From positions 1-64,000 of the forward strand of contig CAVYAN010000010.1 of assembly GCA_963766075.1 (NCBI GenBank): a stretch of DNA of 64,000 nucleotides. Direction: 5' to 3'. Made by a program: the position numbers and the translations under genes. Within the stretch, counting starts at the first letter, position 1; each line of letters starts with the position of its first letter. Under the pieces are notes generated by a model. The model saw nothing but the letters and a program-made list of their open reading frames with translations. It was not told the origin of the DNA and made no database searches. Shown piece after piece: positions 1-64,000 of the stretch. This stretch comes from an uncultured cyanobacterium (lineage in GTDB: Bacteria > Cyanobacteriota > Cyanobacteriia > Leptolyngbyales > Leptolyngbyaceae).

Positions 1-822
1 GTGACCCACCACTCGGAAGAGTGCGCTGGACAATTCAACTCCTGGCGAAAGAGTTGGTGTCGCGAAAGATCGTCATATCGATCAGCAGAGAAACGGTAAG
101 AAACACCTTAAATCAAATTGAATTGCAACCTTGGAAAACAGAAAGATTCTGTATACCTGAAGAAGATTTACCGCGATTTATCGCACAAATGGAGAATGTT
201 CTAGATGTCTATAGTGCCCCACCAGAGCCGAATATACCCTTGATTTGTATGGATGAAGCATCCATTGAACTGACCGGGGATCTCTATCCCAGCATTCCGG
301 CTAAACCGGGACAGGCGAAGAAAGAAGATTATCACTATGAGCGAAACGGTGTCGCCGCAATATTTATGTTTGTCGATCCAATTAAAGGATGGAGGAGAGT
401 GAGTAGTCGTCCTCAGAGAACTCGCTTAGATTGGGCAGAAGAAATCAAACAATTACTCGATGAAGATTATCCCGATGCTCCAAGGGTTAAATTAGTTTGT
501 GATAACTTGAATACCCATCATATCGGCTCCTTATATCATGCTTTTCCGGCAGAAACCGCTCACCGGTTAGCGAGAAGATTAACGATTCATCATACGCCTC
601 GCAATGGCAGTTGGCTCAACATTGCTGAAACTGAATTGAGTGTACTGTCACAACAATGCTTAGATCGCCGCATCAGTCGAGCCGATCTGCTGAAAACTGA
701 GTTGGCCGCTTGGCAAAAAGAACGTAATCAAGAACACGCTAAAGTTAAATGGCAATTTACGACCGCAGACGCTCGAATTAAACTGCATCATCTTTACCCA
801 CAATTTTAGTCCTGTCAAGCCA
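1..822 (+). mobile_element. IS630-family element, copy 1 (5' part outside the window; transposase ORF 21-809)
   Basis: DDE motifs CMDEAS, VCDNLNTH and WLNIAETE, plus WQFTTADARIKL C-terminus typical of IS630 transposases. Near-identical to 1044-1865. Confidence 0.9.
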
Positions 823-1868
823 CAGTCTTGTTAATGTCGGATGATAACGCTGTAGAAGGAAGATGGAGGGATGAAGATATCAGCCAAGCATTGAATATGC
901 ACATCAATACTGTTGCAGTGATCAGAAAAAAGTTCGTCCTGGAAGGAATCCAGTCAGCCTACAACGGAAGCCGAGAGAAGGTTCACCGACCCCACCCAAG
1001 CTGGATGGTAAACAAGAAGCTCATTTAATTGCAATTTGTTGCAGTGACCCACCACTCGGAAGAGTGCGCTGGACAATTCAACTCCTGGCGAAAGAGTTGG
1101 TGTCGCGAAAGATCGTCATATCGATCAGCAGAGAAACGGTAAGAAACACCTTAAATCAAATTGAATTGCAACCTTGGAAAACAGAAAGATTCTGTATACC
1201 TGAAGAAGATTTACCGCGATTTATCGCACAAATGGAGAATGTTCTAGATGTCTATAGTGCCCCACCAGAGCCGAATATACCCTTGATTTGTATGGATGAA
1301 GCATCCATTGAACTGACCGGGGATCTCTATCCCAGCATTCCGGCTAAACCGGGACAGGCGAAGAAAGAAGATTATCACTATGAGCGAAACGGTGTCGCCG
1401 CAATATTTATGTTTGTCGATCCAATTAAAGGATGGAGGAGAGTGAGTAGTCGTCCTCAGAGAACTCGCTTAGATTGGGCAGAAGAAATCAAACAATTACT
1501 CGATGAAGATTATCCCGATGCTCCAAGGGTTAAATTAGTTTGTAATAACTTGAATACCCATCATATCGGCTCCTTATATCATGCTTTTCCGGCAGAAACC
1601 GCTCACCGGTTAGCGAGAAGATTAACGATTCATCATACGCCTCGCAATGGCAGTTGGCTCAACATTGCTGAAACTGAATTGAGTGTACTGTCACAACAAT
1701 GCTTAGATCGCCGCATCAGTCGAGCCGATCTGCTGAAAACTGAGCTGGCCGCTTGGCAAAAAGAACGTAATCAAGAACACGCTAAAGTTAAATGGCAATT
1801 TACGACCGCAGACGCTCGAATTAAACTGCATCATCTTTACCCACAATTTTAGTCCTGTCAAGCCAGTA
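823..1868 (+). mobile_element. IS630-family element, copy 2: 5'-truncated, frameshift near 960, catalytic D-to-N change; ends at a TA
   Basis: HTH-like segment 828-960 continues in another frame (LQRKPREGSPTPPKLDGKQEAHLIAICCSDPPLGRVRWT) into ORF 1064-1852. GAT at 501 is AAT at 1544. Ends ...CTGTCAAGCCAG-TA. Confidence 0.88.
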
Positions 1869-1885
1869 GGGTGGGCACCGCCCAC
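1866..1885 (+). repeat. GTAG-type REP-like palindrome
   Basis: GTAGG-GTGGGC-ACC-GCCCAC: GTAG tetranucleotide followed by a 6-bp hairpin. Confidence 0.6.
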
Positions 1886-2047
1886 AATCCGGAACTCCCC
1901 ACTTGCAGGGGAAACCAATTGAATGGAAACCGGGCTAAGGAGTCGAGCGCGCATCAGAAGCTCCAGACCAACCGGGAAACGCGGCTAGAGAACATGGTCA
2001 AACGGGTTGATCAGGGGGAATCATGAGGCAGTCGCACAGGGGCTTTC

Positions 2048-2710
2048 ATGTACAGAAGAAAATGGTTTCAGCAAAAAATAAAGAAACTAGAACAAGTGCT
2101 GGTGTGGGGAGTTGTACTGCTGGTAGCGGTGTTAACGGCAGTATCGTCTAAGACCTCAGGAACTAAACTGAAGCCAACTACAACTGGCTATACAGTGTTC
2201 AACGTGTACCCAGAAACCGAAAAGGCTGGGATGGAGGCAATGGGCTACATCAACCAGCTAAGGCAACACCATGGTAGGCAAAGACTCGCATTTGACCCCA
2301 GAGTATTTACCTTGGCCATGGCTAGAGCCAAGGATATGTGGGAACACAAATACTACGATCATGTAAACCCAAAGACTGGTACATGCCCCTACACGATGAA
2401 GGGGGCCTACGGGCTTCAGAACGCAGAATTCGTAGCAGAGAATATCAACGGTTATCAAGAATATGAAGAAGGGCTTTTAACCGTTAAAAACCTGAGGCCC
2501 ATCACCGAACCCGTTGAAGCCTGGATGGGAAGTCGCGGACACCGTTTCAACCTGTTATATGAAGGGCATACAGCGGGTGCCGTAGCTTGCTATAAAGACA
2601 AATGCGTTTTTCTAGGATTAAACAACCAGCGCTTTGGCGAAGGATGCCACACCGCAAAAGAGGGGAAACAACATTGGCAGACAGCGCCACACCAACCCGG
2701 TGAAGTATAG
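2048..2710 (+). CDS. CAP (SCP/PR-1-like) domain protein with N-terminal membrane anchor
   Basis: Motifs INQLRQ, ARAKDM..YYDH, AENI and WMGSRGHRFNLL; hydrophobic N-terminal segment. Confidence 0.85.
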   Translation: MYRRKWFQQKIKKLEQVLVWGVVLLVAVLTAVSSKTSGTKLKPTTTGYTVFNVYPETEKAGMEAMGYINQLRQHHGRQRLAFDPRVFTLAMARAKDMWEHKYYDHVNPKTGTCPYTMKGAYGLQNAEFVAENINGYQEYEEGLLTVKNLRPITEPVEAWMGSRGHRFNLLYEGHTAGAVACYKDKCVFLGLNNQRFGEGCHTAKEGKQHWQTAPHQPGEV

Positions 2711-2843
2711 TGCTTCTAATTCATTCCTCACTCGCTGAAGAAACCCCATTATCACAACAAAATTACTAATTGACACAATGGACACCCGATGACTTGCCCA
2801 TCCTCGTCTCCTCAGAGATCCAGCAACCATCGCCCTATCGAGC

Positions 2844-3707
2844 CTATACCTTGCGCGCCCTGGCATATAGCACACTCACATCAAGGGCCCGCACATCATG
2901 CGTCCGCAGACATTCCAGATTCGCCTGCCGCACCCGCTGCCGTGCCGCCGGATCCAGTTGGTCAATCGTTCCCCTAATGCCACCCCCCAAAACCATCGTC
3001 CACCAATCCTCAGGATTTGCCAGAGCATGCGTGCCGACCTCAGCAAAAACCTCCACCTCAGTCGCTCCACCCGCCTCCAGGAGAGCCTGCAACGTCGTGG
3101 CATCCTTAATGCGATCCCACGGGGGTAACTGCTTCACCAAATCCGGACGTTCCGCCGCGATCTCCCGCCAAAACCACTGCGTCGCCGGTTCAAAAACCTG
3201 TTCCCCCCACGACGTAATGGCCAAAGTCCCGCCGGGACGAACCATCCGCCAGAGTTCTTGAATAGCAGCAACCATATCAGGAACGAAAAAAATCCCGAAC
3301 ACACAGACAACTGCGTCAAAGCTGGCACCGGGCAACCCCAGATGTTCAAAATCGCCCTGCCGAAACTCAATATTCTCCAAACCCTGCTGCCGAGACTTGT
3401 TCCGGGCCAGCTCTAGCAAAGAGTCCGCAATATCTATCCCCAGCACATAGCCTGTGGGACCCACCCGAATTGCCGCAGGCATCGCCGAAGCCCCCGTCCC
3501 ACAGCACACATCCAAAACGCGATCGCCAGGGCGCAACGCAAGTCGATCAATCGTGCCCTGCCCAAATCGGTTCCAAAACGACAGCGCTGGCGCATCAAAG
3601 CAATCCGATGCCGCATTAAACACTGTTTCTACCCGCGCCAGGGACTCTGCTTTAGGGATCATGCGTCCAACTCCTTGCGCCCACAATGAATCATCCAAAT
3701 CAGTCAC
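2844..3707 (-). CDS. Class I SAM-dependent methyltransferase (UbiE-like); start may be the ATG near 3662
   Basis: VLDVCCGTG motif I, FDAVVCVFG, and VRPGG motif. Confidence 0.85.
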   Translation of the reverse strand: MTDLDDSLWAQGVGRMIPKAESLARVETVFNAASDCFDAPALSFWNRFGQGTIDRLALRPGDRVLDVCCGTGASAMPAAIRVGPTGYVLGIDIADSLLELARNKSRQQGLENIEFRQGDFEHLGLPGASFDAVVCVFGIFFVPDMVAAIQELWRMVRPGGTLAITSWGEQVFEPATQWFWREIAAERPDLVKQLPPWDRIKDATTLQALLEAGGATEVEVFAEVGTHALANPEDWWTMVLGGGIRGTIDQLDPAARQRVRQANLECLRTHDVRALDVSVLYARARKV

Positions 3708-3735
3708 ACGATAGTTGTAGCGCTTCTTAATCTAG

Positions 3736-3816
3736 ACGTAGGATGGGCACGCTGTGCTTTTGCCCATCATCACAGTTGGTTATGGGCACAGGCGATGCCC
3801 TTTACCCATCCTACGT
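3736..3816. repeat. REP doublet (REPIN-like) / small inverted-repeat element
   Basis: ACGTAGGATGGG at 3736 and its exact reverse complement CCCATCCTACGT ending at 3816; internal GATGGGCA...TGCCCATC hairpin. Confidence 0.7.
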
Positions 3817-3874
3817 TTAATTGCAACGACCTACCCGTGAGCTTTTATCCATGGAGTTCTATCTCTATAGACCT

Positions 3875-3910
3875 CTATCACAAGGCTGCTATCACAAGGC
3901 TCCTATCACA
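3875..3910. repeat. 14-bp tandem repeat (CTATCACAAGGCTS, about 2.6 copies) overlapping the stop codon of the next gene
   Basis: Units start at 3875, 3889 and 3903. Confidence 0.8.
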
Positions 3911-4205
3911 GCGTACCTGCTTCGAGCTGATCCAGGTAGATAAAATCAGGAGATTTCACCCCCGCTTCAGCCCTGATCTGAACCAGTTGGGGTGACTCGA
4001 AAAAGCGCTGGGCATCGGCAAGAGACGTCCACAGTGAAAAATGCACAATGCGGTTGGGGTCGTTTTGATACTTCAGCACCTGATACGATCGCTCACCCGC
4101 CGCCCGCCGCAGATCCGCCGCCCCGTCAAAAATTTTCTTCCACGCAGGGTAGTCAGCGACTTCGTGAATAATCAAAACGTAGGACATAGACGCTCTTGTA
4201 CCCAT
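3906..4205 (-). CDS. Small ABM-like (dimeric alpha/beta barrel) protein; likely start at MSYVL
   Basis: HEVADYPAWKKIFD...AAGERSYQV...DPNRIVHFS...FFES pattern resembles antibiotic biosynthesis monooxygenase-like proteins. Confidence 0.7.
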   Translation of the reverse strand: MGTRASMSYVLIIHEVADYPAWKKIFDGAADLRRAAGERSYQVLKYQNDPNRIVHFSLWTSLADAQRFFESPQLVQIRAEAGVKSPDFIYLDQLEAGTL

Positions 4206-4236
4206 TTCCCTGACCCGCTTCCCTAACGCTTTTTTC

Positions 4237-4407
4237 TCAGCCGTCCTCCTGATCTTCTTTCTCCGCCTCGGCCTCCGCTATCCCCTCCTTAAATCCCCGC
4301 AGCGTTTTGCCAAAGGTGGCACCCAGTTCCGGGATTTTCTTAGGACCAAAAATAATCACAGCCACCAAGCCGATGATCAGGACTTCGGGCCAGCCTAAAC
4401 CAAACAT
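4237..4407 (-). CDS. tatA: Twin-arginine translocase TatA/TatE subunit (56 aa, absent from the ORF track)
   Basis: Hand translation: MFGLGWPEVLIIGLVAVIIFGPKKIPELGATFGKTLRGFKEGIAEAEAEKEDQEDG*. Confidence 0.93.
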   Translation of the reverse strand: MFGLGWPEVLIIGLVAVIIFGPKKIPELGATFGKTLRGFKEGIAEAEAEKEDQEDG

Positions 4408-4546
4408 AGCGGTCTCCTATCAATGGACAGTCAGTATTGCCTGTCATCACTATAGGGAGCACAGGCCCAATGGGCAATCAGTTCCCCCGAAACTGGCTCC
4501 AGGTCAATTTTTTCAGGGTCAACTAGCCGCCAACTTGCCCAACCGC

Positions 4547-4717
4547 CTACTGACCACCCAACACAGGCGACGGCAGCATCGACTGACCCGATTGCAGGGG
4601 ACCAATCGGCAAAGACAATCCCTGGATGGGCAAATATCCAGAAATCAGCGCTAGGAGGACGGTGATGGCGATCGCATTCAGCAGCAGCACCCGTTTATCA
4701 AATAACGAACCCGACAT
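4547..4717 (-). CDS. Hypothetical small membrane protein (56 aa)
   Basis: ATG at 4717 preceded by GGAGG; one hydrophobic segment (VLLLNAIAITVLLALISGYL). Confidence 0.5.
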   Translation of the reverse strand: MSGSLFDKRVLLLNAIAITVLLALISGYLPIQGLSLPIGPLQSGQSMLPSPVLGGQ

Positions 4718-4892
4718 GGCAGCCACCTCCGAGTAGCGGGGATTGACTTGTATTATTCCATTGACTTCCCAATTGCCTCTGTGATTTCCGCAAGGTTTAC
4801 CAGCGATCTCGGTCACATCTCCCCAGTTTTACGGAATTTTGCGGAATTTACAGCGATAGAATCAAAGCAGTGTTCAGGCTGAGGTGGGGATC

Positions 4893-6808
4893 ATGGTACG
4901 ACTAAAGGCTTGGCAATGGGTCGTGTTGGGGGCTTGCCGTCGGAGCGATCGCCGCCTTCTTATTAATTGCCGCTGGCTTGCAAATCCACGCCTGGGGCAT
5001 CAACTGGATTTGGGCAGCGGTGGGGGGCATATTCCTCGGGTGGCGCTGGCTGTTGGTTAAGTGGACCCAGCCCGCCCTGGATCAGTTCTCGGCCATGGTG
5101 GCAGAGGTAACAGAGGAGCTAGAAGGAGCCGCTAACGCCCCAGCCAACGCCCAGCCGATCCCCACGACCCAGCAGGCGGAAGCCGCCCTGCAAAAGATTT
5201 TGATCGCCGCCCGAAATGATGCCCCAATTTGGGAAGATTGGGCCAGATTTTGGCAGCGCTGTCAGGAATTGTTGGAGGCGATCGCTCATATTTATTACCC
5301 CGAGGTCAAGCGTCCGTTATTGAATATCTATGTGCCCCAAGCCTACGGACTGTTGCGGGGCACCGTAGACGATATGGATCAATGGATGCAAAAGCTGGGT
5401 CCGGCCCTGAATCAAGTCACCGTGGGCCAAGCCTTTGAAGCCTACGACATCTACCGCAAACTGGAGCCTTCGGCCCGCAAAGTGCTGCAAGTGTGGAACG
5501 CGGCCCAGTGGCTGTTAAATCCTGTAGTGGCGATCACCCGGCGGGCCACCCGCAAGTATGGCAGCCAAGCCAACCAGCAGTTAGTGGCCAACTTGAGTCA
5601 ACTGACGCGGGAAGTGGCCTTGCAGAATTTGGGCCGACAGGCGATCGCCCTCTATAGCGGTACCGCCGCCAAAGTAGCCGCCAAAGGAGTCATTCCAGCC
5701 AGCCCATCGTCCCTGCCCAAAGCCCAAACCCAAACCCTGCGCGAGATTTTGGCCCAGGCCACCCCGCCGGAGGTAGTGGCAGAAACACCCGTTCGGATTA
5801 TGCTGGCAGGGCGGACAGGCGCGGGCAAAAGTAGCTTGATCAACACCCTGTTCCGGGACAATCGCGCCGCTGTCGATATAGTGCCCAGCACCGATCGCCT
5901 CCAGGACTACCACTGGCAGGCCGCCACAGGCCAAACCCTCATCCTGTGGGATACCCCCGGCTATGAACAAATCAACCGGGCCGATCTGCGGGCGCAGGTG
6001 TTGGATCAAGTGGCCCAGGCCGATTTGCTGGTGTTGGCAACCCCCGCCCTGGATCCAGCCCTGCAAATGGATCTGGATTTTCTCAAGGCGGTGCAGGCGA
6101 TCGCCGATCTCCCCGTGATTAGCCTGGTGACCCAGGTGGATCGTCTGCGCCCCCTGCGGGAATGGCAACCACCCTACGACTGGGAATGGGGCGATGCGCC
6201 CAAGGAAATTGCCATTCGGGAAGCTGTTCAGTATCGGGCGGAGCAGTTGGGCGACTATTGCCGAATGGTATTGCCAGTGGTAACGGCGGCCAGTGGCCAC
6301 GCGGCGTGGGGTGTCGAAGCGCTTTCCCTAGGTCTGAGTGGCGGCGATCGCCCCGGCCAAGCAGTTACGGCTGGCCCGCTTTCTGCGGGATTTGGAGGCC
6401 CGCACCGTGGCCGCCGCTCAAATTATTGATCACTATGTGTTGCAAATGGCGACCACCCAGGGACTGGCAGCATTGCTCAAGAGTCCGGTTTTAGGATTTC
6501 TTTCCACCCTCACCACCGGGTCTCCCACATTGGCTTATGTATTAGCGGAAAAGATTCCCATCGAACAACTGCCCGTGGTGATTGGTAAATTGCAAATGGC
6601 CTACGATTTATTTACCTTGCTGAAAGCAGATCTGCCCAATTCCCGTAACTTTGACTTCCTGGGTCTGTGGTCAGTGCTGAGTGATCAGACGGGGCCGAGC
6701 GATCGCAATGCCTGGGCCTTTGGCCATGCGGTTACAGAATACTGGAGCACACCGCTGACACTGCCACAATTTCAGGAACGGTTTAAGACCTACCTCCAGC
6801 AGACCTAA
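4893..6808 (+). CDS. Cyanobacterial membrane-associated GTPase family protein, split by two apparent frameshifts (about 4930 and 6338)
   Basis: Starts MVRLKAWQWVVLG at 4893; GRTGAGKSS (G1), DTPG (G3), TQVD (G4); continues in ORF 6338-6808. Confidence 0.8.
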
Positions 6809-6996
6809 CTACAGCGGCCAATGGTGTAAGAGGTAAGGCCAAGATTTTCGGCTTTTTCCCCGACAGCGGTAACGGGGTCACCCGAAAAACGTTAGGATTT
6901 ATGTCGTACGGGGCACGATAGCCCTGCTATACCGACGTTGGGGTACACCCTCACGTCCTTCATCCCCTTGCAAAACCGCAGTCGCGTGGATCCCCT

Positions 6997-9900
6997 ATGA
7001 GTAGCGCCTTGAATAGCCCCTTCCTTGCCCGCCTCCACAGTACCAATCGCCCGGTCCTGGTTTTTGATGGCGCCATGGGAACCAATATTCAGTCCCAGAA
7101 CCTCACCGCCGCAGACTTTGGGGGCCCCGAATACGAGGGCTGCAACGAATATTTGGTCGAGACAAAACCCGAGGCCGATTGCCAAAGTCCATCGGGAATT
7201 CCTAGCAGCAGGGGCCGACGTGATTGAAACCGACACCTTTGGCAGCAGTCCTTTGGTGCTGGCAGAGTACGACCTGGCGGATCAAGCCTATGCCCTCAGC
7301 CGCAAAGCCGCCGAACTAGCCAAGCAGTGTGCCGCCGAATATTCCACCCCGGAAAAGCCCCGGTTTGTGGCCGGATCCATTGGACCGGGGACCAAATTGC
7401 CCACCCTAGGGCATATTGACTACGACACGCTCAAGGCCGCCTTTACCGTCCAGGCCGAGGGGCTATACGACGGCAATGTGGACTTGTTTCTGGTGGAAAC
7501 CTGTCAGGATGTACTGCAAATTAAGGCGGCGCTGAACGCGATTGAGGCAGTCTTTGCGAAAAAGGGCGATCGCCGCCCGCTGATGGTATCGGTGACGATG
7601 GAAGTGCAGGGCACCATGCTGGTGGGCACCGACATCAGTGGGGTGTTGGCGATTCTGGAGCCGTTTCCCATTGATATTTTGGGCTTGAACTGTGCCACCG
7701 GTCCCGACCGGATGGCCGAGCACATTAAATATCTCACCGAGAATGCGCCCTTCGTTGTGTCCTGCATCCCCAACGCGGGCCTGCCAGAAAACGTGGGTGG
7801 CCATGCCCACTACAAGCTGACGCCCATGGAACTGCGGATGGCCCTGCATCGGTTTATCGAAGACTGGGGCGTACAGGTGATTGGCGGCTGCTGTGGGACA
7901 CGACCGGAGCATATCCAGGCATTGGCGGAAGTCGCTGCGACCCTGAAGCCAAAGGCGCGGGAAATTCGGGTGGGCGATCGCCAGTGGCTCAACGGCCACA
8001 TCACCCCGTCGGACATCCCTCGGCCTGCCCTGGGCTACACCCCTGCCGCCGCTTCGATTTACACCGCCCAGCCCTATGACCAAGATAACTCCTTTCTGAT
8101 TGTGGGGGAACGGTTAAATGCCAGCGGTTCCAAAAAAGTGCGGGAATTGCTGAATGTCGATGATTGGGATGGGCTGATGGCGATCGCCAAATCCCAGGTC
8201 AAGGAAGGGGCGCATGTTCTGGACGTGAACGTCGATTACGTCGGGCGCGATGGCGAACGCGACATGCATGAACTGGTGTCTCGCCTAGTCACCAACGTTA
8301 CCCTGCCGCTGATGCTGGACTCCACCGAATGGCAAAAGATGGAAGCTGGGTTAAAAGTCGCTGGCGGCAAATGCATTCTCAACTCCACCAACTACGAAGA
8401 TGGTGACGAACGCTTTTTCAAAGTGTTGGAACTGGCGAAGGAATACGGCGCAGGCGTAGTGATTGGCACCATTGACGAAGAGGGCATGGCCCGCACCGCC
8501 GATCGCAAGTTCCAGATTGCCCAGCGGGCCTACCGCGACGCGCTGGAATTCGGACTGCCGCCCCACGAGCTGTTCTTTGACACCCTAGCCCTGCCAATTT
8601 CCACCGGGATTGAAGAAGATCGGGAAAACGGCAAAGCGACGATTGCCTCCATTCGGATGATTCGGGAAAACCTGCCCGGAGTCCACTTTATGCTGGGTGT
8701 GTCCAACATTTCCTTTGGCCTGAGTCCTGCGGCTCGGATTACCCTGAACTCGATGTTTTTGCATGAGGCCACCCAGGTGGGCATGGATGGGGCGATTGTC
8801 TCCGCCGCAAAAATTCTGCCCCTAGCCAAAATCGATCCCGCCCATCAACAGGTTTGTCGCGATCTCATTTATGACCAGCGCGGGTTTGAAGATGGCATTT
8901 GCACCTACGATCCATTGACCAAGCTGACCCAGTTGTTTGAAGGGGTGAGTGCAAAGGAGGCGCGATCGGGGAGTTCCCTGGCGGACCTCCCGATTGAAGA
9001 ACGCTTGAAGCAGCACATCATTGATGGCGAACGAATTGGCCTTGACGATGGCCTGAAATTGGCGATGGCAATCTATCCACCGCTGCACATCATCAATACC
9101 TTTTTGCTAGACGGCATGAAGGTAGTGGGGGAACTGTTTGGTTCGGGCCAAATGCAGTTGCCCTTTGTGTTGCAATCGGCGGAAACAATGAAGTCCGCCG
9201 TGGCGTTTCTGGAACCCTTTATGGAAAAAGTCGAAGGCGGCAACGACTCCGGGAAGGGCAAGTTTCTGATTGCCACGGTGAAGGGGGATGTCCATGACAT
9301 TGGTAAAAACCTCGTGGATATCATCCTCACCAACAACGGCTATAAGGTGATTAACCTGGGGATTAAGCAGCCGGTAGATGCGATTGTCGATGCCTATCAT
9401 GAGCATCAACCCGATTGCATTGCCATGAGTGGCTTGTTGGTGAAATCAACGGCTTTCATGAAGGAAAACCTAGCCGTATTTAATGACCGGGGAATTTCCG
9501 TCCCTGTGATTCTAGGGGGTGCTGCCCTCACGCCGAAGTTTGTCTATGAGGATTGCCAAAATGTTTACCAGGGCCAGGTGATCTATGGGCGCGATGCCTT
9601 TGCCGACTTGACCTTTATGGATCATTTCATGCCCGCGAAGCAGGCGGGCAAGTGGCAGGATGGTGAAGGTTTCCTGGAGGAGTACGCAGAGTTTAATCAG
9701 AAGGGTCGTAGGGCGATTGAGGCAGCGGAATTGGCGCTGAATGGGCCGCCGAAGGAAGAGAAACCGGCGGAGCCAGAGGCGATTGATACGGAGCGATCGC
9801 AGGCCGTAGAACTCGATATTCCCCGCCCCACCCCGCCCTTCTGGGGCACGCGCATGCTCACGGCTGTCGATATGCCCTGGTCGGAATTGTTCTGGCATCT

Positions 9901-10651
9901 AGATTTGCAAGCCCTGATCGCCGGACAGTGGCAGTTCCGCAAGCCCAAGGAGCAATCCCGTGAAGACTACGATACCTTTCTAGGGGAGAAGGTCTATCCG
10001 ATTCTAGACGAGTGGAAACAGCGCATCCAAATGGAGTCTTTGCTTCATCCTCAATTAGTCTATGGTTATTTCCCCTGTGTGGCTGAAGGCAACTCCGTCC
10101 ATGTATACGATCCGATGGTCGTGGAGCAGGGGTTAACGCCCCAAACCGCTACGCCAGTGGTCACTTGGACGTTCCCGCGCCAAAAGTCTCTGCGGCGGCT
10201 TTGCATTGCCGACTTTTTCCGCCCGATCGCTGACAATACGTTCGATGTTTTCCCGATGCAAGCCGTCACCGTCGGTCATGTCGCTACGGAATTTGCTCAA
10301 ACCCTGTTTGCAGCGAATCAGTACACCGATTACCTCTATTTCCACGGGATGGCGGTGCAAATGGCAGAGGCGATCGCCGAATGGACTCACGCCCGCATCC
10401 GGCGAGAACTGGGCTATGGTGACTTGGAACCAGACAATATCCGTGACATGTTAGCCCAGCGTTATCAAGGCTCGCGCTACAGTTTTGGCTATCCGGCCTG
10501 TCCGAATGTGAGGGATCAGTTTCAGCAGTTGGCGCTGTTGGGGTGCGATCGCATTGCCATGGCGATGGATGAAAGTGACCAGTTGTATCCAGAACAATCA
10601 ACAACAGCCCTGATTATTTATCACCCAACGGCGAAGTACTTTAGCGCTTAG
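6997..10651 (+). CDS. metH: Cobalamin-dependent methionine synthase, with an apparent +1 frameshift at 7175-7176
   Basis: VFDGAMGT N-terminus in ORF 6997; [29 protein letters not shown] (B12 binding) and [10 protein letters not shown] in ORF 7025. Confidence 0.95.
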
Positions 10652-10725
10652 GCTGCGGAGCGAGAATGTCTGCTGCCTATCACCACAGCACCACTGTGAA
10701 GCCACTTTAGGAGGTAACCCGCTGA

Positions 10726-10806
10726 CGGTTTGCTCTCAGTGATCCAATGCAGAATCCGATTGAAGACTTTTGGCAGCAGCCTAAACGGGGGTTACGGGCG
10801 TGTGAT
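10726..10806 (+). pseudogene. Degenerate IS630-type transposase C-terminal remnant
   Basis: Translates RFALSDPMQNPIEDFWQQPKRGLRACD, resembling the P..NPIE..W...K motif around the catalytic Glu. Confidence 0.5.
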
Positions 10807-11470
10807 CCCCCCGCCATCTCAGTATGATCCCCTTATGCTTTGGATCCCAGAAACCTATAGACTTGTTTTTTTGATGAAGCTATTGGCCAAATCGATGAAT
10901 TTTTCATGAAGATGAACCATACTTATCCCATGAGATGATGCGATTATCATAATTTCACTGTAATATACCTAAGCAGTCTAAGTATGAATGATTAAGGACT
11001 TCATATTTCAACTTATTACAAGAGCTGATCCACGCATTTCCATAATGTTTTATCTATTGAAATCAGCTAAACCATAAATCAACACAGATAAGGTTAAATT
11101 AACTTTAAAACTGAAAATAAGACATTTTTAGAGATTCAGTTGAACAAAGTACAGTTGGATGATAGGATTAAAATTATTATGCTCTATAGGATTAATCATG
11201 AACGGAGTAGCTGAAGCCCAAGTTCGATTAGAAATTTCAATCGAATCAGATTGCGAAACTTTTCTCTCCTTATAAGCCTTCCAATATAGTGCCGAAATTT
11301 TACTTAACTTTAATTAGATTGATTCTGATTAGTTTTAACTAAGATTTCTAAATTGATTATCTCAAGATAGTTTTGCTCAAGACGATTTTGAGGCGCGTAT
11401 CTAACTTAGCGTTCTATGTTTTTAGTTGATATGTAATCAAATTGACATCCTAGACTTGCAGTCAAATGTA

Positions 11471-11510
11471 AGATACCCAGAAATCCCCAGAGATACCCAG
11501 AAATACCTCG
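11471..11510. repeat. Imperfect 10-bp tandem repeat x4 in the AT-rich region upstream of the cluster
   Basis: agatacccag aaatccccag agatacccag aaatacctcg. Confidence 0.75.
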
Positions 11511-12184
11511 TGGTTGGATCTAGCCTGGTTTTAAGCGCTCTTTTTTGTGTGTAGAGTTAGTTTTTAGCGGTCGTAGAAACCAATGCTCTGAATCTCGTTG
11601 AGTTCTCAATCTATTTTTTCCTTGGTTTTGGAGTTTCTATTAAATGGAAGCTTAAGTGGCATTCTTTGAGTTGAGGATAGTGATTTGGTCGATGTTGAAC
11701 TATTGCTTTCCACCAAGTTTTGATAGGTTTAATGCCCATTTTATGTAGGCATCTAAAACTTATTCGGACAGTCACGTTAAGCATATTCACGCTTCCCTAG
11801 ACCCACTAATCCGTAAAGAGAGTGAGCGTGTAGACGCCTTTGCATTGCTACTCATCTGTCGTCTGGTTTGCCAGAGTGAGGGATGTTAGAGTTTTTCACG
11901 TACTGATTAATTGATCTGCAATTAAGATTCCTCGTCTCGAATGCGGACAGCTCCTTAGCATGGGCAGTTCTGTATTGTCTGTATTGAGTAGAGATCCTAT
12001 ATCTCTCTAGGTCAAGCCAGGTCAAACTGATTTTGACCAGTTTTTTCTGTCGATTAATCTGTCGATTAACAAGCATGTTTAGAAATATATCAACAGTGTT
12101 TTTCGTTACATGTATAGGTCGTTATGATGTGATTTTTAAAGTTCTACGTTAATCTCATTTACTGTTCTTGATGCTCTTCAAGCA

Positions 12185-15100
12185 ATGACTAAAATAGATT
12201 CACTTGTATCCCTGTTAGAATCTCGAGTTGAGCAGTTTGCAACTAAAAATGTATTTATCTTTTTAAACAATACGGATTCTCCGGAACCTACTAAGCTCAG
12301 CTACGAGGCGTTAGGATCGGCGGCTCGATCGATTGCAACTCACTTACAGGCTGCTAATGCTCAAAACGAGCGAGTTTTATTAATTTACAAACCAGGCTTG
12401 GAATTTATTACGGCTTTTTGGGGCTGTCTCTATGCGGGGGCGATCGCGGTGCCTGCTTATCCACCCCGTAAAAATGCTCACTTTGAAAGGTTGCAGGGAA
12501 TTCTGCACAGTGCCAAGGCAAAATTCGTCTTAACCACCCAACAGGGGTTGGAAAACTTTGCTCCCCAGGCTGAACAATGGCCGGAGTTGGCCCATGCTCA
12601 GTGGATCGCCACGGATGGTTTGAATGCGGCAGATGCAGAGCATTGGCAAAGGCCCGACATTTCGCCAGAACGGTTGGCCTTGCTGCAATACACCTCAGGC
12701 TCAACTGGGCAGCCCAAGGGGGTGATGATTCAACATCGTCATCTGTTAGCCAATTCCCAACTCATTCACCAGTGTTTTCAGGATACCCCCGATAGTTTTG
12801 GGGTCTGCTGGTTGCCGCCTTATCACGATATGGGGCTGATTGGCGGGATTCTTCAACCCATTTTTGTTGGCGCTTCCACTGTTCTAATGGATCCGGTGGC
12901 TTTTTTGCAGCGGCCATTGCGCTGGTTAGAAGCGATTAGCCGCTATCGGGCCTCTACGGCTGGGGGGCCTAACTTTGCCTACGCTCTGTGTGCTGACACG
13001 GTTAAACCCGAGGACTGCGCGCGTCTGGATTTAAGCGCCTGGAGGGTGGCATTTACAGGTGCGGAACCGATTCAGGCGGCAACCCTACGCCGATTTACAG
13101 AAAAGTTTGCGGCTTGTGGGTTTAGCGATACCGCTTTTCTGCCTTGTTATGGCATGGCTGAGGCGACCCTGATGGTGACGGGACTTCACCCAGGAGCGAC
13201 CCCTCAGGTCAAGACGGTTGAGACAGATGCCCTACGATCGCATCAAATCGTTGATGCCACTCTCGACAGTTCTCAGGTGACGGAATTGGTCAGTTGTGGT
13301 GCGCCCGTGGGATCAAGTACCGTGGAAATTGTCAATCCCGATACCCAACAGCGGTGTGAACCCGGTACGATTGGCGAAGTTTGGGTAGCCAGTGAGAGTG
13401 TGGCAGCGGGCTATTGGCAGCAGCCTGAACTCACCCAAGCCGCCTTTGGCGCACAGTTAAGTGAGCCGGCTGCTGGCCCCTTCTTGCGGACAGGAGATTT
13501 AGGCTTTTTGGCGGCTGGGGAACTCTTTATTACCGGACGCCTGAAGGAATTGATGATTATCCGGGGCCGTAACTTTTACCCCCAAGATATTGAACGGATC
13601 GTGCAGGCGGCACATCCTGCGCTCCGGCCTCATCATGGGGCGGCGTTTACGATCGCGCACAATGGCGAAGAACGATTGGTGGTCGTGCAGGAAGTGGAAC
13701 GGACTCACCTGCGCCAGCTTGATCCCGAAGCCGTCCTTAAGGCGGTGCGACGAGCGATCGCGGAAGAATTTGATCTCCAACTCCATGCCCTTGTGTTGCT
13801 GAAACCCGCACAATTGCCCAAAACGACCAGTGGAAAGGTGAAACGGTTGCGTTGTCGGGACAAGTGGCTAGCCCAAGATCTCGATCCGCTCTATCAGTCC
13901 ACGGTTGTCAGTCCAGATAGTGCGTCAGTGCCAGCCAGCCAGCCAGCGCCAGCCAGCCAGTCAGTGCCAACTAACCCGCCAGTTCCAACTAATCCGCCAG
14001 TTCCAACTAACTCGCCAACAATCCAGCCCCTTGCCGAATCGGCTTTTGGGTCGGAACGCGATCGCTGGCAGGCCCGCATCCAAGCTTGGCTGCTCAATCG
14101 GGTTTCTGAGCAACTGGGCGTAGCGCAGAACGAGATTAGTGTGCAGGATCCGCTAGCCGACTACGGTCTCAGTTCGTTAACGGCGATCCGGTTATCAGGC
14201 GAATTGCAAGATTGGCTGGAGATTCCCCTTGATCCCACTATTCTCTACGACTATCCGGCGATCTCTAACCTGGCTCAAACCCTAGCCTTACTCAAAACCC
14301 AAGCAGCAATCATCCACCGGGAAGAGACTGCCCTCGTATCACCCCAACAGCGGCGGCGGCGCACTGACTGTGATGTTGCGGTGATTGGCATGGGGTGTCG
14401 GTTCCCAGGAGCAGCCAATCCTGAAGCCTACTGGCAACTGCTGGTGAATGAGATTGATGCGATCACCGAAATTCCTCCCGATCGCTGGAATATTGATGCT
14501 TTCTATGATCCCAATCCTGGTAGTCCTGGGAAAATGAGTACCCGATGGGGCGGGTTTCTGCAAGGGGTGGATGGATTCGATGCTGCGTTCTTTAAGATTT
14601 CGGCGCGGGAAGCAGCCAGCATGGATCCGCAACAGCGGCTGTTATTGGAAGTGACCTGGCAGGCGTTAGAACAAGCTGGTTTGGTGCCGGAATCCCTTAG
14701 CGGTAGCCAAACGGGCGTGTTTATTGGGATTAGCAGTAATGATTATGGGCGGTTGATGCAATCCTCGCAGGCGTTGCCGGATCCCTATTCGGGCACTAGC
14801 CATGCCTTTAGCATTGCGGCAAATCGCCTCTCCTACTTGATGAATTGGCATGGGCCGAGCGTGGCGATCGATACGGCCTGCTCCTCCTCTTTAGTCGCAA
14901 TTCATCAAGCCTGTCAAAATCTGCGTTTACAAGAATGTAATTTGGCGGTAGCGGGTGGGGTGAATCTGATTCTCAATCCTGACTTGACCATTACCTTCTC
15001 TCAAGCCCACATGATGGCAGCGGATGGTCGGTGTAAAACCTTTGACGCAAAGGCTGACGGCTATGTGCGGGGTGAAGGCTGTGGCATTGTTGTATTGAAA

Positions 15101-18100
15101 CGGTTAGACGATGCCCTCCGAGAGGGTGACACGATTTATGCTGTGGTGAAAGGCTCGGCAGTGAACCAAGATGGCCGGAGCAATGGATTGACGGCACCCA
15201 ATAGTCAGGCCCAAGAGGCGGTGATTCGGCAGGCGCTAAAGGCCGCTAACGTGTCTCCCCATGAGATTAGTTACGTGGAAGCTCACGGGACTGGAACCGC
15301 TTTAGGGGATCCGATCGAGGTGAATGCCCTGAAATCAGTATTCTCTCCAGGAAGATCGACTGATCGACCGCTGGGCATTGGTTCGGTGAAAACCAACATT
15401 GGTCATTTGGAGTCGGCGGCTGGAGTGGCGAGCTTTATTAAGGTGGCGCTGTCTTTGTACCATCACACCCGAGCCGTTACGTTGCACTGTACGGAGCTTA
15501 ATCCCCTGATTAACATTGCCGATAGTCCGCTGCAAGTCGCTACCGTGGGTCAACGTTGGGATCATGCGCAACTGCGGATGAAGGGGGTTAGCTCCTTTGG
15601 CTTTGGGGGCACCAATGCCCATATCGTCATGTCTCAAGCATCCACTGCCAAGCCCACTCCAACTAAAGGCGATCGCCCGTATCATTTACTGACGCTCTCA
15701 GCCAAAACCCCCTCGGCTTTGCAAGCCCAAGTGGCGCAATACCATGATTTTTTGGTGCGTCATCTAGACGTTACCCTGGGTGATCTGTGCTTCAGTGCGA
15801 ATACAGGCCGATCGCACTTCGAGTGGCGCACGAGTTTTGTGGTGCAGTCGCGGGCAGAATTGCAAATGCAATTAGCTACGGTTGGCTCGGAGCAGTTTTA
15901 TGCTGCACCGTCTTCCCCAAGTCTTGGAAAGTGTGTCTTGATCTTTTCAGGCGATGAGAATCCCTGGCGTCGAGGCCATGAACTTTACCAAACCCAACCC
16001 CGGTTCCGCGCCTGTTTAGATCAATGTGATGCGATTCTGCGCCCGATGTGGAAGCGATCGCTGATTGACCTGCTCTATCACGATGCCGAAGGTGAATCCT
16101 TACTTCAAATCCCACATTATGCCCATCCCGCCATATTTGCGGTGGAATACGCTTTAGCTGACCTATGGATGAGTTGGGGGATTGTACCAGATGCGGTGAT
16201 GGGAGACGGATTTGGTGAATCGATCGCAGCTTGCGTGGCGGGTGTTTTTGATTTACAAACGGGCCTGAAATGGGCCGCACAACGGGAGCAACTCGTTCAT
16301 GATCTACCCCTCCAAGCCCAAGTAACAGCGGTATTTGAGGCCGAAGATCGGTTGATGACGCAGTTAGTAACTAATGCCTCGGGTCGCAAACCGAAGATCC
16401 CAGTTATTTCTACCCGCGTTGATCGGCCCTCTAGTGCGGCTTCTGGACAATCGCCACTTCAACCCGTTGGGAATAATTCCTTTGATCTGCAAACTTTACG
16501 AACCCTGGGCTATGGCATTGTCATTACCATGACGACGCCCAGTCAAATTCACAAAACAGCGCAAGATTTGCCGGATGGTTCCGTGCTTGCGATTGCATCT
16601 CTCGACGCAACTCGCAGTGAATGGGCGGTAATGCTGGATGGCCTAGCAAAGTTATATCAACAGGGTCTGCCAATCCGTTGGCACGAGGTGGATCGTCCCT
16701 ACGGCAAACGATTAGGGAATTTACCAACCTATCCGTTTGAGCACCAACGCTACTGGTTTGTTGCGCCGGATGGCAGTGCGAAGTCGCAGCCCAGTCTTCC
16801 AGCAGTCGCTCAGCCCGATTTGGCAGATGCCCTCTACACCCTGCAATGGGAAGCATGGATGCGCCCGTCCATGGGGCAGGCCGTGGCTGACGCTAAAAAT
16901 TGGTTGATTTTGGCAGATTCGGCGGGGGTTGGGAGGCAACTTGCGACCCAGCTCCGCAGCCAAGGCGATCGCTGCATTCTCGCGTACATTGCCGCTACTT
17001 ACCAATCCCGCAATGACCATGAATATGGGCTGGATCCTTCTCAACCAGAGCACTTCCAGCAGCTATTGCAGGATGCTTTTGGCCTGGATCAATCGCCTTT
17101 GCAGGGTGTGATTCATCTTTGGAGTCAGGAGCAGAGTGATCTTTCTGAGTTGGATGAGACGATGCTGGAGCGATCGCAATCCCTCGGTTGCGAAAGCACC
17201 CTGAATCTGGTTAAAGCCCTCATCACCAGACAGCAGATTTCCTCCCCGCCGCGACTATGGTTAGTAACTCGCGGCACACAGCCGATCACCAGTGCTCCAG
17301 CCCCGCTCAATTTTGCCCAAGCGCCTCTGTGGGGTCTGGGTCGAGTGATCGCCCTGGAGCATCGTGAGTTGCGTTGTACGCGTATTGATTTAGCGCCAAC
17401 CCCGGAGAGTGATGAAATCCCCTGGTTGACCCAAGCCATTAAGATGGACGCTGCCGAAGATCAGATTGTCCTGCGGCAAGGTCAATCCTATCGGCTGCGG
17501 TTAGTTCCTGCGATCGCCTTACCGTCAGTCAACGGCCAAGACATTTTGGCGGATGCTGTCCCTCAGATTGGGGCAAATGGCACCTATCTGATCACAGGTG
17601 GCTTAGGCGCGCTGGGCTTAAAGGTCGCACAGTGGCTTACAGCCGCAGGGGCGAGACACATCCTGCTCATGGGCCGTAGCCAACCGAATGTCGCCGCCCA
17701 AACGGTCATTCAAGCGATCGAACGCCAAGGTGTTCAGGTTTGGGTGCTGCAAGCAGATGTAGCGCAGTCCTCAACGATGATGCAGGCTTTGAAGGGGATC
17801 AAAGGCCAATATCCGCCCCTGAAGGGCGTGATTCATGCAGCGGGCGTTTTAGAAGATGCCCTTTTGCATACGCAAAATTGGGCAAGTTTCCAACGGGTGA
17901 TGGCTCCCAAAATGTTGGGGATTTGGAATCTGCACCAGATGACCCAAACCGAGTCCCTTGATTTCTTTGTCGGGTTTTCGTCGATGGCGACGGTATTGGG
18001 TTCTCCCGGTCAAGGTAATTATGCGGCGGCGAATGCCTTTTTGGATGCGTTCATGCAGTACCGTCGCGCCTTAGGGTTGCCGGGATTGAGTATTAACTGG

Positions 18101-18790
18101 GGCCCTTGGAGCGATGGGGGGATGGCCTCCGATCGCCAGGTTAATCAACGTCTGGCGGTCCAGGGTATTCAGCCCCTTGATCCCGATCGTGGTTTAGCCT
18201 GTTTAGGGCGCTTGTTGGCAGAGAACGCGGCGAAAAATTACGCCCAGGTCGCGGTTATGCCGATTACCTGGTCAACCTTCCAAAGCCAGTTGCCATCGGG
18301 GGTAGCGTTCCCATTCTTGGAAAAAGTGATTACCCCGGTTGTGACAACAGCGCCACCATCATCGGAATTGTTGAACCAATTGCAAGGGTTATCGCACTTA
18401 GAACGTCGCCCCCGATTAATTAGTTATCTCCAACAACAAATTGCCAAAGTCCTGCATTTACCGCATCCAGAGCAAATCGAAGCCCGTCAGCGATTATTTG
18501 ACTTGGGGCTAGATTCTTTGGTGGTGATGGAGCTGAAGTATAGTCTGGAACAGGATTTAGGACGATCGCTACCCACTACCTTGTTATTTGACTATCCCAC
18601 CTTAGAAGCGCTTGTTGATTACTTGAACGCAGCTCTAGAAGAGACAATTTCATCACGTGTTCCGCTCAAGGCCCCAGTGCGGAATCCACTAGAAGTTTCG
18701 TTAGAACTTGTGCCGGAGGCTCTGATCCATCTGTCTGAGCAAGAGGCGGAAGCCTTACTGCTAAGGGCATTAGAGCAACTAAATTGCTGA
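12185..18790 (+). CDS. PKS loading protein: FAAL-ACP-KS-AT(degenerate)-KR-ACP
   Basis: FAAL: LQYTSGSTG, WLPPYHDMGLIG, LPCYGMAE, LPKTTSGK. ACP YGLSSL. KS: DTACSSS, EAHGTGT, NIGHLE. AT site reads GDGFG instead of GHSxG. KR: TGGLGALG, GVLED, GNYAAAN. ACP LGLDSL. Confidence 0.93.
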   Translation: MTKIDSLVSLLESRVEQFATKNVFIFLNNTDSPEPTKLSYEALGSAARSIATHLQAANAQNERVLLIYKPGLEFITAFWGCLYAGAIAVPAYPPRKNAHFERLQGILHSAKAKFVLTTQQGLENFAPQAEQWPELAHAQWIATDGLNAADAEHWQRPDISPERLALLQYTSGSTGQPKGVMIQHRHLLANSQLIHQCFQDTPDSFGVCWLPPYHDMGLIGGILQPIFVGASTVLMDPVAFLQRPLRWLEAISRYRASTAGGPNFAYALCADTVKPEDCARLDLSAWRVAFTGAEPIQAATLRRFTEKFAACGFSDTAFLPCYGMAEATLMVTGLHPGATPQVKTVETDALRSHQIVDATLDSSQVTELVSCGAPVGSSTVEIVNPDTQQRCEPGTIGEVWVASESVAAGYWQQPELTQAAFGAQLSEPAAGPFLRTGDLGFLAAGELFITGRLKELMIIRGRNFYPQDIERIVQAAHPALRPHHGAAFTIAHNGEERLVVVQEVERTHLRQLDPEAVLKAVRRAIAEEFDLQLHALVLLKPAQLPKTTSGKVKRLRCRDKWLAQDLDPLYQSTVVSPDSASVPASQPAPASQSVPTNPPVPTNPPVPTNSPTIQPLAESAFGSERDRWQARIQAWLLNRVSEQLGVAQNEISVQDPLADYGLSSLTAIRLSGELQDWLEIPLDPTILYDYPAISNLAQTLALLKTQAAIIHREETALVSPQQRRRRTDCDVAVIGMGCRFPGAANPEAYWQLLVNEIDAITEIPPDRWNIDAFYDPNPGSPGKMSTRWGGFLQGVDGFDAAFFKISAREAASMDPQQRLLLEVTWQALEQAGLVPESLSGSQTGVFIGISSNDYGRLMQSSQALPDPYSGTSHAFSIAANRLSYLMNWHGPSVAIDTACSSSLVAIHQACQNLRLQECNLAVAGGVNLILNPDLTITFSQAHMMAADGRCKTFDAKADGYVRGEGCGIVVLKRLDDALREGDTIYAVVKGSAVNQDGRSNGLTAPNSQAQEAVIRQALKAANVSPHEISYVEAHGTGTALGDPIEVNALKSVFSPGRSTDRPLGIGSVKTNIGHLESAAGVASFIKVALSLYHHTRAVTLHCTELNPLINIADSPLQVATVGQRWDHAQLRMKGVSSFGFGGTNAHIVMSQASTAKPTPTKGDRPYHLLTLSAKTPSALQAQVAQYHDFLVRHLDVTLGDLCFSANTGRSHFEWRTSFVVQSRAELQMQLATVGSEQFYAAPSSPSLGKCVLIFSGDENPWRRGHELYQTQPRFRACLDQCDAILRPMWKRSLIDLLYHDAEGESLLQIPHYAHPAIFAVEYALADLWMSWGIVPDAVMGDGFGESIAACVAGVFDLQTGLKWAAQREQLVHDLPLQAQVTAVFEAEDRLMTQLVTNASGRKPKIPVISTRVDRPSSAASGQSPLQPVGNNSFDLQTLRTLGYGIVITMTTPSQIHKTAQDLPDGSVLAIASLDATRSEWAVMLDGLAKLYQQGLPIRWHEVDRPYGKRLGNLPTYPFEHQRYWFVAPDGSAKSQPSLPAVAQPDLADALYTLQWEAWMRPSMGQAVADAKNWLILADSAGVGRQLATQLRSQGDRCILAYIAATYQSRNDHEYGLDPSQPEHFQQLLQDAFGLDQSPLQGVIHLWSQEQSDLSELDETMLERSQSLGCESTLNLVKALITRQQISSPPRLWLVTRGTQPITSAPAPLNFAQAPLWGLGRVIALEHRELRCTRIDLAPTPESDEIPWLTQAIKMDAAEDQIVLRQGQSYRLRLVPAIALPSVNGQDILADAVPQIGANGTYLITGGLGALGLKVAQWLTAAGARHILLMGRSQPNVAAQTVIQAIERQGVQVWVLQADVAQSSTMMQALKGIKGQYPPLKGVIHAAGVLEDALLHTQNWASFQRVMAPKMLGIWNLHQMTQTESLDFFVGFSSMATVLGSPGQGNYAAANAFLDAFMQYRRALGLPGLSINWGPWSDGGMASDRQVNQRLAVQGIQPLDPDRGLACLGRLLAENAAKNYAQVAVMPITWSTFQSQLPSGVAFPFLEKVITPVVTTAPPSSELLNQLQGLSHLERRPRLISYLQQQIAKVLHLPHPEQIEARQRLFDLGLDSLVVMELKYSLEQDLGRSLPTTLLFDYPTLEALVDYLNAALEETISSRVPLKAPVRNPLEVSLELVPEALIHLSEQEAEALLLRALEQLNC
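13922..14020 (+). repeat. 18-bp (hexapeptide) tandem repeats forming a Pro-rich FAAL-ACP linker
   Basis: Encodes SVPASQPAPASQSVPTNPPVPTNPPVPTNSP. Confidence 0.8.
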
Positions 18791-18857
18791 GTTCTCGATT
18801 CGCTTAACTATAGGCATTGGTTATGTGTGATTCCACCTATATATTTCCTGGGCTTTT

Positions 18858-21800
18858 ATGATGAACAAAATCGCTTCAACTGATATTTCAACAACCAAAC
18901 GGGCGCTACTAGCAATCCAGGCGTTGCAATCTAAGTTGGAGGATGCCGAGCGGGTTCAGCATGAACCGATCGCCATTATCGGTCTAGGATGTCGGTTTCC
19001 GCAGGCTGACAACCCAGAGGCTTTCTGGACGCTATTGCAGACTGCCACGGATGCCATTACAGAGGTGCCGGTAAACCGCTGGGATCTAGAGTCGTTCTAT
19101 GATGCCAACCCTGATGCCCCAGGAAAAATCTACACTCGTTACGGGGGATTCTTAAACCAAGTCGATCAGTTTGACCCGAAATTTTTCAATATTTCACTCC
19201 GCGAAGCCCGCAGTCTCGATCCCCAACAACGGCTGCTCCTAGAAGTGAGTTGGGAAGCGTTGGAACAGGCTAACCAGGTTTCTGATCAGCTCTTTAAGAG
19301 TTCGACGGGGGTGTTTGTTGGCATTTCAACCAGTGATTATGCGCTGCGATCGGTCAAACAAGAAGATGTGCCGATCGATGCTTACTTTGGCACCGGCAAT
19401 GCCTTGAGTGTCGCCGCTGGGCGCTTATCCTATACCCTCGGGCTGACTGGCCCGAGTATGGCCGTTGATACCGCTTGCTCGTCGTCATTAGTGGCGGTAC
19501 ATTTGGCCTGCCAAAGTTTGCGGCAAGGGGAATGTCGCATGGCTTTGGCAGGCGCAGTGAACCTGCTGCTATCTCCCGAAAATTCGATCTCTACGTCTAA
19601 GGCCCGGATGCTAGCGGCCGACGGTCGATGCAAAACCTTTGATGCGCAAGCCAACGGCTATGTTCGCGGTGAAGGGTGCGGCGTAGTGGTGTTGAAGCGC
19701 TTGCGGGATGCGATCGCCGATGGCGATACCATTCTCGCGACCATTCGCGGTTCTGCAATCAACCAAGATGGCCCCAGTGGTGGACTTACCGTTCCCAATG
19801 GTCCAGCCCAACAGGCCGTGATTCGCCAAGCCCTCGCCCAGGCCCAACTTGATCCCAACCAGATTCAATACGTCGAAGCGCACGGCACGGGTACAGCGCT
19901 TGGCGATCCAATTGAATTGCAGGCACTCGGTGCGGTGTATGGGCAGGGTCGGGCGACCGATGTCCCGCTCATCGTTGGCTCCGCCAAAACGAATATTGGC
20001 CATCTGGAAGCCGCTGCTGGCATGGTCGGGCTGATTAAGTTGGTTCTGGCCCTTCAACATGAAGAAATTCCCGCCCATCTCCATTTTCAACAACCCAGTC
20101 CCCATATTCCTTGGGCTGATTTGCCCGTCACCATTCCTACCCGCAGTGTCCCCTGGACAGCGGGACAACAGCCGCGTCGGGCTGGACTCAGTTCCTTTGG
20201 TTTTTCTGGCACAAATACTCACTTGATTGTGGAAGAAGCCCCTCTCCCGGCTTCCCAGCAACGCACCAAAATCGATCGCCCGCTGCATGTCTTCACCCTG
20301 TCGGGTAAATCGGAAACCGCCCTGCCAGATCTGGCTCGACAGTATGCCAATTATCTAGCTACTCGATCAGACATTGATTTGGGTGATTTATGCTTGACGG
20401 CCAATGCCTATCGATCGCACTTCAAGTATCGCCTCGCGCTGACGGCCCAAAGCAGCTCAACCCTCCAAGCTGACCTCAACCGCATCGCCCAGGGGCAGTC
20501 TCCTGAGAACAGCGTGCAAAGCGATCAACCGATTCGGGGCGCGATCGCCTTTCTCTTCACGGGTCAAGGCTCCCAATATCCCGGCATGGGGCAGCAACTT
20601 TATCAAACGCAGCCCGTTTTCCGAGCGGCGTTGACGCAGTGCGCTGAGATTTTAGCGCCCGTCCTTGATATCCCGCTGTTGTCAATCTTGTACCCCGACT
20701 TATATCCTACGGAGCACTCACCGGACTGTATTCATGAAACGCGCTATGCCCAGCCAGCAATTTTTGCCCTAGAGTATGCCCTGGCTCAACTGTGGCAGTC
20801 CTGGGGAATTCGTCCCCATGCCGTAATGGGACATAGCCTCGGAGAATATGTCGCCGCCTGCATCGCTGGTGTGTTTAGTTTGGCCGATGGCTTAAACCTG
20901 ATTGCTCACCGGGCCAAATTGATGCAAGCGCTGCCGCCGAACGGATCAATGGTGGCCGTTCTGGCCGATGCTGACACTGTGACCCAGGCGATCGCGCCCT
21001 ACGCTGACCAGGTGAGTATTGCCGCCTTCAATGGGCCGCGAAATTTAGTCATTTCGGGGGTGGCCCAGGCTGTCGATGCCGTGGTGCAAACCCTCCAGAA
21101 CCAAGGCATTCAGGCCAAAAACTTAGCCGTCTCCCATGCATTCCATTCCCCCTTAATGGAACCCATGTTGGAGGATTTCCGCCGGGTTGCACAAAGCATC
21201 GCCTATACAGCACCCAACTTAGATTTGATTTCCAACCTGACAGGGAGGGCGATCGGCCCAGAAATTGCCACAGCGGATTACTGGGTACACCATGTGCGCC
21301 AGCCCGTGCAATTTACCCAGAGCCTCACCGCCCTGCTGGAACAAAGGCATGGCATTTTTCTGGAACTGGGGCCTAAACCCACCTTGTTAGGGATGGCCCA
21401 GAGAATTGAGCGATCAGCGCAGCCAGAGCGGTTATGGCTCGCGAGTCTGCGCAGTGAGGAAGACAACTGGCACACCATCCTGATGAGTTTAGGACAGTTG
21501 TTTGCCCGAGGGGTGGAAGTGGACTGGCTCAGCTTTGACCAACCCTATGGGCGACAACGGCTGACTGGATTGCCCACCTATCCCTTCCAGCGGCAACGCT
21601 ATTGGTTTGACGATGATCTAGCTCCCGTCAGCCAGCCCGTTAATGCGCCTGTTCCCGCTTCTATCCACACTCCCACGCCAATGTCATATCCTTCTCGCCC
21701 CCCCGATCATAGTCGGCAATTGCAGATCCTCACGTTTCTCCAAGAACAGGTGGGTAAACAACTCGTTGGAGCCGGTCGAAGGGTTGATCCTCAGGCATCC

Positions 21801-24800
21801 TTGCTGGAAATGGGAGCCGATTCAATTAATATGCTTGAGACGATTCAACTCGTCGATCAGATCTTTGGCATCGAGCTTTCAGTCCGGCAGTTTTTTGAAG
21901 AACTCTCAACTTTAGAGGCATTGGCAAATTATATTGACCAATCTTTGCCACTTTCCTGGGAACCCCCTAGTTCACATTTTTCAGCGTTTCATGCAATTCC
22001 TGCTGCTGCGTCTACACCGACTGCTACGCCTAGTGTTACACAAGCCGCTTCACCCCGCGCCTCATCGAATGCTGTACCGAACTTGAATGACGTATTTACT
22101 CAAGTCGAACAAATGCAACAGCAAGTGTCTTCGACTCAGGCGGAACTGCCATTAGTACGGGTCATCCAGGATCAACTGGCGGTATTGCAAACTGTCATGA
22201 TGGAGCAGCTATCAGCGCTCCAAGGCGAAACCCTGCGTCGTCCAGAGCTACATTCTGGTTCGACCCAAGTTGGGGGTTCATCTCGTTATCAAAATCGAAC
22301 GAACGATACGCCCGACAATGGACAGGACAATTTGCACAGTGGTAGTTATCGCAATGGCAATGGTAACGGAAAAGTTACTGGTAATGGCAGTATTCGTCAA
22401 GGTGATAGTGGAAATGGCGACACTCAAACTAATCTTAACCAAACAACAGATTCTGGAAGTATTGAAACGGAACTTAAAATAGTATCTCCGTCGATCGCCG
22501 CAAAATCGACGGTTTCTGCGATTGGGGCAGTGCATATCCCTTTAGCGGATCGCACATCCCCTCTCCCGCTCTCATTTGCCCAACAACGTTTGTGGTTCCT
22601 GCATCAGTTAGAGGGTTCTAGTGCCGCCTATAACCTTCCCTTTGCCCTCCGTCTCATTGGGGCGATCAAAATTTCAGCCTTAGAACAAGCGTTCGCAACC
22701 CTGTCAGAACGCCACGAATCTCTGCGAACGACATTTTGTCGAGTGGATAATCAGGACATTCAGATTATTCATCCACCTGCTGCAATCCCGATTGAGCAAG
22801 TGGATTTGCAGGCCCTTGATGATGATGCTAGAGTTCAGGCCGTGCAATATGCCAGTCAACAGGAGGCACAGTATAGCTTCGACTTAGAAGCTGGACCGTT
22901 GTTGCGGGTTGTCCTGCTGCGGCTCCAACCGGATGAGCACATTTTGTTGGTCACGATGCACCACATCGTCTCCGATGGGTGGTCAATGACGGTGTTTGCG
23001 CGGGAAATTCTGTTCTTGTATCAAACCTATGCCAATGGACAACCACTGCGCATACCACCGTTGTCAACGCAATATGCTGACTATGCAGTTTGGCAGCATC
23101 AATGGCTCCAGGGGGCTGTCCTGGAGGCAAAGTTAGAATATTGGCAGCGGCAACTAGCGGGCACTTTGCCCGTGATGGATCTGCCGTCCGATCGCCCGCG
23201 TCCAGCGGTTCGGACAGGTCAAGGCAATACTTTAAAATGGCAAATTTCAGAAACCTTAACCCATGATCTAGAACGGCTCAGTCAGCAGGAAGGAGTGACC
23301 CTCTTTATGCTGCTGCTGGCTGCGTTCAAAACCCTCCTGTATCGCTATACGGGGCAACCCAATATCTTGGTCGGGACGCCGATCGCAAATCGCAACCAGG
23401 CTGAGATTAAAGGTTTAATTGGCTTTTTTGTGAATACGCTGGTTCTGCGCACGGATCTGTCAGATGAACCCAGTTTTCGATCACTTCTCAGTCGAGTCCG
23501 CGAAGTCACTCTGGATGCCTATGCCCATCAGGAATTGCCCTTTGAAAAATTAGTGGAGGTACTCCAACCTGAGCGCAGTCTGAGCCATACGCCCCTGTTT
23601 CAGGTCATGTTTGTGCTGCAAAATGTCCCCCTCCAGCAACTGAAATTACCAAATTTGCAAGTGGAACAGCTAGAGGTTGGGAGCAGTGCCGCCCAATTTG
23701 ATTTAACGTTGGAGCTCACAGAGACAGAACAGGGATTAAAGGCGGCTTTGTCCTACAGTACCGATTTGTTTGATGCGACCACCATTACAAGACTGCTAGG
23801 ACATTTCCAATCGTTGTTGGAAAGTATTGTGGTCAATCCTAACCAGTCGCTGAGCCAGTTATCGATTTTGCCCCTGGCTGAGCGGCAGCAGATTGTGCAG
23901 GGGTGGAATGGGACGCAGGTCGAATTTACCGATAGTTTTCTACTGCATGGGGGGTTTGAAGCCCAAGTGCAGAAAACGCCTGACGCGATCGCCCTGATCT
24001 ACGAAAACCAAACCCTCACTTACTCCGAGTTAAACCAACGGGCCAATCAGTTTGCCCATCACCTCCATCACCACGGGGTCACCACGGATGTGCTGGTCGG
24101 CGTCTATGTCGAACGCTCCCCGGAAATGGTGATTGGCGTCTTAGCCATCGTGAAAGCAGGCGGTGCCTATGTTCCCCTCGACCCCACCTATCCCTCTGAA
24201 CGCATCGCCGCCATGATCGCCGATGCCCAGATGCCGATCATTCTGTCCCAAAGCCATTTGGCCAAGAATCTGCCCGATCATCAAGCCAAAGTGATTTGTT
24301 TAGACGATCCTACCAACGTGGCGACCGCTTCTACTGAAGACCTGAATCTTGTCCTGTCGCCCGACCAACTGGCCTATGTGATTTACACCTCTGGCTCCAC
24401 GGGCAAGCCCAAAGGGGTGATGATTTCCCACCGGGGGGCCGTCAACACCAACCTGGATGTCAATCAACGTTTTGGCATCCAGGTTGGAGATCGGGTGATT
24501 GGTCTGGCCTCTCTCAGTTTTGACCTCTCGGTTTACGATATTTTTGGCTTTTTGGCGGCAGGCGGGGCGATCGTCATTCCCCACGCCCAAGATGCCTTGA
24601 ATCCGAGCCAATGGTTACACCTGATGCACCAACATCAGGTCACCTTCTGGAACACCGCTCCCGCTGTGATAGAAATGCTGATGACCGCAGTCACGACGCA
24701 AGGCCAGCGCCTACCTGATTCCTTGCGGGTGGTGATGATGAGTGGCGATGCCATTTCAGTGGTCCTACCCGATCAAATTCGTAGTCATGCCCATCCTGCC

Positions 24801-27800
24801 ATCCAAGTCTATAGTTTTGGTGGGGCGACGGAGGGCTCAATCTGGTCGATTTTCTATCCCATTGATCGGGTTGACCCCAACTGGACCAGCATTCCCTACG
24901 GTAAACCCCTGTCCAATCAACGCTTTCATATTCTGGATGCCCAACTCAATCCGGTGCCCATTGGCGTCGCAGGGGAATTGCATATTGGCGGCACTGGCGT
25001 GGCTTTGGGCTACTTCAAACGACCAGAACTGACGGCGCAGCGATTTATTCCTGACCCATTTTTCCCTGCCCCCCGAGCCCGGTTGTATAAGACGGGCGAC
25101 TTAGGACGTTATCTACCCGATGGCACGATTCAGTTCCTTGGTCGAATAGATCATCAGGTGAAGATTCGGGGCTTCCGGATTGAGTTGGGTGAGATTGAAG
25201 CGGCAGTGACCCAATATCCTGGTGTGCGGGAGGCCGCGATTTTGATGCGTGAAGACCAACCCGGCAATAAAGTGTTGTGTGCCTATGTGGTGCCCCAACG
25301 CCACAAAACGGTGCACCAACCCTGCAAAACAGTGGAAGTAGCGGAGCTGCGCCAAGCGCTTCGACAGAAATTACCGGACTATATGGTGCCCTCGTTCATT
25401 CTGTTGCTGGAAGAGTTACCCCTCACCCCAAATGGCAAGGTTGATCGGAAGGCACTCCCCGCCCCCCAGAATGAAGATCTCGATGGCCAAAAACTTTATC
25501 TCGCCCCGCGTAATGAGATCGAAACCAAACTGGCGGAGATTTGGTCCACTCTGCTCGGCATATCGTCGATCGGCATTGCCGATAACTTTTTTGAGGTAGG
25601 CGGCCATTCGCTCCTGGCAATGCAAGTGCTCTCCAAAATTCGCCAGGAATTTCAGGTGGAACTCGCCCTCGCTGAGCTATTCCGTGATCCCACCATTATG
25701 CATTTGGCTCAGTTGATTGCCCAATCGATCCATGCGGGGATTGCCCTAAGTTTTCCAGAAATCCCCTTAGTCAGCCGCAGTCAACCCTTACCGCTGTCGC
25801 TGAGTCAACAGCGGCTTTGGTTACTGGAGAAGATGGAAGGACTGAGTGCGGCCTACCACGTCGCAATTCGTCAGCAAATTCAAGGCCAGCTTGATGTCGC
25901 GGTGCTCAATCAATGTTTGGAATTGCTCATAGCTCGTCATGAGGCGCTCCGGACAACGTTTCATTTAGAGGGCGATCGGCCAGTGCAGGTAATTCACGCC
26001 ACCTTGCCAATCCGGATCGAGTTCCAGAGGGTGACCAACCTCCCAGCCGAGTTGCCGATCTTTGCACAAGACTATGCGCGTCAGCCCTTTGATCTCGAAC
26101 AAGGTCCGTTACTGCGAGTTTTGTTGGTCGAGATATCGTCGCACCAGCAAGTCTTATTGCTAGTGATGCATCACATCATTGCCGATGCCTGGTCTTTAGG
26201 GATTCTGATCCAGGAGATGATGACCCTGTATCCAGCTTTGGCGCAAGGCCAGTTGCCCCAATTGCCTGAACTGCCGATTCAAGCCGTTGACTTTGCCCAA
26301 TGGCAGCGGCAATGGTTACAAGGAGAGGTTCTGAAACAACAGGTAGACTATTGGCACCATCAATTGAGCGGTGCTCCGACCGTCCTCAATCTGCCCACTG
26401 ATCGACCTCGACCGACAGAACAAACCTTTGTTGGAGCGGTGCTGCGGATTCCGTTGCCTCTAGCGTTAACCCAAGCGCTGAATCGATTTAGCCAGCAGGC
26501 TGGAGTATCGCTATACATGACCTTGCTAGCGGCATTTGGGGTGTTACTACAGCGCTCCAGCGGTCAGTCAGAAATCCTGGTGGGGTCACCGATTGCTAAT
26601 CGCAATCATCCCCAAGTTCAGGGCTTAATGGGATTTTTCCTCAACACTTTAGTCTTACGGTTGACTGGTGCCAATCAGCCGAGTTTCCAAGACTTTTTGC
26701 ATCAGGTGCAAACGGTCGCCCTAGACGCTTATGCCCACCAAGATGTGCCCTTTGAGAAGTTGCTAGAGATCCTGCCAACAGAACGTAACCGGGGCTACTC
26801 ACCTTGGTTCCAGGTGATGTTTATTTTGCAAAATGCACACCGCCAGCACTTTGAACTCCCTGGAATGCAGGCTGAAGGGGAATTGCTTGACATGGGCGTG
26901 GCGAAATTTGACATCACCCTATCCATGACAGAGACTGGATCGGGGTTGGTGGGTGAATGGGAATATAACCGTGACTTATTTGATGCTGCAACGATCGAGC
27001 GCATGGCAGCGCAGTTGCAACACTTACTAGAGGCGATTACCCAGGATTCCCAGCAATCGATCGCCCAGCTACCACTCATCCCCATGAGTGAGCAAACCCT
27101 GCTTGAGCAGTTCACTCAGACGGAAGCGACGGTTAGCCAACCCCTGCAACCCGTTCATGAATGGATTGAGCAGCATGCGGAACAAACGCCCATGGCGATC
27201 GCCCTCGAAGGCGGGGGCCAGATTTGGAGTTACCAAACCCTGAATGAGCGAGCCAATCAAATTGCCCATACCTTACAAGCCCAGGGGATTAGGGGGGCAG
27301 TTTGGTCGGGGTTTGCCTCGAACGCAGTCCCGATCTGATCGCCACTTTGATTGGCGTCCTGAAGGCGGGAGCCACCTATCTGCCGATGGATCCGACCTAT
27401 CCTCTGGAGCGGTTGCACCACATGCTCAATGATGCGCGGGTGAGTGCCCTGGTGACGCGGGCAGAATTACAAATGAAGTTGCAACTCAAAGCTCCAGTCG
27501 TCTTAGACATCAGTGATGAGGACATCGCTGCCCAATCGACCGCTAACCTGAATCACTCCATCAGTCTGGATCACATTGCCTACATCATCTACACCTCCGG
27601 TTCGACCGGCAAACCCAAGGGTACACAACTGACTCATCGCGGTTTGGCCAACTTTATTCAACAGGCGATCGCCCACTATGGCTTTAAGCCCAGCGATCGC
27701 GTCCTCCAGTTTGCCTCCATCAGTTTTGATGCGGCGGTCGAAGAGATTTACGGCACCCTGTGTAGCGGTGGCACCTTGGTGTTGCGTACCGATGCGATGC

Positions 27801-30800
27801 TGGCCAGTAGTCAGGTGTTTTGTGACACTTGTGCCGCCGAGCAGATCACAGTGTGGGATTTACCGACGGCCTTCTGGCATCGTTTAACCCAAGATGTTGC
27901 CCAGGGCAATGCGGACCTGCCAGCGACTTTGCAAATGGTGATTATTGGCGGTGAGCGGGCCTTGTCCCAAACGGTCAATCTCTGGCAACAGGTAACGCAC
28001 CAGCGCTCGATTCGCCTGCTCAACACCTATGGGCCAACGGAGACGACGGTTGTGGCGACCTTCTATGAGATCACGCCCGAGACCGAGATTCCCCTCGGGG
28101 CGGATGTGCCGATTGGGAAACCCTTGGGGAATGTGCAGGTGTATGTCCTGGATGAATATCTCCAGCCTGTGCCGATCGGGGTGGCTGGAGAACTTTATAT
28201 TGGCGGCGATTGTTTGGCGGCGGGATATCTGAATCGACCCGAGTTGACGGCGGAACGGTTTATCCCGCATCCCTTAAGCCCGACGAGCGACTCTATAAGA
28301 CGGGTGACCGGGTGCGGTTCCTCGCTACGGGTGATTTGGTGTGCCTGGGCCGGACTGATGACCAGGTCAAAATTCGCGGCTTCCGCGTGGAACTGGGAGA
28401 AGTGGAAAATCTCCTCCAGAGCCATCCGGCGGTAAACGGATGTGCGGTCATTGCGCAGACTGATGAACAAGGGATTAACCAACTGATTGCCTATGTGGTC
28501 AGCCCTGGCCACGATCAACTCGGCCCAGACCTGCAATCATTCTTGCTCGCTCAGATGCCCGATTACATGGTGCCAGCTTTGTTTATAACAGTAGCTGAGA
28601 TTCCGTTGACTCCCGCTGGCAAGGTCGATCGGCGTGCTCTACCGACTCCCCAGGCGGCCGATTGGGTCAGTACGGCAGAATATGTTGCCCCCAGAACCCC
28701 GACGGAAGCGGCTCTCGCCTTCATCGTGGCCGAAGTATTAAAGATCGAACGAGTTGGGATTCGGGATGACTTTTTTGCTTTAGGCGGTCATTCGCTCTCG
28801 GCCATGCAGGTGTTGGCCCGAATTCGGACAATGTTTGGCAAAGAAGTATCGCTCCGGGCGTTGTTTGAAGAACCCACGGTAGCGGCTCTGGCCCTGCAAT
28901 TAGAAGGTCCACAACCCACGGTCCCACAGGAGCAAGCAACATCCCTAGCGATCGCCTTAGCCGATCGCAGTCAGCCTTTAGCCCTGTCTCCAGCCCAAGA
29001 ACGACTCTGGTTCTTGCGTCAGCTCGAAGGTGACACAGCTACCTATAACTTGCCTTTTGCTTTGCGCTTGCTGGGGCAAGTGGATCAAGCGGCAATGACG
29101 CAATGTTTGAATGCCATTGTGAACCGCCACGAAGTTTTGCGCACAACCTTTGCCCAGTTGGAAGACCGCAGTGTGCAAATCATCCACCCCGATCAGGCAT
29201 TGACTATTGTGGTAGAAGCCATCGCTGCTGTGGATGATTCCGCAACGTATCTCCATCAGCGTATCCTCCAGGAAGCCCAGATCCCCTTTGACCTGAAGAC
29301 GGGGCCGCTGTTGCGGGTTACCCTGCTGCAAGTGAGCCCAACCGAACATGTTTTATTGGTCACAATGCATCACATCATTTCCGATGCCTGGTCGATCGGC
29401 TTGTTTGTGCAGGAAGTGATGACCCTCTATCCGAGCTTCTGTAGTGGGCGATCGCCGCAGATTTCTCCTCTGCCAGTCCAGTATGCGGACTACGCTGCTT
29501 GGCAACTCCAACATCAGCAGACGGAGGCATTTCGGCAACGCCTAGCGGCTTGGGTACAGCAGTTTAGCGATGCTCCACCCCTGTTGGAATTACCGACTGA
29601 CTATCCTCGCCCTGCGATTCAATCCTTTCAGGGTGGCATGGTCCGGGTCGAACTGCCTCAGGCGCTCACCCAAACCCTCAAAACCTTCAGTCAGCGGCAA
29701 CATAGCACCCTCTTTATGACCTTGCTGGCCGCCTTTGTCACCCTCCTGCAGCGCTACAGTCGGCAGACCGATCTGGTTGTCGGTGTGCCGACTGCTGGAC
29801 GAACTCATCCTGATTTGGAGGCGTTAATTGGGTTCTTTATCAATACCCTACCGTTGCGCTTTGCTCTGACTGAAAATCTCACTTTTGCGACCTTGCTAGA
29901 ACAGGTGCAGGCCACAGCCCTCGAAGGGTTTGCCCATCAGGATATCCCCTTTGCTAAGGTAATTGAAGGATTGACCTTGAGCCGTGACCTCAGCTATTTG
30001 CCGCTCTGTCAGGTGATGTTTGTCTTGCAAAATGCCCCTGCCGAGGCGCTGACGTTACCAGGGTTGACCCTAGAGCCCTTAACGACCCATAGTGGTGTTT
30101 CACGATTCGACATGACACTGTCGATGACGGAAATGGGCGATCGCCTGATCGGCGAATGGGAATACAACAGCGCTCTGTTTGAGGAAAACACCATTGTTCG
30201 GATGGCAGCACAATTCCAGGTACTTCTGGAAGGCGTCATCGCTAATCCACAGCAGCCCATCGGCCAAATCCCATTGTTGGCTCCTCGTGAGCGACAAACC
30301 CTCTTGATGGACTGGAACCAGACAGAACGTGAGTATCTGCCAGACCAGGCCATTTATCAGCTCTTTGAAGCCCAAGTGCAGCGGACTCCCGAGGCGATCG
30401 CTGGCCCAATGCGCTGACCGCACCCTCACCTACCGTGCCCTCGACGAACAAGCCAATCAACTTGCTCACCACCTGCAAAGTCAAGGAATTGGCGTCAATT
30501 CGCTGGTGGGTCTGAGCGTTGAGCGCAATAGCTGGATGCTGATTGGCCTACTGGGTATCCTCAAAGCGGGAGCTGCTTATGTGCCGCTTGACCCCGCCTT
30601 CCCCGCCGAACGATTGGCGTTGATGGTAAGCGATGCCCAGTTGTCTTTGGTGATTACCCAAGCGCATCTCGCGGCCCAATTGCCGACTAGCGATGCGCCC
30701 GTTCTGAACATTGATGCTCAATGGGAAGCAATTTCTCAACATCCCACGACGGCAGTTCCTAGCCCCGTCTCATCGAGCCAATTGGCCTATGTGATTTACA

Positions 30801-33800
30801 CCTCCGGTTCGACCGGACGCCCCAAGGGTGTGCAGGTGACGCATGGCAACGTCGTCAACTTCTTGAGTGCGATGCAAGAGCGACCGGGGATTGCCGCGAC
30901 AGACATTCTGCTATCCGTGACAACGCTGTCGTTTGATATTGCTGTCCTAGAGTTGTTCTTGCCCTTAAGTGTCGGTGCGACCGTGGTGGTGGCATCGCAA
31001 GAGGTTGCCCGAGACGGTAACCTGCTCCATCAATTGCTGGTTGAATGAGCCGCCACGGCTATGCAGGCGACCCCAGCAACCTGGCGGATGCTGTTAGATG
31101 CTGGCTGGCAAGGCAACTCCAACCTCAAGATTTTGAGTGGTGGGGAAGCCCTATCGCCCCAACTGGCTCAAGCCCTGAGTGAACGTTGCGGCTCTCTGTG
31201 GAACCTGTATGGGCCGACCGAAACGACAGTCTGGTCGTTGTGCGATTGCGTTGACTGGACGGCTGATAATGGCACCATTACGATTGGCACCCCGATCGCG
31301 AATACTCAGGTCTATGTCTTAGGGACTGATCTACAACCCTTACCGATTGGAGTACCGGGTGAATTGTTAATCGGCGGTGCAGGCGTGACTCCGGGTTATC
31401 TGAATCAACCCGAACTTACTGCCGAACGCTTCATTCCAAATCCCTTCAGCACTGACCCCAGCCAGAAACTGTACCGCACGGGAGATTTGGTCCGGTATCG
31501 CCCTGATGGTCGGTTGGATTATCTGGGCCGGATCGATTTCCAAGTCAAACTGCGCGGCTTCCGGATCGAGTTGGGCGAAATTGAAGCGGTGTTGATGCAA
31601 CATCCGGCTGTTAAAGCCGCTGTCGCTATCGTCCGACAAGTTGGCGTGGATTCCCAGATGTTGGTTGCCTATGTGGTGCCCGCCAGCCCAGACCTCTCAA
31701 CGGCTGAGTTACAGGAACAGGCACGGCAATTCTTGCCTCATTACATGGTGCCCGCCGCCTTCGTAATGCTAGAAGCATTGCCCCTAACGCCCAATGGCAA
31801 AATTGATCGCAAAGCCTTGCCGACCCCGAAGGGAGAAGACTTTCAAGCCTCAGGCGAGTATGTTGATCCCCGCACGGAAGTTGAAACCCAACTAGCCCAA
31901 ATCTGGTCAGACCTATTGGGGCTATCGCAAATCGGGATCAACGATAACTTCTTTGAGATCGGTGGCCATTCCCTGGCCGCAATGCAATTAGTCGGCCGAG
32001 TGCGTCAGCAGTTCCAGCAAGAATTATCGCTGCGCTCGTTGTTTGAAGCACCCACAATCGCTGCCATTGCCGCCCAACTGGCCGAGGGCACGACCCCAGA
32101 ATCAGCCTTAACCCTAGCGATCCCGCTGGTGGACCGAACCCAACCCATCCCTCTATCCTTTGCCCAACAGCGTCTGTGGTTCCTCAGCCAATTGGAAGGG
32201 GCCAGCGCTACTTACAACATGCCGATCGCCTTGCGGCTCCAAGGAACCTTGAATTATGCCGCATTAGAGCAGTGTTTTGCCGAGATTGTGGCGCGCCACG
32301 AAGTGCTCCGCACCAATTTTGCCCAAACCGATGGCGAAGGTATTCAGGTGATTCAGCCCCACCTGTCCATCCCTATTACGGTGGTTGATTTAACCCAGGA
32401 GGCAGAATCATCATCGCCTGCACTGATTGCGCATTATATGCAAGCAGCAGCCCAAACTTGCTTTGACTTAGAGACAGGGGCCTTGCTCCACTTCAAATTG
32501 CTCCGCTTGTCTGAGCAGGAACACATCCTGTTGCTGACCATTCACCACATCATCTCGGATGCGTGGTCGCTGGGCTTGTTTGTGCGGGAAATTATGGCGC
32601 TGTATCCGGCTTACTGCAGTGGTCAAGTCTCCCCGCTATCACCACTGCCACTGCAATATGCCGACTATGCGGTATGGCAACGCCAACAGCAGCAGGCCGA
32701 TGACTTCCAACAACGCCTAGCGGCTCAAGTGCAGCAGTTGATGGATGCACCTTCCCTACTAGAGTTACCCACTGACCATCCGCGTCCCGCCGTCCAAAGT
32801 TTCCGGGGTGGACTGGTGCAGATAGAATTGTCCAGCACGCTGAGTGCGAAACTGAATGCCTTCAGTCAGCAACAGCAAAAAACCTTGTTTATGACCTTGC
32901 TCGGGGCATTTGTCACCCTGATGCATCGCTACAGTGGCCACACCGATTTGGTCATTGGGACCCCGATCGCCGGACGCTATCACCCCGAGTTGGAATCCTT
33001 GATGGGCTTCTTCATCAACACCTTACCGTTGCGGTTCACCCTCGCTGAGGATGCCACCTACGCCACCTTACTGGAACAAGTACAAGCCAAGGCACTAGAG
33101 GCGTTTGCCCATCAGGATATCCCCTTCGAGAAATTACTAGAACAATTGCCCCTCGAACGGGATCTCAGCTATCTGCCGCTCTGTCAGGTGATGTTCACCC
33201 TGCAAAATGCCCCTATGGAAGTGCTGAAAATTCCGGGACTCACCCTGGAAGCCTTGCCGACCCATAGTGGCGTATCGCGGTTTGACCTGACCCTTTCCAT
33301 GATGGAAGTGGGCGATCGCCTGATCGGCGAATGGGAATATAACAGCGACTTGTTTGAGGCCAGCACCATTACGCGCATGGCGACCCAGTTTGAAGTTCTG
33401 TTAGAAGCCATCTTGGTTAACCCACAACAAGCCCTCGCCACCCTGTCGCTGTTGCCACCGAGTGAACAATACACGCTGTTGACCGAGTGGAATCAAACCC
33501 AGGTCGAGCGACCACAGCAGTGTATTCACCACTGGTTTGAAGCTCAAGTGGAGCTGACCCCAGAGGCAATTGCGATCACTGATCGCGATACTCCACTCAG
33601 CTACCGCACCCTTAACGAACGGGCCAATCAACTGGCTCATTACTTACAGTCCTTGGGCGCACAACCCGATCAGTTAATCGGCATTTGTCTGGAGCGATCG
33701 GTAGAAATGATCGTAGCCATGTTAGCCGTCTTTAAGGCCGGTGCCGCCTACGTGCCCTTGGATCCAACCTATCCGGTCGATCGGTTGACCCATATGGTCA

Positions 33801-35320
33801 ATGACTCCCAACTCCAGATGTTAATCGTCACAGCGGAGTTGATGTCTCGGTTCCCGCAGTTGAGTCCCCATGTTCACTGTTTGCACCTTGAGGCGATGGT
33901 ATCGGAACTCCAGTTGCAACCGCAAACCAATCCCACGAGTGCCGTTACTTCGACTCACCTCGCCTACGTAATTTATACGTCTGGTTCCACGGGCTTACCC
34001 AAGGGGGTCATGGTTGAACACAAGGGTTTGGGCAACTTAGCAGCCGCACAAATTCAGGCGTTTAACATAACGCCCCAGAGTTGTATCCTCCAGATGGCTC
34101 CCTTTAGTTTTGATGCCTCTGTGTCGGAGATTCTGATGGCGCTCTGTGCCGGAGCGCGGTTGGTGCTGGGTCACTACGATCAGTTATTGGGACAAGGTGA
34201 AATCCTGCAGCAACAGGGGGTTACCCACCTCACGATGCCGCCCTCTGCCCTCAGCATTCTGAGTTTAGAGGACTTAGCCGCCGTGGAGCATTTAATTGTC
34301 GCGGGCGAAGCCTGTTCGGCGGAATTGGTGGCGCAGTGGTCGCAACGGCCAGGGTTTTACAATGCCTATGGGCCAACGGAAGCAACTGTTTGTGCCACGA
34401 TCGCCAACTGTACCGAGACGCAGGCTAAACCCCCGATTGGTCGTCCCATCCAAAACGTCCAGGTTTACGTCGTCGATCAGCACCTGCAACCTGTTCCTGT
34501 GGGCGTTCCTGGCGAACTTCTGATTGGCGGTGTTGGGTTAGCACGGGGCTATCTACATCGACCCGAGTTGACGGCTGAGCGCTTTATTCCCCATCCCTTC
34601 TCCACGCAAGCCGATGAACGCTTGTATCGCACCGGAGATTTGGTGCGTTATCGCACCGATGGGCAGTTGGACTATCTCGGTCGCATCGATCATCAAGTCA
34701 AACTGCGCGGCTTCCGCATTGAATTGGGCGAAATCGAATCTGTATTGCGCTCCCATGCCGATGTGCAAGATGCTTTTGTCATCGTGCAAACGGCCCAGCC
34801 CGGGAGTCAACTTCTGACGGCCTATATTGTTCCCCATGCCCAAGCCCCAAGCGTTGAAGACTTGCAGCAACTGGTTGTCGATCGCCTGCCCCAGTACATG
34901 GTACCCGCTGCCTTTATTGTCTTAGCGGCGCTCCCGCTCACGCCCAATGGCAAGGTTGATCGCAAGGCGTTGCCGATTCCTGACACCCATCAGGTCATAC
35001 GCCAAACTGAGTTCGTCGCCCCCCGTAACGCTACCGAGGAAACCCTGGCGCAGGTCTGGGCCGAATTATTGGGGCTGGAGACCATCGGCGTGATGGACAA
35101 TTTCTTTGAACTTGGGGGGCATTCCTTGTTAGCCCTCCAGGTGATCGCCCGGATTCAGAAACTATTCCAGGTTCAAGTCCAGTTACAGCCGCTGTTTGAG
35201 CAGCCCACGATCGCCCAATTGGCCGATCTGATTTTAACTGAGCAGATGCTTCAGACCGATGACGACATCCTGGCGCAACTACTTGCCGAAGTAGAAGCCC
35301 TTCCCGAGGAAGACGCATAG
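18858..35320 (+). CDS. Hybrid PKS/NRPS megasynthetase KS-AT-ACP-(C-A-PCP)x4, probably one gene of about 5,490 aa interrupted by 3 indels and 1 in-frame stop
   Basis: ORFs 18858, 27302, 28210, 30329 and 31061 join inside A domains. AT has GHSLG and HAFH (malonyl); ACP MGADS; four HHxxxD C domains; four GGHSL PCPs. A codes read by hand: DLYNMSFIWK, DAEDIGTVVK, DILQLGLVWK, DASTIAAVCK. Confidence 0.88.
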
Positions 35321-35398
35321 CACATTCAGTTTAATTCTCTGTCTTGTTAAATTTTCTGTTTTGCCCATCCAGTTCACCCTATTCTCCCTGTTGAGTTC

Positions 35399-38300
35399 AT
35401 GTCAAACCTTGCCGATCGCCTTGCCACTCTCTCCCCGGCCAAACGTGCCCTGTTACTGCAAAAACTTCAAGCAGAAAATGCCGATCGCGGATCGGCAGCC
35501 TTGACAATTCCAGTCGCCGATCGCACCCAAACTTTGCCCCTGTCTTTTTCCCAACAGCGGTTGTGGTTTCTTAGTCAGTTTGAGGGCAGTCAGTCGGCCT
35601 ATAACATTCCCATCGCCCTAAAATTGACAGGGCACCTGCAAGAATCGGCATTATTGCAAAGTTTAAATCTCCTGGTGGAGCGCCACGAAGTCCTCCGCAC
35701 CCATTTTGCTCTGAAGCAGGGCGAACCCATTCAGATCATTGCCGATCGCTTATCTCTCCCCCTCGAGCGCTTAGACTGGCAAGCACTCACGACCGAGCAA
35801 GTCGAACCGCAGTTGACAGAACTCTTACAACAGGTCGCCCAGCACGCCTTTAATCTTCAACAAGGCCCCCTGTTTCGCATTGTTCTCATTCAGGTCGCCC
35901 CCAGCGTTCATTATTTAGTTGCGGCCTTCCACCATGTCATCACAGATGCCTGGTCGATGAATGTTCTGGTTCAAGAACTCATGGTCCATTACAGCGCCTT
36001 TGCCCAGGGGCAGTCGTCTCCCCTGCCTCCCCTGACGATTCAATATGCAGATTATGCCGTGTGGCAACGGCAGTGGCTAACCGAAGCAACGGCCACTGAA
36101 CAGTTAAGCTACTGGAAAGATCAATTGCGCGGCCTGTCGCCGTTATTGGAATTACCCACCGATCGGCCCCGCCCCCCCATTCAAAGTTTTAACGGTCGCT
36201 CCTTCGTCAAACATCTGGATTCCCACCTCACCCGCGAGTTAAAGGCACTCGCTAACAGCACCGGGGGGACGCTATTTATGGTGCTAGAAGCGGCCTTTGC
36301 ACTGTTGTTGAGTCGCCTCAGTCGCCAAACCGATATTGCCATTGGGACCCCCAGCGCTAACCGCAGCACCTACGATCTCGAACCCCTGATTGGTTTCTTC
36401 ATCAATACCCTGGTGTTGCGTAATGATTTAGACGGCAACCCCACCGTCCGGGAACTTCTGCAACGCACTAAGCAGATGGCTCTGGATGCCTATCGACACC
36501 AAGATATTCCGTTTGAGCATTTAGTCGAGGCCATCCAACCCGCTCGCACCATGAGCCATAGCCCCGTCTTTCAGGTGATGTTTGGTCTCCAAAATACACC
36601 CTCGACCACGTTAGAACTGCCCCAACTGACCTTGACTCCGGTTCCCTTGCCGAGTGAAACTGCTAAGTTTGACTTGACGTTGATCATGAATGAAACGGCT
36701 GATCACCTAGAGGCGACCTGGGAATATAACTGCGACTTATTTGACGCCGCTACCCTCGATCGCTGGGCGGGTCATTTTCAAACGCTGTTGAGCCAGATGG
36801 TGCAACAGCCTGATGCGCCGATTTCAACCCTGGCGCTGCTATCGTCCCCTGAGCACCAACAGATTGTCTATGACTGGAATGCGACTGCGGTTGAGTATAC
36901 CGATACGTTCTTGCTGCACGCTGGCTTTGAGCAACAGGTAGAACAAACGCCCGATGCGATCGCCCTGCTCTACGAAGACCAAACCCTCACCTATGCTGCC
37001 CTCAACGATCGGGCCAACCAGTTTGCCCAGCACCTCCGTCAGCAGGGGGTCACAACGGATGTGCTGGTGGGTGTGTATGTTGAGCGATCGCCGGAAATGA
37101 TCATCGGTGTTCTGGCCATTCTGAAAGCGGGTGGTGCTTACGTCCCCCTCGACCCCACCTATCCCTCTGAGCGAATTGCCGACATGATCGCCGATGCTGA
37201 AATGCCCATTCTACTGACTCAAAGTCACCTAGTTGAGCAGCTTCCGGGGCATCAAGCCCAAGTGATTTGCTTGGACGAACCCGCTACGGTTGCCGCTAAT
37301 TCGACGGCAAATCTCCCGCTATCGCTGTCGCCTGACCAACTGGCCTACGTGATTTATACCTCCGGGTCAACCGGCAAACCCAAGGGTGTGATGATCTCCC
37401 ACCGAGGAGCTGTCAATACTAACTTGGACATTAACCAGCGGTTTGGGATTGGCCCTGGCGATCGGGTGATTGGTCTGGCCTCCTTAAGTTTTGACCTATC
37501 GGTCTACGATATCTTCGGGTTCCTGGCAGCGGGGGGCACGATCGTCATTCCCCACCATCGGGATGTACTCAATCCCTCCGCTTGGATCCAACTGATGCAC
37601 GACCATCAAGTCACCTTTTGGGATACGGCTCCCGCTGTGATGGAAATGCTAATGACCTACGTCAGCAGTCAGGCATTGCGGTTACCCGATTCCTTGCGCG
37701 TGGTGATGATGAGTGGTGATGCGATTTCCGTCACCTTGCCCGATCAAATCCGCCGTCATGCCCAGCCACAAATCCAGGTCTATAGTTTTGGCGGTGCGAC
37801 AGAAGGGTCGATCTGGTCGATTTACTACCCGATCGCCCAGGTCGAGCCTGACTGGACCAGTATTCCCTACGGTAAACCGTTGTCCAATCAGCATTTTCAT
37901 ATTCTGGATGCCCATCTCAACCCGGTGCCCATTGGGGTTGCAGGAGAACTCCACATTGGGGGCACGGGGGTGGCCTTGGGCTACTTTAAGCGCCCTGAAC
38001 TGACGGCCCAACGGTTCATTCCTGACCCCTTTTTCCCAGCGCCCCAGGCCCAGTTGTATAAGACGGGCGATATGGGCCGCTATCTCCCCGATGGCACGAT
38101 CCAGTTTCTTGGGCGGATTGACCATCAGGTCAAAATTCGCGGGTTCCGGATTGAGTTGGGTGAAATTGAAGCGGCGGTGACGCAGCATCCCGGTGTCCGT
38201 GAGGCCGCAATTTTGGTGCGGGAGGATCAACCCGGCAGTAAGGTATTGTGCGCTTACGTGGTGCCCCAACCCCGTGAAACCGTGGAAGTTGCTGCACTGC

Positions 38301-38827
38301 GGCAGGCTTTACGGCAAAAACTCCCCGATTACATGGTGCCAGCCTTCATCCTGTTGCTGGAAGAACTCCCCTTAACCAGTAATGGCAAGGTTGATCGCAA
38401 GGCATTACCCCAACCCGATGCGGGTTCTACGACTGAGCAGGGCGCAATCGCCCTACCCCAAACCCAATTAGAACGGCAAATTGCCCAAATCTGGGCAGAA
38501 CATTTGCAAGTTAATCCCATTGGGTTGCAGGACAACTTTTTTGACCTGGGCGGACATTCCTTACTCATGGTCAAAATCTTCAGCGATTTACAGACAGCCC
38601 TCCAAACCGAGGCAAATGCGGCATTAAACATTGAACTGAGCATTGTTGATTTGTTTCAGTTTCCGACCATTGCCACCCTGGCCAATCATTTACAACATCG
38701 GCAAACTCAAGTCTCGGCCACAGCCCAGGCCCAACAACGAACGGAGGTGCGCACCAGCCAGCAGTCTACCGCCCTGCAACGGCGGGCCTTACGGCAGCAG
38801 TCCCGATCGTTAACTGAAGATGATTAA
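35399..38827 (+). CDS. Single-module NRPS C-A-PCP with a Cys-clade A domain
   Basis: HHVITDAWS, YTSGSTG, FDLSVYD, GGATEGSIWS and GGHSL; code DLYDMSFIWK; N-terminal docking-like LATLSPAKRALL. Confidence 0.93.
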   Translation: MSNLADRLATLSPAKRALLLQKLQAENADRGSAALTIPVADRTQTLPLSFSQQRLWFLSQFEGSQSAYNIPIALKLTGHLQESALLQSLNLLVERHEVLRTHFALKQGEPIQIIADRLSLPLERLDWQALTTEQVEPQLTELLQQVAQHAFNLQQGPLFRIVLIQVAPSVHYLVAAFHHVITDAWSMNVLVQELMVHYSAFAQGQSSPLPPLTIQYADYAVWQRQWLTEATATEQLSYWKDQLRGLSPLLELPTDRPRPPIQSFNGRSFVKHLDSHLTRELKALANSTGGTLFMVLEAAFALLLSRLSRQTDIAIGTPSANRSTYDLEPLIGFFINTLVLRNDLDGNPTVRELLQRTKQMALDAYRHQDIPFEHLVEAIQPARTMSHSPVFQVMFGLQNTPSTTLELPQLTLTPVPLPSETAKFDLTLIMNETADHLEATWEYNCDLFDAATLDRWAGHFQTLLSQMVQQPDAPISTLALLSSPEHQQIVYDWNATAVEYTDTFLLHAGFEQQVEQTPDAIALLYEDQTLTYAALNDRANQFAQHLRQQGVTTDVLVGVYVERSPEMIIGVLAILKAGGAYVPLDPTYPSERIADMIADAEMPILLTQSHLVEQLPGHQAQVICLDEPATVAANSTANLPLSLSPDQLAYVIYTSGSTGKPKGVMISHRGAVNTNLDINQRFGIGPGDRVIGLASLSFDLSVYDIFGFLAAGGTIVIPHHRDVLNPSAWIQLMHDHQVTFWDTAPAVMEMLMTYVSSQALRLPDSLRVVMMSGDAISVTLPDQIRRHAQPQIQVYSFGGATEGSIWSIYYPIAQVEPDWTSIPYGKPLSNQHFHILDAHLNPVPIGVAGELHIGGTGVALGYFKRPELTAQRFIPDPFFPAPQAQLYKTGDMGRYLPDGTIQFLGRIDHQVKIRGFRIELGEIEAAVTQHPGVREAAILVREDQPGSKVLCAYVVPQPRETVEVAALRQALRQKLPDYMVPAFILLLEELPLTSNGKVDRKALPQPDAGSTTEQGAIALPQTQLERQIAQIWAEHLQVNPIGLQDNFFDLGGHSLLMVKIFSDLQTALQTEANAALNIELSIVDLFQFPTIATLANHLQHRQTQVSATAQAQQRTEVRTSQQSTALQRRALRQQSRSLTEDD

Positions 38828-38837
38828 ACACTTCATC

Positions 38838-38885
38838 GTTTGGGGCTTGACGTTGGCGGGTACGCTGCCTGCTCAGCCCCCAAAC
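38838..38885 (+). other. Intergenic stem-loop between the NRPS and terminal PKS genes
   Basis: GTTTGGGGCT...AGCCCCCAAAC with an internal GGCGGG/CTGCC stem; no poly-T tail. Confidence 0.4.
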
Positions 38886-38972
38886 CAAATTCCCTCGCTT
38901 CCAGGCAGCGCCTAAAGACCGAAGGAACCGCTTAGTTTTCACCTTTCAGCAGGGCAACGAGGAGTAATCAAA

Positions 38973-41900
38973 ATGGATGGGATTGACCCAGGTATGTCAG
39001 AGACAATTTCAGACCCCTTAACCGAGATTTCTGCCACCAATATCGCCATTATTGGGATGGCAGGGCGGTTTCCGGGTGCCAAAAATGTTGAGGAATACTG
39101 GGATAATCTTCAAGCTGGCCGTGAAGGCATTAAGTTCTTCTCGGATGATGAGTTAAAAGCGGCGGGGGTTCCGGCCTATCAGTTGAAGCAGGCCAATTAC
39201 GTTAAAGCGGGGGGCGTGTTAGACGATGCGGAACTATTTGATGCCAACTTCTTTGGTTTTAGCCCTAAGGAAGCCCAGATCATTGATCCGCAACATCGCC
39301 TATTTTTAGAGCAGGCATGGACCGCTTTAGAACATGCAGGCTATAACTCCAACACCTATCGGGGGGCGATCGGGGTTTATGTCGGCGTGGGGATGAATAC
39401 CTATCTGTTGCGATCGCTCTATCCCCATCTGCTCACTTCGGCTGAGTTGGATAGCTATCAGGTGCAAATCCGCAATGATAAGGATTTTCTGCCCACCTTA
39501 GTATCCTACAAACTCAATCTGCGGGGACCGAGTCTCTCGGTTCAGACGGCCTGTTCAACTTCACTGGTAGCAGTGCATTTAGCCTGTCAAAGTTTGCTCA
39601 ACGGCGAGTGCGACATGGCCTTGAGTGGAGGTGTAACAGTCTTTGTCAACCCCACGGGCTATGTCTACAGTGAAGGGATGATTTTGTCCCCCGATGGCCA
39701 TTGTCGGGCCTTTGATGCTAAGGCCCAGGGCACTGTGGGCGGCAATGGGGTCGGTGTGGTAGTGCTGAAGCGGTTGGCGGATGCGATCGGCGATCGCGAT
39801 ACGATCTACGCCGTGATCAAAGGCTCAGCAGTCAATAATGATGGCACGGCCAAGGTGGGTTATACCGCGCCCAGCATCGAGGGACAAGCGGCTGTAATCA
39901 CCGAGGCCCAGGCGATCGCGGATACGCCTGCGGATACGATCAGCTATGTGGAAACCCACGGAACTGGGACTACGCTTGGCGATCCGATCGAAATCGCCGC
40001 CCTAACTCAAGCCTTTCGCCACACAACGACCAAAAACCAGTTTTGTGCCATTGGTTCCGTTAAAACCAACATTGGTCACTTAGATACTGCGGCTGGCGTC
40101 GCCAGTTTAATTAAAGTTGCCCTCGCCCTAAAACACAAAGCGATTCCACCGAGTCTCCATTTTGAGTCGCCGAACCCAGCCATTAACTTTGTCCACAGCC
40201 CCTTTTTCGTCAACACGCAACTGACCCCTTGGCCCGCCACCGATACCCCACGTCGGGCCGGAGTCAGTTCCTTTGGGATTGGCGGCACCAATGCCCATGC
40301 TATTGTCGAAGAAGCTCCTTCCGAGACGCTTGAACCGGGTGGGGCCAGTCGCCCTTGGCACCTGCTCGTGTTATCGGCTAAGTCAGAAACTGCCCTCACT
40401 CAACAACGCCAAAACCTCGCTGATTATTTGAGCCAACAGCCCACCGTTTGTTTGGCGGATGTTGCCTTTACCCTCGCCCAAGGCCGACAAGAATTTGCCC
40501 ATCGCTGGATGGGGTTGGTGCAAACGTCAGAAGCAGCGATTCAGACCCTGCAAGCTCCCCCGTCTGGTACAACCTTCCAGGTTCAGGCCAATCGCACCTC
40601 GGTGGTGTTTCTGTTTCCAGGACAAGGCGCTCAAGTCATTAACATGGGTCGCGACCTATACAAACATGAACCCGTATTTCGAGAGGCACTAGATACCTGT
40701 GCACAACTGCTCTTGCCCGACTTGCAGGATGATTTGCGGCAATTGCTTTATCCAAAAGCCGATTCCCCGGTTGATATTAACCAAACGCAATGGGCGCAAC
40801 CCCTCTTATTCTCGGTGGAATATGCCCTCGCGCAACTTTGGTTGAGTTGGGGGATCAAGCCAGAAGCGATGATTGGCCATAGTTTAGGAGAATATGTCGC
40901 TGCTTGCTTGGCGGGAGTTTTTAGTCTGGAAGAGGGCCTCTGGTTAGTTGCCCAGCGGGCCAAGTTGATGCAGCATCTGCCTCCAGGAGCAATGTTGGCG
41001 ATTCCGGGCACGGAGGCTGAGATCACTCCCTGGCTGCGGGATGGGGTGGTGCTGGCCGCCACCAATGGCGGCATTTGTACGGTGTCAGGGGAGTTGAGTG
41101 CGATCGCCGACTTAGAGCACCAACTCACCGCCGCTGGACAATCGGTGACACGCTTGCAGACTTCCCATGCGTTCCACAGTCCCTTAGTCGAATCCATGGT
41201 GGCGGATTTTCGCCACCTGCTGCAACAAATTTCTTTCCACGCTCCCCAGCGCACCTACCTGTCCAATGTAACCGGCACCTGGATTACCGCTCCCGAAGCG
41301 ACGGATCCCGAGTATTGGATCCAGCACCTCCGCCAGACTGTACGGTTTGGGGAAGCGGTAGCCCAATTGTTACCTGATCCGAACTGGATCTTTCTTGAGG
41401 TTGGCCCTGGGCGTACCTTGACGGCCTTAGTGCGTCGCCATCCCAACTATACCCAGGCCCAGCCTTTGCTGAATAGCCTCTTGACGACAGCGACGGCCTA
41501 TCTAACGGAGCCTCAGCATGTGCTCCAGACCTTGGGCCAATTGTGGCTCCATGGTGTGACGCCGAAATGGCAACGGTTCTATGCCAACGATAACTGCCAC
41601 CGCATTCCTCTCCCAACCTATCCGTTTGAGGGCCAACGCTACTGGATTGATCCTCCCCAGGGCAGCGCGCTGACCCTGAACTTTGGGCTAGCGCGCAATC
41701 CTGATCCGAGTCGCTGGTTCTACGCCCCCTCGTGGAAACAGCTACCGCCCCTCTCTTTACAACCCTTGGCAACCGATGACTGTTGGTTGCTGTTAATCGA
41801 TCGGATGGGGTTGGGCACTGCCCTAGCGGAATCCCTCAAAGCGGCGGGTCAGCGGGTCGTGACGGTGGCCTACGGCGATCGCAAATTTTGGCAATCCGCC

Positions 41901-44636
41901 GACCATGTCGTGAAAGTCGGTGATACTGCCAGCTTTGAACGGTTACTGCTCACCCTCCAGGTCCGCCAGCACTGGCCGCAGCACATCCTGCATCTATGGA
42001 GTCTCGATCCTGGGGCAGCAGATCTCAGGCTCGACACCGTGGCCAAGCAGACCGAAGCGGGATTACATGCGCTCTTATCTTTAGTGCAAGCGATCGGCAA
42101 GGTGGGGCAACCCCAGCCATTACAACTCAGTGTGATCACAAATGGGTCCTACAACCTACTGGGAACGGAATCCCTCAAGCCGCTGAAAAGTCTGCTGCTG
42201 GGGGCGGTGAAAGTAATTCCGCAGGAGTATGCTCAGCTATCCTGTCGCTACGTCGATCTTGAGGAGGTGTTTCCCCATGCTGTATCCCGCTCCCAATGGC
42301 TGCAAACGTTGTTGACGGAGTTAACGACTCCCGAGGCACCTCAAGAAGTCGCCTATCGCGGTCGATCGCGCTGGATTCCTACCTACGAGCCCATATCTTT
42401 ATCTGAGCCAGAGGACAATCCCCGGTTGCGATCGCAGGGCGTTTATCTGATTACCGGCGGCTTGGGCGGAATCGGATTAACCCTCGCCCATCACTTGGCT
42501 CAGACCGTTCAGGCTCGCTTGGTTCTCGTGAGTCGCTCTCCCTTTCCGGCCCGACGCCACTGGGCCTATTGGTGTTTGACCCATCCCAAAGAGGACCCCA
42601 TCAGCCAAAAGATTTACCGACTGCGGGAGCTAGAAGCCTACGGAGCAAAAGTGTGGGTCGAGCAGGCCGATGTCACTGATCACGCTTCACTGGAACCCCT
42701 GGTGGCTTCAATAGAAGCGGTTTTTGGCCCCATTCATGGAGTCATTCACTGTGCGGGGATGGCGGATTTTGGTGGGATTATTCAAGGCCGCAACCGCAGT
42801 GATACTGATCGCATTCTAGCCGCGAAAGTGACAGGCACATTGGTGTTGGATCGGGTCTTCCGCAACCGGCCCCTCGACTTTTGGGTGATGAGTAGCTCCT
42901 TGGGAACGGCCCTCTATAAAACCCTGTTTGGTCAGGTCGGTTACAGTGCGGCTAACGAGTTTTTAAGTGCTTTTTGTGAGTACAAGCAACAGACCACCCA
43001 AACCTTCACGGTCGCCATTCATTGGACCGAGTGGGATGAGGTGGGAATGGCGGTTGATTCCCGCGCAGAGCGCCTAAAAACCAAGGCCCGGGCCGAAGAA
43101 GAACAAAATTGGTTAGTTGCCCTTACCCCCGAAGAAGGTGCAGATGCCTTTGGGCGAATCTTAAATCAGCCTCAAGCCCGAATCGCCGTATCCATTCAGG
43201 ATTTGCAGCAATTATTGCAACAGCAAGCCCAGTGGAGCACCAATCAATTTTTGGAGTCCCTTACTCTGGAACCGGACACCAACCAACCCAAGCAACAGCG
43301 GCCTGAGCTAGCAACGGCCTATATGCCCGCCCAGACCCAGCTAGAAGCCCTGCTGATTGACCACTGGGAAACCTATCTTGGTATTGCACCCTTGGGACTA
43401 GACGACAGTTTTTACGATTTGGGGGGCGATTCTTTGCTTGCCTTGGGGTTACTGGCCCAAATCCAGAAAAAGCTGTCGGTTAATATCCCGATGACAGCCT
43501 TGTTAGAAATCCCCACTGTGGTCGGATTGGTCACCTATCTGCAAACTCATGCCGCTGACACGATCGCCCAGTGGCTTATCCCACTCGAATCCACGCAACC
43601 AGAATCAACCATGGCTCCCCTCCCTAACGACGCCTTCTCTACCCCAGCACCCTCTCAGCCGACTGCACACCCCCCGGATGCGCGCATCCCCCAGCCCCTA
43701 GCCTATCCAACCCCAATGGCGATGACCCAACTGACGACCCCAGCTCAGCCTGTGGCTCGGCCTGTCGCTCCCGTCGTTGCTCGACTCCAAGCGGGTAGCC
43801 CCCAACATCCGCCCTTGTTTTTTGTCCATCCTATCGGGGGCGGCATTAGCTGCTACAGCCCGTTAGCACGCCATCTCAATCGGGATTGTCCTTTCTACGG
43901 ATTGCGGGCGATCGGTCTCGATCAGGAAGCGCCACCGCTAGCTGATGTGCCCCAAATGGCGGCCTGTTATATCCAGACCATCCGCACCATTCAGCCTCAA
44001 GGTCCTTACTACCTTGGAGGGTGGTCGATGGGCGGAGTCGTAGCCTACGAAATGGCCCTCCAACTGTTTCAATTCGGTGAATCGGTATCGGGGTTGATCT
44101 TAATTGACAGTCCAGCCCCAGTGGCAACGCCTCGCGATCCGGCGATCGATTTTACGGTCTTTGCTAGAGGATTGGGCTTCTGCCCAGAGCAAGTGGACGC
44201 CTTTAGTCAGTTGTTACAATCTGATTCAACCGCCCTCGATATGACCCTCCAGCGGTTACTGACAGAAGGTCAACGCATCGGCCTGCTACCCCAAAGTTTT
44301 GCCCTGGCACAGCTCCAGCAACTTTATACTGTGTTCAACGCCCATAGTTTAGCGTTAAGTAACTATACGGCGGCGATCTGTCCTCAGCGGCTACCCACGC
44401 TGTTGCTCCAAGCCAAAATTGCTGATCATTCAATGTTTAGCCGCTTAGGACCGCAAGTGGCTGATCACTGGACCAAACTCTTGGGCCGATCGCCCTTGAT
44501 TCGGAACCTGCCAGGTGATCATTACACCTTGGTCACCGAACCCCAGGTAGCACTGCTGTCCACTCATCTCAACAGTTTTCTATGTCAAATTAAACCATCT
44601 GGGCGGACTGTGGCCGCAACCAGTTTCTCACCCTAA
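38973..44636 (+). CDS. Terminal PKS module KS-AT-KR-ACP-TE
   Basis: Post-NRPS-type KS (NDKD, VQTACSTS, ETHGTGT, IGHLD); AT GHSLG/HAFH; KR TGGLGGIG and GYSAAN; ACP LGGDSL; TE GWSMGG and GDHY. Confidence 0.93.
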   Translation: MDGIDPGMSETISDPLTEISATNIAIIGMAGRFPGAKNVEEYWDNLQAGREGIKFFSDDELKAAGVPAYQLKQANYVKAGGVLDDAELFDANFFGFSPKEAQIIDPQHRLFLEQAWTALEHAGYNSNTYRGAIGVYVGVGMNTYLLRSLYPHLLTSAELDSYQVQIRNDKDFLPTLVSYKLNLRGPSLSVQTACSTSLVAVHLACQSLLNGECDMALSGGVTVFVNPTGYVYSEGMILSPDGHCRAFDAKAQGTVGGNGVGVVVLKRLADAIGDRDTIYAVIKGSAVNNDGTAKVGYTAPSIEGQAAVITEAQAIADTPADTISYVETHGTGTTLGDPIEIAALTQAFRHTTTKNQFCAIGSVKTNIGHLDTAAGVASLIKVALALKHKAIPPSLHFESPNPAINFVHSPFFVNTQLTPWPATDTPRRAGVSSFGIGGTNAHAIVEEAPSETLEPGGASRPWHLLVLSAKSETALTQQRQNLADYLSQQPTVCLADVAFTLAQGRQEFAHRWMGLVQTSEAAIQTLQAPPSGTTFQVQANRTSVVFLFPGQGAQVINMGRDLYKHEPVFREALDTCAQLLLPDLQDDLRQLLYPKADSPVDINQTQWAQPLLFSVEYALAQLWLSWGIKPEAMIGHSLGEYVAACLAGVFSLEEGLWLVAQRAKLMQHLPPGAMLAIPGTEAEITPWLRDGVVLAATNGGICTVSGELSAIADLEHQLTAAGQSVTRLQTSHAFHSPLVESMVADFRHLLQQISFHAPQRTYLSNVTGTWITAPEATDPEYWIQHLRQTVRFGEAVAQLLPDPNWIFLEVGPGRTLTALVRRHPNYTQAQPLLNSLLTTATAYLTEPQHVLQTLGQLWLHGVTPKWQRFYANDNCHRIPLPTYPFEGQRYWIDPPQGSALTLNFGLARNPDPSRWFYAPSWKQLPPLSLQPLATDDCWLLLIDRMGLGTALAESLKAAGQRVVTVAYGDRKFWQSADHVVKVGDTASFERLLLTLQVRQHWPQHILHLWSLDPGAADLRLDTVAKQTEAGLHALLSLVQAIGKVGQPQPLQLSVITNGSYNLLGTESLKPLKSLLLGAVKVIPQEYAQLSCRYVDLEEVFPHAVSRSQWLQTLLTELTTPEAPQEVAYRGRSRWIPTYEPISLSEPEDNPRLRSQGVYLITGGLGGIGLTLAHHLAQTVQARLVLVSRSPFPARRHWAYWCLTHPKEDPISQKIYRLRELEAYGAKVWVEQADVTDHASLEPLVASIEAVFGPIHGVIHCAGMADFGGIIQGRNRSDTDRILAAKVTGTLVLDRVFRNRPLDFWVMSSSLGTALYKTLFGQVGYSAANEFLSAFCEYKQQTTQTFTVAIHWTEWDEVGMAVDSRAERLKTKARAEEEQNWLVALTPEEGADAFGRILNQPQARIAVSIQDLQQLLQQQAQWSTNQFLESLTLEPDTNQPKQQRPELATAYMPAQTQLEALLIDHWETYLGIAPLGLDDSFYDLGGDSLLALGLLAQIQKKLSVNIPMTALLEIPTVVGLVTYLQTHAADTIAQWLIPLESTQPESTMAPLPNDAFSTPAPSQPTAHPPDARIPQPLAYPTPMAMTQLTTPAQPVARPVAPVVARLQAGSPQHPPLFFVHPIGGGISCYSPLARHLNRDCPFYGLRAIGLDQEAPPLADVPQMAACYIQTIRTIQPQGPYYLGGWSMGGVVAYEMALQLFQFGESVSGLILIDSPAPVATPRDPAIDFTVFARGLGFCPEQVDAFSQLLQSDSTALDMTLQRLLTEGQRIGLLPQSFALAQLQQLYTVFNAHSLALSNYTAAICPQRLPTLLLQAKIADHSMFSRLGPQVADHWTKLLGRSPLIRNLPGDHYTLVTEPQVALLSTHLNSFLCQIKPSGRTVAATSFSP

Positions 44637-44650
44637 ATCTGGAGTCAGAC

Positions 44651-45838
44651 ATGATCCCTTCCTCTCGTCAATTTACGGCGTCACCTGTCTTGATCTGGGG
44701 CCTTTTGGGGCTAACGGTGGTGGCAATTACTATCCCCATCATCGGTATCCAGAAGTTTGCCCCTACCCAGACGCCGCCAACAGTGGCTAGCCCTGGGGTG
44801 CCTGATCAGCTACGCGTAGCCGCTTTGGGACGAATCGAACCGGTTTCCGGAGTCATTCAGGTGGGGGGACCTGTCGGTGAAATTGTCGGCCAACTCTTGA
44901 TTAAAGAAGGCGATTGGGTGACTCAAGGTCAAGTGCTTGGCTACCTGCGCAGTTATCAAGAGCGGCAGGAAGAATTAGCTAAGGCCAAACAAGATCTAGA
45001 CAGTGCTCGGGTGCGCCTAGCAGCCGAAACTCAATATAGTGAAGCCCAACTGCAAGAACGGACAATTGATGCGACTCAAGCTCCGGGGAGCCTGGAAAGT
45101 ACAATTGCGGCTCAGCAAGCACAAATTGAGTCACTGCGCTCGGAGCAGTCCCTGGCGACTAAGCAACTGAGCCGCTATGAATCTTTGGTAGCCCAAGGAG
45201 CTGCCCCCCGGCGTGAATTAGATGAACGCCAAGCCCAAGTGGATCAATTGGGTCAACGGATTCGCCAAGCCGAAGAAACCCTACAAAAAATCATCAAAGA
45301 CCGCGATCGCGAACTGGCAAATATCCAGGCCCAAGTGACCATAGCGCGCACAAATACGGCCCGGATTCAGTCCAATAGCCAAGTTGCAGCCGCAGAACAA
45401 GCGATCGCCCTCGCCCAAGTGCGCCTAGACAACACCATCATTAAAGCACCCCGCCAAGGTCGCATTTTGCGCATTGTCACTAAACCGGGGGAAAGTATTG
45501 GCGATGATGGTCGGGGTAAAGGCACCCTCGTGACACTGGCTGACACCAGCGCAATGCAGGTACTGGCTGAGGTAAATGAATCAAATATCCGGCAAGTTAA
45601 ACTCGGCCAAGTTGCAACCATTACGAGTCGGAACAAAGCCTTTGAAGAATCATTGAAAGGTCAGGTGAGTGAAATTGGGCGGCAAATTTTTAAGAATAAT
45701 GTGCTAAACGACGATCCCAGCGCCCTGAGCGATGCCAGGGTGATTCAAGTTAAGGTGCAATTGGATGATAGCCAAGCTGTGGCCAAATTTACGAATCTGC
45801 AAGTCGATGTCCAAATTGAAATCCAACCCACTCCTTAA
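44651..45838 (+). CDS. devB: DevB-family ABC exporter membrane fusion protein
   Basis: N-terminal TM helix, VAALGRIEP, long coiled coil, IKAP..G.IL, and C-terminal DARVIQVKV...TNLQVDV. Symbol is a family-level assignment. Confidence 0.85.
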   Translation: MIPSSRQFTASPVLIWGLLGLTVVAITIPIIGIQKFAPTQTPPTVASPGVPDQLRVAALGRIEPVSGVIQVGGPVGEIVGQLLIKEGDWVTQGQVLGYLRSYQERQEELAKAKQDLDSARVRLAAETQYSEAQLQERTIDATQAPGSLESTIAAQQAQIESLRSEQSLATKQLSRYESLVAQGAAPRRELDERQAQVDQLGQRIRQAEETLQKIIKDRDRELANIQAQVTIARTNTARIQSNSQVAAAEQAIALAQVRLDNTIIKAPRQGRILRIVTKPGESIGDDGRGKGTLVTLADTSAMQVLAEVNESNIRQVKLGQVATITSRNKAFEESLKGQVSEIGRQIFKNNVLNDDPSALSDARVIQVKVQLDDSQAVAKFTNLQVDVQIEIQPTP

Positions 45839-45874
45839 TTGTTTAGTTAACCCTACGTCAGCCCGCCAATCTCT

Positions 45875-47017
45875 ATGTTTAATTCTGTTGCTTTATCCAA
45901 TTTGGCTTACGATCGCACGCGATTGCTCGTAGGGATTTCCGGGGTGGCGTTTGCCGTTTTACTCGTGTTTATCAATCTCGGGTTTTTAGGGGCGTTATCC
46001 GACACGGCAGGGTTGATCTATAACCAATTGGATGCCGATGTTTATCTGGTTTCCCCATTATCTCTAAATGGCACGGCAACGAAACCCTTTACGCGCGAGC
46101 GGCTTTATCAGGCAGTGAGTCAGCCTGATGTCGCTCAGGCGACTCCCCTGTATATTGGTTATCAACCTTGGCGCAATGCTGAGAATAACCAAGAGTTGTT
46201 TATTCTCAGTTTTGGCTTTAATCCTAAGGATAAACCCTTTTTATTGCCTGATGTGCGTTCTGATCAGGCGATCGCTGCCTTTTCTGAAACCAATACTGTG
46301 TTCTTCGATCGGCGATCGCTGCCGAAGTATGGCCCCCAGACCCTCGGCCTCAAAACCGAATTTAATAAGCGGGAGGTCACCCTCAATGGTCTATTCTCCC
46401 TTGGCGGCGGGTTAGCGGCGGAAGGCACCCTGATGATGAGCGATCAAAATTTTCTCCGTTATTTCAGCCCCCGCACGCTAGAGCGGATTGATTTGGGTCT
46501 ATTGAAGTTAAAGCCGGGGGCCAATGCTCCAGCCGTGGTGCTCGAACTCCGGAAACAGCTACCATCTGATGTCACAGTCTTTACGAAAGAGGAGATGATT
46601 GCGCGCGATCGGCAATACTGGATGGAAACCACCGCCGTCGGATTTATTTTTAGCCTCGGCGTGGGGGTGGCGCTCATTGTCGGGGCGGCTATTGTCTATC
46701 AAATTCTCTATGCGGATATTGCCAAAAACTTCCGGGAGTATGCCACCCTCAAGGCGATTGGATTTCGCAATCGCTTTTTGGTCAGTATGGTGCTGCAAGA
46801 GGCCTTGTTGCTAGCGGTGATGGGATATGTTCCGGGCCTGATTTTGGGGTTGGGAGCCTATCAACTGATTCTGCAAGCTACTAATGAAGCGATTCCCATG
46901 GTGATGACACCAGATCGAGTGGTCGTGGTATTTGGATTAGCGATCGCCACCTGTGTTTTATCGGGGATATTTTCCCTGCGTAAAATTTTGGTTGCCGATC
47001 CAGCTTCCGTCTTGTAG
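45875..47017 (+). CDS. devC: DevC-family ABC exporter permease (FtsX/MacB-like)
   Basis: RLLVGISGVAFAVLL, YQILYADI..EYATLKAIG, and ADPASV C-terminus. Family-level symbol. Confidence 0.87.
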   Translation: MFNSVALSNLAYDRTRLLVGISGVAFAVLLVFINLGFLGALSDTAGLIYNQLDADVYLVSPLSLNGTATKPFTRERLYQAVSQPDVAQATPLYIGYQPWRNAENNQELFILSFGFNPKDKPFLLPDVRSDQAIAAFSETNTVFFDRRSLPKYGPQTLGLKTEFNKREVTLNGLFSLGGGLAAEGTLMMSDQNFLRYFSPRTLERIDLGLLKLKPGANAPAVVLELRKQLPSDVTVFTKEEMIARDRQYWMETTAVGFIFSLGVGVALIVGAAIVYQILYADIAKNFREYATLKAIGFRNRFLVSMVLQEALLLAVMGYVPGLILGLGAYQLILQATNEAIPMVMTPDRVVVVFGLAIATCVLSGIFSLRKILVADPASVL

Positions 47018-47023
47018 ACATTT

Positions 47024-48199
47024 ATGAACTTGACCATGGCATCTCGTAACCCTTCTGTTTCCTGGCTAAATCTGACCCATAAACCAGGTCGCCTCATGCT
47101 GCTGCTGAGTGGTATCGTGTTTGCCGTGATTTTGATGTTCATGTTTTCTGGATTTAAACATGCGCTCTATGACAGTCAACTGGAAATTTTGCACCATCTG
47201 AAGGGAGATGTTTTTATTGTCAGTCAGCGTCGCCCCAGCTTTGCCACACCCAATTTCATTCCCCGGCACATTTTGTATCAAGCGCAATCTTATCGGGGTG
47301 TCAAGACGGCTTCAGCACTTTATTTGGGCGAAGCATTTTGGAAAAATCCCGACACGCGATTGGTCCGTCTAGCCCGCGTGTTGGCCTTTAATCTGAATCA
47401 ACCGTTGTTTGATTTCCCCGAATTACAACAGAATATTTCCGCATTGCAGGTGCCTAATACCGTTTGGGTCGATCGGTTGGCCCGTCCTGAACTCGGTCGC
47501 ACATCGCCAGGGACAGTCACCGAGTTGGCCGATCGAGCTGTGTATGTGGTCGGCAACTTCACGCTGGGTAACGATTTTGCGTCACTCAATGGTAATCTCC
47601 TGATGAGCGAAGACAACTTCCAACAGTATTTTTCTGGCCGCGATCCTAAGGAAGGAAATCGTTCCTTAAATGAAGTGGATATTGCCGTTGTTGAGGTTGA
47701 ACCCCAATTCCAGCCGCAGGCTGTGGCTACGACGCTACGCCAAAATTTGCCGAAAAGCGTGAATGTCATGACCCGTGAGGAAATCATGCAGTGGGAACGG
47801 ACGGTTTGGGAGGAAAGTTCTAACATTGGCTTTGTGTTTGGCATCCTGACAACAATGGGATTTGTGATTGGGGTGATTCTTTGCTACCAAATCATTTATG
47901 CCGATGTGACCGATCACCTGCGAGAATATGCCACCCTCAAAGCGATGGGATATCAGAATCGGTTTCTATACGCGGTGGTGTTTCAAGAGTCTTTATTGCT
48001 GGCGGTGATGGCCTTCATTCCTGGCCTTTTACTCAGTGCTGGCCTTTACAGCTTAGCCAAAGGGGCGACGGGCTTAATGTTTCAGATGACCTTTGACAGA
48101 AGCACACAACTTTTCATCATGACAGTTCTGATGTGTTTTATTTCGGGTTTGGTGTCACTGGTAAAGTTGCATCAATCCGATCCAGCGGATATTTTTTAG
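47024..48199 (+). CDS. devC: Second DevC-family ABC exporter permease
   Basis: GIVFAVILMFM, YQIIYADVTDHLREYATLKAMG, and SDPADIF C-terminus. Family-level symbol. Confidence 0.87.
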   Translation: MNLTMASRNPSVSWLNLTHKPGRLMLLLSGIVFAVILMFMFSGFKHALYDSQLEILHHLKGDVFIVSQRRPSFATPNFIPRHILYQAQSYRGVKTASALYLGEAFWKNPDTRLVRLARVLAFNLNQPLFDFPELQQNISALQVPNTVWVDRLARPELGRTSPGTVTELADRAVYVVGNFTLGNDFASLNGNLLMSEDNFQQYFSGRDPKEGNRSLNEVDIAVVEVEPQFQPQAVATTLRQNLPKSVNVMTREEIMQWERTVWEESSNIGFVFGILTTMGFVIGVILCYQIIYADVTDHLREYATLKAMGYQNRFLYAVVFQESLLLAVMAFIPGLLLSAGLYSLAKGATGLMFQMTFDRSTQLFIMTVLMCFISGLVSLVKLHQSDPADIF

Positions 48200-48215
48200 G
48201 CGATCGCAGAACATC

Positions 48216-51200
48216 ATGCAGCAATTTCTCATTCTTTGGTTAGGACAACTGGTTTCCTTGGTCGGATCACAGCTAACTGGATTCGCCCTCGGCGTTTGGG
48301 TCTATCAACAAACCCATTCGACCACGTTGTTTGCGCTGCTCATTGGGTTAAATGTCCTGCCGGTGATTGTGCTATCGCCTTTGATTGGAACGATTGTTGA
48401 TCGCTGGAACCGGCGCACAGTCATGCTGTTGAGTGATTTTGGGGCAGGGCTGAGTACAGTTGCTTTGGCGATCGCCCTAAAGGCCAACTATCTGCCGATT
48501 GGTCTAATTGCGGTCTTAATTGCCCTCAATGCCACCTTTAGTAGTTTTATGCGACCGGCTTACACCGCTGCAACGACACAATTAGTCGCTGCTAAAGATC
48601 TCGATCGAGCCAGTGGCCTGATGCAAATTGGCTCATCGGTCGCACAATTAATTGCGCCCATTCTGGGCGGAGCCTTACTCAAGTTCATTGGTCTTCCCGG
48701 CATCATCGGCATCGATGTGATCACCTTTTTAATTGCCGTTCTAACCCAAATGATTGTACGGTTACCCCCACCTGTTCCGGTGGCAACGGTGACACAATCC
48801 TCCTCTTCCCTCCTTAAAGACTTTCTCCAAGCGCTCCAATTTCTCAAACAGCGTCCTGGACTATTGGCATTGCTTGGTTTCTTTGTCGTCAAAAATTTTT
48901 TAACCTCAATTGTCTACGTTGCCACCACACCCTATGTTTTGTCCTTTTCGTCAGAGCTTGTCCTGGGCAGCATTTTGTCCGTGGGCGGTCTGGGAATGGT
49001 TGTAGGGGGCATTGTTTTGAGTATATTTCCGATCGGGCAATCGCGAATCCTGACCATTCAGGTCTTTGCACTCCTCGGCGGGGTCACACTCATCATGCTC
49101 GCCATGAAGAATTCAATTCCAATCTTCATGGTGGGTTCATTTTTATTCTTTCTCGGTCTCCCTTTCATTCATGGCTCCGGTCAGGTGATTTTCCAAAAGA
49201 AAGTGCCTCAGGCTCTACAAGGACGCATATTTGCTTTTAATGAAGCGCTGGCCGGATCGTCGGTGCCGTTGGGGTATCTAGCAGCAGGTCCGCTCAGTGA
49301 TGTTGTGTTTGAACCTTGGATGCAGCCCGATGGGTGGCTAGCTGGTACGATTGGCCTGTTCTTGGGAACGGGACCTGGACGCGGCATCGCCCTATTATTC
49401 ATCCTCCTCGGAGTAATACACGGGGCCCTCGCCTTAATGATTCAACTGTACATGCCCTTACGGAAGATCGAATGGCAATTACCCGATCAGGCAGAAGAAC
49501 CTTATGAAGAATTTGTCACTATTCCAACTAAATCTGATTCTACTTCCACCCTACGGCCTCCCAAAGAGAATATCATGATGGAATTCTCTAACTCCGTACA
49601 ATCCTATCAAAACCCCGTTCTTGATCATTCTCATGGCATCCGACCCACGATGGAACCCGTTATTTCTATTCAAAAATTAAATCATTTCTTTGGTAAGGGT
49701 GATTTATCTAAACAGGTGTTAATTGACATTAACCTGTCCATCCAACCAGGAGAAATTGTGATTATGACGGGGCCATCAGGTTCCGGAAAAACGACCCTCC
49801 TGACGTTAATGGGAGCCCTCCGCTCTGTTCAAGACGGCAGTTTAAAAGTCTTGGGTAGAGAATTAAATCAGGCGACCAATCAAAAGTTAGTGGAGGTGCG
49901 GCGGAATATTGGGTATATCTTCCAAGCCCATAACTTGCTACCGTTTATGACGGCTCGGCAGAATGTGCGGATGTCTTTAGCGTTACAATCGAAGACCGAT
50001 CGCGCCCATGCTTTGCAGAAAGTTGATGAGGTCTTAAATGCAGTTGGATTGGGGAATCACCTGAACTACTATCCTGAAAAACTTTCGGGGGGACAGAAAC
50101 AACGGGTGGCGATCGCCCGCGCCCTTGTCAACGAACCAGCTCTCATCTTAGCCGACGAACCGACTGCTTCCTTGGATAGTAAAACTGGCCGTGAAGTCGT
50201 TGAGTTAATGTATCGTCTCGCCAAAGAACAGCACTGCACGATCATCTTAGTCACCCATGACAATCGCATTTTGGACATTGCCGATCGCATTATCAACTTG
50301 GAAGATGGACGGCTATTACCAGCAGTTGGAGAAACTAAGCACCTGCGCCCCAGCACTACCCTAATTTCATCCGGGGGCAACGCACCAATATTGAATTCTC
50401 CGACTAAATCGACATCACAGGTGCTCAATCAAATCTACGATTTGGATTCATTGAGAGTTGAATCTACTTCGACGGAGACAGTAATCAACTTAAGACAGAC
50501 ACCCTCAGCATTGACACCTTCAGCATTTCCTGAGACAGGATATCCAGGGGGGCCATCCCTGCCGGTGGAACAACCAGAAAGTCAATTGAGACACTTGCCG
50601 CCCGGAACAGATTCATTAAGAGTCGAATCTGACTCAACATCTGATTCGACAGAGACACTGATCAACTTAAGGCAGACGCCTGCAGCCTTCCCACAGACAG
50701 AATATCCAGAGGTATCATCCCTGTCTGTGGAACAGCCAGAAAGTCAATTGAGACACTTGCCGCCTGGAACAGATTCATTAAGAGTCGAATCTGACTCAAC
50801 ATCTGATTCGACAGAGACACTGATCAACTTAAGGCAGACGCCTGCAGCCTTCCCACAGACAGGATATTCAGAGGTATCATCCCTGTCTGTGGAACAGCCA
50901 GAAAGTCAATTGAGACACTTGCCGCCTGGAACAGATTCATTAAGAGTCGAATCTGACTCAACATCTGATTCGACAGAGACACTGATCAACTTAAGGCAGA
51001 CGCCTGCAGCCTTCCCGCAGACAGGATATTCAGAGGTGTCGTCCCTGTCTGTGGAGCAACCAGAAAGTCAACTGGGACACTTACCGCCAGGGGCAATCCA
51101 ACCCCATAAACGATATAAGATTGTTTGTATTGATGATAGTCCGGCGGTGCTTTGTTCTCTGAGGGCCTTTTTATCTGATGATCTGTTTTCAGTCTATCTA

Positions 51201-51473
51201 ATTGATGATCCAATTCAGTCATTGATCCAATTGATTAAAATCAAGCCGGATATGGTGATTTTAGATATTAATATGCCCAGACTGGATGGTTATCAGTTAT
51301 GTTCATTATTGCGCCATCATGAAAAATTTAAACATATTCCAGTCATTGTGATTACCGGTGATCCAAAATTGATTGATCTCCAAGCGGCCCAAAAAGTCGG
51401 AGTATCGGAGTGTCTTGTGAAACCGTTCGATCAATCTGATTTAATGGTAAAGCTTTTCCCCCATTTGACTTAA
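48216..51473 (+). CDS. Fusion ORF: MFS transporter + DevA-type ABC ATPase + 54-aa repeats + response-regulator receiver domain
   Basis: [33 protein letters not shown]. ATPase: [57 protein letters not shown]. Confidence 0.8.
50445..51092 (+). repeat. 162-bp coding tandem repeat, 4 copies (first one degenerate)
   Basis: ATTCATT(A/G)AGAGT recurs at 50446, 50611, 50773 and 50935. Confidence 0.95.
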
Positions 51474-51572
51474 CTCAACAGTCCGAGCAGATTTTAGAGG
51501 GATCAGCCTGAGAGGATGCTTTAAAAGGTAACCGTAACTACTCAGGCTGAGGGTACAAGGTCGGTGTCTTTC

Positions 51573-52977
51573 CAGGGTAAGCGCATCTAAAAAAGTAGCG
51601 AAATGCACAGATATTTAGGGCGAATCATGGGCTGAGGGCATAGAATGCAAAAATTCGTCATCGCCCGCTTGTCCCGATGTGACGTTGTCAGAGAGGATCA
51701 AAGTGTCCCCTTCATCCCCGTATGACGTATGCCTGAAGGCTTTGCTCCAGCGCCTGAACCCGCGCCAAACCGTCCGCTAGTTTTAGACGCACAAGCCTTA
51801 GGTCAGCGTCTCCAGTCCTGTTTTGCGGCGATTCAAGACCCACGGGTGGAACGGACTCGCGAACATCAACTGGGCGATATTTTAACCATTGCCATTCTCT
51901 CCACCATTGCCGGTGGTCAAGGGTGGGAAGATATGGAAATCTACGGATTGGGTAAACAAGCGTGGTTGTCAACCTTCCTGGCGTTGCCCAACGGCATTCC
52001 CAGTCCGGATACGTTCCGGCGAGTGTTAGAACGCATTCATCCGCAACAACTTGAGCAATGCTTTGAGCAATGGGTTCGCCTCTTAGTTGAGCGCTTAGGT
52101 GTGCAAGTCATTGCGATTGATGGCAAAGGTGTGAATGGCTCCTATGACCGTAAATCAGGCAAGAAAGCGCTCCATTTTGTCAGTGCTTGGGCCACCGAAC
52201 ATCGTCTCGTGTTAGCCCAAACGAAAGTGCAAGATAAGTCCAACGAAATTACGGCCATTCCTGCTCTCTTAGAATTACTCGATATTGCCGGTTGTATCGT
52301 CACACTCGATGCCATGGGAACCCAGAAAACCATCGCAGCACAGATCCAGGCAGTCGGCGCTGACTACATTCTGAGCCTCAAAGCCAACCATCCGACGTTG
52401 TTTGCACAAGTTAAAACTTGGTTCCAAGCCGCGACGACGCGTGGGTCCTTACCAGCGCCCGTTGAATATCAGACCGAAGCCGGGCATCATCGCATTGAAA
52501 TTCGTAAAGTTTGGAGCGTTTCCCTGGCGCAACTGCCGCCCCTGCATCAAAGCGACGAATGGGTGGGATTGCGCACCATTGTCATCGTTGAACGCACCCG
52601 GCATTTATGGAATGAAACCACCCACGAAGTTCAGTTCTATCTCAGCAGTTTACCGGCAGACTGTGCCCGCATTGCCAGCGCGATTCGTCAACACTGGGGC
52701 ATTGAAAATTCGCTCCATTGGGTGCTCGATGTCACCTTCGGGGAGGATGATTGTCGAGTCCGCTCGATGCATGCCCCACACAACCTGGCTGTAATCAGAC
52801 GCTTTGCCCTCAATGCCCTCAATCGCGAATCTTCCTGGAAGCGCAGTCTCAGGCAAAAGTCGAAACGCGCCGCCCTGGATGACCACTACATGCTCAACAT
52901 TTTGACCGCTGCTTTACCCGAATCCAGGCAGAACCTAGAACCTAGCTGTCAATAGGGTTTGAGATGCGCTTACCCTG
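51573..52977 (+). mobile_element. ISAs1-family insertion sequence with 16-bp terminal inverted repeats
   Basis: CAGGGTAAGCGCATCT (51573-51588) and AGATGCGCTTACCCTG (52962-52977); no flanking direct repeat. Confidence 0.93.
51729..52955 (+). CDS. ISAs1-family transposase
   Basis: DPR..., GIPSPDTFRRV, IAIDGK, KSNEITAIP, TLDAMGTQK and HWGIENSLHWVLDVTFGED. Confidence 0.95.
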   Translation: MPEGFAPAPEPAPNRPLVLDAQALGQRLQSCFAAIQDPRVERTREHQLGDILTIAILSTIAGGQGWEDMEIYGLGKQAWLSTFLALPNGIPSPDTFRRVLERIHPQQLEQCFEQWVRLLVERLGVQVIAIDGKGVNGSYDRKSGKKALHFVSAWATEHRLVLAQTKVQDKSNEITAIPALLELLDIAGCIVTLDAMGTQKTIAAQIQAVGADYILSLKANHPTLFAQVKTWFQAATTRGSLPAPVEYQTEAGHHRIEIRKVWSVSLAQLPPLHQSDEWVGLRTIVIVERTRHLWNETTHEVQFYLSSLPADCARIASAIRQHWGIENSLHWVLDVTFGEDDCRVRSMHAPHNLAVIRRFALNALNRESSWKRSLRQKSKRAALDDHYMLNILTAALPESRQNLEPSCQ

Positions 52978-53062
52978 TTGCCACAGCTTCTTTAGCATTT
53001 GTCTCTAGCTGTTGACACTTTTTGCAGCCTGTCCCCAAAATTTCAATCTTGATTGTTTCCAT
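52978..53062 (-). pseudogene. Small thioredoxin-like redox-active disulfide protein (MTH895-like), truncated by ISAs1
   Basis: AGGAGAGG RBS then METIKIEILGTGCKKCQQLETNAKEAVA, running directly into the IS inverted repeat. Confidence 0.85.
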
Positions 53063-53242
53063 GACACCTCTCCTTTTTTATGTTCCGTTATTGAGTTAGC
53101 GATCGACTGTGACAGGTGACGGTTTGATTTTCTGCATCAATTGATTGAATACGATACAAGATCTAACGAAAAATGTACGAGTTCAGCGCTATCGACTTTA
53201 CCCATCAATGGTTAACTCAATGGCGATCGCCCAATCTTCCTC

Positions 53243-53920
53243 TCAGCACCAGGATTGTTCATCAGGAGGATTGTGCAGCAGTTCCCGAATATTGGCTTCG
53301 ATGACCCGATAGCCCACGTTGCCATTGAGCCGCTGCCGACCTTCATTAAAAATCAAGGTGGGGCTGACGGTAACCCCATGCTCTTTGACCAAATCAAAAT
53401 CCTTTGATAAGAGGGCATAAGCCTCGCCAGTATCAATTTGCTCCTGAATCGCCGCGATCGGCAGTCCCAACTCCTCGGCAATGGCAAATTGCACGTTGCG
53501 GTCAGAAACATTCGCCAGTTTGGTAAAAAAGGCTTCCCGGAATGCCCACGTTGCTTTTTCAAATACCTGTTCTGAGGGTTGGACAAGTCCCTTGATCTCT
53601 AGGAGTTGAATGGCCTGGAGAAATAGATGACAGGACGTGGATGACGGTGGAACGACAACAGTCCAAATGTCAGGATGAAGGGTGATGTGATCAAATTTTT
53701 TGACGACTGTGTGAACGTGGTCGCTATAGCCTTTTAAGCCACCCTTGTCACGCCAGCGATTTTCTAACTTTTCTCGGGCATTGCCAAAGACAGGAACGAA
53801 GTGTGGCGCGATCGCAATCTTGTCTTGAAACGTTGTTTTCAACTCATCCAAGCGAATTTGCGCAATATACGCCCAAACGCAGAGAACATCGGAAAAGTAA
53901 AAGATACGAATGGGTTCCAT
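53243..53920 (-). CDS. DsbA/FrnE-like thioredoxin-fold protein
   Basis: YFSDVLCVWAY (single-Cys variant of CxxC), GVTVSPTLIF, C-terminal WC. Confidence 0.8.
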   Translation of the reverse strand: MEPIRIFYFSDVLCVWAYIAQIRLDELKTTFQDKIAIAPHFVPVFGNAREKLENRWRDKGGLKGYSDHVHTVVKKFDHITLHPDIWTVVVPPSSTSCHLFLQAIQLLEIKGLVQPSEQVFEKATWAFREAFFTKLANVSDRNVQFAIAEELGLPIAAIQEQIDTGEAYALLSKDFDLVKEHGVTVSPTLIFNEGRQRLNGNVGYRVIEANIRELLHNPPDEQSWC

Positions 53921-54180
53921 CGTTATTCCAGTAGTTAGTCATCTAACCACAATAAGTTGATCAACGAAATTGGTGCTTAACTGAGATATTTTATCTCTCG
54001 TAACAGCTCGTCCTGCAATGAATTGCGGGCAAACCAAACGAAGTCTGTTAAAACGGACTGAAGCTTGCTTCCAATGGCTTCTAGTCAACGACCGTGGACT
54101 TTATTCTGGGAGCCCGAACTTGTAGCTCAAGGCGTGGCAACCCTCTCACCCTGATCTACTCTCGTCCCATCACTTCATTC

Positions 54181-54717
54181 TCAAACCCACCAAGGCTTTT
54201 CCCCAGTCCGTGGATCGGTTTCTGTCCAGGGTGAGATCAAAATGCTATTTTCGATGACAGCGACATGGAAAATTTTGAGAGGGAGGGGAGCCGGTCCCCT
54301 GACTACGGTTCCATCTGGCGCATAGAGAGAACCATGACAGGGGCATTGGAACTGTTGATCGTTTGGATTCCAGGGAAAGGTGCAACCTAGGTGGGTGCAG
54401 TTATCCAGTATCCCAATGCTGTCTAGGGTGTGATCTTCCTTAACGATTAAGTAAGTGGGTTCACCGCTTAGACCGGCAACCAGCGCACGGCTTCCTGGCT
54501 CCTCTGCCAAAATTTGTGCGGCTGGGATAGGATTACCCAGAATATCTTTAGCAATCATGGCTCCCCCTGCTCCTGTTTTTTCTGCTGCAGGAATGAAAAA
54601 TTTGCCCGCCACGTAGAGCGCCGAACCCATGGGGACTGCAACGACTGCTCCGGTCAGAAAGTTGAGCAGTTGCCGCCGGGATAGGGACGGACTTTCGATC
54701 GGAAGACTAGTATCCAT
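54181..54717 (-). CDS. petC: Cytochrome b6f Rieske iron-sulfur protein paralogue
   Basis: Tat signal SRRQLL, CTHLGC, CPCHGS, GPAPLPL and PWTETDPRTGEKPWW; no petA adjacent. Confidence 0.92.
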   Translation of the reverse strand: MDTSLPIESPSLSRRQLLNFLTGAVVAVPMGSALYVAGKFFIPAAEKTGAGGAMIAKDILGNPIPAAQILAEEPGSRALVAGLSGEPTYLIVKEDHTLDSIGILDNCTHLGCTFPWNPNDQQFQCPCHGSLYAPDGTVVRGPAPLPLKIFHVAVIENSILISPWTETDPRTGEKPWWV

Positions 54718-54752
54718 GCCGGATCTCCTTCAGTGTTAATGAGTGCATCCTT

Positions 54753-54980
54753 TTAAAGTTGCCCATGGGGCTGGCTGGTATGAATGCCCAGGAGGCGATA
54801 AAGACCGCAAAAGCCGACTAGAGCTGTAACCATCAATACACCCCCCGCAACCACTAGCCCAAGGCCCAGGGCAGAGCCGCTATAGAGGAACAGTCCCAAA
54901 TAAAACAACACCGAAGCCAACAGTAAGCGGATCAGGCGATCGATGGAACCCACGTTCGTTTTCATAACTGAAATCTCCAA
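54753..54980 (-). CDS. DUF2892 (YgaP-like) membrane protein; likely start at MKTNVG
   Basis: NVGSIDRLIR...GFCGLYRLLGI pattern with two TM helices. Confidence 0.85.
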   Translation of the reverse strand: MEISVMKTNVGSIDRLIRLLLASVLFYLGLFLYSGSALGLGLVVAGGVLMVTALVGFCGLYRLLGIHTSQPHGQL

Positions 54981-55058
54981 TATTGACCGGATTACAAAAA
55001 CTTAGTGCAATCACAAAAGAAGAAAATCCTAACCTATTGCAACTTTACAATCTTCTTT

Positions 55059-55083
55059 AGTATAACTGATTAAAATATAATCA
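55059..55083 (-). promoter_or_regulatory. Putative -10 box (TATACT) with adjacent palindrome TGATTA-N5-TAATCA
   Basis: Palindrome at 55067-55083; TATACT on the minus strand at 55059-55064, upstream of the DUF2892-petC genes. Confidence 0.4.
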
Positions 55084-55460
55084 AGTGAATTTATTTATTA
55101 AGGATATCAAGCACTTAACCAGTAGGCAGAAAAATTATTTGATGGTTGCAAAGATGGCTAAGTAGTTTCTCTAGAAAGTAGTGACTATGTTTACTTGTAG
55201 CTCGCTGCTTAAACTTCAACAGATATTATGCACTGTAGAACACATTTATATATCTGCTCCGATTCATTATTTTAGTGCTAAGGGAGTATGAGATTGGACT
55301 TGCTCCAATCCCTAAACAACTGAAAGTTTCTATCGTAAAGATTGATATGGTATCAGGATAATTCATTCAATTCATACAGTGCTCAAACATGCTTTCAAAC
55401 ATCAGGTTGCTATGTTCATTTTTGACTAATACCTTCTCGTCCAGTTCGGAGATGACCATC

Positions 55461-55945
55461 ATGAGTTTAGACAGTCTAGCGGCTCTCAAGCCCTACCTCG
55501 GCTTTTTCCATCCCATTACCATGTGGATTTTATTGGTCGTTTCACTCTACGCGATGTATCTGGGAGTGCAAGTCCGGCGGACGCGGTTGGCAGACGGCGA
55601 TCTCAAGAAAGAATTAGTGAAGGGTCGGTTTGCCATTCGCCATCATCAAATTGGCTCTATTCTCCTGGCACTGATGGTGATGGGGGCGATCGGGGGAATT
55701 ACAGTGACCTACCTCAACAACGGCAAAATTATGATTGGTCCCCACCTGTTTGCAGGGTTAGGAATGGTCGGGTTGATTGCCACGTCTGCGGCACTGGTTC
55801 CCTTTATGCAAAAACATGACTGGGTTCGCAGCCTCCACATTTCGTTGAACCTGTTTCTGCTAGGACTGTTTGGCTGGCAACTGTAACCGGGGTGCAAATT
55901 GTGCAGAAGATGTTGAGCAAGATGATGACAGATGGTGCAGCGTAA
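55461..55945 (+). CDS. DUF4079-family membrane protein with an apparent frameshift near 55881
   Basis: HPITMW, RHHQIGSILL, GPHLFAGL and LHISLN; the C-terminus continues (A)VTGVQIVQKMLSKMMTDGAA* in another frame. Confidence 0.8.
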
Positions 55946-55976
55946 GTACGGATTCATCCGGTGGAATCTGACACTG

Positions 55977-56546
55977 TCATGATTTCGCGATCGCTTCTCC
56001 TGCGGCTTTCCACCCTGCAAAACTTGGCGGAAAGCCCCGGACATTGTCGTAGCCCAACAGGTGTAACGTCATCACTCCCATTGCCGATCGGTAACCTGTA
56101 GAACAGTACAGCACTACAGGGCGATTATGTGGAATTTGGGTCAGGGTTGCGGTCAATGTTCGGAGCGGAATATTGACCGCATCGGGGATATGTCCCGACT
56201 GATACTCAGAGGGTTCTCGCACATCCACCAAAACGATTTGGGGATTTTCTAGCAGGCTTTTCAACCCCTCGATATTGGCGATCGTGTAATAGCCCGACGG
56301 AATCGATGTGAGATACTGATCCACGGCTGATTCTAAGTTAGGAAATCCTTGTGGATCTGGCAGAACCTTGATGTCACCTGTTGAGGCTGATGAAGTGAGC
56401 GTAGCAGCCAGAATCGGGGTTTGCCCCATACTAAAACAGAGGCAAACCCATAGGGCGAGTCCCAGCAATATAGCCTGAATTGACTTCTTGGGTATCATAC
56501 GGTTTTTCCTGAAATAGAGGTCTCTTCGATTTGCTGTGTCAGTCAA
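55977..56546 (-). CDS. Rhodanese-domain protein with signal peptide; likely start at MIPKK
   Basis: VDVREPSEY..GHIPDAVNIP and active loop YCSTGYRS. Confidence 0.88.
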   Translation of the reverse strand: MTDTANRRDLYFRKNRMIPKKSIQAILLGLALWVCLCFSMGQTPILAATLTSSASTGDIKVLPDPQGFPNLESAVDQYLTSIPSGYYTIANIEGLKSLLENPQIVLVDVREPSEYQSGHIPDAVNIPLRTLTATLTQIPHNRPVVLYCSTGYRSAMGVMTLHLLGYDNVRGFPPSFAGWKAAGEAIAKS

Positions 56547-56621
56547 CCGAATCGTTCATGAGAAGGAAACCAGAATCGATTAAGAAAAGATGCTTTCCGA
56601 AATGTCCAAGGGATCATGCCA

Positions 56622-59600
56622 TTAACCCATTATGTTGGTGATAGGCTGCTCCACTTCATCTCCAGAATTATTTTGATTCAATTTTCCTTTGCGATCGCGC
56701 CAGAGTTTGTAATAGAGAATAGGAACGGCCGATCGCGACAGTAACAGGGATGCCACTTCACCCGCCATCAACGAGATTGCTAATCCCTGGAAAATCGGAT
56801 CAGCCAAAATGATAGCTGATCCCACAAACACAGCCGCAGCCGTGAGCAGCATGGGCCGGAATCGGACAGCCCCCGCATCGATTACGGCTTCTTCTAGAGG
56901 CATGCCTTCTTTCAAGCGTAATTCAATGAAGTCCACCAGAATAATCGAGTTGCGCACCACAATCCCGGCTCCGGCGATGAAACCAATCATCGATGTTGCC
57001 GTAAAAAATGACCCCATTAACCAATGGGCAGGCATAATGCCGATCAGCGAAAAAGGAATTGCCGCCATGATCACCAGCGGGGTTGCAAAGGAGTGAAACC
57101 AGCCCACCATCAAGGCATAAATCAGCAATAGCACCACCGCAAAGGCAATCCCCAGATCACGAAAGACCTCATAGGTGACTTGCCATTCCCCATCCCACTT
57201 GATTGCGTAGGTTTCGGTGGTTGGGGGCTGTTCCGTCAGGTAGGTCTGAACCTTAGTGCCAGTGGTCGGAACGAGCTTATCGATCTGCGGTTGGAGGCTG
57301 AGCATCGCATAAACAGCACTCTCGACCTTGCCGGAAACGTCACCCAGGACATAGACAACGGGCTGCAAGTTTTTGTGGTAAATGCTGGTATCTGCCGTCG
57401 TCGTTTCCGTTTTCACCAGGGCACTCAAGGGGACTAAATTACCCGTTGCTCCCTTGAGGTTGAGAGCTTTCAGGTCATCCAGACTGGTACGACTTGATGG
57501 GCTGAACCGCAGATTAATCGCCACATCCTCACGGGCATTTTCATCATGGAGTAGCCCCACGTTTTGTCCCGATAGCGCCATTTGCAAGACTTCGGAAATC
57601 TGGGTAGGACTAATACCATTGAGGGCGGCTTTCTCGCGATCGATCACTAGGCGATAATCCGTCTGGGGTGCTTCCACATACCAGTCTACATCGACGACTC
57701 CATCGGTTGACTGATACAACTGGCGAATTTTGGTGGCGAGGTCAATTTGGCCTTGATAATCGGGACCATACACCTCAGTCACCAGCGTTTGCAGCACTGG
57801 GGGCCCAGGGGGAATTTCGGCAACTTGGATGCGGGCATTGTAGCGATCGCCAATTTCCTTCAACTTAGGACGAATCGCTTTGGCAATATCGTGACTCTGA
57901 CGCTGGCGATAGCCTTTGGGCAAAAAGTTCACTTGAATATCCGCAACATTGGATCCCGATCGCAAAAAGTAATGTCGCACCAACCCATTGAAATTATAGG
58001 GAGAAGACGTGCCGACATAACTTTGATAGTGAATCACTTCCGGGACGGTCGCCAGATACTGTCCCATTTCTCGCGTTGCTCTAGCGGTCTGCTCTAGCGT
58101 TGTGCCTTCCGGCATATTCACGACCACCTGCAACTCGCTCTTGTTGTCAAACGGCAGCATCTTGAGAATCACCCGCTTAAAGCCTGCGAGCCCACCGACA
58201 ATACAGACCAAAGCCAACACCGTTGCGATCAGAAACGTGGTTCCCCGTCGCGGATAATGCACCAGGGGATACATAAATCGGCGATACAAGTGACTCAGGG
58301 CATCCTCTCCATGATCATGGGCAGCGTGACTGGCACCGCTAAAGACTCGCATCGTGGTCCAGGGCACCACAATGAAAGCGACCAATGCCGAAAAAATCAT
58401 CGCAGCCGAGGCACCCAACGGGATGGGCAGCATGTACGGTCCCATTAAGCCGCCCACAAACGCCATGGGCAGAATCGCCGCAATCACTGCTAACGTAGCC
58501 AGAATGGTAGGGTTGCCCACCTCATCCACCGCTTCCAGCACGATCTGTTGCAGGGTGCGCCGCCGATTGACCGACTGCTGTAGGCGCGTTTTATTTTCAG
58601 GCAGTTGGAGATGACGACCCACATTTTCCACAACCACGATCGCATCGTCTACCAGAATTCCAATCGAGAAGATGAGGGCAAAGAATGTGACCCGATTCAG
58701 GGTGAAGTGATAGAAAACAAAACTAGCCAGTGTTAATGCTAAGGTAACCGGAATCGATACCGCCACCACCATGGCCTCTTTTTTGCCCATCACAAACCAC
58801 ATCAGGATCGTCACCGAGCCCATGGCAATCAGCATATGGAACAGGAGTTCATTAGACCGTTCAGCCGCTGTTTCGCCATAGTCCCGTGTGACGGTGAGAT
58901 GAACCGTCTTGGGAATATAGTTGTGTTTAATTTGCTCCAGCTTGTGGAGAACATGGTGAGAGACCTGAATTGCGTTAGCTCCAGACCGCTTGGCGATCGC
59001 GATCGTCACCGCCTCCGTTTCACCGAGAAATTTTGAATTTTGAATTTTGAATTTTGAATTCCCCCCTGCTCCTTGCCCAAAGAACACATAACTAGCAGGT
59101 TCTTCTGAACCATCCGTAACGGTAGCGACATCCCGTAAATAAACCGGTTGATTGTTGGCAACCGCAACCACCAATCCTTTCGCCTCTTCCGCCGATCGCA
59201 TAAAACTTTGGGTTCTAACCAAAAATGATTGATTATTCTGGTTGAAAGCCCCACTGGCCAGCTCAGTATTTTGCCCCTGAAAGGCTTTTGAGATCTCTAA
59301 GGGGGTTAAGCCATAGGCCTTGAGCCGGGTTGGCTCGAGATTGACGCGTAATTGCCGTTTTTGTCCCCCGATGATCGTCGTTTCTGAAACATCGGGAACC
59401 TGCTTGATTTGCTCATCTAATTGGGCCGCAATTTGCCGTAATTCTGCTCCAGTACTTTGTTCGCCCCATAGCGTGAGCGTCAGAATGGGGACATCATCAA
59501 TGGATCTTGACTTGATCAACGGTTGAGAAACGCCCGGTGGAATCTTGTCAAAGTTGGCGTAGAGCTTGTTGTAAAGCTGCACCACAGCATCTTCTGGGTT

Positions 59601-59960
59601 TTGTCCCACTAGAAAGCGCACAATCACCAGGGATGAACCCGGACGCGATGTGGAATAGACATATTCCACGCCCGGAAGTTCTTTGATTAACTTCTCCAGG
59701 GGGGCGGTGACCCGCTGTTCCACATCTTTGGCAGAGGCTCCTGGCATTTGCACGAACACATCGGCCATCGGCACGGTGATTTGTGGTTCCTCTTCCCGTG
59801 GTAAAATCAGAGTTGCTCCAAGGCCCAACAGCAGTGCCACCAGGATGATCAGGGGTGTCAGCTTGGAGTCGATGAATTTCTTGGCTAAATTACCAACGAA
59901 GCCTAATTTAGGGTGATGGGAGGATGGGGATTGATGTCCATTCGGTTCGTTCTGCGTCAT
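56622..59960 (-). CDS. RND efflux permease (AcrB/AcrD/AcrF family)
   Basis: [34 protein letters not shown] and RFRPMLLT. Confidence 0.93.
59029..59060. repeat. STRR-type heptamer tandem repeat (AATTTTG)n inside the RND gene
   Basis: aattttgaattttgaattttgaattttgaatt; encodes [11 protein letters not shown] on the minus strand. Confidence 0.85.
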
Positions 59961-59972
59961 TTCTTTACTCCC

Positions 59973-61319
59973 CTATTCCCGCAGGGCGATGGGTTGTCCG
60001 TCGCTGAGTTGGCTGATGTTGCTGGTGATGATGCGATCGCCTGCCATCAGACCTGAAACAATCTCGATCTGGTCATTTTGCGATTTCCCGGTTTTAACCC
60101 AACGCAGTGCTGCCGTCGATTGATTGGATGAATTCGTCTCTATCCCATAAACTCCCTGCAATTGGCCGCGTTGAATCAGAGCCGCCGTGGGAATGAGAAT
60201 GGTTTCCTGTTTTTCATCTAAAGGCAGGACGATCCGGCCAAACATCCCGGAAATCAACCTGCCGGAATTTTTGAGCGAAATCTTGACCAGGAAGCTGCGA
60301 GAAGTGGGGTCTGAGGCCGGAACAATTTGCTGAATCGTTGCTGGCAATGTTTGATTTACGGCATCGACTCGAACTTTGACAGGTTGACCAACCCGCACGA
60401 ACCGCACATTTTCTTCAGGCACAGCAATCTCCAGTTGGAGTCGGTCTGGATTTTCGACTTTCAGCAGTGCTGTTCCCGGAGCGGCCATTTCCCCTTCGTA
60501 GGCCAGTTTTTGAACGACTACCCCGTCAAAGGGGGCAACCACTGTACCGTAACTCTCGCTGATCGAGGCCGATGCGACACCTGATTCTGCCTGGTGGACC
60601 GATGACTGGGACTGCTCCACCGCTGCCCCAGCCTGCCCAATCGCAGCTTTGGCTTGGCGAACTCCCGCCTCGACTTGGACGACCTTGGCTTGGGCCTGGG
60701 CTAAGGCCGTATTGGCCTGATCCAGGCGTTCTTGGGAAACGGCCCCCTCGGCGCGGAGGCTGGCCATCCGGCCCTGATCAATTTTGGCCAGTTGCAGTGC
60801 TGCTTGCGCCTCAATTTTTTGCGCATCTAGCTGGCTGAGGGTGGCTTGCGATCGAGATAACTCAGCCTGAGCCTGAACCACCCCAGCCTGGGCCTGAACC
60901 ACCCCAGATCTTGCCTGGTCAGTTTGGGCAGAGATGTCGGTCACGTCAATCTGAGCTAGCACCGCTCCCTTGCGAAAGCGATCGCCGGATTCCAGCGCCA
61001 GTTGCGTGATCCGCCCCATCACCCGAGTAGACAGGGTAGCTTGTTCCAGAGGGCGAATTGTCCCCGAGAGTTCCAGCGTATTGGCGATCGCCTGGGCGCG
61101 AATCTCTAGAGTCTTCACCGCGATCGCTGGGACTGATACGGCGGCTGGTGCATCAGACACACGCGTAATGTGCAGAATCCCCCAGATGCCCCCTGTCAGC
61201 AGTAAGGAGCCTCCCAGCAACAGTCCCCACTGCTTTCGCGACAATTTTGGGGATGGCCGGTGGTTTTCTCTGAGCAATACGATCCCTCGATACGCTTCAT
61301 CCGAAGTCGTGTGAGTCAT
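59973..61319 (-). CDS. RND efflux membrane fusion (periplasmic adaptor) protein
   Basis: TM anchor, LSTRVMGRI, long Ala/Gln coiled coil, APFDGVV, DPTSRSF and EIVSGL. Confidence 0.9.
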   Translation of the reverse strand: MTHTTSDEAYRGIVLLRENHRPSPKLSRKQWGLLLGGSLLLTGGIWGILHITRVSDAPAAVSVPAIAVKTLEIRAQAIANTLELSGTIRPLEQATLSTRVMGRITQLALESGDRFRKGAVLAQIDVTDISAQTDQARSGVVQAQAGVVQAQAELSRSQATLSQLDAQKIEAQAALQLAKIDQGRMASLRAEGAVSQERLDQANTALAQAQAKVVQVEAGVRQAKAAIGQAGAAVEQSQSSVHQAESGVASASISESYGTVVAPFDGVVVQKLAYEGEMAAPGTALLKVENPDRLQLEIAVPEENVRFVRVGQPVKVRVDAVNQTLPATIQQIVPASDPTSRSFLVKISLKNSGRLISGMFGRIVLPLDEKQETILIPTAALIQRGQLQGVYGIETNSSNQSTAALRWVKTGKSQNDQIEIVSGLMAGDRIITSNISQLSDGQPIALRE

Positions 61320-61334
61320 AGTTCTTCTTTCTCG

Positions 61335-61688
61335 CTAAAAGCGATTGCCTCGCTGTACAGAATATCCAGCGCTTTGCCATGCCAGTAGGCCCCCCTGCAG
61401 GTTGTAGACCTGACGGTAACCTTGAGTGACTAATTCTTGAGCGGCGATCGCGCTTCGATGGCCCGATAGGCACGTAATCGCGATCGGCTGGTCTTTAGAG
61501 ATGGTCTTCAGAATGCGATCGCGGCTTAACCGTTGTGCTCCGGGCACATGTCCCATCACGTATTCTAACCAGCCCCGCACATCAATCACCAAGAGTTGCT
61601 GTTGGCGTGACTTCAGTTGTATAGGCGTGAGTAAAACCGGGTTCATTGTTTGCTTCTGAATGTGTTGCTGAGTTGATTTCATTTTCAT
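61335..61688 (-). CDS. Single-domain rhodanese (sulfurtransferase)
   Basis: IDVR..EY..GHVPGA, CLSGHRS and NLQGGLLAW. Confidence 0.88.
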   Translation of the reverse strand: MKMKSTQQHIQKQTMNPVLLTPIQLKSRQQQLLVIDVRGWLEYVMGHVPGAQRLSRDRILKTISKDQPIAITCLSGHRSAIAAQELVTQGYRQVYNLQGGLLAWQSAGYSVQRGNRF

Positions 61689-61701
61689 AGGTTTTTCCTG
61701 C

Positions 61702-62103
61702 TTAAATTCGACTCATCACGGCGAATGATTTAACGAACGGTCCGGCCATTCTGGGATCTTTAATCATGGCGGTGTAGTCTCCCACTCGAAATTGCAACTT
61801 GCGAGTGATGTACGCCATGCTTAATCCCATCATGTTCAACCCTTTGGTTTTCCACTGTTGCCAGTGGTCGCGATCGGCGCGTAAATCCCAATTTAGTTTT
61901 TGGCCGGCATAGGTTTCCGCAGCCACCGCTCGTCCCGCTTGAATCGTGAGAACGCCGACCGGATTGACATCCTCTTCAAAGCCATAACCGATGACTGAAT
62001 CGAAGTAAATCTCGGCCAGAGCATGGGCTAGCTCGGGTTCCGCATTCCACTGTTCAGCAAACCTCTGCATCCATTCGGGTGAAAACAAATCTAAATCTGT
62101 CAT
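61702..62103 (-). CDS. SCP2 sterol-binding-like domain protein
   Basis: LFSPEWMQRFAEQWNAEPEL...WDLRA...LQFRVGDY..MIKDPRMAGPF; GGAG RBS before MTDLD. Confidence 0.7.
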   Translation of the reverse strand: MTDLDLFSPEWMQRFAEQWNAEPELAHALAEIYFDSVIGYGFEEDVNPVGVLTIQAGRAVAAETYAGQKLNWDLRADRDHWQQWKTKGLNMMGLSMAYITRKLQFRVGDYTAMIKDPRMAGPFVKSFAVMSRI

Positions 62104-62129
62104 TGGTTTCTCCCCATTAATTTTGAACA

Positions 62130-62669
62130 TTATTCGTAACTGGAAACAGTCCGCCATTCTTGAACTAATGACGGTGAAACAGAGAGCCTGATGGCCTCTC
62201 CCTGGAGCGTCGGCAAGGCCAACGTGAGGGGAATCTCTGCTTGTAACTGCGAGAGTAGCGGCTGAAGATCGTACTGCCCTACGTTGGGTTCAAGGTGATT
62301 GCGCTCCGTGAAGATATCGTGGGTGGTATCAGTCGCCACTAGGGTATTTCCCAGGGAGTTGGTTAACGTCAGGGGATGGGCGCGATCGATTTCAACCCCG
62401 CCTGGGAATCCCACTAACCGCAACTCGAAGCTGGTTTTGCCATCGGGGCGGATGCGCTTGAAGGCTACTGTCTGCCAGCTATTGCCATGCTGATCTTTGA
62501 GGGTTTGGCGGGCCTGATAAACGATTTGTCCCGGTGCTTCCTCCAGTTGACGGATAGCAGCAGTGGCACTGGGTAGATTCAGCATCCCCACCCCCAGCAG
62601 CACACCCAGAATAATCGCACCCAACAACAATAACCCTGAAAAAAACTTCCGAATTTGACATCCCATCAC
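62130..62669 (-). CDS. DUF3122-like exported protein
   Basis: Signal peptide; RQTLKDQHGNSWQ.VAFKR, LRLVGFPG and NVGQYDL. Confidence 0.75.
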   Translation of the reverse strand: MMGCQIRKFFSGLLLLGAIILGVLLGVGMLNLPSATAAIRQLEEAPGQIVYQARQTLKDQHGNSWQTVAFKRIRPDGKTSFELRLVGFPGGVEIDRAHPLTLTNSLGNTLVATDTTHDIFTERNHLEPNVGQYDLQPLLSQLQAEIPLTLALPTLQGEAIRLSVSPSLVQEWRTVSSYE

Positions 62670-62678
62670 TATGGACTC

Positions 62679-63044
62679 CTATTGAGGATTAAGAGCTCGA
62701 TGAGTCTGCGTGCACAAGGCCAGCAGCTCCGGATCAATCACTCGGTAATACCGCCAAATCCCTTCCCGACGACAGGCAACAACTCCAGCATCTTTCATCA
62801 AGCGTAAGTGTTTGGAAACATTGCCTTGGTGTAACTGCGTGCGATCGCAAATTTTCTGGACGCTGCGTTCCTGATCACAAATCGTCATCAGAATTTGTAG
62901 CCTTGTGGGTTCCGCTAAAATTTTGAACCGATTGGCCAGCGCCTCCAGTTCATCTGGGGTTAGTGCCATCTCCATATGCAGAGACTCCTCACGATTTAAG
63001 CTGAAAGAGTTGAGGAACGTGTGAGGTTTTTTTTCTTCAGACAA
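62679..63044 (-). CDS. ArsR/SmtB-family transcriptional regulator
   Basis: FKILAEPTRLQIL, QGNVSKHLRLM and RREG..RYY; four Cys residues. Confidence 0.9.
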   Translation of the reverse strand: MSEEKKPHTFLNSFSLNREESLHMEMALTPDELEALANRFKILAEPTRLQILMTICDQERSVQKICDRTQLHQGNVSKHLRLMKDAGVVACRREGIWRYYRVIDPELLALCTQTHRALNPQ

Positions 63045-64000
63045 TCGGATGCTCCACCTTTAAACTGGCATCAGCCGACACAGGCTCCACCAGCGGTAAC
63101 CCGATCGCCCGAAAGCCCCAACGCTCAAACCAAGGAATCGTCCATCCCAGGCGCATTTTCGGTCAGAAAATATTTCTCAAATCCTAACTTCATCCAAGAC
63201 ACCCAAATGCCGTGATAGGTGAGTGCCCGGTGGCGATGCCCGGACTCATCCGGTAGGAGCGGATCAGCTAAAAATAGGGCTCCCGTATCGCCAAAATCTG
63301 CAAAGCAAACGGCCTGTAGAGTGGGCTTAAGCTGTGGACCCGAGGTAACCCCCAACTCTAGAGCAATATTATGGGCCACGGAAAGTGCCATTTCTTCAGT
63401 CATCAGGCCCACTTTGGGCGCACCGGTGGGGATGGGGGTTTGCTCCACGGCCTTGAGTTGGGTAATCACCCCCACGGCATAAATCGACTCAAAGTCAGGG
63501 TGACGATAGGTCGGCAATACGGGGATAAACCCCTTGGCATCGGTTAAACCCGGAGCCTCCCGCAGGAAGCGCGGACCGCGAAAAGGCGGCAGAACCATCA
63601 CAAATTTAGCGGGAATCCTGCGGCCATCCGCTAGGTGAACCGCATCTGGTGCAAAATGCGAAATGGCCGTGTTTTCCATCAGCTCAATTTCGCGATCGGC
63701 CATGAATTTGCGCATCAGCCAGCGGGAATCGGCCATTCCGCCGATACCCAAATGTCCGGCGTAGGGTTCTGAGGTAATGAAGGTGATCGGAACTTGAGCT
63801 CGCAGTCCTTTCTGCTTCAAAACATGATGGATTAAGAACGCAAACTCATAAGCAGGGCCAAAACAACTGGCTCCTGGTGCCGCCCCGACAACAATTGGCC
63901 CCGGATCGGCTAAAAATTTCTCCCAGGCGGCCCCCGCCAACACAGCATGATGCGGATTACACACAGACTGGGTGTAGCCTCCTTCTGGACCTAGTCCAGG
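63037..64000 (-). CDS. sqr: Sulfide:quinone oxidoreductase (5' end outside the window; apparent frameshift near 63161)
   Basis: GASCFGPAYEF, SEPYAGHLG, IYAVG, PKVG.MTE, CFADFGD and KLGFEKYFL; the C-terminus KMRLGWTIPWFERWGFRAIGLPLVEP continues in another frame to a stop at 63037. Confidence 0.88.

Follow-up and report, generated by a model that had tools for sequence, protein, structure and literature searches.

A cyanobacterial FAAL-PKS-NRPS cluster predicted to make lipopeptides with a conserved Cys-derived end and a variable cap

We describe a biosynthetic cluster of approximately 39 kb from an uncultured cyanobacterium of the Leptolyngbyaceae that is best read as belonging to a lipopeptide family with a patchy spread and no characterised member, for which we predict a statine-like end bearing a Cys-derived thiol and a cap that can be exchanged. 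Under this reading, to which we assign a probability of about 0.55, the product would be a secreted short lipopeptide with a conserved Tyr-Cys end, in which the Cys is extended and reduced to a statine-like thiol unit; the end would be fixed and the cap variable. Because the Tyr-Cys-ketide end alone is fixed, we take it to be the working end of the molecule. Comparison of three genomes indicates that the conserved part comprises the Tyr-Cys-malonyl(KR)-TE end together with an exporter. If this is correct, the family would provide a thiol-bearing statine-type unit for which we found no match in the literature searched, and its natural variants, which differ in their caps, in the number of Cys (one or two) and in the acyl chain (hydroxy or saturated), would illustrate the tuning of a constant end by the exchange of modules.

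Organization of the cluster

The window (the whole 64,000-nucleotide stretch that we analysed) is part of contig C10 of genome G000, an assembly of 5.05 Mb in 126 contigs that is rated 85% complete. Searches with Pfam and NCBIfam models gave a single series of genes, all on the forward strand: FAAL-ACP-KS-AT(truncated)-KR-ACP, KS-AT-ACP followed by four C-A-T modules, a separate C-A-T module, KS-AT-KR-ACP-TE, and then the exporter (Table 1). These results confirmed, in both domain order and coordinates, the FAAL, the two PKS modules (one with a KR, the next with no reductive domain), the five C-A-T modules and the KS-AT-KR-ACP-TE end of the original prediction, which had been made from the sequence of the window. 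The unit had been drawn as 12185..44636; the assembly line does lie there, but four exporter genes accompany it in the related clusters of other genomes, and the cluster thus extends to a right limit of 51473. The earlier statement that E, MT, Cy, Ox and halogenase domains are lacking was also borne out, as none was matched by the family search in the cluster's open reading frames and none of the five C domains is of the Cy type. The same search returned no aminotransferase family match. The GC content of the cluster equals that of the genome.

Table 1. Features of the cluster and its borders. Positions refer to the window.
Feature	Position	Strand	Evidence or remark
AT-rich 1.5-kb intergenic region, 5' of first gene	10652..12184	.	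likely regulatory
FAAL-ACP-KS-AT(truncated, without catalytic Ser)-KR-ACP; loading and first extension	12185..18790	+	domain and motif search
PKS/NRPS gene, ~5,485 codons, KS-AT-ACP-linker-C1-A1-T-C2-A2-T-C3-A3-T-C4-A4-T	18858..35320	+	five ORFs in the assembly; G257 homologue is a single 5,426-aa frame
A1, Cys-type pocket DLYNMSFIWK behind a normal C domain	23913..25460	+	basic-residue module at this place in G257 and G429
A2, DAEDIGTVVK, basic residue (Lys or Arg) predicted	27150..28650 (bounds approximate)	+	code; closest solved structure ApnA A1
Frameshift in G run within A2	27285..27295 (~27291)	+	likely assembly error; frame kept in runs X1, X2 and X3; X4 without cover
Frameshift within A2	28270..28285 (28273-28282)	+	likely assembly error; frame kept in contigs of 4/4 runs
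A3, DILQLGLVWK, Gly predicted	30330..31822 (start approximate)	+	code
Frameshift at start of A3	30400..30406 (~30402)	+	likely assembly error; frame kept in contigs of 4/4 runs
In-frame TGA within A3	31046-31048	+	G257 open at same position
A4, DASTIAAVCK, Tyr predicted	33521..34975	+	code; GrsA alignment
Stand-alone C5-A5-T5	35399..38827	+	A5 Cys-type pocket DLYDMSFIWK; homologue clusters at 81-86%
KS-AT-KR(no LDD)-ACP-TE; last extension and release	38973..44636	+	65% to G257; conserved in L007
DevB-family membrane fusion protein	44651..45838	+	TIGR02971 above cut-off; conserved in G257 and G429
DevC permease 1	45875..47017	+	TIGR01185 above cut-off; conserved in G257 and G429
DevC permease 2	47024..48199	+	TIGR01185 above cut-off; conserved in G257 and G429
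Fusion: MFS transporter, DevA ATPase, 162-bp repeat (3.4 copies), receiver domain	48216..51473	+	domain search
Transposase, right border; flank, non-biosynthetic	51729..52955	+	domain search

The catalytic motifs are intact everywhere outside AT1: HHxxxD is kept in 5/5 C domains, the carrier Ser in 9/9 carriers, the C/H/H motifs in 3/3 KS domains, and GHSxG and HAFHS in AT2 and AT3, and the TE has its GWSMGG/D/H motifs. The KR of module 1 carries an LED motif and is B-type-like. AT1 matches only positions 3-140 of the 319 of its Pfam model and reads GDGFGE where GHSxG is expected. We found that its homologue is truncated in the related clusters of genomes G257 and G429 too, and that KS1 is approximately 80% identical between G000 and G429. 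From the truncation in three genomes and the conservation of KS1, we infer that module 1 works with malonyl supplied in trans. A linker of about 250 aa separates ACP2 from C1.

Breaks in the second gene

Three frameshifts and one in-frame TGA divide the second gene into five open reading frames, and the line is therefore complete-looking, as it had been called, only if these breaks are allowed for. For comparison, we used contigs from four read runs of four studies, which represent relatives and not the source strain (no more than 0.43 of words shared). Cover in these contigs was low or lacking at 25500-26253, to which we gave no weight on its own. As a background, 129 conserved genes of the assembly were inspected: 15 were first flagged as broken, four of these were dropped because the stops lay outside the true gene, and the remaining 11 contained 12-13 events in ~157 kb, one of them an in-frame stop; by our own reading of the sequences, one of these 11 genes resembles acetyl-CoA synthetase and another RNase R. 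A reverse control flagged 6 of 124 genes; in four or five of these G000's own frame was broken or overhanging, and this control is thus confounded.

We consider it very likely that all four breaks are assembly errors, because the relatives' contigs keep the frame at the sites of the frameshifts, where covered, and because the rate of approximately one break per 13 kb is the background of this genome. Decay of the cluster in the source strain, with four real breaks, would fit their packing into 3.8 kb of a 32-kb line, the presence of a transposase next to the cluster, and the fact that the frame-keeping runs come from relatives. However, about 2.6 breaks would be expected in 32 kb at the background rate against the four observed, one break falls within a run of G, and no catalytic motif outside AT1 has been lost; we thus regard decay as improbable.

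Homologous clusters in other cyanobacteria

Homologous clusters were found in genomes of the same class, including L007 (G429), which is recorded as Stenomitos sp. A signature pattern occurs in 3 of 401 genomes of the class, with two occurrences in G000 and a single one in each of G257 and G429; by order, it is present in 1 of 90 genomes in that of the window (G000 only) and in 2 of 48 in that of G041. The G257 cluster is intact and has the same gene order, with the second gene as one open frame. It reads basic-basic-Gly-Tyr-Cys, followed by the PKS-TE gene and four exporter genes, and its first gene is FAAL-ACP-KS-AT-DH-ER-KR-ACP. In G429 the cluster is split over four contigs that carry the FAAL, KS-AT-KR-ACP, basic-Tyr, the Cys-type module, PKS-TE and the exporter; it reads basic-Tyr-(gap)-Cys, one contig ending inside the Tyr domain. 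The MFS-DevA fusion is found in both G257 (913-aa frame) and G429 (916-aa frame). A basic residue is read upstream of Tyr-Cys in all three clusters. By contrast with the two Cys-type modules of G000, G257 and G429 have one each, and the conserved part is therefore taken to be the Tyr-Cys-malonyl(KR)-TE end with its exporter and not a CxxxC disulfide.

Between G000 and G257, the linker and the C1, A1 and T1 domains show 25-47% identity, and the later modules 57-74%. By this comparison, the first NRPS module of G000 is replaced relative to that of G257. In a contig from run X2, the module that precedes C2 has an A domain of the basic type, which suggests that tandem basic modules are present in a close relative too, an arrangement compatible with a Cys module further upstream. 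The genes that flank the cluster differ between genomes (the methyltransferase at 2844-3707, for example, has no counterpart adjoining the G257 cluster), and these differing flanks, together with the patchy spread, suggest horizontal movement.

For the stand-alone Cys-type module, six further protein clusters at 81-86% were found among the best 120 of 8,000 matches scored, and in every case the preceding C domain has HHxxxD; some of the six are G257 or G429 proteins or near copies of them. Two proteins closer to G000, P0127 and P0129, might share its first Cys. In G004, a match at 58% corresponds to a stand-alone Cys module whose neighbouring genes are different. A scan of JGI metagenomes gave one match, at 32%, and a search of plasmids added nothing informative. 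Searches with A3, A1 and the second gene of G257 were dominated by long multi-module proteins; they returned no further whole members and have no bearing on absence. The intact G257 copy would be the one to use for expression, and with the changes of Leu322 to Phe and of Asn278 to Asp the family offers a small test case for the codes of A domains.

Specificity of the adenylation domains

The A-domain codes were read by motif, with the positions of A4 checked on the GrsA alignment. The three middle codes agreed with those given before, namely DAEDIG.VVK, here DAEDIGTVVK in A2, the Gly code DILQLGL(I/V)WK, here DILQLGLVWK in A3, and the Tyr code DASTIAAVCK in A4, which also resembles GrsA. We take these last two codes to be those of Gly and Tyr, respectively. 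The residue loaded by A2 is predicted to be basic, Lys or Arg; ApnA A1, to which it is likened in Table 1, prefers Arg/Tyr. In the accessible part of PMC12283262, A2 agrees with the Arg consensus except at positions 322 and 331, a code placed under Lys, DGEDHGTVVK, matches it at 8 of 10 positions, and A3 has a near relative in DILQLGMIWK.

The Cys codes, by contrast, had been given as DLYN(L/M)SLIWK, which is not what we found: A1 reads DLYNMSFIWK and A5 DLYDMSFIWK, such that both have Phe and not Leu at position 322 and A5 has Asp at 278. Of the 419 Cys-clade A domains examined, 11 had Phe322, all of them in the present cluster family, and the Phe322 code had no match in the literature searched. 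Asp278 is also present in four domains with otherwise canonical Cys-type codes. For the A5 pocket region, the closest solved structures are BmdB, a third NRPS (6LTA) and PchE; BmdB and PchE, which we take to be Cys loaders, have Leu at 322. The core of A5 is 56% identical to Cy-linked Cys-type domains (n=19) versus 25% to other A domains (n=208), whereas its N-terminal part is 34% identical to the former and 45% to the latter. From these values, A5 is to be read as a Cys core in a C-linked frame.

Because Phe322 is confined to these 11 domains, the substrate of A1 and A5 could differ from Cys. If the pockets loaded a small residue such as Ala or Ser, then the product would contain no thiols; the Leu of BmdB and PchE and the lack of any sulfur-handling enzyme conserved alongside the cluster are in keeping with this. 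However, the other pocket residues of A1 are those of DLYNMSLIWK, which stands among the Cys codes in the available text of PMC12283262, and the relative P0205 (73%), which is basal and has the same C-A-T build with a normal C domain, carries this canonical code. We thus find a non-Cys substrate unlikely, and Cys, our best guess, probable for both domains.

A1 and A5 share 85% of their amino acids and 76.5% of their nucleotides; A1 is also 85% identical to P0127 and has no closer copy elsewhere in G000. C1 (motif HHIVSD) is 48% identical to C5 (motif HHVITD) and 40% to the C1 of G257. That A1 is a misassembled or recent copy of A5 is ruled out by the 76.5% nucleotide identity and by the 48% identity of C1 to C5. 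On these comparisons, the extra Cys module at the first position is real and old but not general in the family. We also rejected a reading of the cluster as one for a thiazoline-type siderophore (yersiniabactin/pyochelin), since there is no Cy domain before either Cys module.

Predicted product and release

In the proposed pathway, the FAAL would load a fatty acid starter, and module 1 would extend it, probably with malonyl in trans, reducing it to a hydroxyl in G000 and fully in G257. Module 2 would leave a 3-oxo group. By their codes, the NRPS modules would add Cys, Lys or Arg, Gly, Tyr and Cys, the first of these positions in G000 belonging to an older A domain of the Cys type, which is accompanied by a C domain of its own. 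A final round of malonyl extension and KR action on the last PKS module would then precede release of the chain by the TE. The G000 product would be 5-hydroxy-3-oxo-acyl-Cys-(Lys/Arg)-Gly-Tyr-(4-amino-3-hydroxy-5-mercaptopentanoyl), presumably exported through the DevBC/MFS-DevA system. With Lys and a C8, C10 or C12 starter, the calculated [M+H]+ of its linear dithiol acid would be 829.383, 857.415 or 885.446, respectively; a disulfide would lower these values by 2.016 and cyclisation by 18.011, and the Cys-ketide residue would be C5H9NO2S (147.035). The acyl-Cys-basic-Gly-Tyr-Cys-ketide proposed from the sequence thus survives as a reasonable colinear reading for G000, with a basic residue that may be Lys or Arg; its Cys pair does not extend to G257 or G429. 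By analogy, the likeliest role of the terminal thiol/hydroxy/carbonyl unit would be that of a metal-binding group, directed at zinc enzymes of neighbours or grazers or at the chelation of a soft metal, although we hold this mode of action with low confidence.

The mode of release bears on the form of this end. Macrocyclisation by the TE had been thought possible, but since module 1 of G257 carries DH and ER, a macrolactone on the hydroxyl from module 1 cannot hold for the whole family. The TE might still release a cyclic end and not the free acid: an N-acyl hydroxy-pyrrolidinone or pyrrolinone (dolastatin 15/jamaicamide type), a thiolactone with a six-membered ring in which the thiol is masked, or a macrolactam on the Lys side chain; all of these are compatible with the Cys assignment, and we hold them, jointly, as a tentative option. 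In cyanobacteria, amino acid-PKS-TE ends yield pyrrolinones, and a TE is the proposed cyclase in dolastatin 15 according to the available text of PMC13643306; the basic residue kept in 3/3 clusters would suit a cyclic end as well. However, neither a Dol15G-like O-methyltransferase nor a JamQ-like stand-alone C domain (JamQ being an alternative release route, as stated in the accessible part of PMC2799420) was found between 12185 and 52955, and a lactam would be excluded if A2 loads Arg. The TE itself had no diagnostic relative in sequence searches of the PDB, the Atlas and 401 genomes; in the last of these its best match outside G000 was 43%, and a match in G716 belongs to another cluster type.

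A second alternative concerns the purpose of the cluster. The original prediction had placed it in a CxxxC disulfide that would close a redox-activated, FK228-like scaffold. In favour of such a scaffold, the two Cys-type A domains of G000 bracket three residues, A1 keeps the canonical Asn278 and pocket despite its nucleotide distance from A5 and so looks maintained, and a statine-type unit is also part of spiruchostatin. However, the single Cys-type module of G257 and G429, the basic-type A domain upstream of C2 in the X2 contig and the lack of E domains speak against it, and the oxidase is missing: disulfide products use DepH/GliT/HlmI oxidases with the motif CP(L/Y/F)C (PMC4894451, accessible part), and no such enzyme is encoded in the cluster, nor did the motif occur in the six frames of G000, an 85%-complete and error-prone assembly, where the scan found one ordinary TrxR. 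The disulfide scaffold was thus not upheld as the cluster's purpose, and we think it improbable; on this evidence, a disulfide is not the family's defining chemistry. An intramolecular disulfide formed in air and masking the thiol could be an add-on of the G000 version, although we would not count on it. A bolder view, which we think unlikely, is that of a family of secreted lipopeptides built around an invariant Cys-derived statine as a zinc-binding warhead with free thiol, hydroxyl and carbonyl (the Phe322 module plus the terminal PKS-TE) and an exchangeable cap, in which G000 would have come independently to an FK228-like disulfide prodrug, without a dithiol oxidase, through replacement of a basic module by a second Cys.

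Relation to known systems

The statine-like thiol end that we favour can be compared with several known products. Like cyanobacterial FAAL-primed lipopeptide clusters, the cluster loads through FAAL-ACP, continues with PKS and NRPS modules and has a release domain. The microginin, puwainaphycin and laxaphycin types share the FAAL-ACP start, a KS-AT-ACP fused to the NRPS and a dedicated exporter. The present cluster differs from them in the lack of an aminotransferase or monooxygenase and in its PKS-TE end after a Cys-type module, and a 3-oxo and not a 3-amino acyl chain is therefore predicted. A short conserved coil after ACP2 may be a remnant of the aminotransferase/monooxygenase region of such lines. 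With dolastatin 15 and jamaicamide, as described in the available parts of PMC13643306 and PMC2799420, the cluster shares a terminal, TE-bearing PKS that extends the final amino acid; it differs in the Cys-type last residue and in the presence of a KR.

That the cluster is not a characterised one, as had been supposed, stands for the literature searched, with MIBiG and most subscription journals lying outside it. Searches for the codes, a FAAL with a disulfide, a terminal pyrrolinone or statine, a Lys-Gly-Tyr lipopeptide and a cysteine-statine found no matching compound in this literature, which included few subscription journals. The A-domain code strings had no match in the accessible text of the PMC12283262 supplement, whose code tables may bear on A1, A2 and A5. 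The enzymatic parts are all standard and orphan clusters of this class are common, such that the cluster is a mining target and not a surprise.

With FK228, spiruchostatin, burkholdac and thailandepsin, as covered in the available parts of PMC13324335 and PMC4894451, the cluster shares a hybrid PKS-NRPS line, non-cyclised Cys and a Cys-derived, polyketide-extended thiol. In both types a conserved part is joined to a variable peptide part, and the HDAC-inhibiting depsipeptides combine a conserved pharmacophore with a variable cap (PMC13324335, accessible part); the order in the present cluster is the reverse. In the FK228 type the thiol pharmacophore comes first and the cap, with D-residues, last, and DepH forms the disulfide, as given in the same partial sources. 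The line described here, by contrast, starts with a fatty acid (FAAL-ACP-KS, where the FK228 type has a Cys-primed NRPS-PKS start), has its Cys-ketide last with the nitrogen kept in the chain, and shows no epimerisation and no detected DepH. With no E domain, and with five C domains, one per module, that have LCL-like motifs by eye, we found no route to D-residues.

A DsbA-like gene near the cluster (53243-53920) was considered as its oxidase and rejected; it is without CxxC and sits in an ArsR/rhodanese/PetC block whose G257 counterpart is on a different contig, and no such block was found in G429. The residues and end group of somocystinamide A differ from those predicted here, and its gene cluster was not found in the literature searched. 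It is nonetheless a cyanobacterial lipopeptide with a non-cyclised Cys that was isolated as a disulfide dimer (PMC12193938, PMC10077240, accessible parts), and by analogy the one-Cys members of the present family could dimerise in the same way.

Variation within one cluster family

Module 1, the first PKS extension, differs in domain content among the three homologous clusters, namely that of the window and those of two other cyanobacterial genomes, G257 and G429. We found that module 1 of G257 (contig C7, 7437-16121) contains both DH and ER domains, whereas neither domain is present in module 1 of the window (12185-18790) or of G429; the G257 segment was compared with the window's and with L100. 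Reductive domains have been naturally gained or lost inside one cluster family.

A second site of variation lies 3' of ACP2, the carrier of the second PKS module. All three clusters share a short coil at this position (window ~22200-22290; residues ~1115-1145 of ORF 18858), and the linker around it is otherwise divergent. In microginin/puwainaphycin-type modules, a segment that this coil presumably resembles precedes the aminotransferase; the coil may be a trace of a lost domain.

The exporter fusion gene, encoding MFS, DevA and receiver domains, is kept in both G257 and G429. In the window its linker is made longer by 3.4 copies of a 162-bp repeat (95%), located at 50533-51088. The presence of a receiver domain on the exporter ATPase leads us to speculate that export may be gated by phosphorylation.

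Cys-type A domains behind normal C domains

The stand-alone C-A-T protein P0205 matches A5, the Cys-type A domain of the window's own stand-alone C-A-T gene, at 64%. Its Cys code is the canonical one and its C domain is of the normal kind; the protein possibly represents an outgroup cluster. In addition, the unrelated NRPS proteins P0366, P0371, P0387, P0415, P0429, P0436, P0455, P0456 and P0471 contain 2 or 3 Cys-clade A domains behind C domains that are, by motif, of the HHxxxD type. Peptides with several thiols may thus be more frequent than supposed.

Flanking regions

Features of the flanks and the exporter fusion gene
Feature	Window position	Remark
Two tandem 262-aa DDE_3 transposase ORFs	21-1852	start of contig
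GTPase-domain gene	4893-6808	broken frame
B12-dependent methionine synthase	7025-10651	directly upstream of cluster
MFS transporter + DevA ATPase + C-terminal receiver domain	48216-51473	single ORF
DsbA-like (without CxxC), PetC-type Rieske, DUF4079, two rhodaneses, RND pump, DUF3122 and ArsR genes	53243-63964	

Relative to its homologue in another genome, G017, the GTPase-domain gene contains at least one frameshift, near 6360, which is likely a further assembly error. No B12-dependent methionine synthase gene adjoins the cluster in G257 or G429. The downstream block looks like a shared sulfur-handling island: several of its homologues (DsbA-like, PetC, DUF4079 and others; 63-80%) are grouped on contig C110 of G257, unlinked to that genome's cluster.

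Follow-up and report, generated by a model that had tools for sequence, protein, structure and literature searches.

The window analyzed here is a 64,000-nucleotide stretch, on contig C10, from an uncultured cyanobacterium; the assembly containing it is 85% complete in 126 contigs, and its named close homologs are cyanobacterial. Positions 48216..51473 on the plus strand form one open reading frame of 1085 codons with no internal stops, encoding a protein (P0001) that runs from an MFS carrier through a linker, a DevA ATPase, and a repeat-containing linker to a PatA-type receiver. Pfam placed MFS_1 at residues 7–350, ABC_tran at 504–651, and Response_reg at 969–1079, each above its cut-off, and returned no match to the PATAN domain (DUF4388, PF14332) in this protein. 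With the expected motifs present, this layout is in agreement with a preliminary description of the sequence, which had read the same four parts in a single 1085-aa frame. A scan for promoters and terminators gave results at chance level.

The MFS domain is complete (residues 1–417; 48216..49466, +), matching MFS_1 (PF07690) with 109 bits over profile positions 1–343 of 347. It is followed by a poorly conserved linker (residues 418–480; 49467..49655, +) that holds candidate internal starts on the same strand, the in-frame Met-454/455 (49575–49580) and Met-479 (49650). The DevA-family, MacB-type ATPase domain (residues 481–700; 49656..50315, +) scored 359 bits against TIGR02982 (cut-off 295.8) and retains all of its catalytic motifs: Walker A Lys-525, Gln-570, the LSGGQ signature, Asp-647/Glu-648, and His-681. 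Canonical DevA is a stand-alone soluble chain, whereas here it is fused on both sides. A low-complexity linker predicted to be disordered (residues 701–964; 50316..51107, +) contains a tandem repeat of a 162-bp (54-aa) unit in 3.4 copies with 95% matches (50533–51088), and AF2 gave pLDDT values below 50 across residues 703–963; the AF2 model of the full protein had a pTM of 0.44, with the N-terminal half of the ATPase poorly modelled. The receiver itself (residues 965–1085; 51108..51470, +) is a relative of the PatA/PixG receivers in which the pocket residues Asp-973, Asp-974, Asp-1017, Thr-1047, and Lys-1069 are all intact.

Directly upstream on the same strand lie devB, encoding a periplasmic adaptor (44651..45838, +; TIGR02971, 262 bits, cut-off 129), and two devC permease genes (45875..47017, +, and 47024..48199, +; TIGR01185, 345 and 342 bits, cut-off 290) whose products are 37% identical. 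The proposed DevB/DevC/DevC order is thus borne out, each gene scoring above its TIGR cut-off. Sixteen bases separate the end of the second devC from the fusion gene, and the fusion protein is the only DevA of this operon. A single TolC-like channel gene, of the two-domain OEP type, is found in the genome, on contig C121.

Upstream of the operon is a 32-kb biosynthetic cluster (12185..44636, +) composed of AMP-binding (FAAL-like)-ACP-PKS, PKS-NRPS, NRPS, and PKS-thioesterase genes, and this cluster likely makes the cargo of the exporter. We take its first domain to be a fatty acyl-AMP ligase, from its position and the familiar architecture of such clusters rather than a specific model. The NRPS/PKS context argues against export of heterocyst glycolipids by this operon; no siderophore uptake genes were recognized among the ORFs of the window, and a PDB search with the last adenylation domain did not yield a substrate identity. 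In this assembly the middle NRPS carries frameshifts near 27.3, 28.3, and 30.3–30.4 kb, as well as a stop in frame near 31.05 kb. The assembly is of the metagenome type and the interruptions affect repeated modules; they may reflect misassembly or decay, so this copy may lack its cargo. The export genes at the locus are intact.

Relatives were collected by a search with residues 380–720, which listed 120 proteins; since only proteins of at least 596 aa were admitted, this search favored fused forms. Thirteen of those listed carry MFS, ABC, and receiver domains (the window's own protein included), 20 carry MFS and ABC only, and two carry ABC and receiver. Two further triple fusions appeared as cluster members, for a total of 15, that is, the window's and 14 others, the latter drawn from JGI, NCBI, ENA, and Logan. 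Their MFS domains are 59–90% identical to that of P0001 where compared. Mean pairwise identity in 13 aligned triple fusions was 0.65 for the MFS domain, 0.80 for the ATPase, and 0.60 for the receiver, against 0.21 and 0.20 for the first and second linkers, and the K/Q/S/D/E/H motif residues of the ATPase were invariant (13/13). Across all 15 the first linker measures 36–149 aa and is always in frame, and the ATPase-receiver linker spans 55–265 aa across homologs. P0222, P0434, and P0436 were not counted separately: they are pieces of one gene on a single contig, and its cluster mate P0435 is a fusion. The MFS-less P0123, P0124, P0193, and P0194 within the triple-fusion clade may therefore be split or truncated records as well, rather than true fissions.

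Three other genomes (L011, L012, and L162) show devB-devC-devC followed by a single open-frame fusion of 893–902 aa. Two of these loci have the same kind of NRPS/PKS cluster directly upstream, and the third contig starts inside devB. In L043/L044/L012 the cluster is orthologous and its NRPS uninterrupted, the genes of L012 being 59–79% identical one by one; NRPS and PKS genes lie upstream of the operon in L162.

These homologs bear on the earlier suspicion that the MFS-ATPase join could be an indel artefact, or equally one of assembly. Frameshifts in the NRPS of the same contig, and the fact that contigs of two sequencing runs (X1 and X2) do not cover 49171–49671, lend that reading some color. 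It is contradicted by the 14 other triple fusions from four sources, with 36–149-aa linkers in frame, by the three genomes with one open frame, and by the nearest relative, P0002, which is fused at the same point. Because homologs carry the same fusion, we regard the artefact reading as refuted, its remaining chance being negligible. The ATPase-receiver join, which had been judged the more robust, is likewise conserved in the 14 others. The fusion in the window is almost certainly real, and both joins are genuine and conserved. A TAA in another frame lies at 49529, where it had been placed; stops are expected in the other two frames, and we gave it no weight as a sign of an artefact.

The triple fusion is rare. 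The family occurred in 3/400 sampled genomes of the class, two of which are represented by the L011 and L012 contigs (G727 and G866 contain the same contigs as L012 and L011 and were counted once), and among 1.84 billion representatives it accounted for a single cluster at 50% identity. A DNA search of 40 related genomes matched the ATPase part alone, a metagenome scan with the MFS domain alone gave no confirmed relative, and none of 20 matching plasmid records covered 80% of the fusion protein. This rarity, at 3/400 sampled class genomes, limits the generality of what follows.

The AF2 model of the MFS domain matches the MFS folds of VMAT1/2 (Foldseek TM 0.78–0.82, by target to VMAT1), and Asp-62, Arg-66, and Asp-74 are invariant in 15/15 triple fusions. 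The DHA3 subfamily cut-off (TIGR00900) was not reached (187 < 319.6 bits). A simple hydropathy scan found 11 segments; the domain presumably has the twelve helices of its family. Among the representatives of this MFS family, 27/127 exceed 600 aa, and in 21 selected proteins that were scanned, NRPS/PKS modules, thioesterases, and hydrolases were frequent fusion partners. Unfused members also occur: P0289 belongs to the same subfamily, and in a phylum-wide sample related MFS proteins were found in 65/400 genomes, all listed matches lying in open frames of at most 500 aa.

A second MFS-DevA fusion, this one without a receiver, is found in Nostocales. Its MFS domain is only 26% identical to that of the window, and its ATPases form their own branch (support 100/99), apart from the triple fusions. 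It occurs in 4/251 genomes of one family, including assemblies of one and two contigs, and a receiver-less MFS-DevA of full length was not found in 301 and 144 further genomes. In both contexts examined the fusion ends an AMP-binding/desaturase cluster with devC adjacent, accompanied by a divergent tetR and a DevB-like gene (assigned from position and appearance, with no Pfam match at 1e-8); a plain devA is also present in one of the two. Judged by tree placement and its divergent MFS, the MFS-DevA fusion of Nostocales arose separately, which gives the join two independent origins.

That the join arose twice in similar settings speaks for a useful tether, and as each fusion ends a cluster begun by a fatty-acid-activating enzyme, the two origins point to a physical relay. 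On the other hand, operons whose DevA has no MFS domain, the unfused P0289, and the promiscuity with which this MFS family fuses imply that DevBCA export can do without a tether. The same repeated, covalent join could be read to mean that the ATPase powers the MFS carrier directly, as a hybrid primary transporter. We find this very improbable: the ATPase is an ordinary DevA and the sole one available to two adjacent DevC permeases, the MFS-ATPase linker is unconserved, and the MFS domain retains the residues of its family. A relay from the MFS carrier to the pump is the reading we consider probable.

The first linker leaves room for a second product. The ATGATG at 49575–49580 (Met-454/455), located where the preliminary description put it, had been taken there as an independent start; a second product may indeed be real, but the codons are not evidence of a separate gene. 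All 15 triple fusions have an in-frame Met in this linker, in 11/15 of them 22–31 residues before the ATPase, where many MFS-less relatives begin. An IMME motif is common to P0001, P0002, and P0435 despite otherwise divergent linkers, and Met is five times as frequent in the first linker (27/754) as in the second (10/1439), a count over 13 related, non-independent sequences; the triple-fusion linkers represent only about eight lineages. The first-linker Met may be a relic of an ancestral start. In L011, L012, and L162 the linker ATG lies in the most open 2–5% of mRNA windows, like true starts. The linker ATGs of the window show ordinary mRNA structure (27–57% openness rank) and weak Shine-Dalgarno pairing (−2.9 kcal/mol), weaker than that of 4/19 other internal ATGs. 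A working internal start giving a shorter DevA-receiver product has, from these sequence features, about even odds.

Taken further, the same features could mean that the DNA fusion is real while its products act largely apart, a DevA-receiver chain made mostly from the internal Met (or by cleavage in the linker) and an MFS carrier exporting alone, the join being mainly one of gene order and co-expression. The universal linker Met and its position, its enrichment over the second linker, the open mRNA around it in three of four DNA copies, and the promiscuous fusing of the MFS family all fit. A frame kept open across linkers of 36–149 aa at ~21% identity does not, though the search favored fused forms; neither do the weak pairing and ordinary structure at the window's own ATGs, nor the Nostocales fusion, whose linker is short and has no Met among the full-length linkers listed. 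We therefore hold two largely independent proteins to be unlikely, and retain a tethered carrier and ATPase as the working reading.

DevA-receiver proteins without the MFS domain also exist. A search with one of them returned 37 ABC+receiver proteins among the best 120, of which P0244 was dropped for its unrelated receiver, leaving 36 with a PatA-type receiver. Two loci are true MFS-less operons: L060 carries devB-devC-devA/REC, and in L175, on a 4.5-Mb contig (G1312), the same order comes after PKS and halogenase-like genes. In a metagenome scan with the receiver alignment, ATPase and receiver shared one ORF at 2/80 loci; an ABC+receiver cluster was absent among the Atlas matches listed, which does not speak for novelty. 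One MFS-less protein, P0209, is assigned by NCBI to the cultured strain Chondrocystis sp. NIES-4102. AF2 modelled it as two well-folded domains with no fixed mutual arrangement (pTM 0.48; Atlas model 0.53), a prediction that neither favors nor disfavors a transient contact between receiver and ATPase.

The resemblance of the receiver to the PatA type, proposed at the outset, holds up: among 79 proteins found with it, the nearest non-fusion relatives combine PATAN (DUF4388) and REC at ~50–55% identity. The closest paralogue in the same genome, on contig C12, has a PATAN domain and a receiver 50% identical to that of the window, and heads a PatA-CheY-CheW-MCP-CheA-like operon. In a quick tree (short search) of 92 receivers, all 49 ATPase-fused receivers formed one group within the PatA-type receivers (SH-aLRT 91, not starred), which makes a single capture likely. 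Compared with 57 PatA proteins, the fused receivers have kept the pocket loop (0.76 identity) and the β5-α5 loop (0.72) and lost the PatA α4 motif (0.20 identity to PatA); the α4 output face also varies among the fusions themselves (0.33). In receivers, the pocket and β5-α5 loops face the kinase. The window lacks a histidine kinase, as had been observed, none of the 80 HATPase_c matches in the genome being on contig C10; four CheA-like kinases are encoded in the genome, on contigs C12, C72, C74, and C93.

Pocket state was compared with divergence. The phospho-accepting Asp is kept in 15/15 triple fusions and 29/36 MFS-less forms, and the full canonical pocket in 11/15 and 15/36, respectively, compared with 57/57 PatA proteins. 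Degenerate pockets in 4/15 triple fusions and 21/36 MFS-less relatives mean that not every member of the family can be phosphorylated. In four close pairs whose pocket is intact, the receivers are identical at 120/121, 120/121, 117/121, and 112/121 positions (99, 99, 97, and 93%), roughly matching the ATPases (95–98%) and exceeding the MFS domains (0.90–0.94). The pair with the most decayed pocket falls to 77/121 (64%) in the receiver against 0.93 in the ATPase, and in a partly degenerate pair the corresponding values are 79% and 85%. Receiver identity thus tracks pocket state. The receiver is under strong constraint in the lineage of the window, probably on account of phosphorylation, and is being lost in other lineages. 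This pattern of selection gives indirect support to gating of export by phosphorylation.

A receiver that does not gate the ATPase would have other uses: it could position the pump at a pole or in chemosensory arrays, draw phosphate from a motility pathway as a sink, or act as a binding module independent of phosphorylation. The long, variable ATPase-receiver linker is compatible with such roles, and the domain persists in many relatives whose pocket has degenerated, with D-to-E (3/36) and D-to-N (3/36) among the changes. Phosphate-sink receivers are described for Tax1 (PMC11181946), and orphan PatA regulators are often phosphorylation-independent (10.1101/2021.06.11.447907). According to the latter source, however, PatA-type proteins owe localization and pilus-motor binding to PATAN, absent here, rather than to the receiver. 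That the receiver decays after pocket loss agrees with a sink and disagrees with a passive binding module, and indicates that receiver function in that lineage is tied to phosphorylation. A role of these kinds in place of gating seems improbable to us; phosphorylation control of the exporter is the reading we lean toward, by a small degree.

A model can be proposed from these parts, to which we give about an even chance as a whole: a two-step lipopeptide exporter tuned by receiver phosphorylation. The MFS domain would carry the lipopeptide of the cluster across the inner membrane, and the ATPase domains would dimerize under DevC1/DevC2, as expected from the MacB family, so as to expel the product out of the periplasm by way of DevB and the TolC-like channel of the genome; the tether would hold the points of entry and exit of the periplasm next to each other. 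MacB-family pumps collect their substrate in the periplasm and do not move it through the inner membrane (PMC8277102), which leaves open the route by which cytoplasmic products reach the pump. DevA and DevC form dimers with DevB and HgdD (PMC6161253). The internal start in the first linker could also yield a soluble DevA-receiver chain, in which case two MFS domains per ATPase dimer would not be obligatory.

On the regulatory side, the receiver would stem from a single capture out of a PatA/PixG-type regulator, the ATPase having replaced PATAN as the output domain. The CheA-like PixL phosphorylates the receiver of PixG and controls the PixG output domain (PMC11181946). Asp-1017 would be phosphorylated, most plausibly by one of the CheA-like kinases of the genome, and the phosphorylated receiver could then reach the ATPase or the pump via the flexible linker and tune ATPase activity. 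Against the model weigh the spread of this linker (55–265 aa), which demands no fixed geometry, the variable α4 face, the degenerate pockets, and the lack of a kinase on the contig. In its most specific form the proposal is tentative and rather doubtful: that a motility CheA-like kinase directly switches a secretion pump tethered to the MFS carrier that feeds it, with tethered and free motors made from one gene and the relay evolved twice. If true, two-component control would act on an ABC exporter itself, and the exporter would have a built-in MFS-to-MacB relay. With a receiver on the exporter ATPase, a small soluble protein is enough to put direct two-component control of export to the test.

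The locus shares DevB, DevC, and DevA with DevBCA-HgdD of Anabaena sp. PCC 7120 and its MacB-type paralogues (PMC6161253, PMC8277102); the TolC-like gene elsewhere in the genome is a candidate for the channel. There, DevA is a separate soluble subunit, whereas the DevA of the window has an N-terminal MFS domain and a C-terminal receiver; the window also has two different devC genes, and its neighbors are NRPS/PKS lipopeptide genes rather than heterocyst glycolipid genes. The cyanochelin B cassette likewise combines an NRPS lipopeptide cluster with an MFS carrier (CctC) and a DevBCA-type pump (CctGHJ), but as separate genes with uptake genes alongside and, in the accessible part of the report, no mention of a receiver (10.64898/2026.07.30.741596). 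The receiver groups with those of PixG, PilG, and PatA and keeps their pocket; it differs from these regulators (PMC11181946, 10.1101/2021.06.11.447907) in having an ABC ATPase in place of PATAN, a lost α4 motif, and no chemosensory operon.

ABC ATPases and MFS carriers bearing CBS, cNMP, PAS, UspA, or, in LacS, EIIA-like domains offer a precedent for plug-on regulatory domains (PMC10710835, PMC8154325, in the parts available); no MFS-ABC ATPase fusion appears in those parts, and the terms "receiver" and "response regulator" are absent from the accessible text of the former. A full-text literature search, thin on subscription papers including two transporter-fusion surveys (Willson 2019), found no description of MFS-DevA or DevA-receiver proteins; those surveys or their supplements may list MFS-ABC fusions. 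The protein is a real, rare, and apparently undescribed variant of the DevBCA/MacB exporters with two unusual additions, an MFS carrier and a receiver. Besides LacS, phosphorylation of bacterial transporters is known for Rv1747 and KdpB. A 2023 review names LacS as the sole bacterial transporter under direct phosphorylation (PMC10710835). Database labels for the fusions described here read merely "MFS transporter" or "DevA," and DevA-GAF and DevA-cNMP fusions were also among the proteins listed by the search with residues 380–720.

A second MFS-DevA fusion, lacking the receiver, was found in Nostocales (proteins P0014–P0036) and arose independently of the triple fusion. At two Nostocales loci, L170 (17566–19497) and L172 (17143–19071), the gene for this receiver-less fusion closes an AMP-binding/(reductase)/desaturase cluster and is accompanied by devC and by a divergently oriented tetR gene. 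Regulatory tails have been recruited repeatedly by the DevA ATPase family; C-terminal GAF, cyclic-nucleotide-binding or TerB domains occur on other DevA ATPases (P0037–P0071; Atlas rows). Penicillin-amidase or M28 peptidase domains are joined to related MFS domains in P0294 and P0300, chains of about 1280 aa, possibly coupling product maturation to export.

Among the DevA-receiver proteins without an MFS domain, the phospho-acceptor Asp is replaced by Glu in P0200, P0215, and P0224 and by Asn in P0211, P0214, and P0217, the latter three also carrying a His-to-Gln change in the ATPase. The Glu and Asn replacements could represent locked-on and locked-off variants. A PKS cluster in genome G1312 (L175, 799–20000) has devB-devC-devA/receiver at its end; flavin-halogenase-like genes stand three in tandem in this cluster, which also encodes an RPE65-type oxygenase.

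Comparison of the first PKS of the window (12185–18790) with its L043 orthologue (7437–16124) revealed that the dehydratase and enoylreductase domains of the latter are missing from the window protein, which spans 2201 aa versus about 2860 aa in the orthologue, and whose acyltransferase gave only a partial profile match. The products of the two clusters probably differ. The first and last adenylation domains of the window cluster (genes 18858–27338 and 35399–38827) are nearly identical, follow ordinary condensation domains, and share a signature that we take to be typical of cysteine-activating domains. The last module at L162, a fusion-bearing NRPS/PKS locus in another genome, has a different adenylation domain.

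Three frameshifts and an in-frame stop, all inside 4 kb (27270–31060), break up the window's PKS-NRPS gene, whose L044 orthologue is a single open frame; the interruptions reflect either misassembly of repeated modules or gene decay. The contig opens with two near-identical transposase-like ORFs in tandem (21–809 and 1064–1852). Shortly after the fusion gene comes one for a DDE_Tnp_1 transposase (51729–52955).
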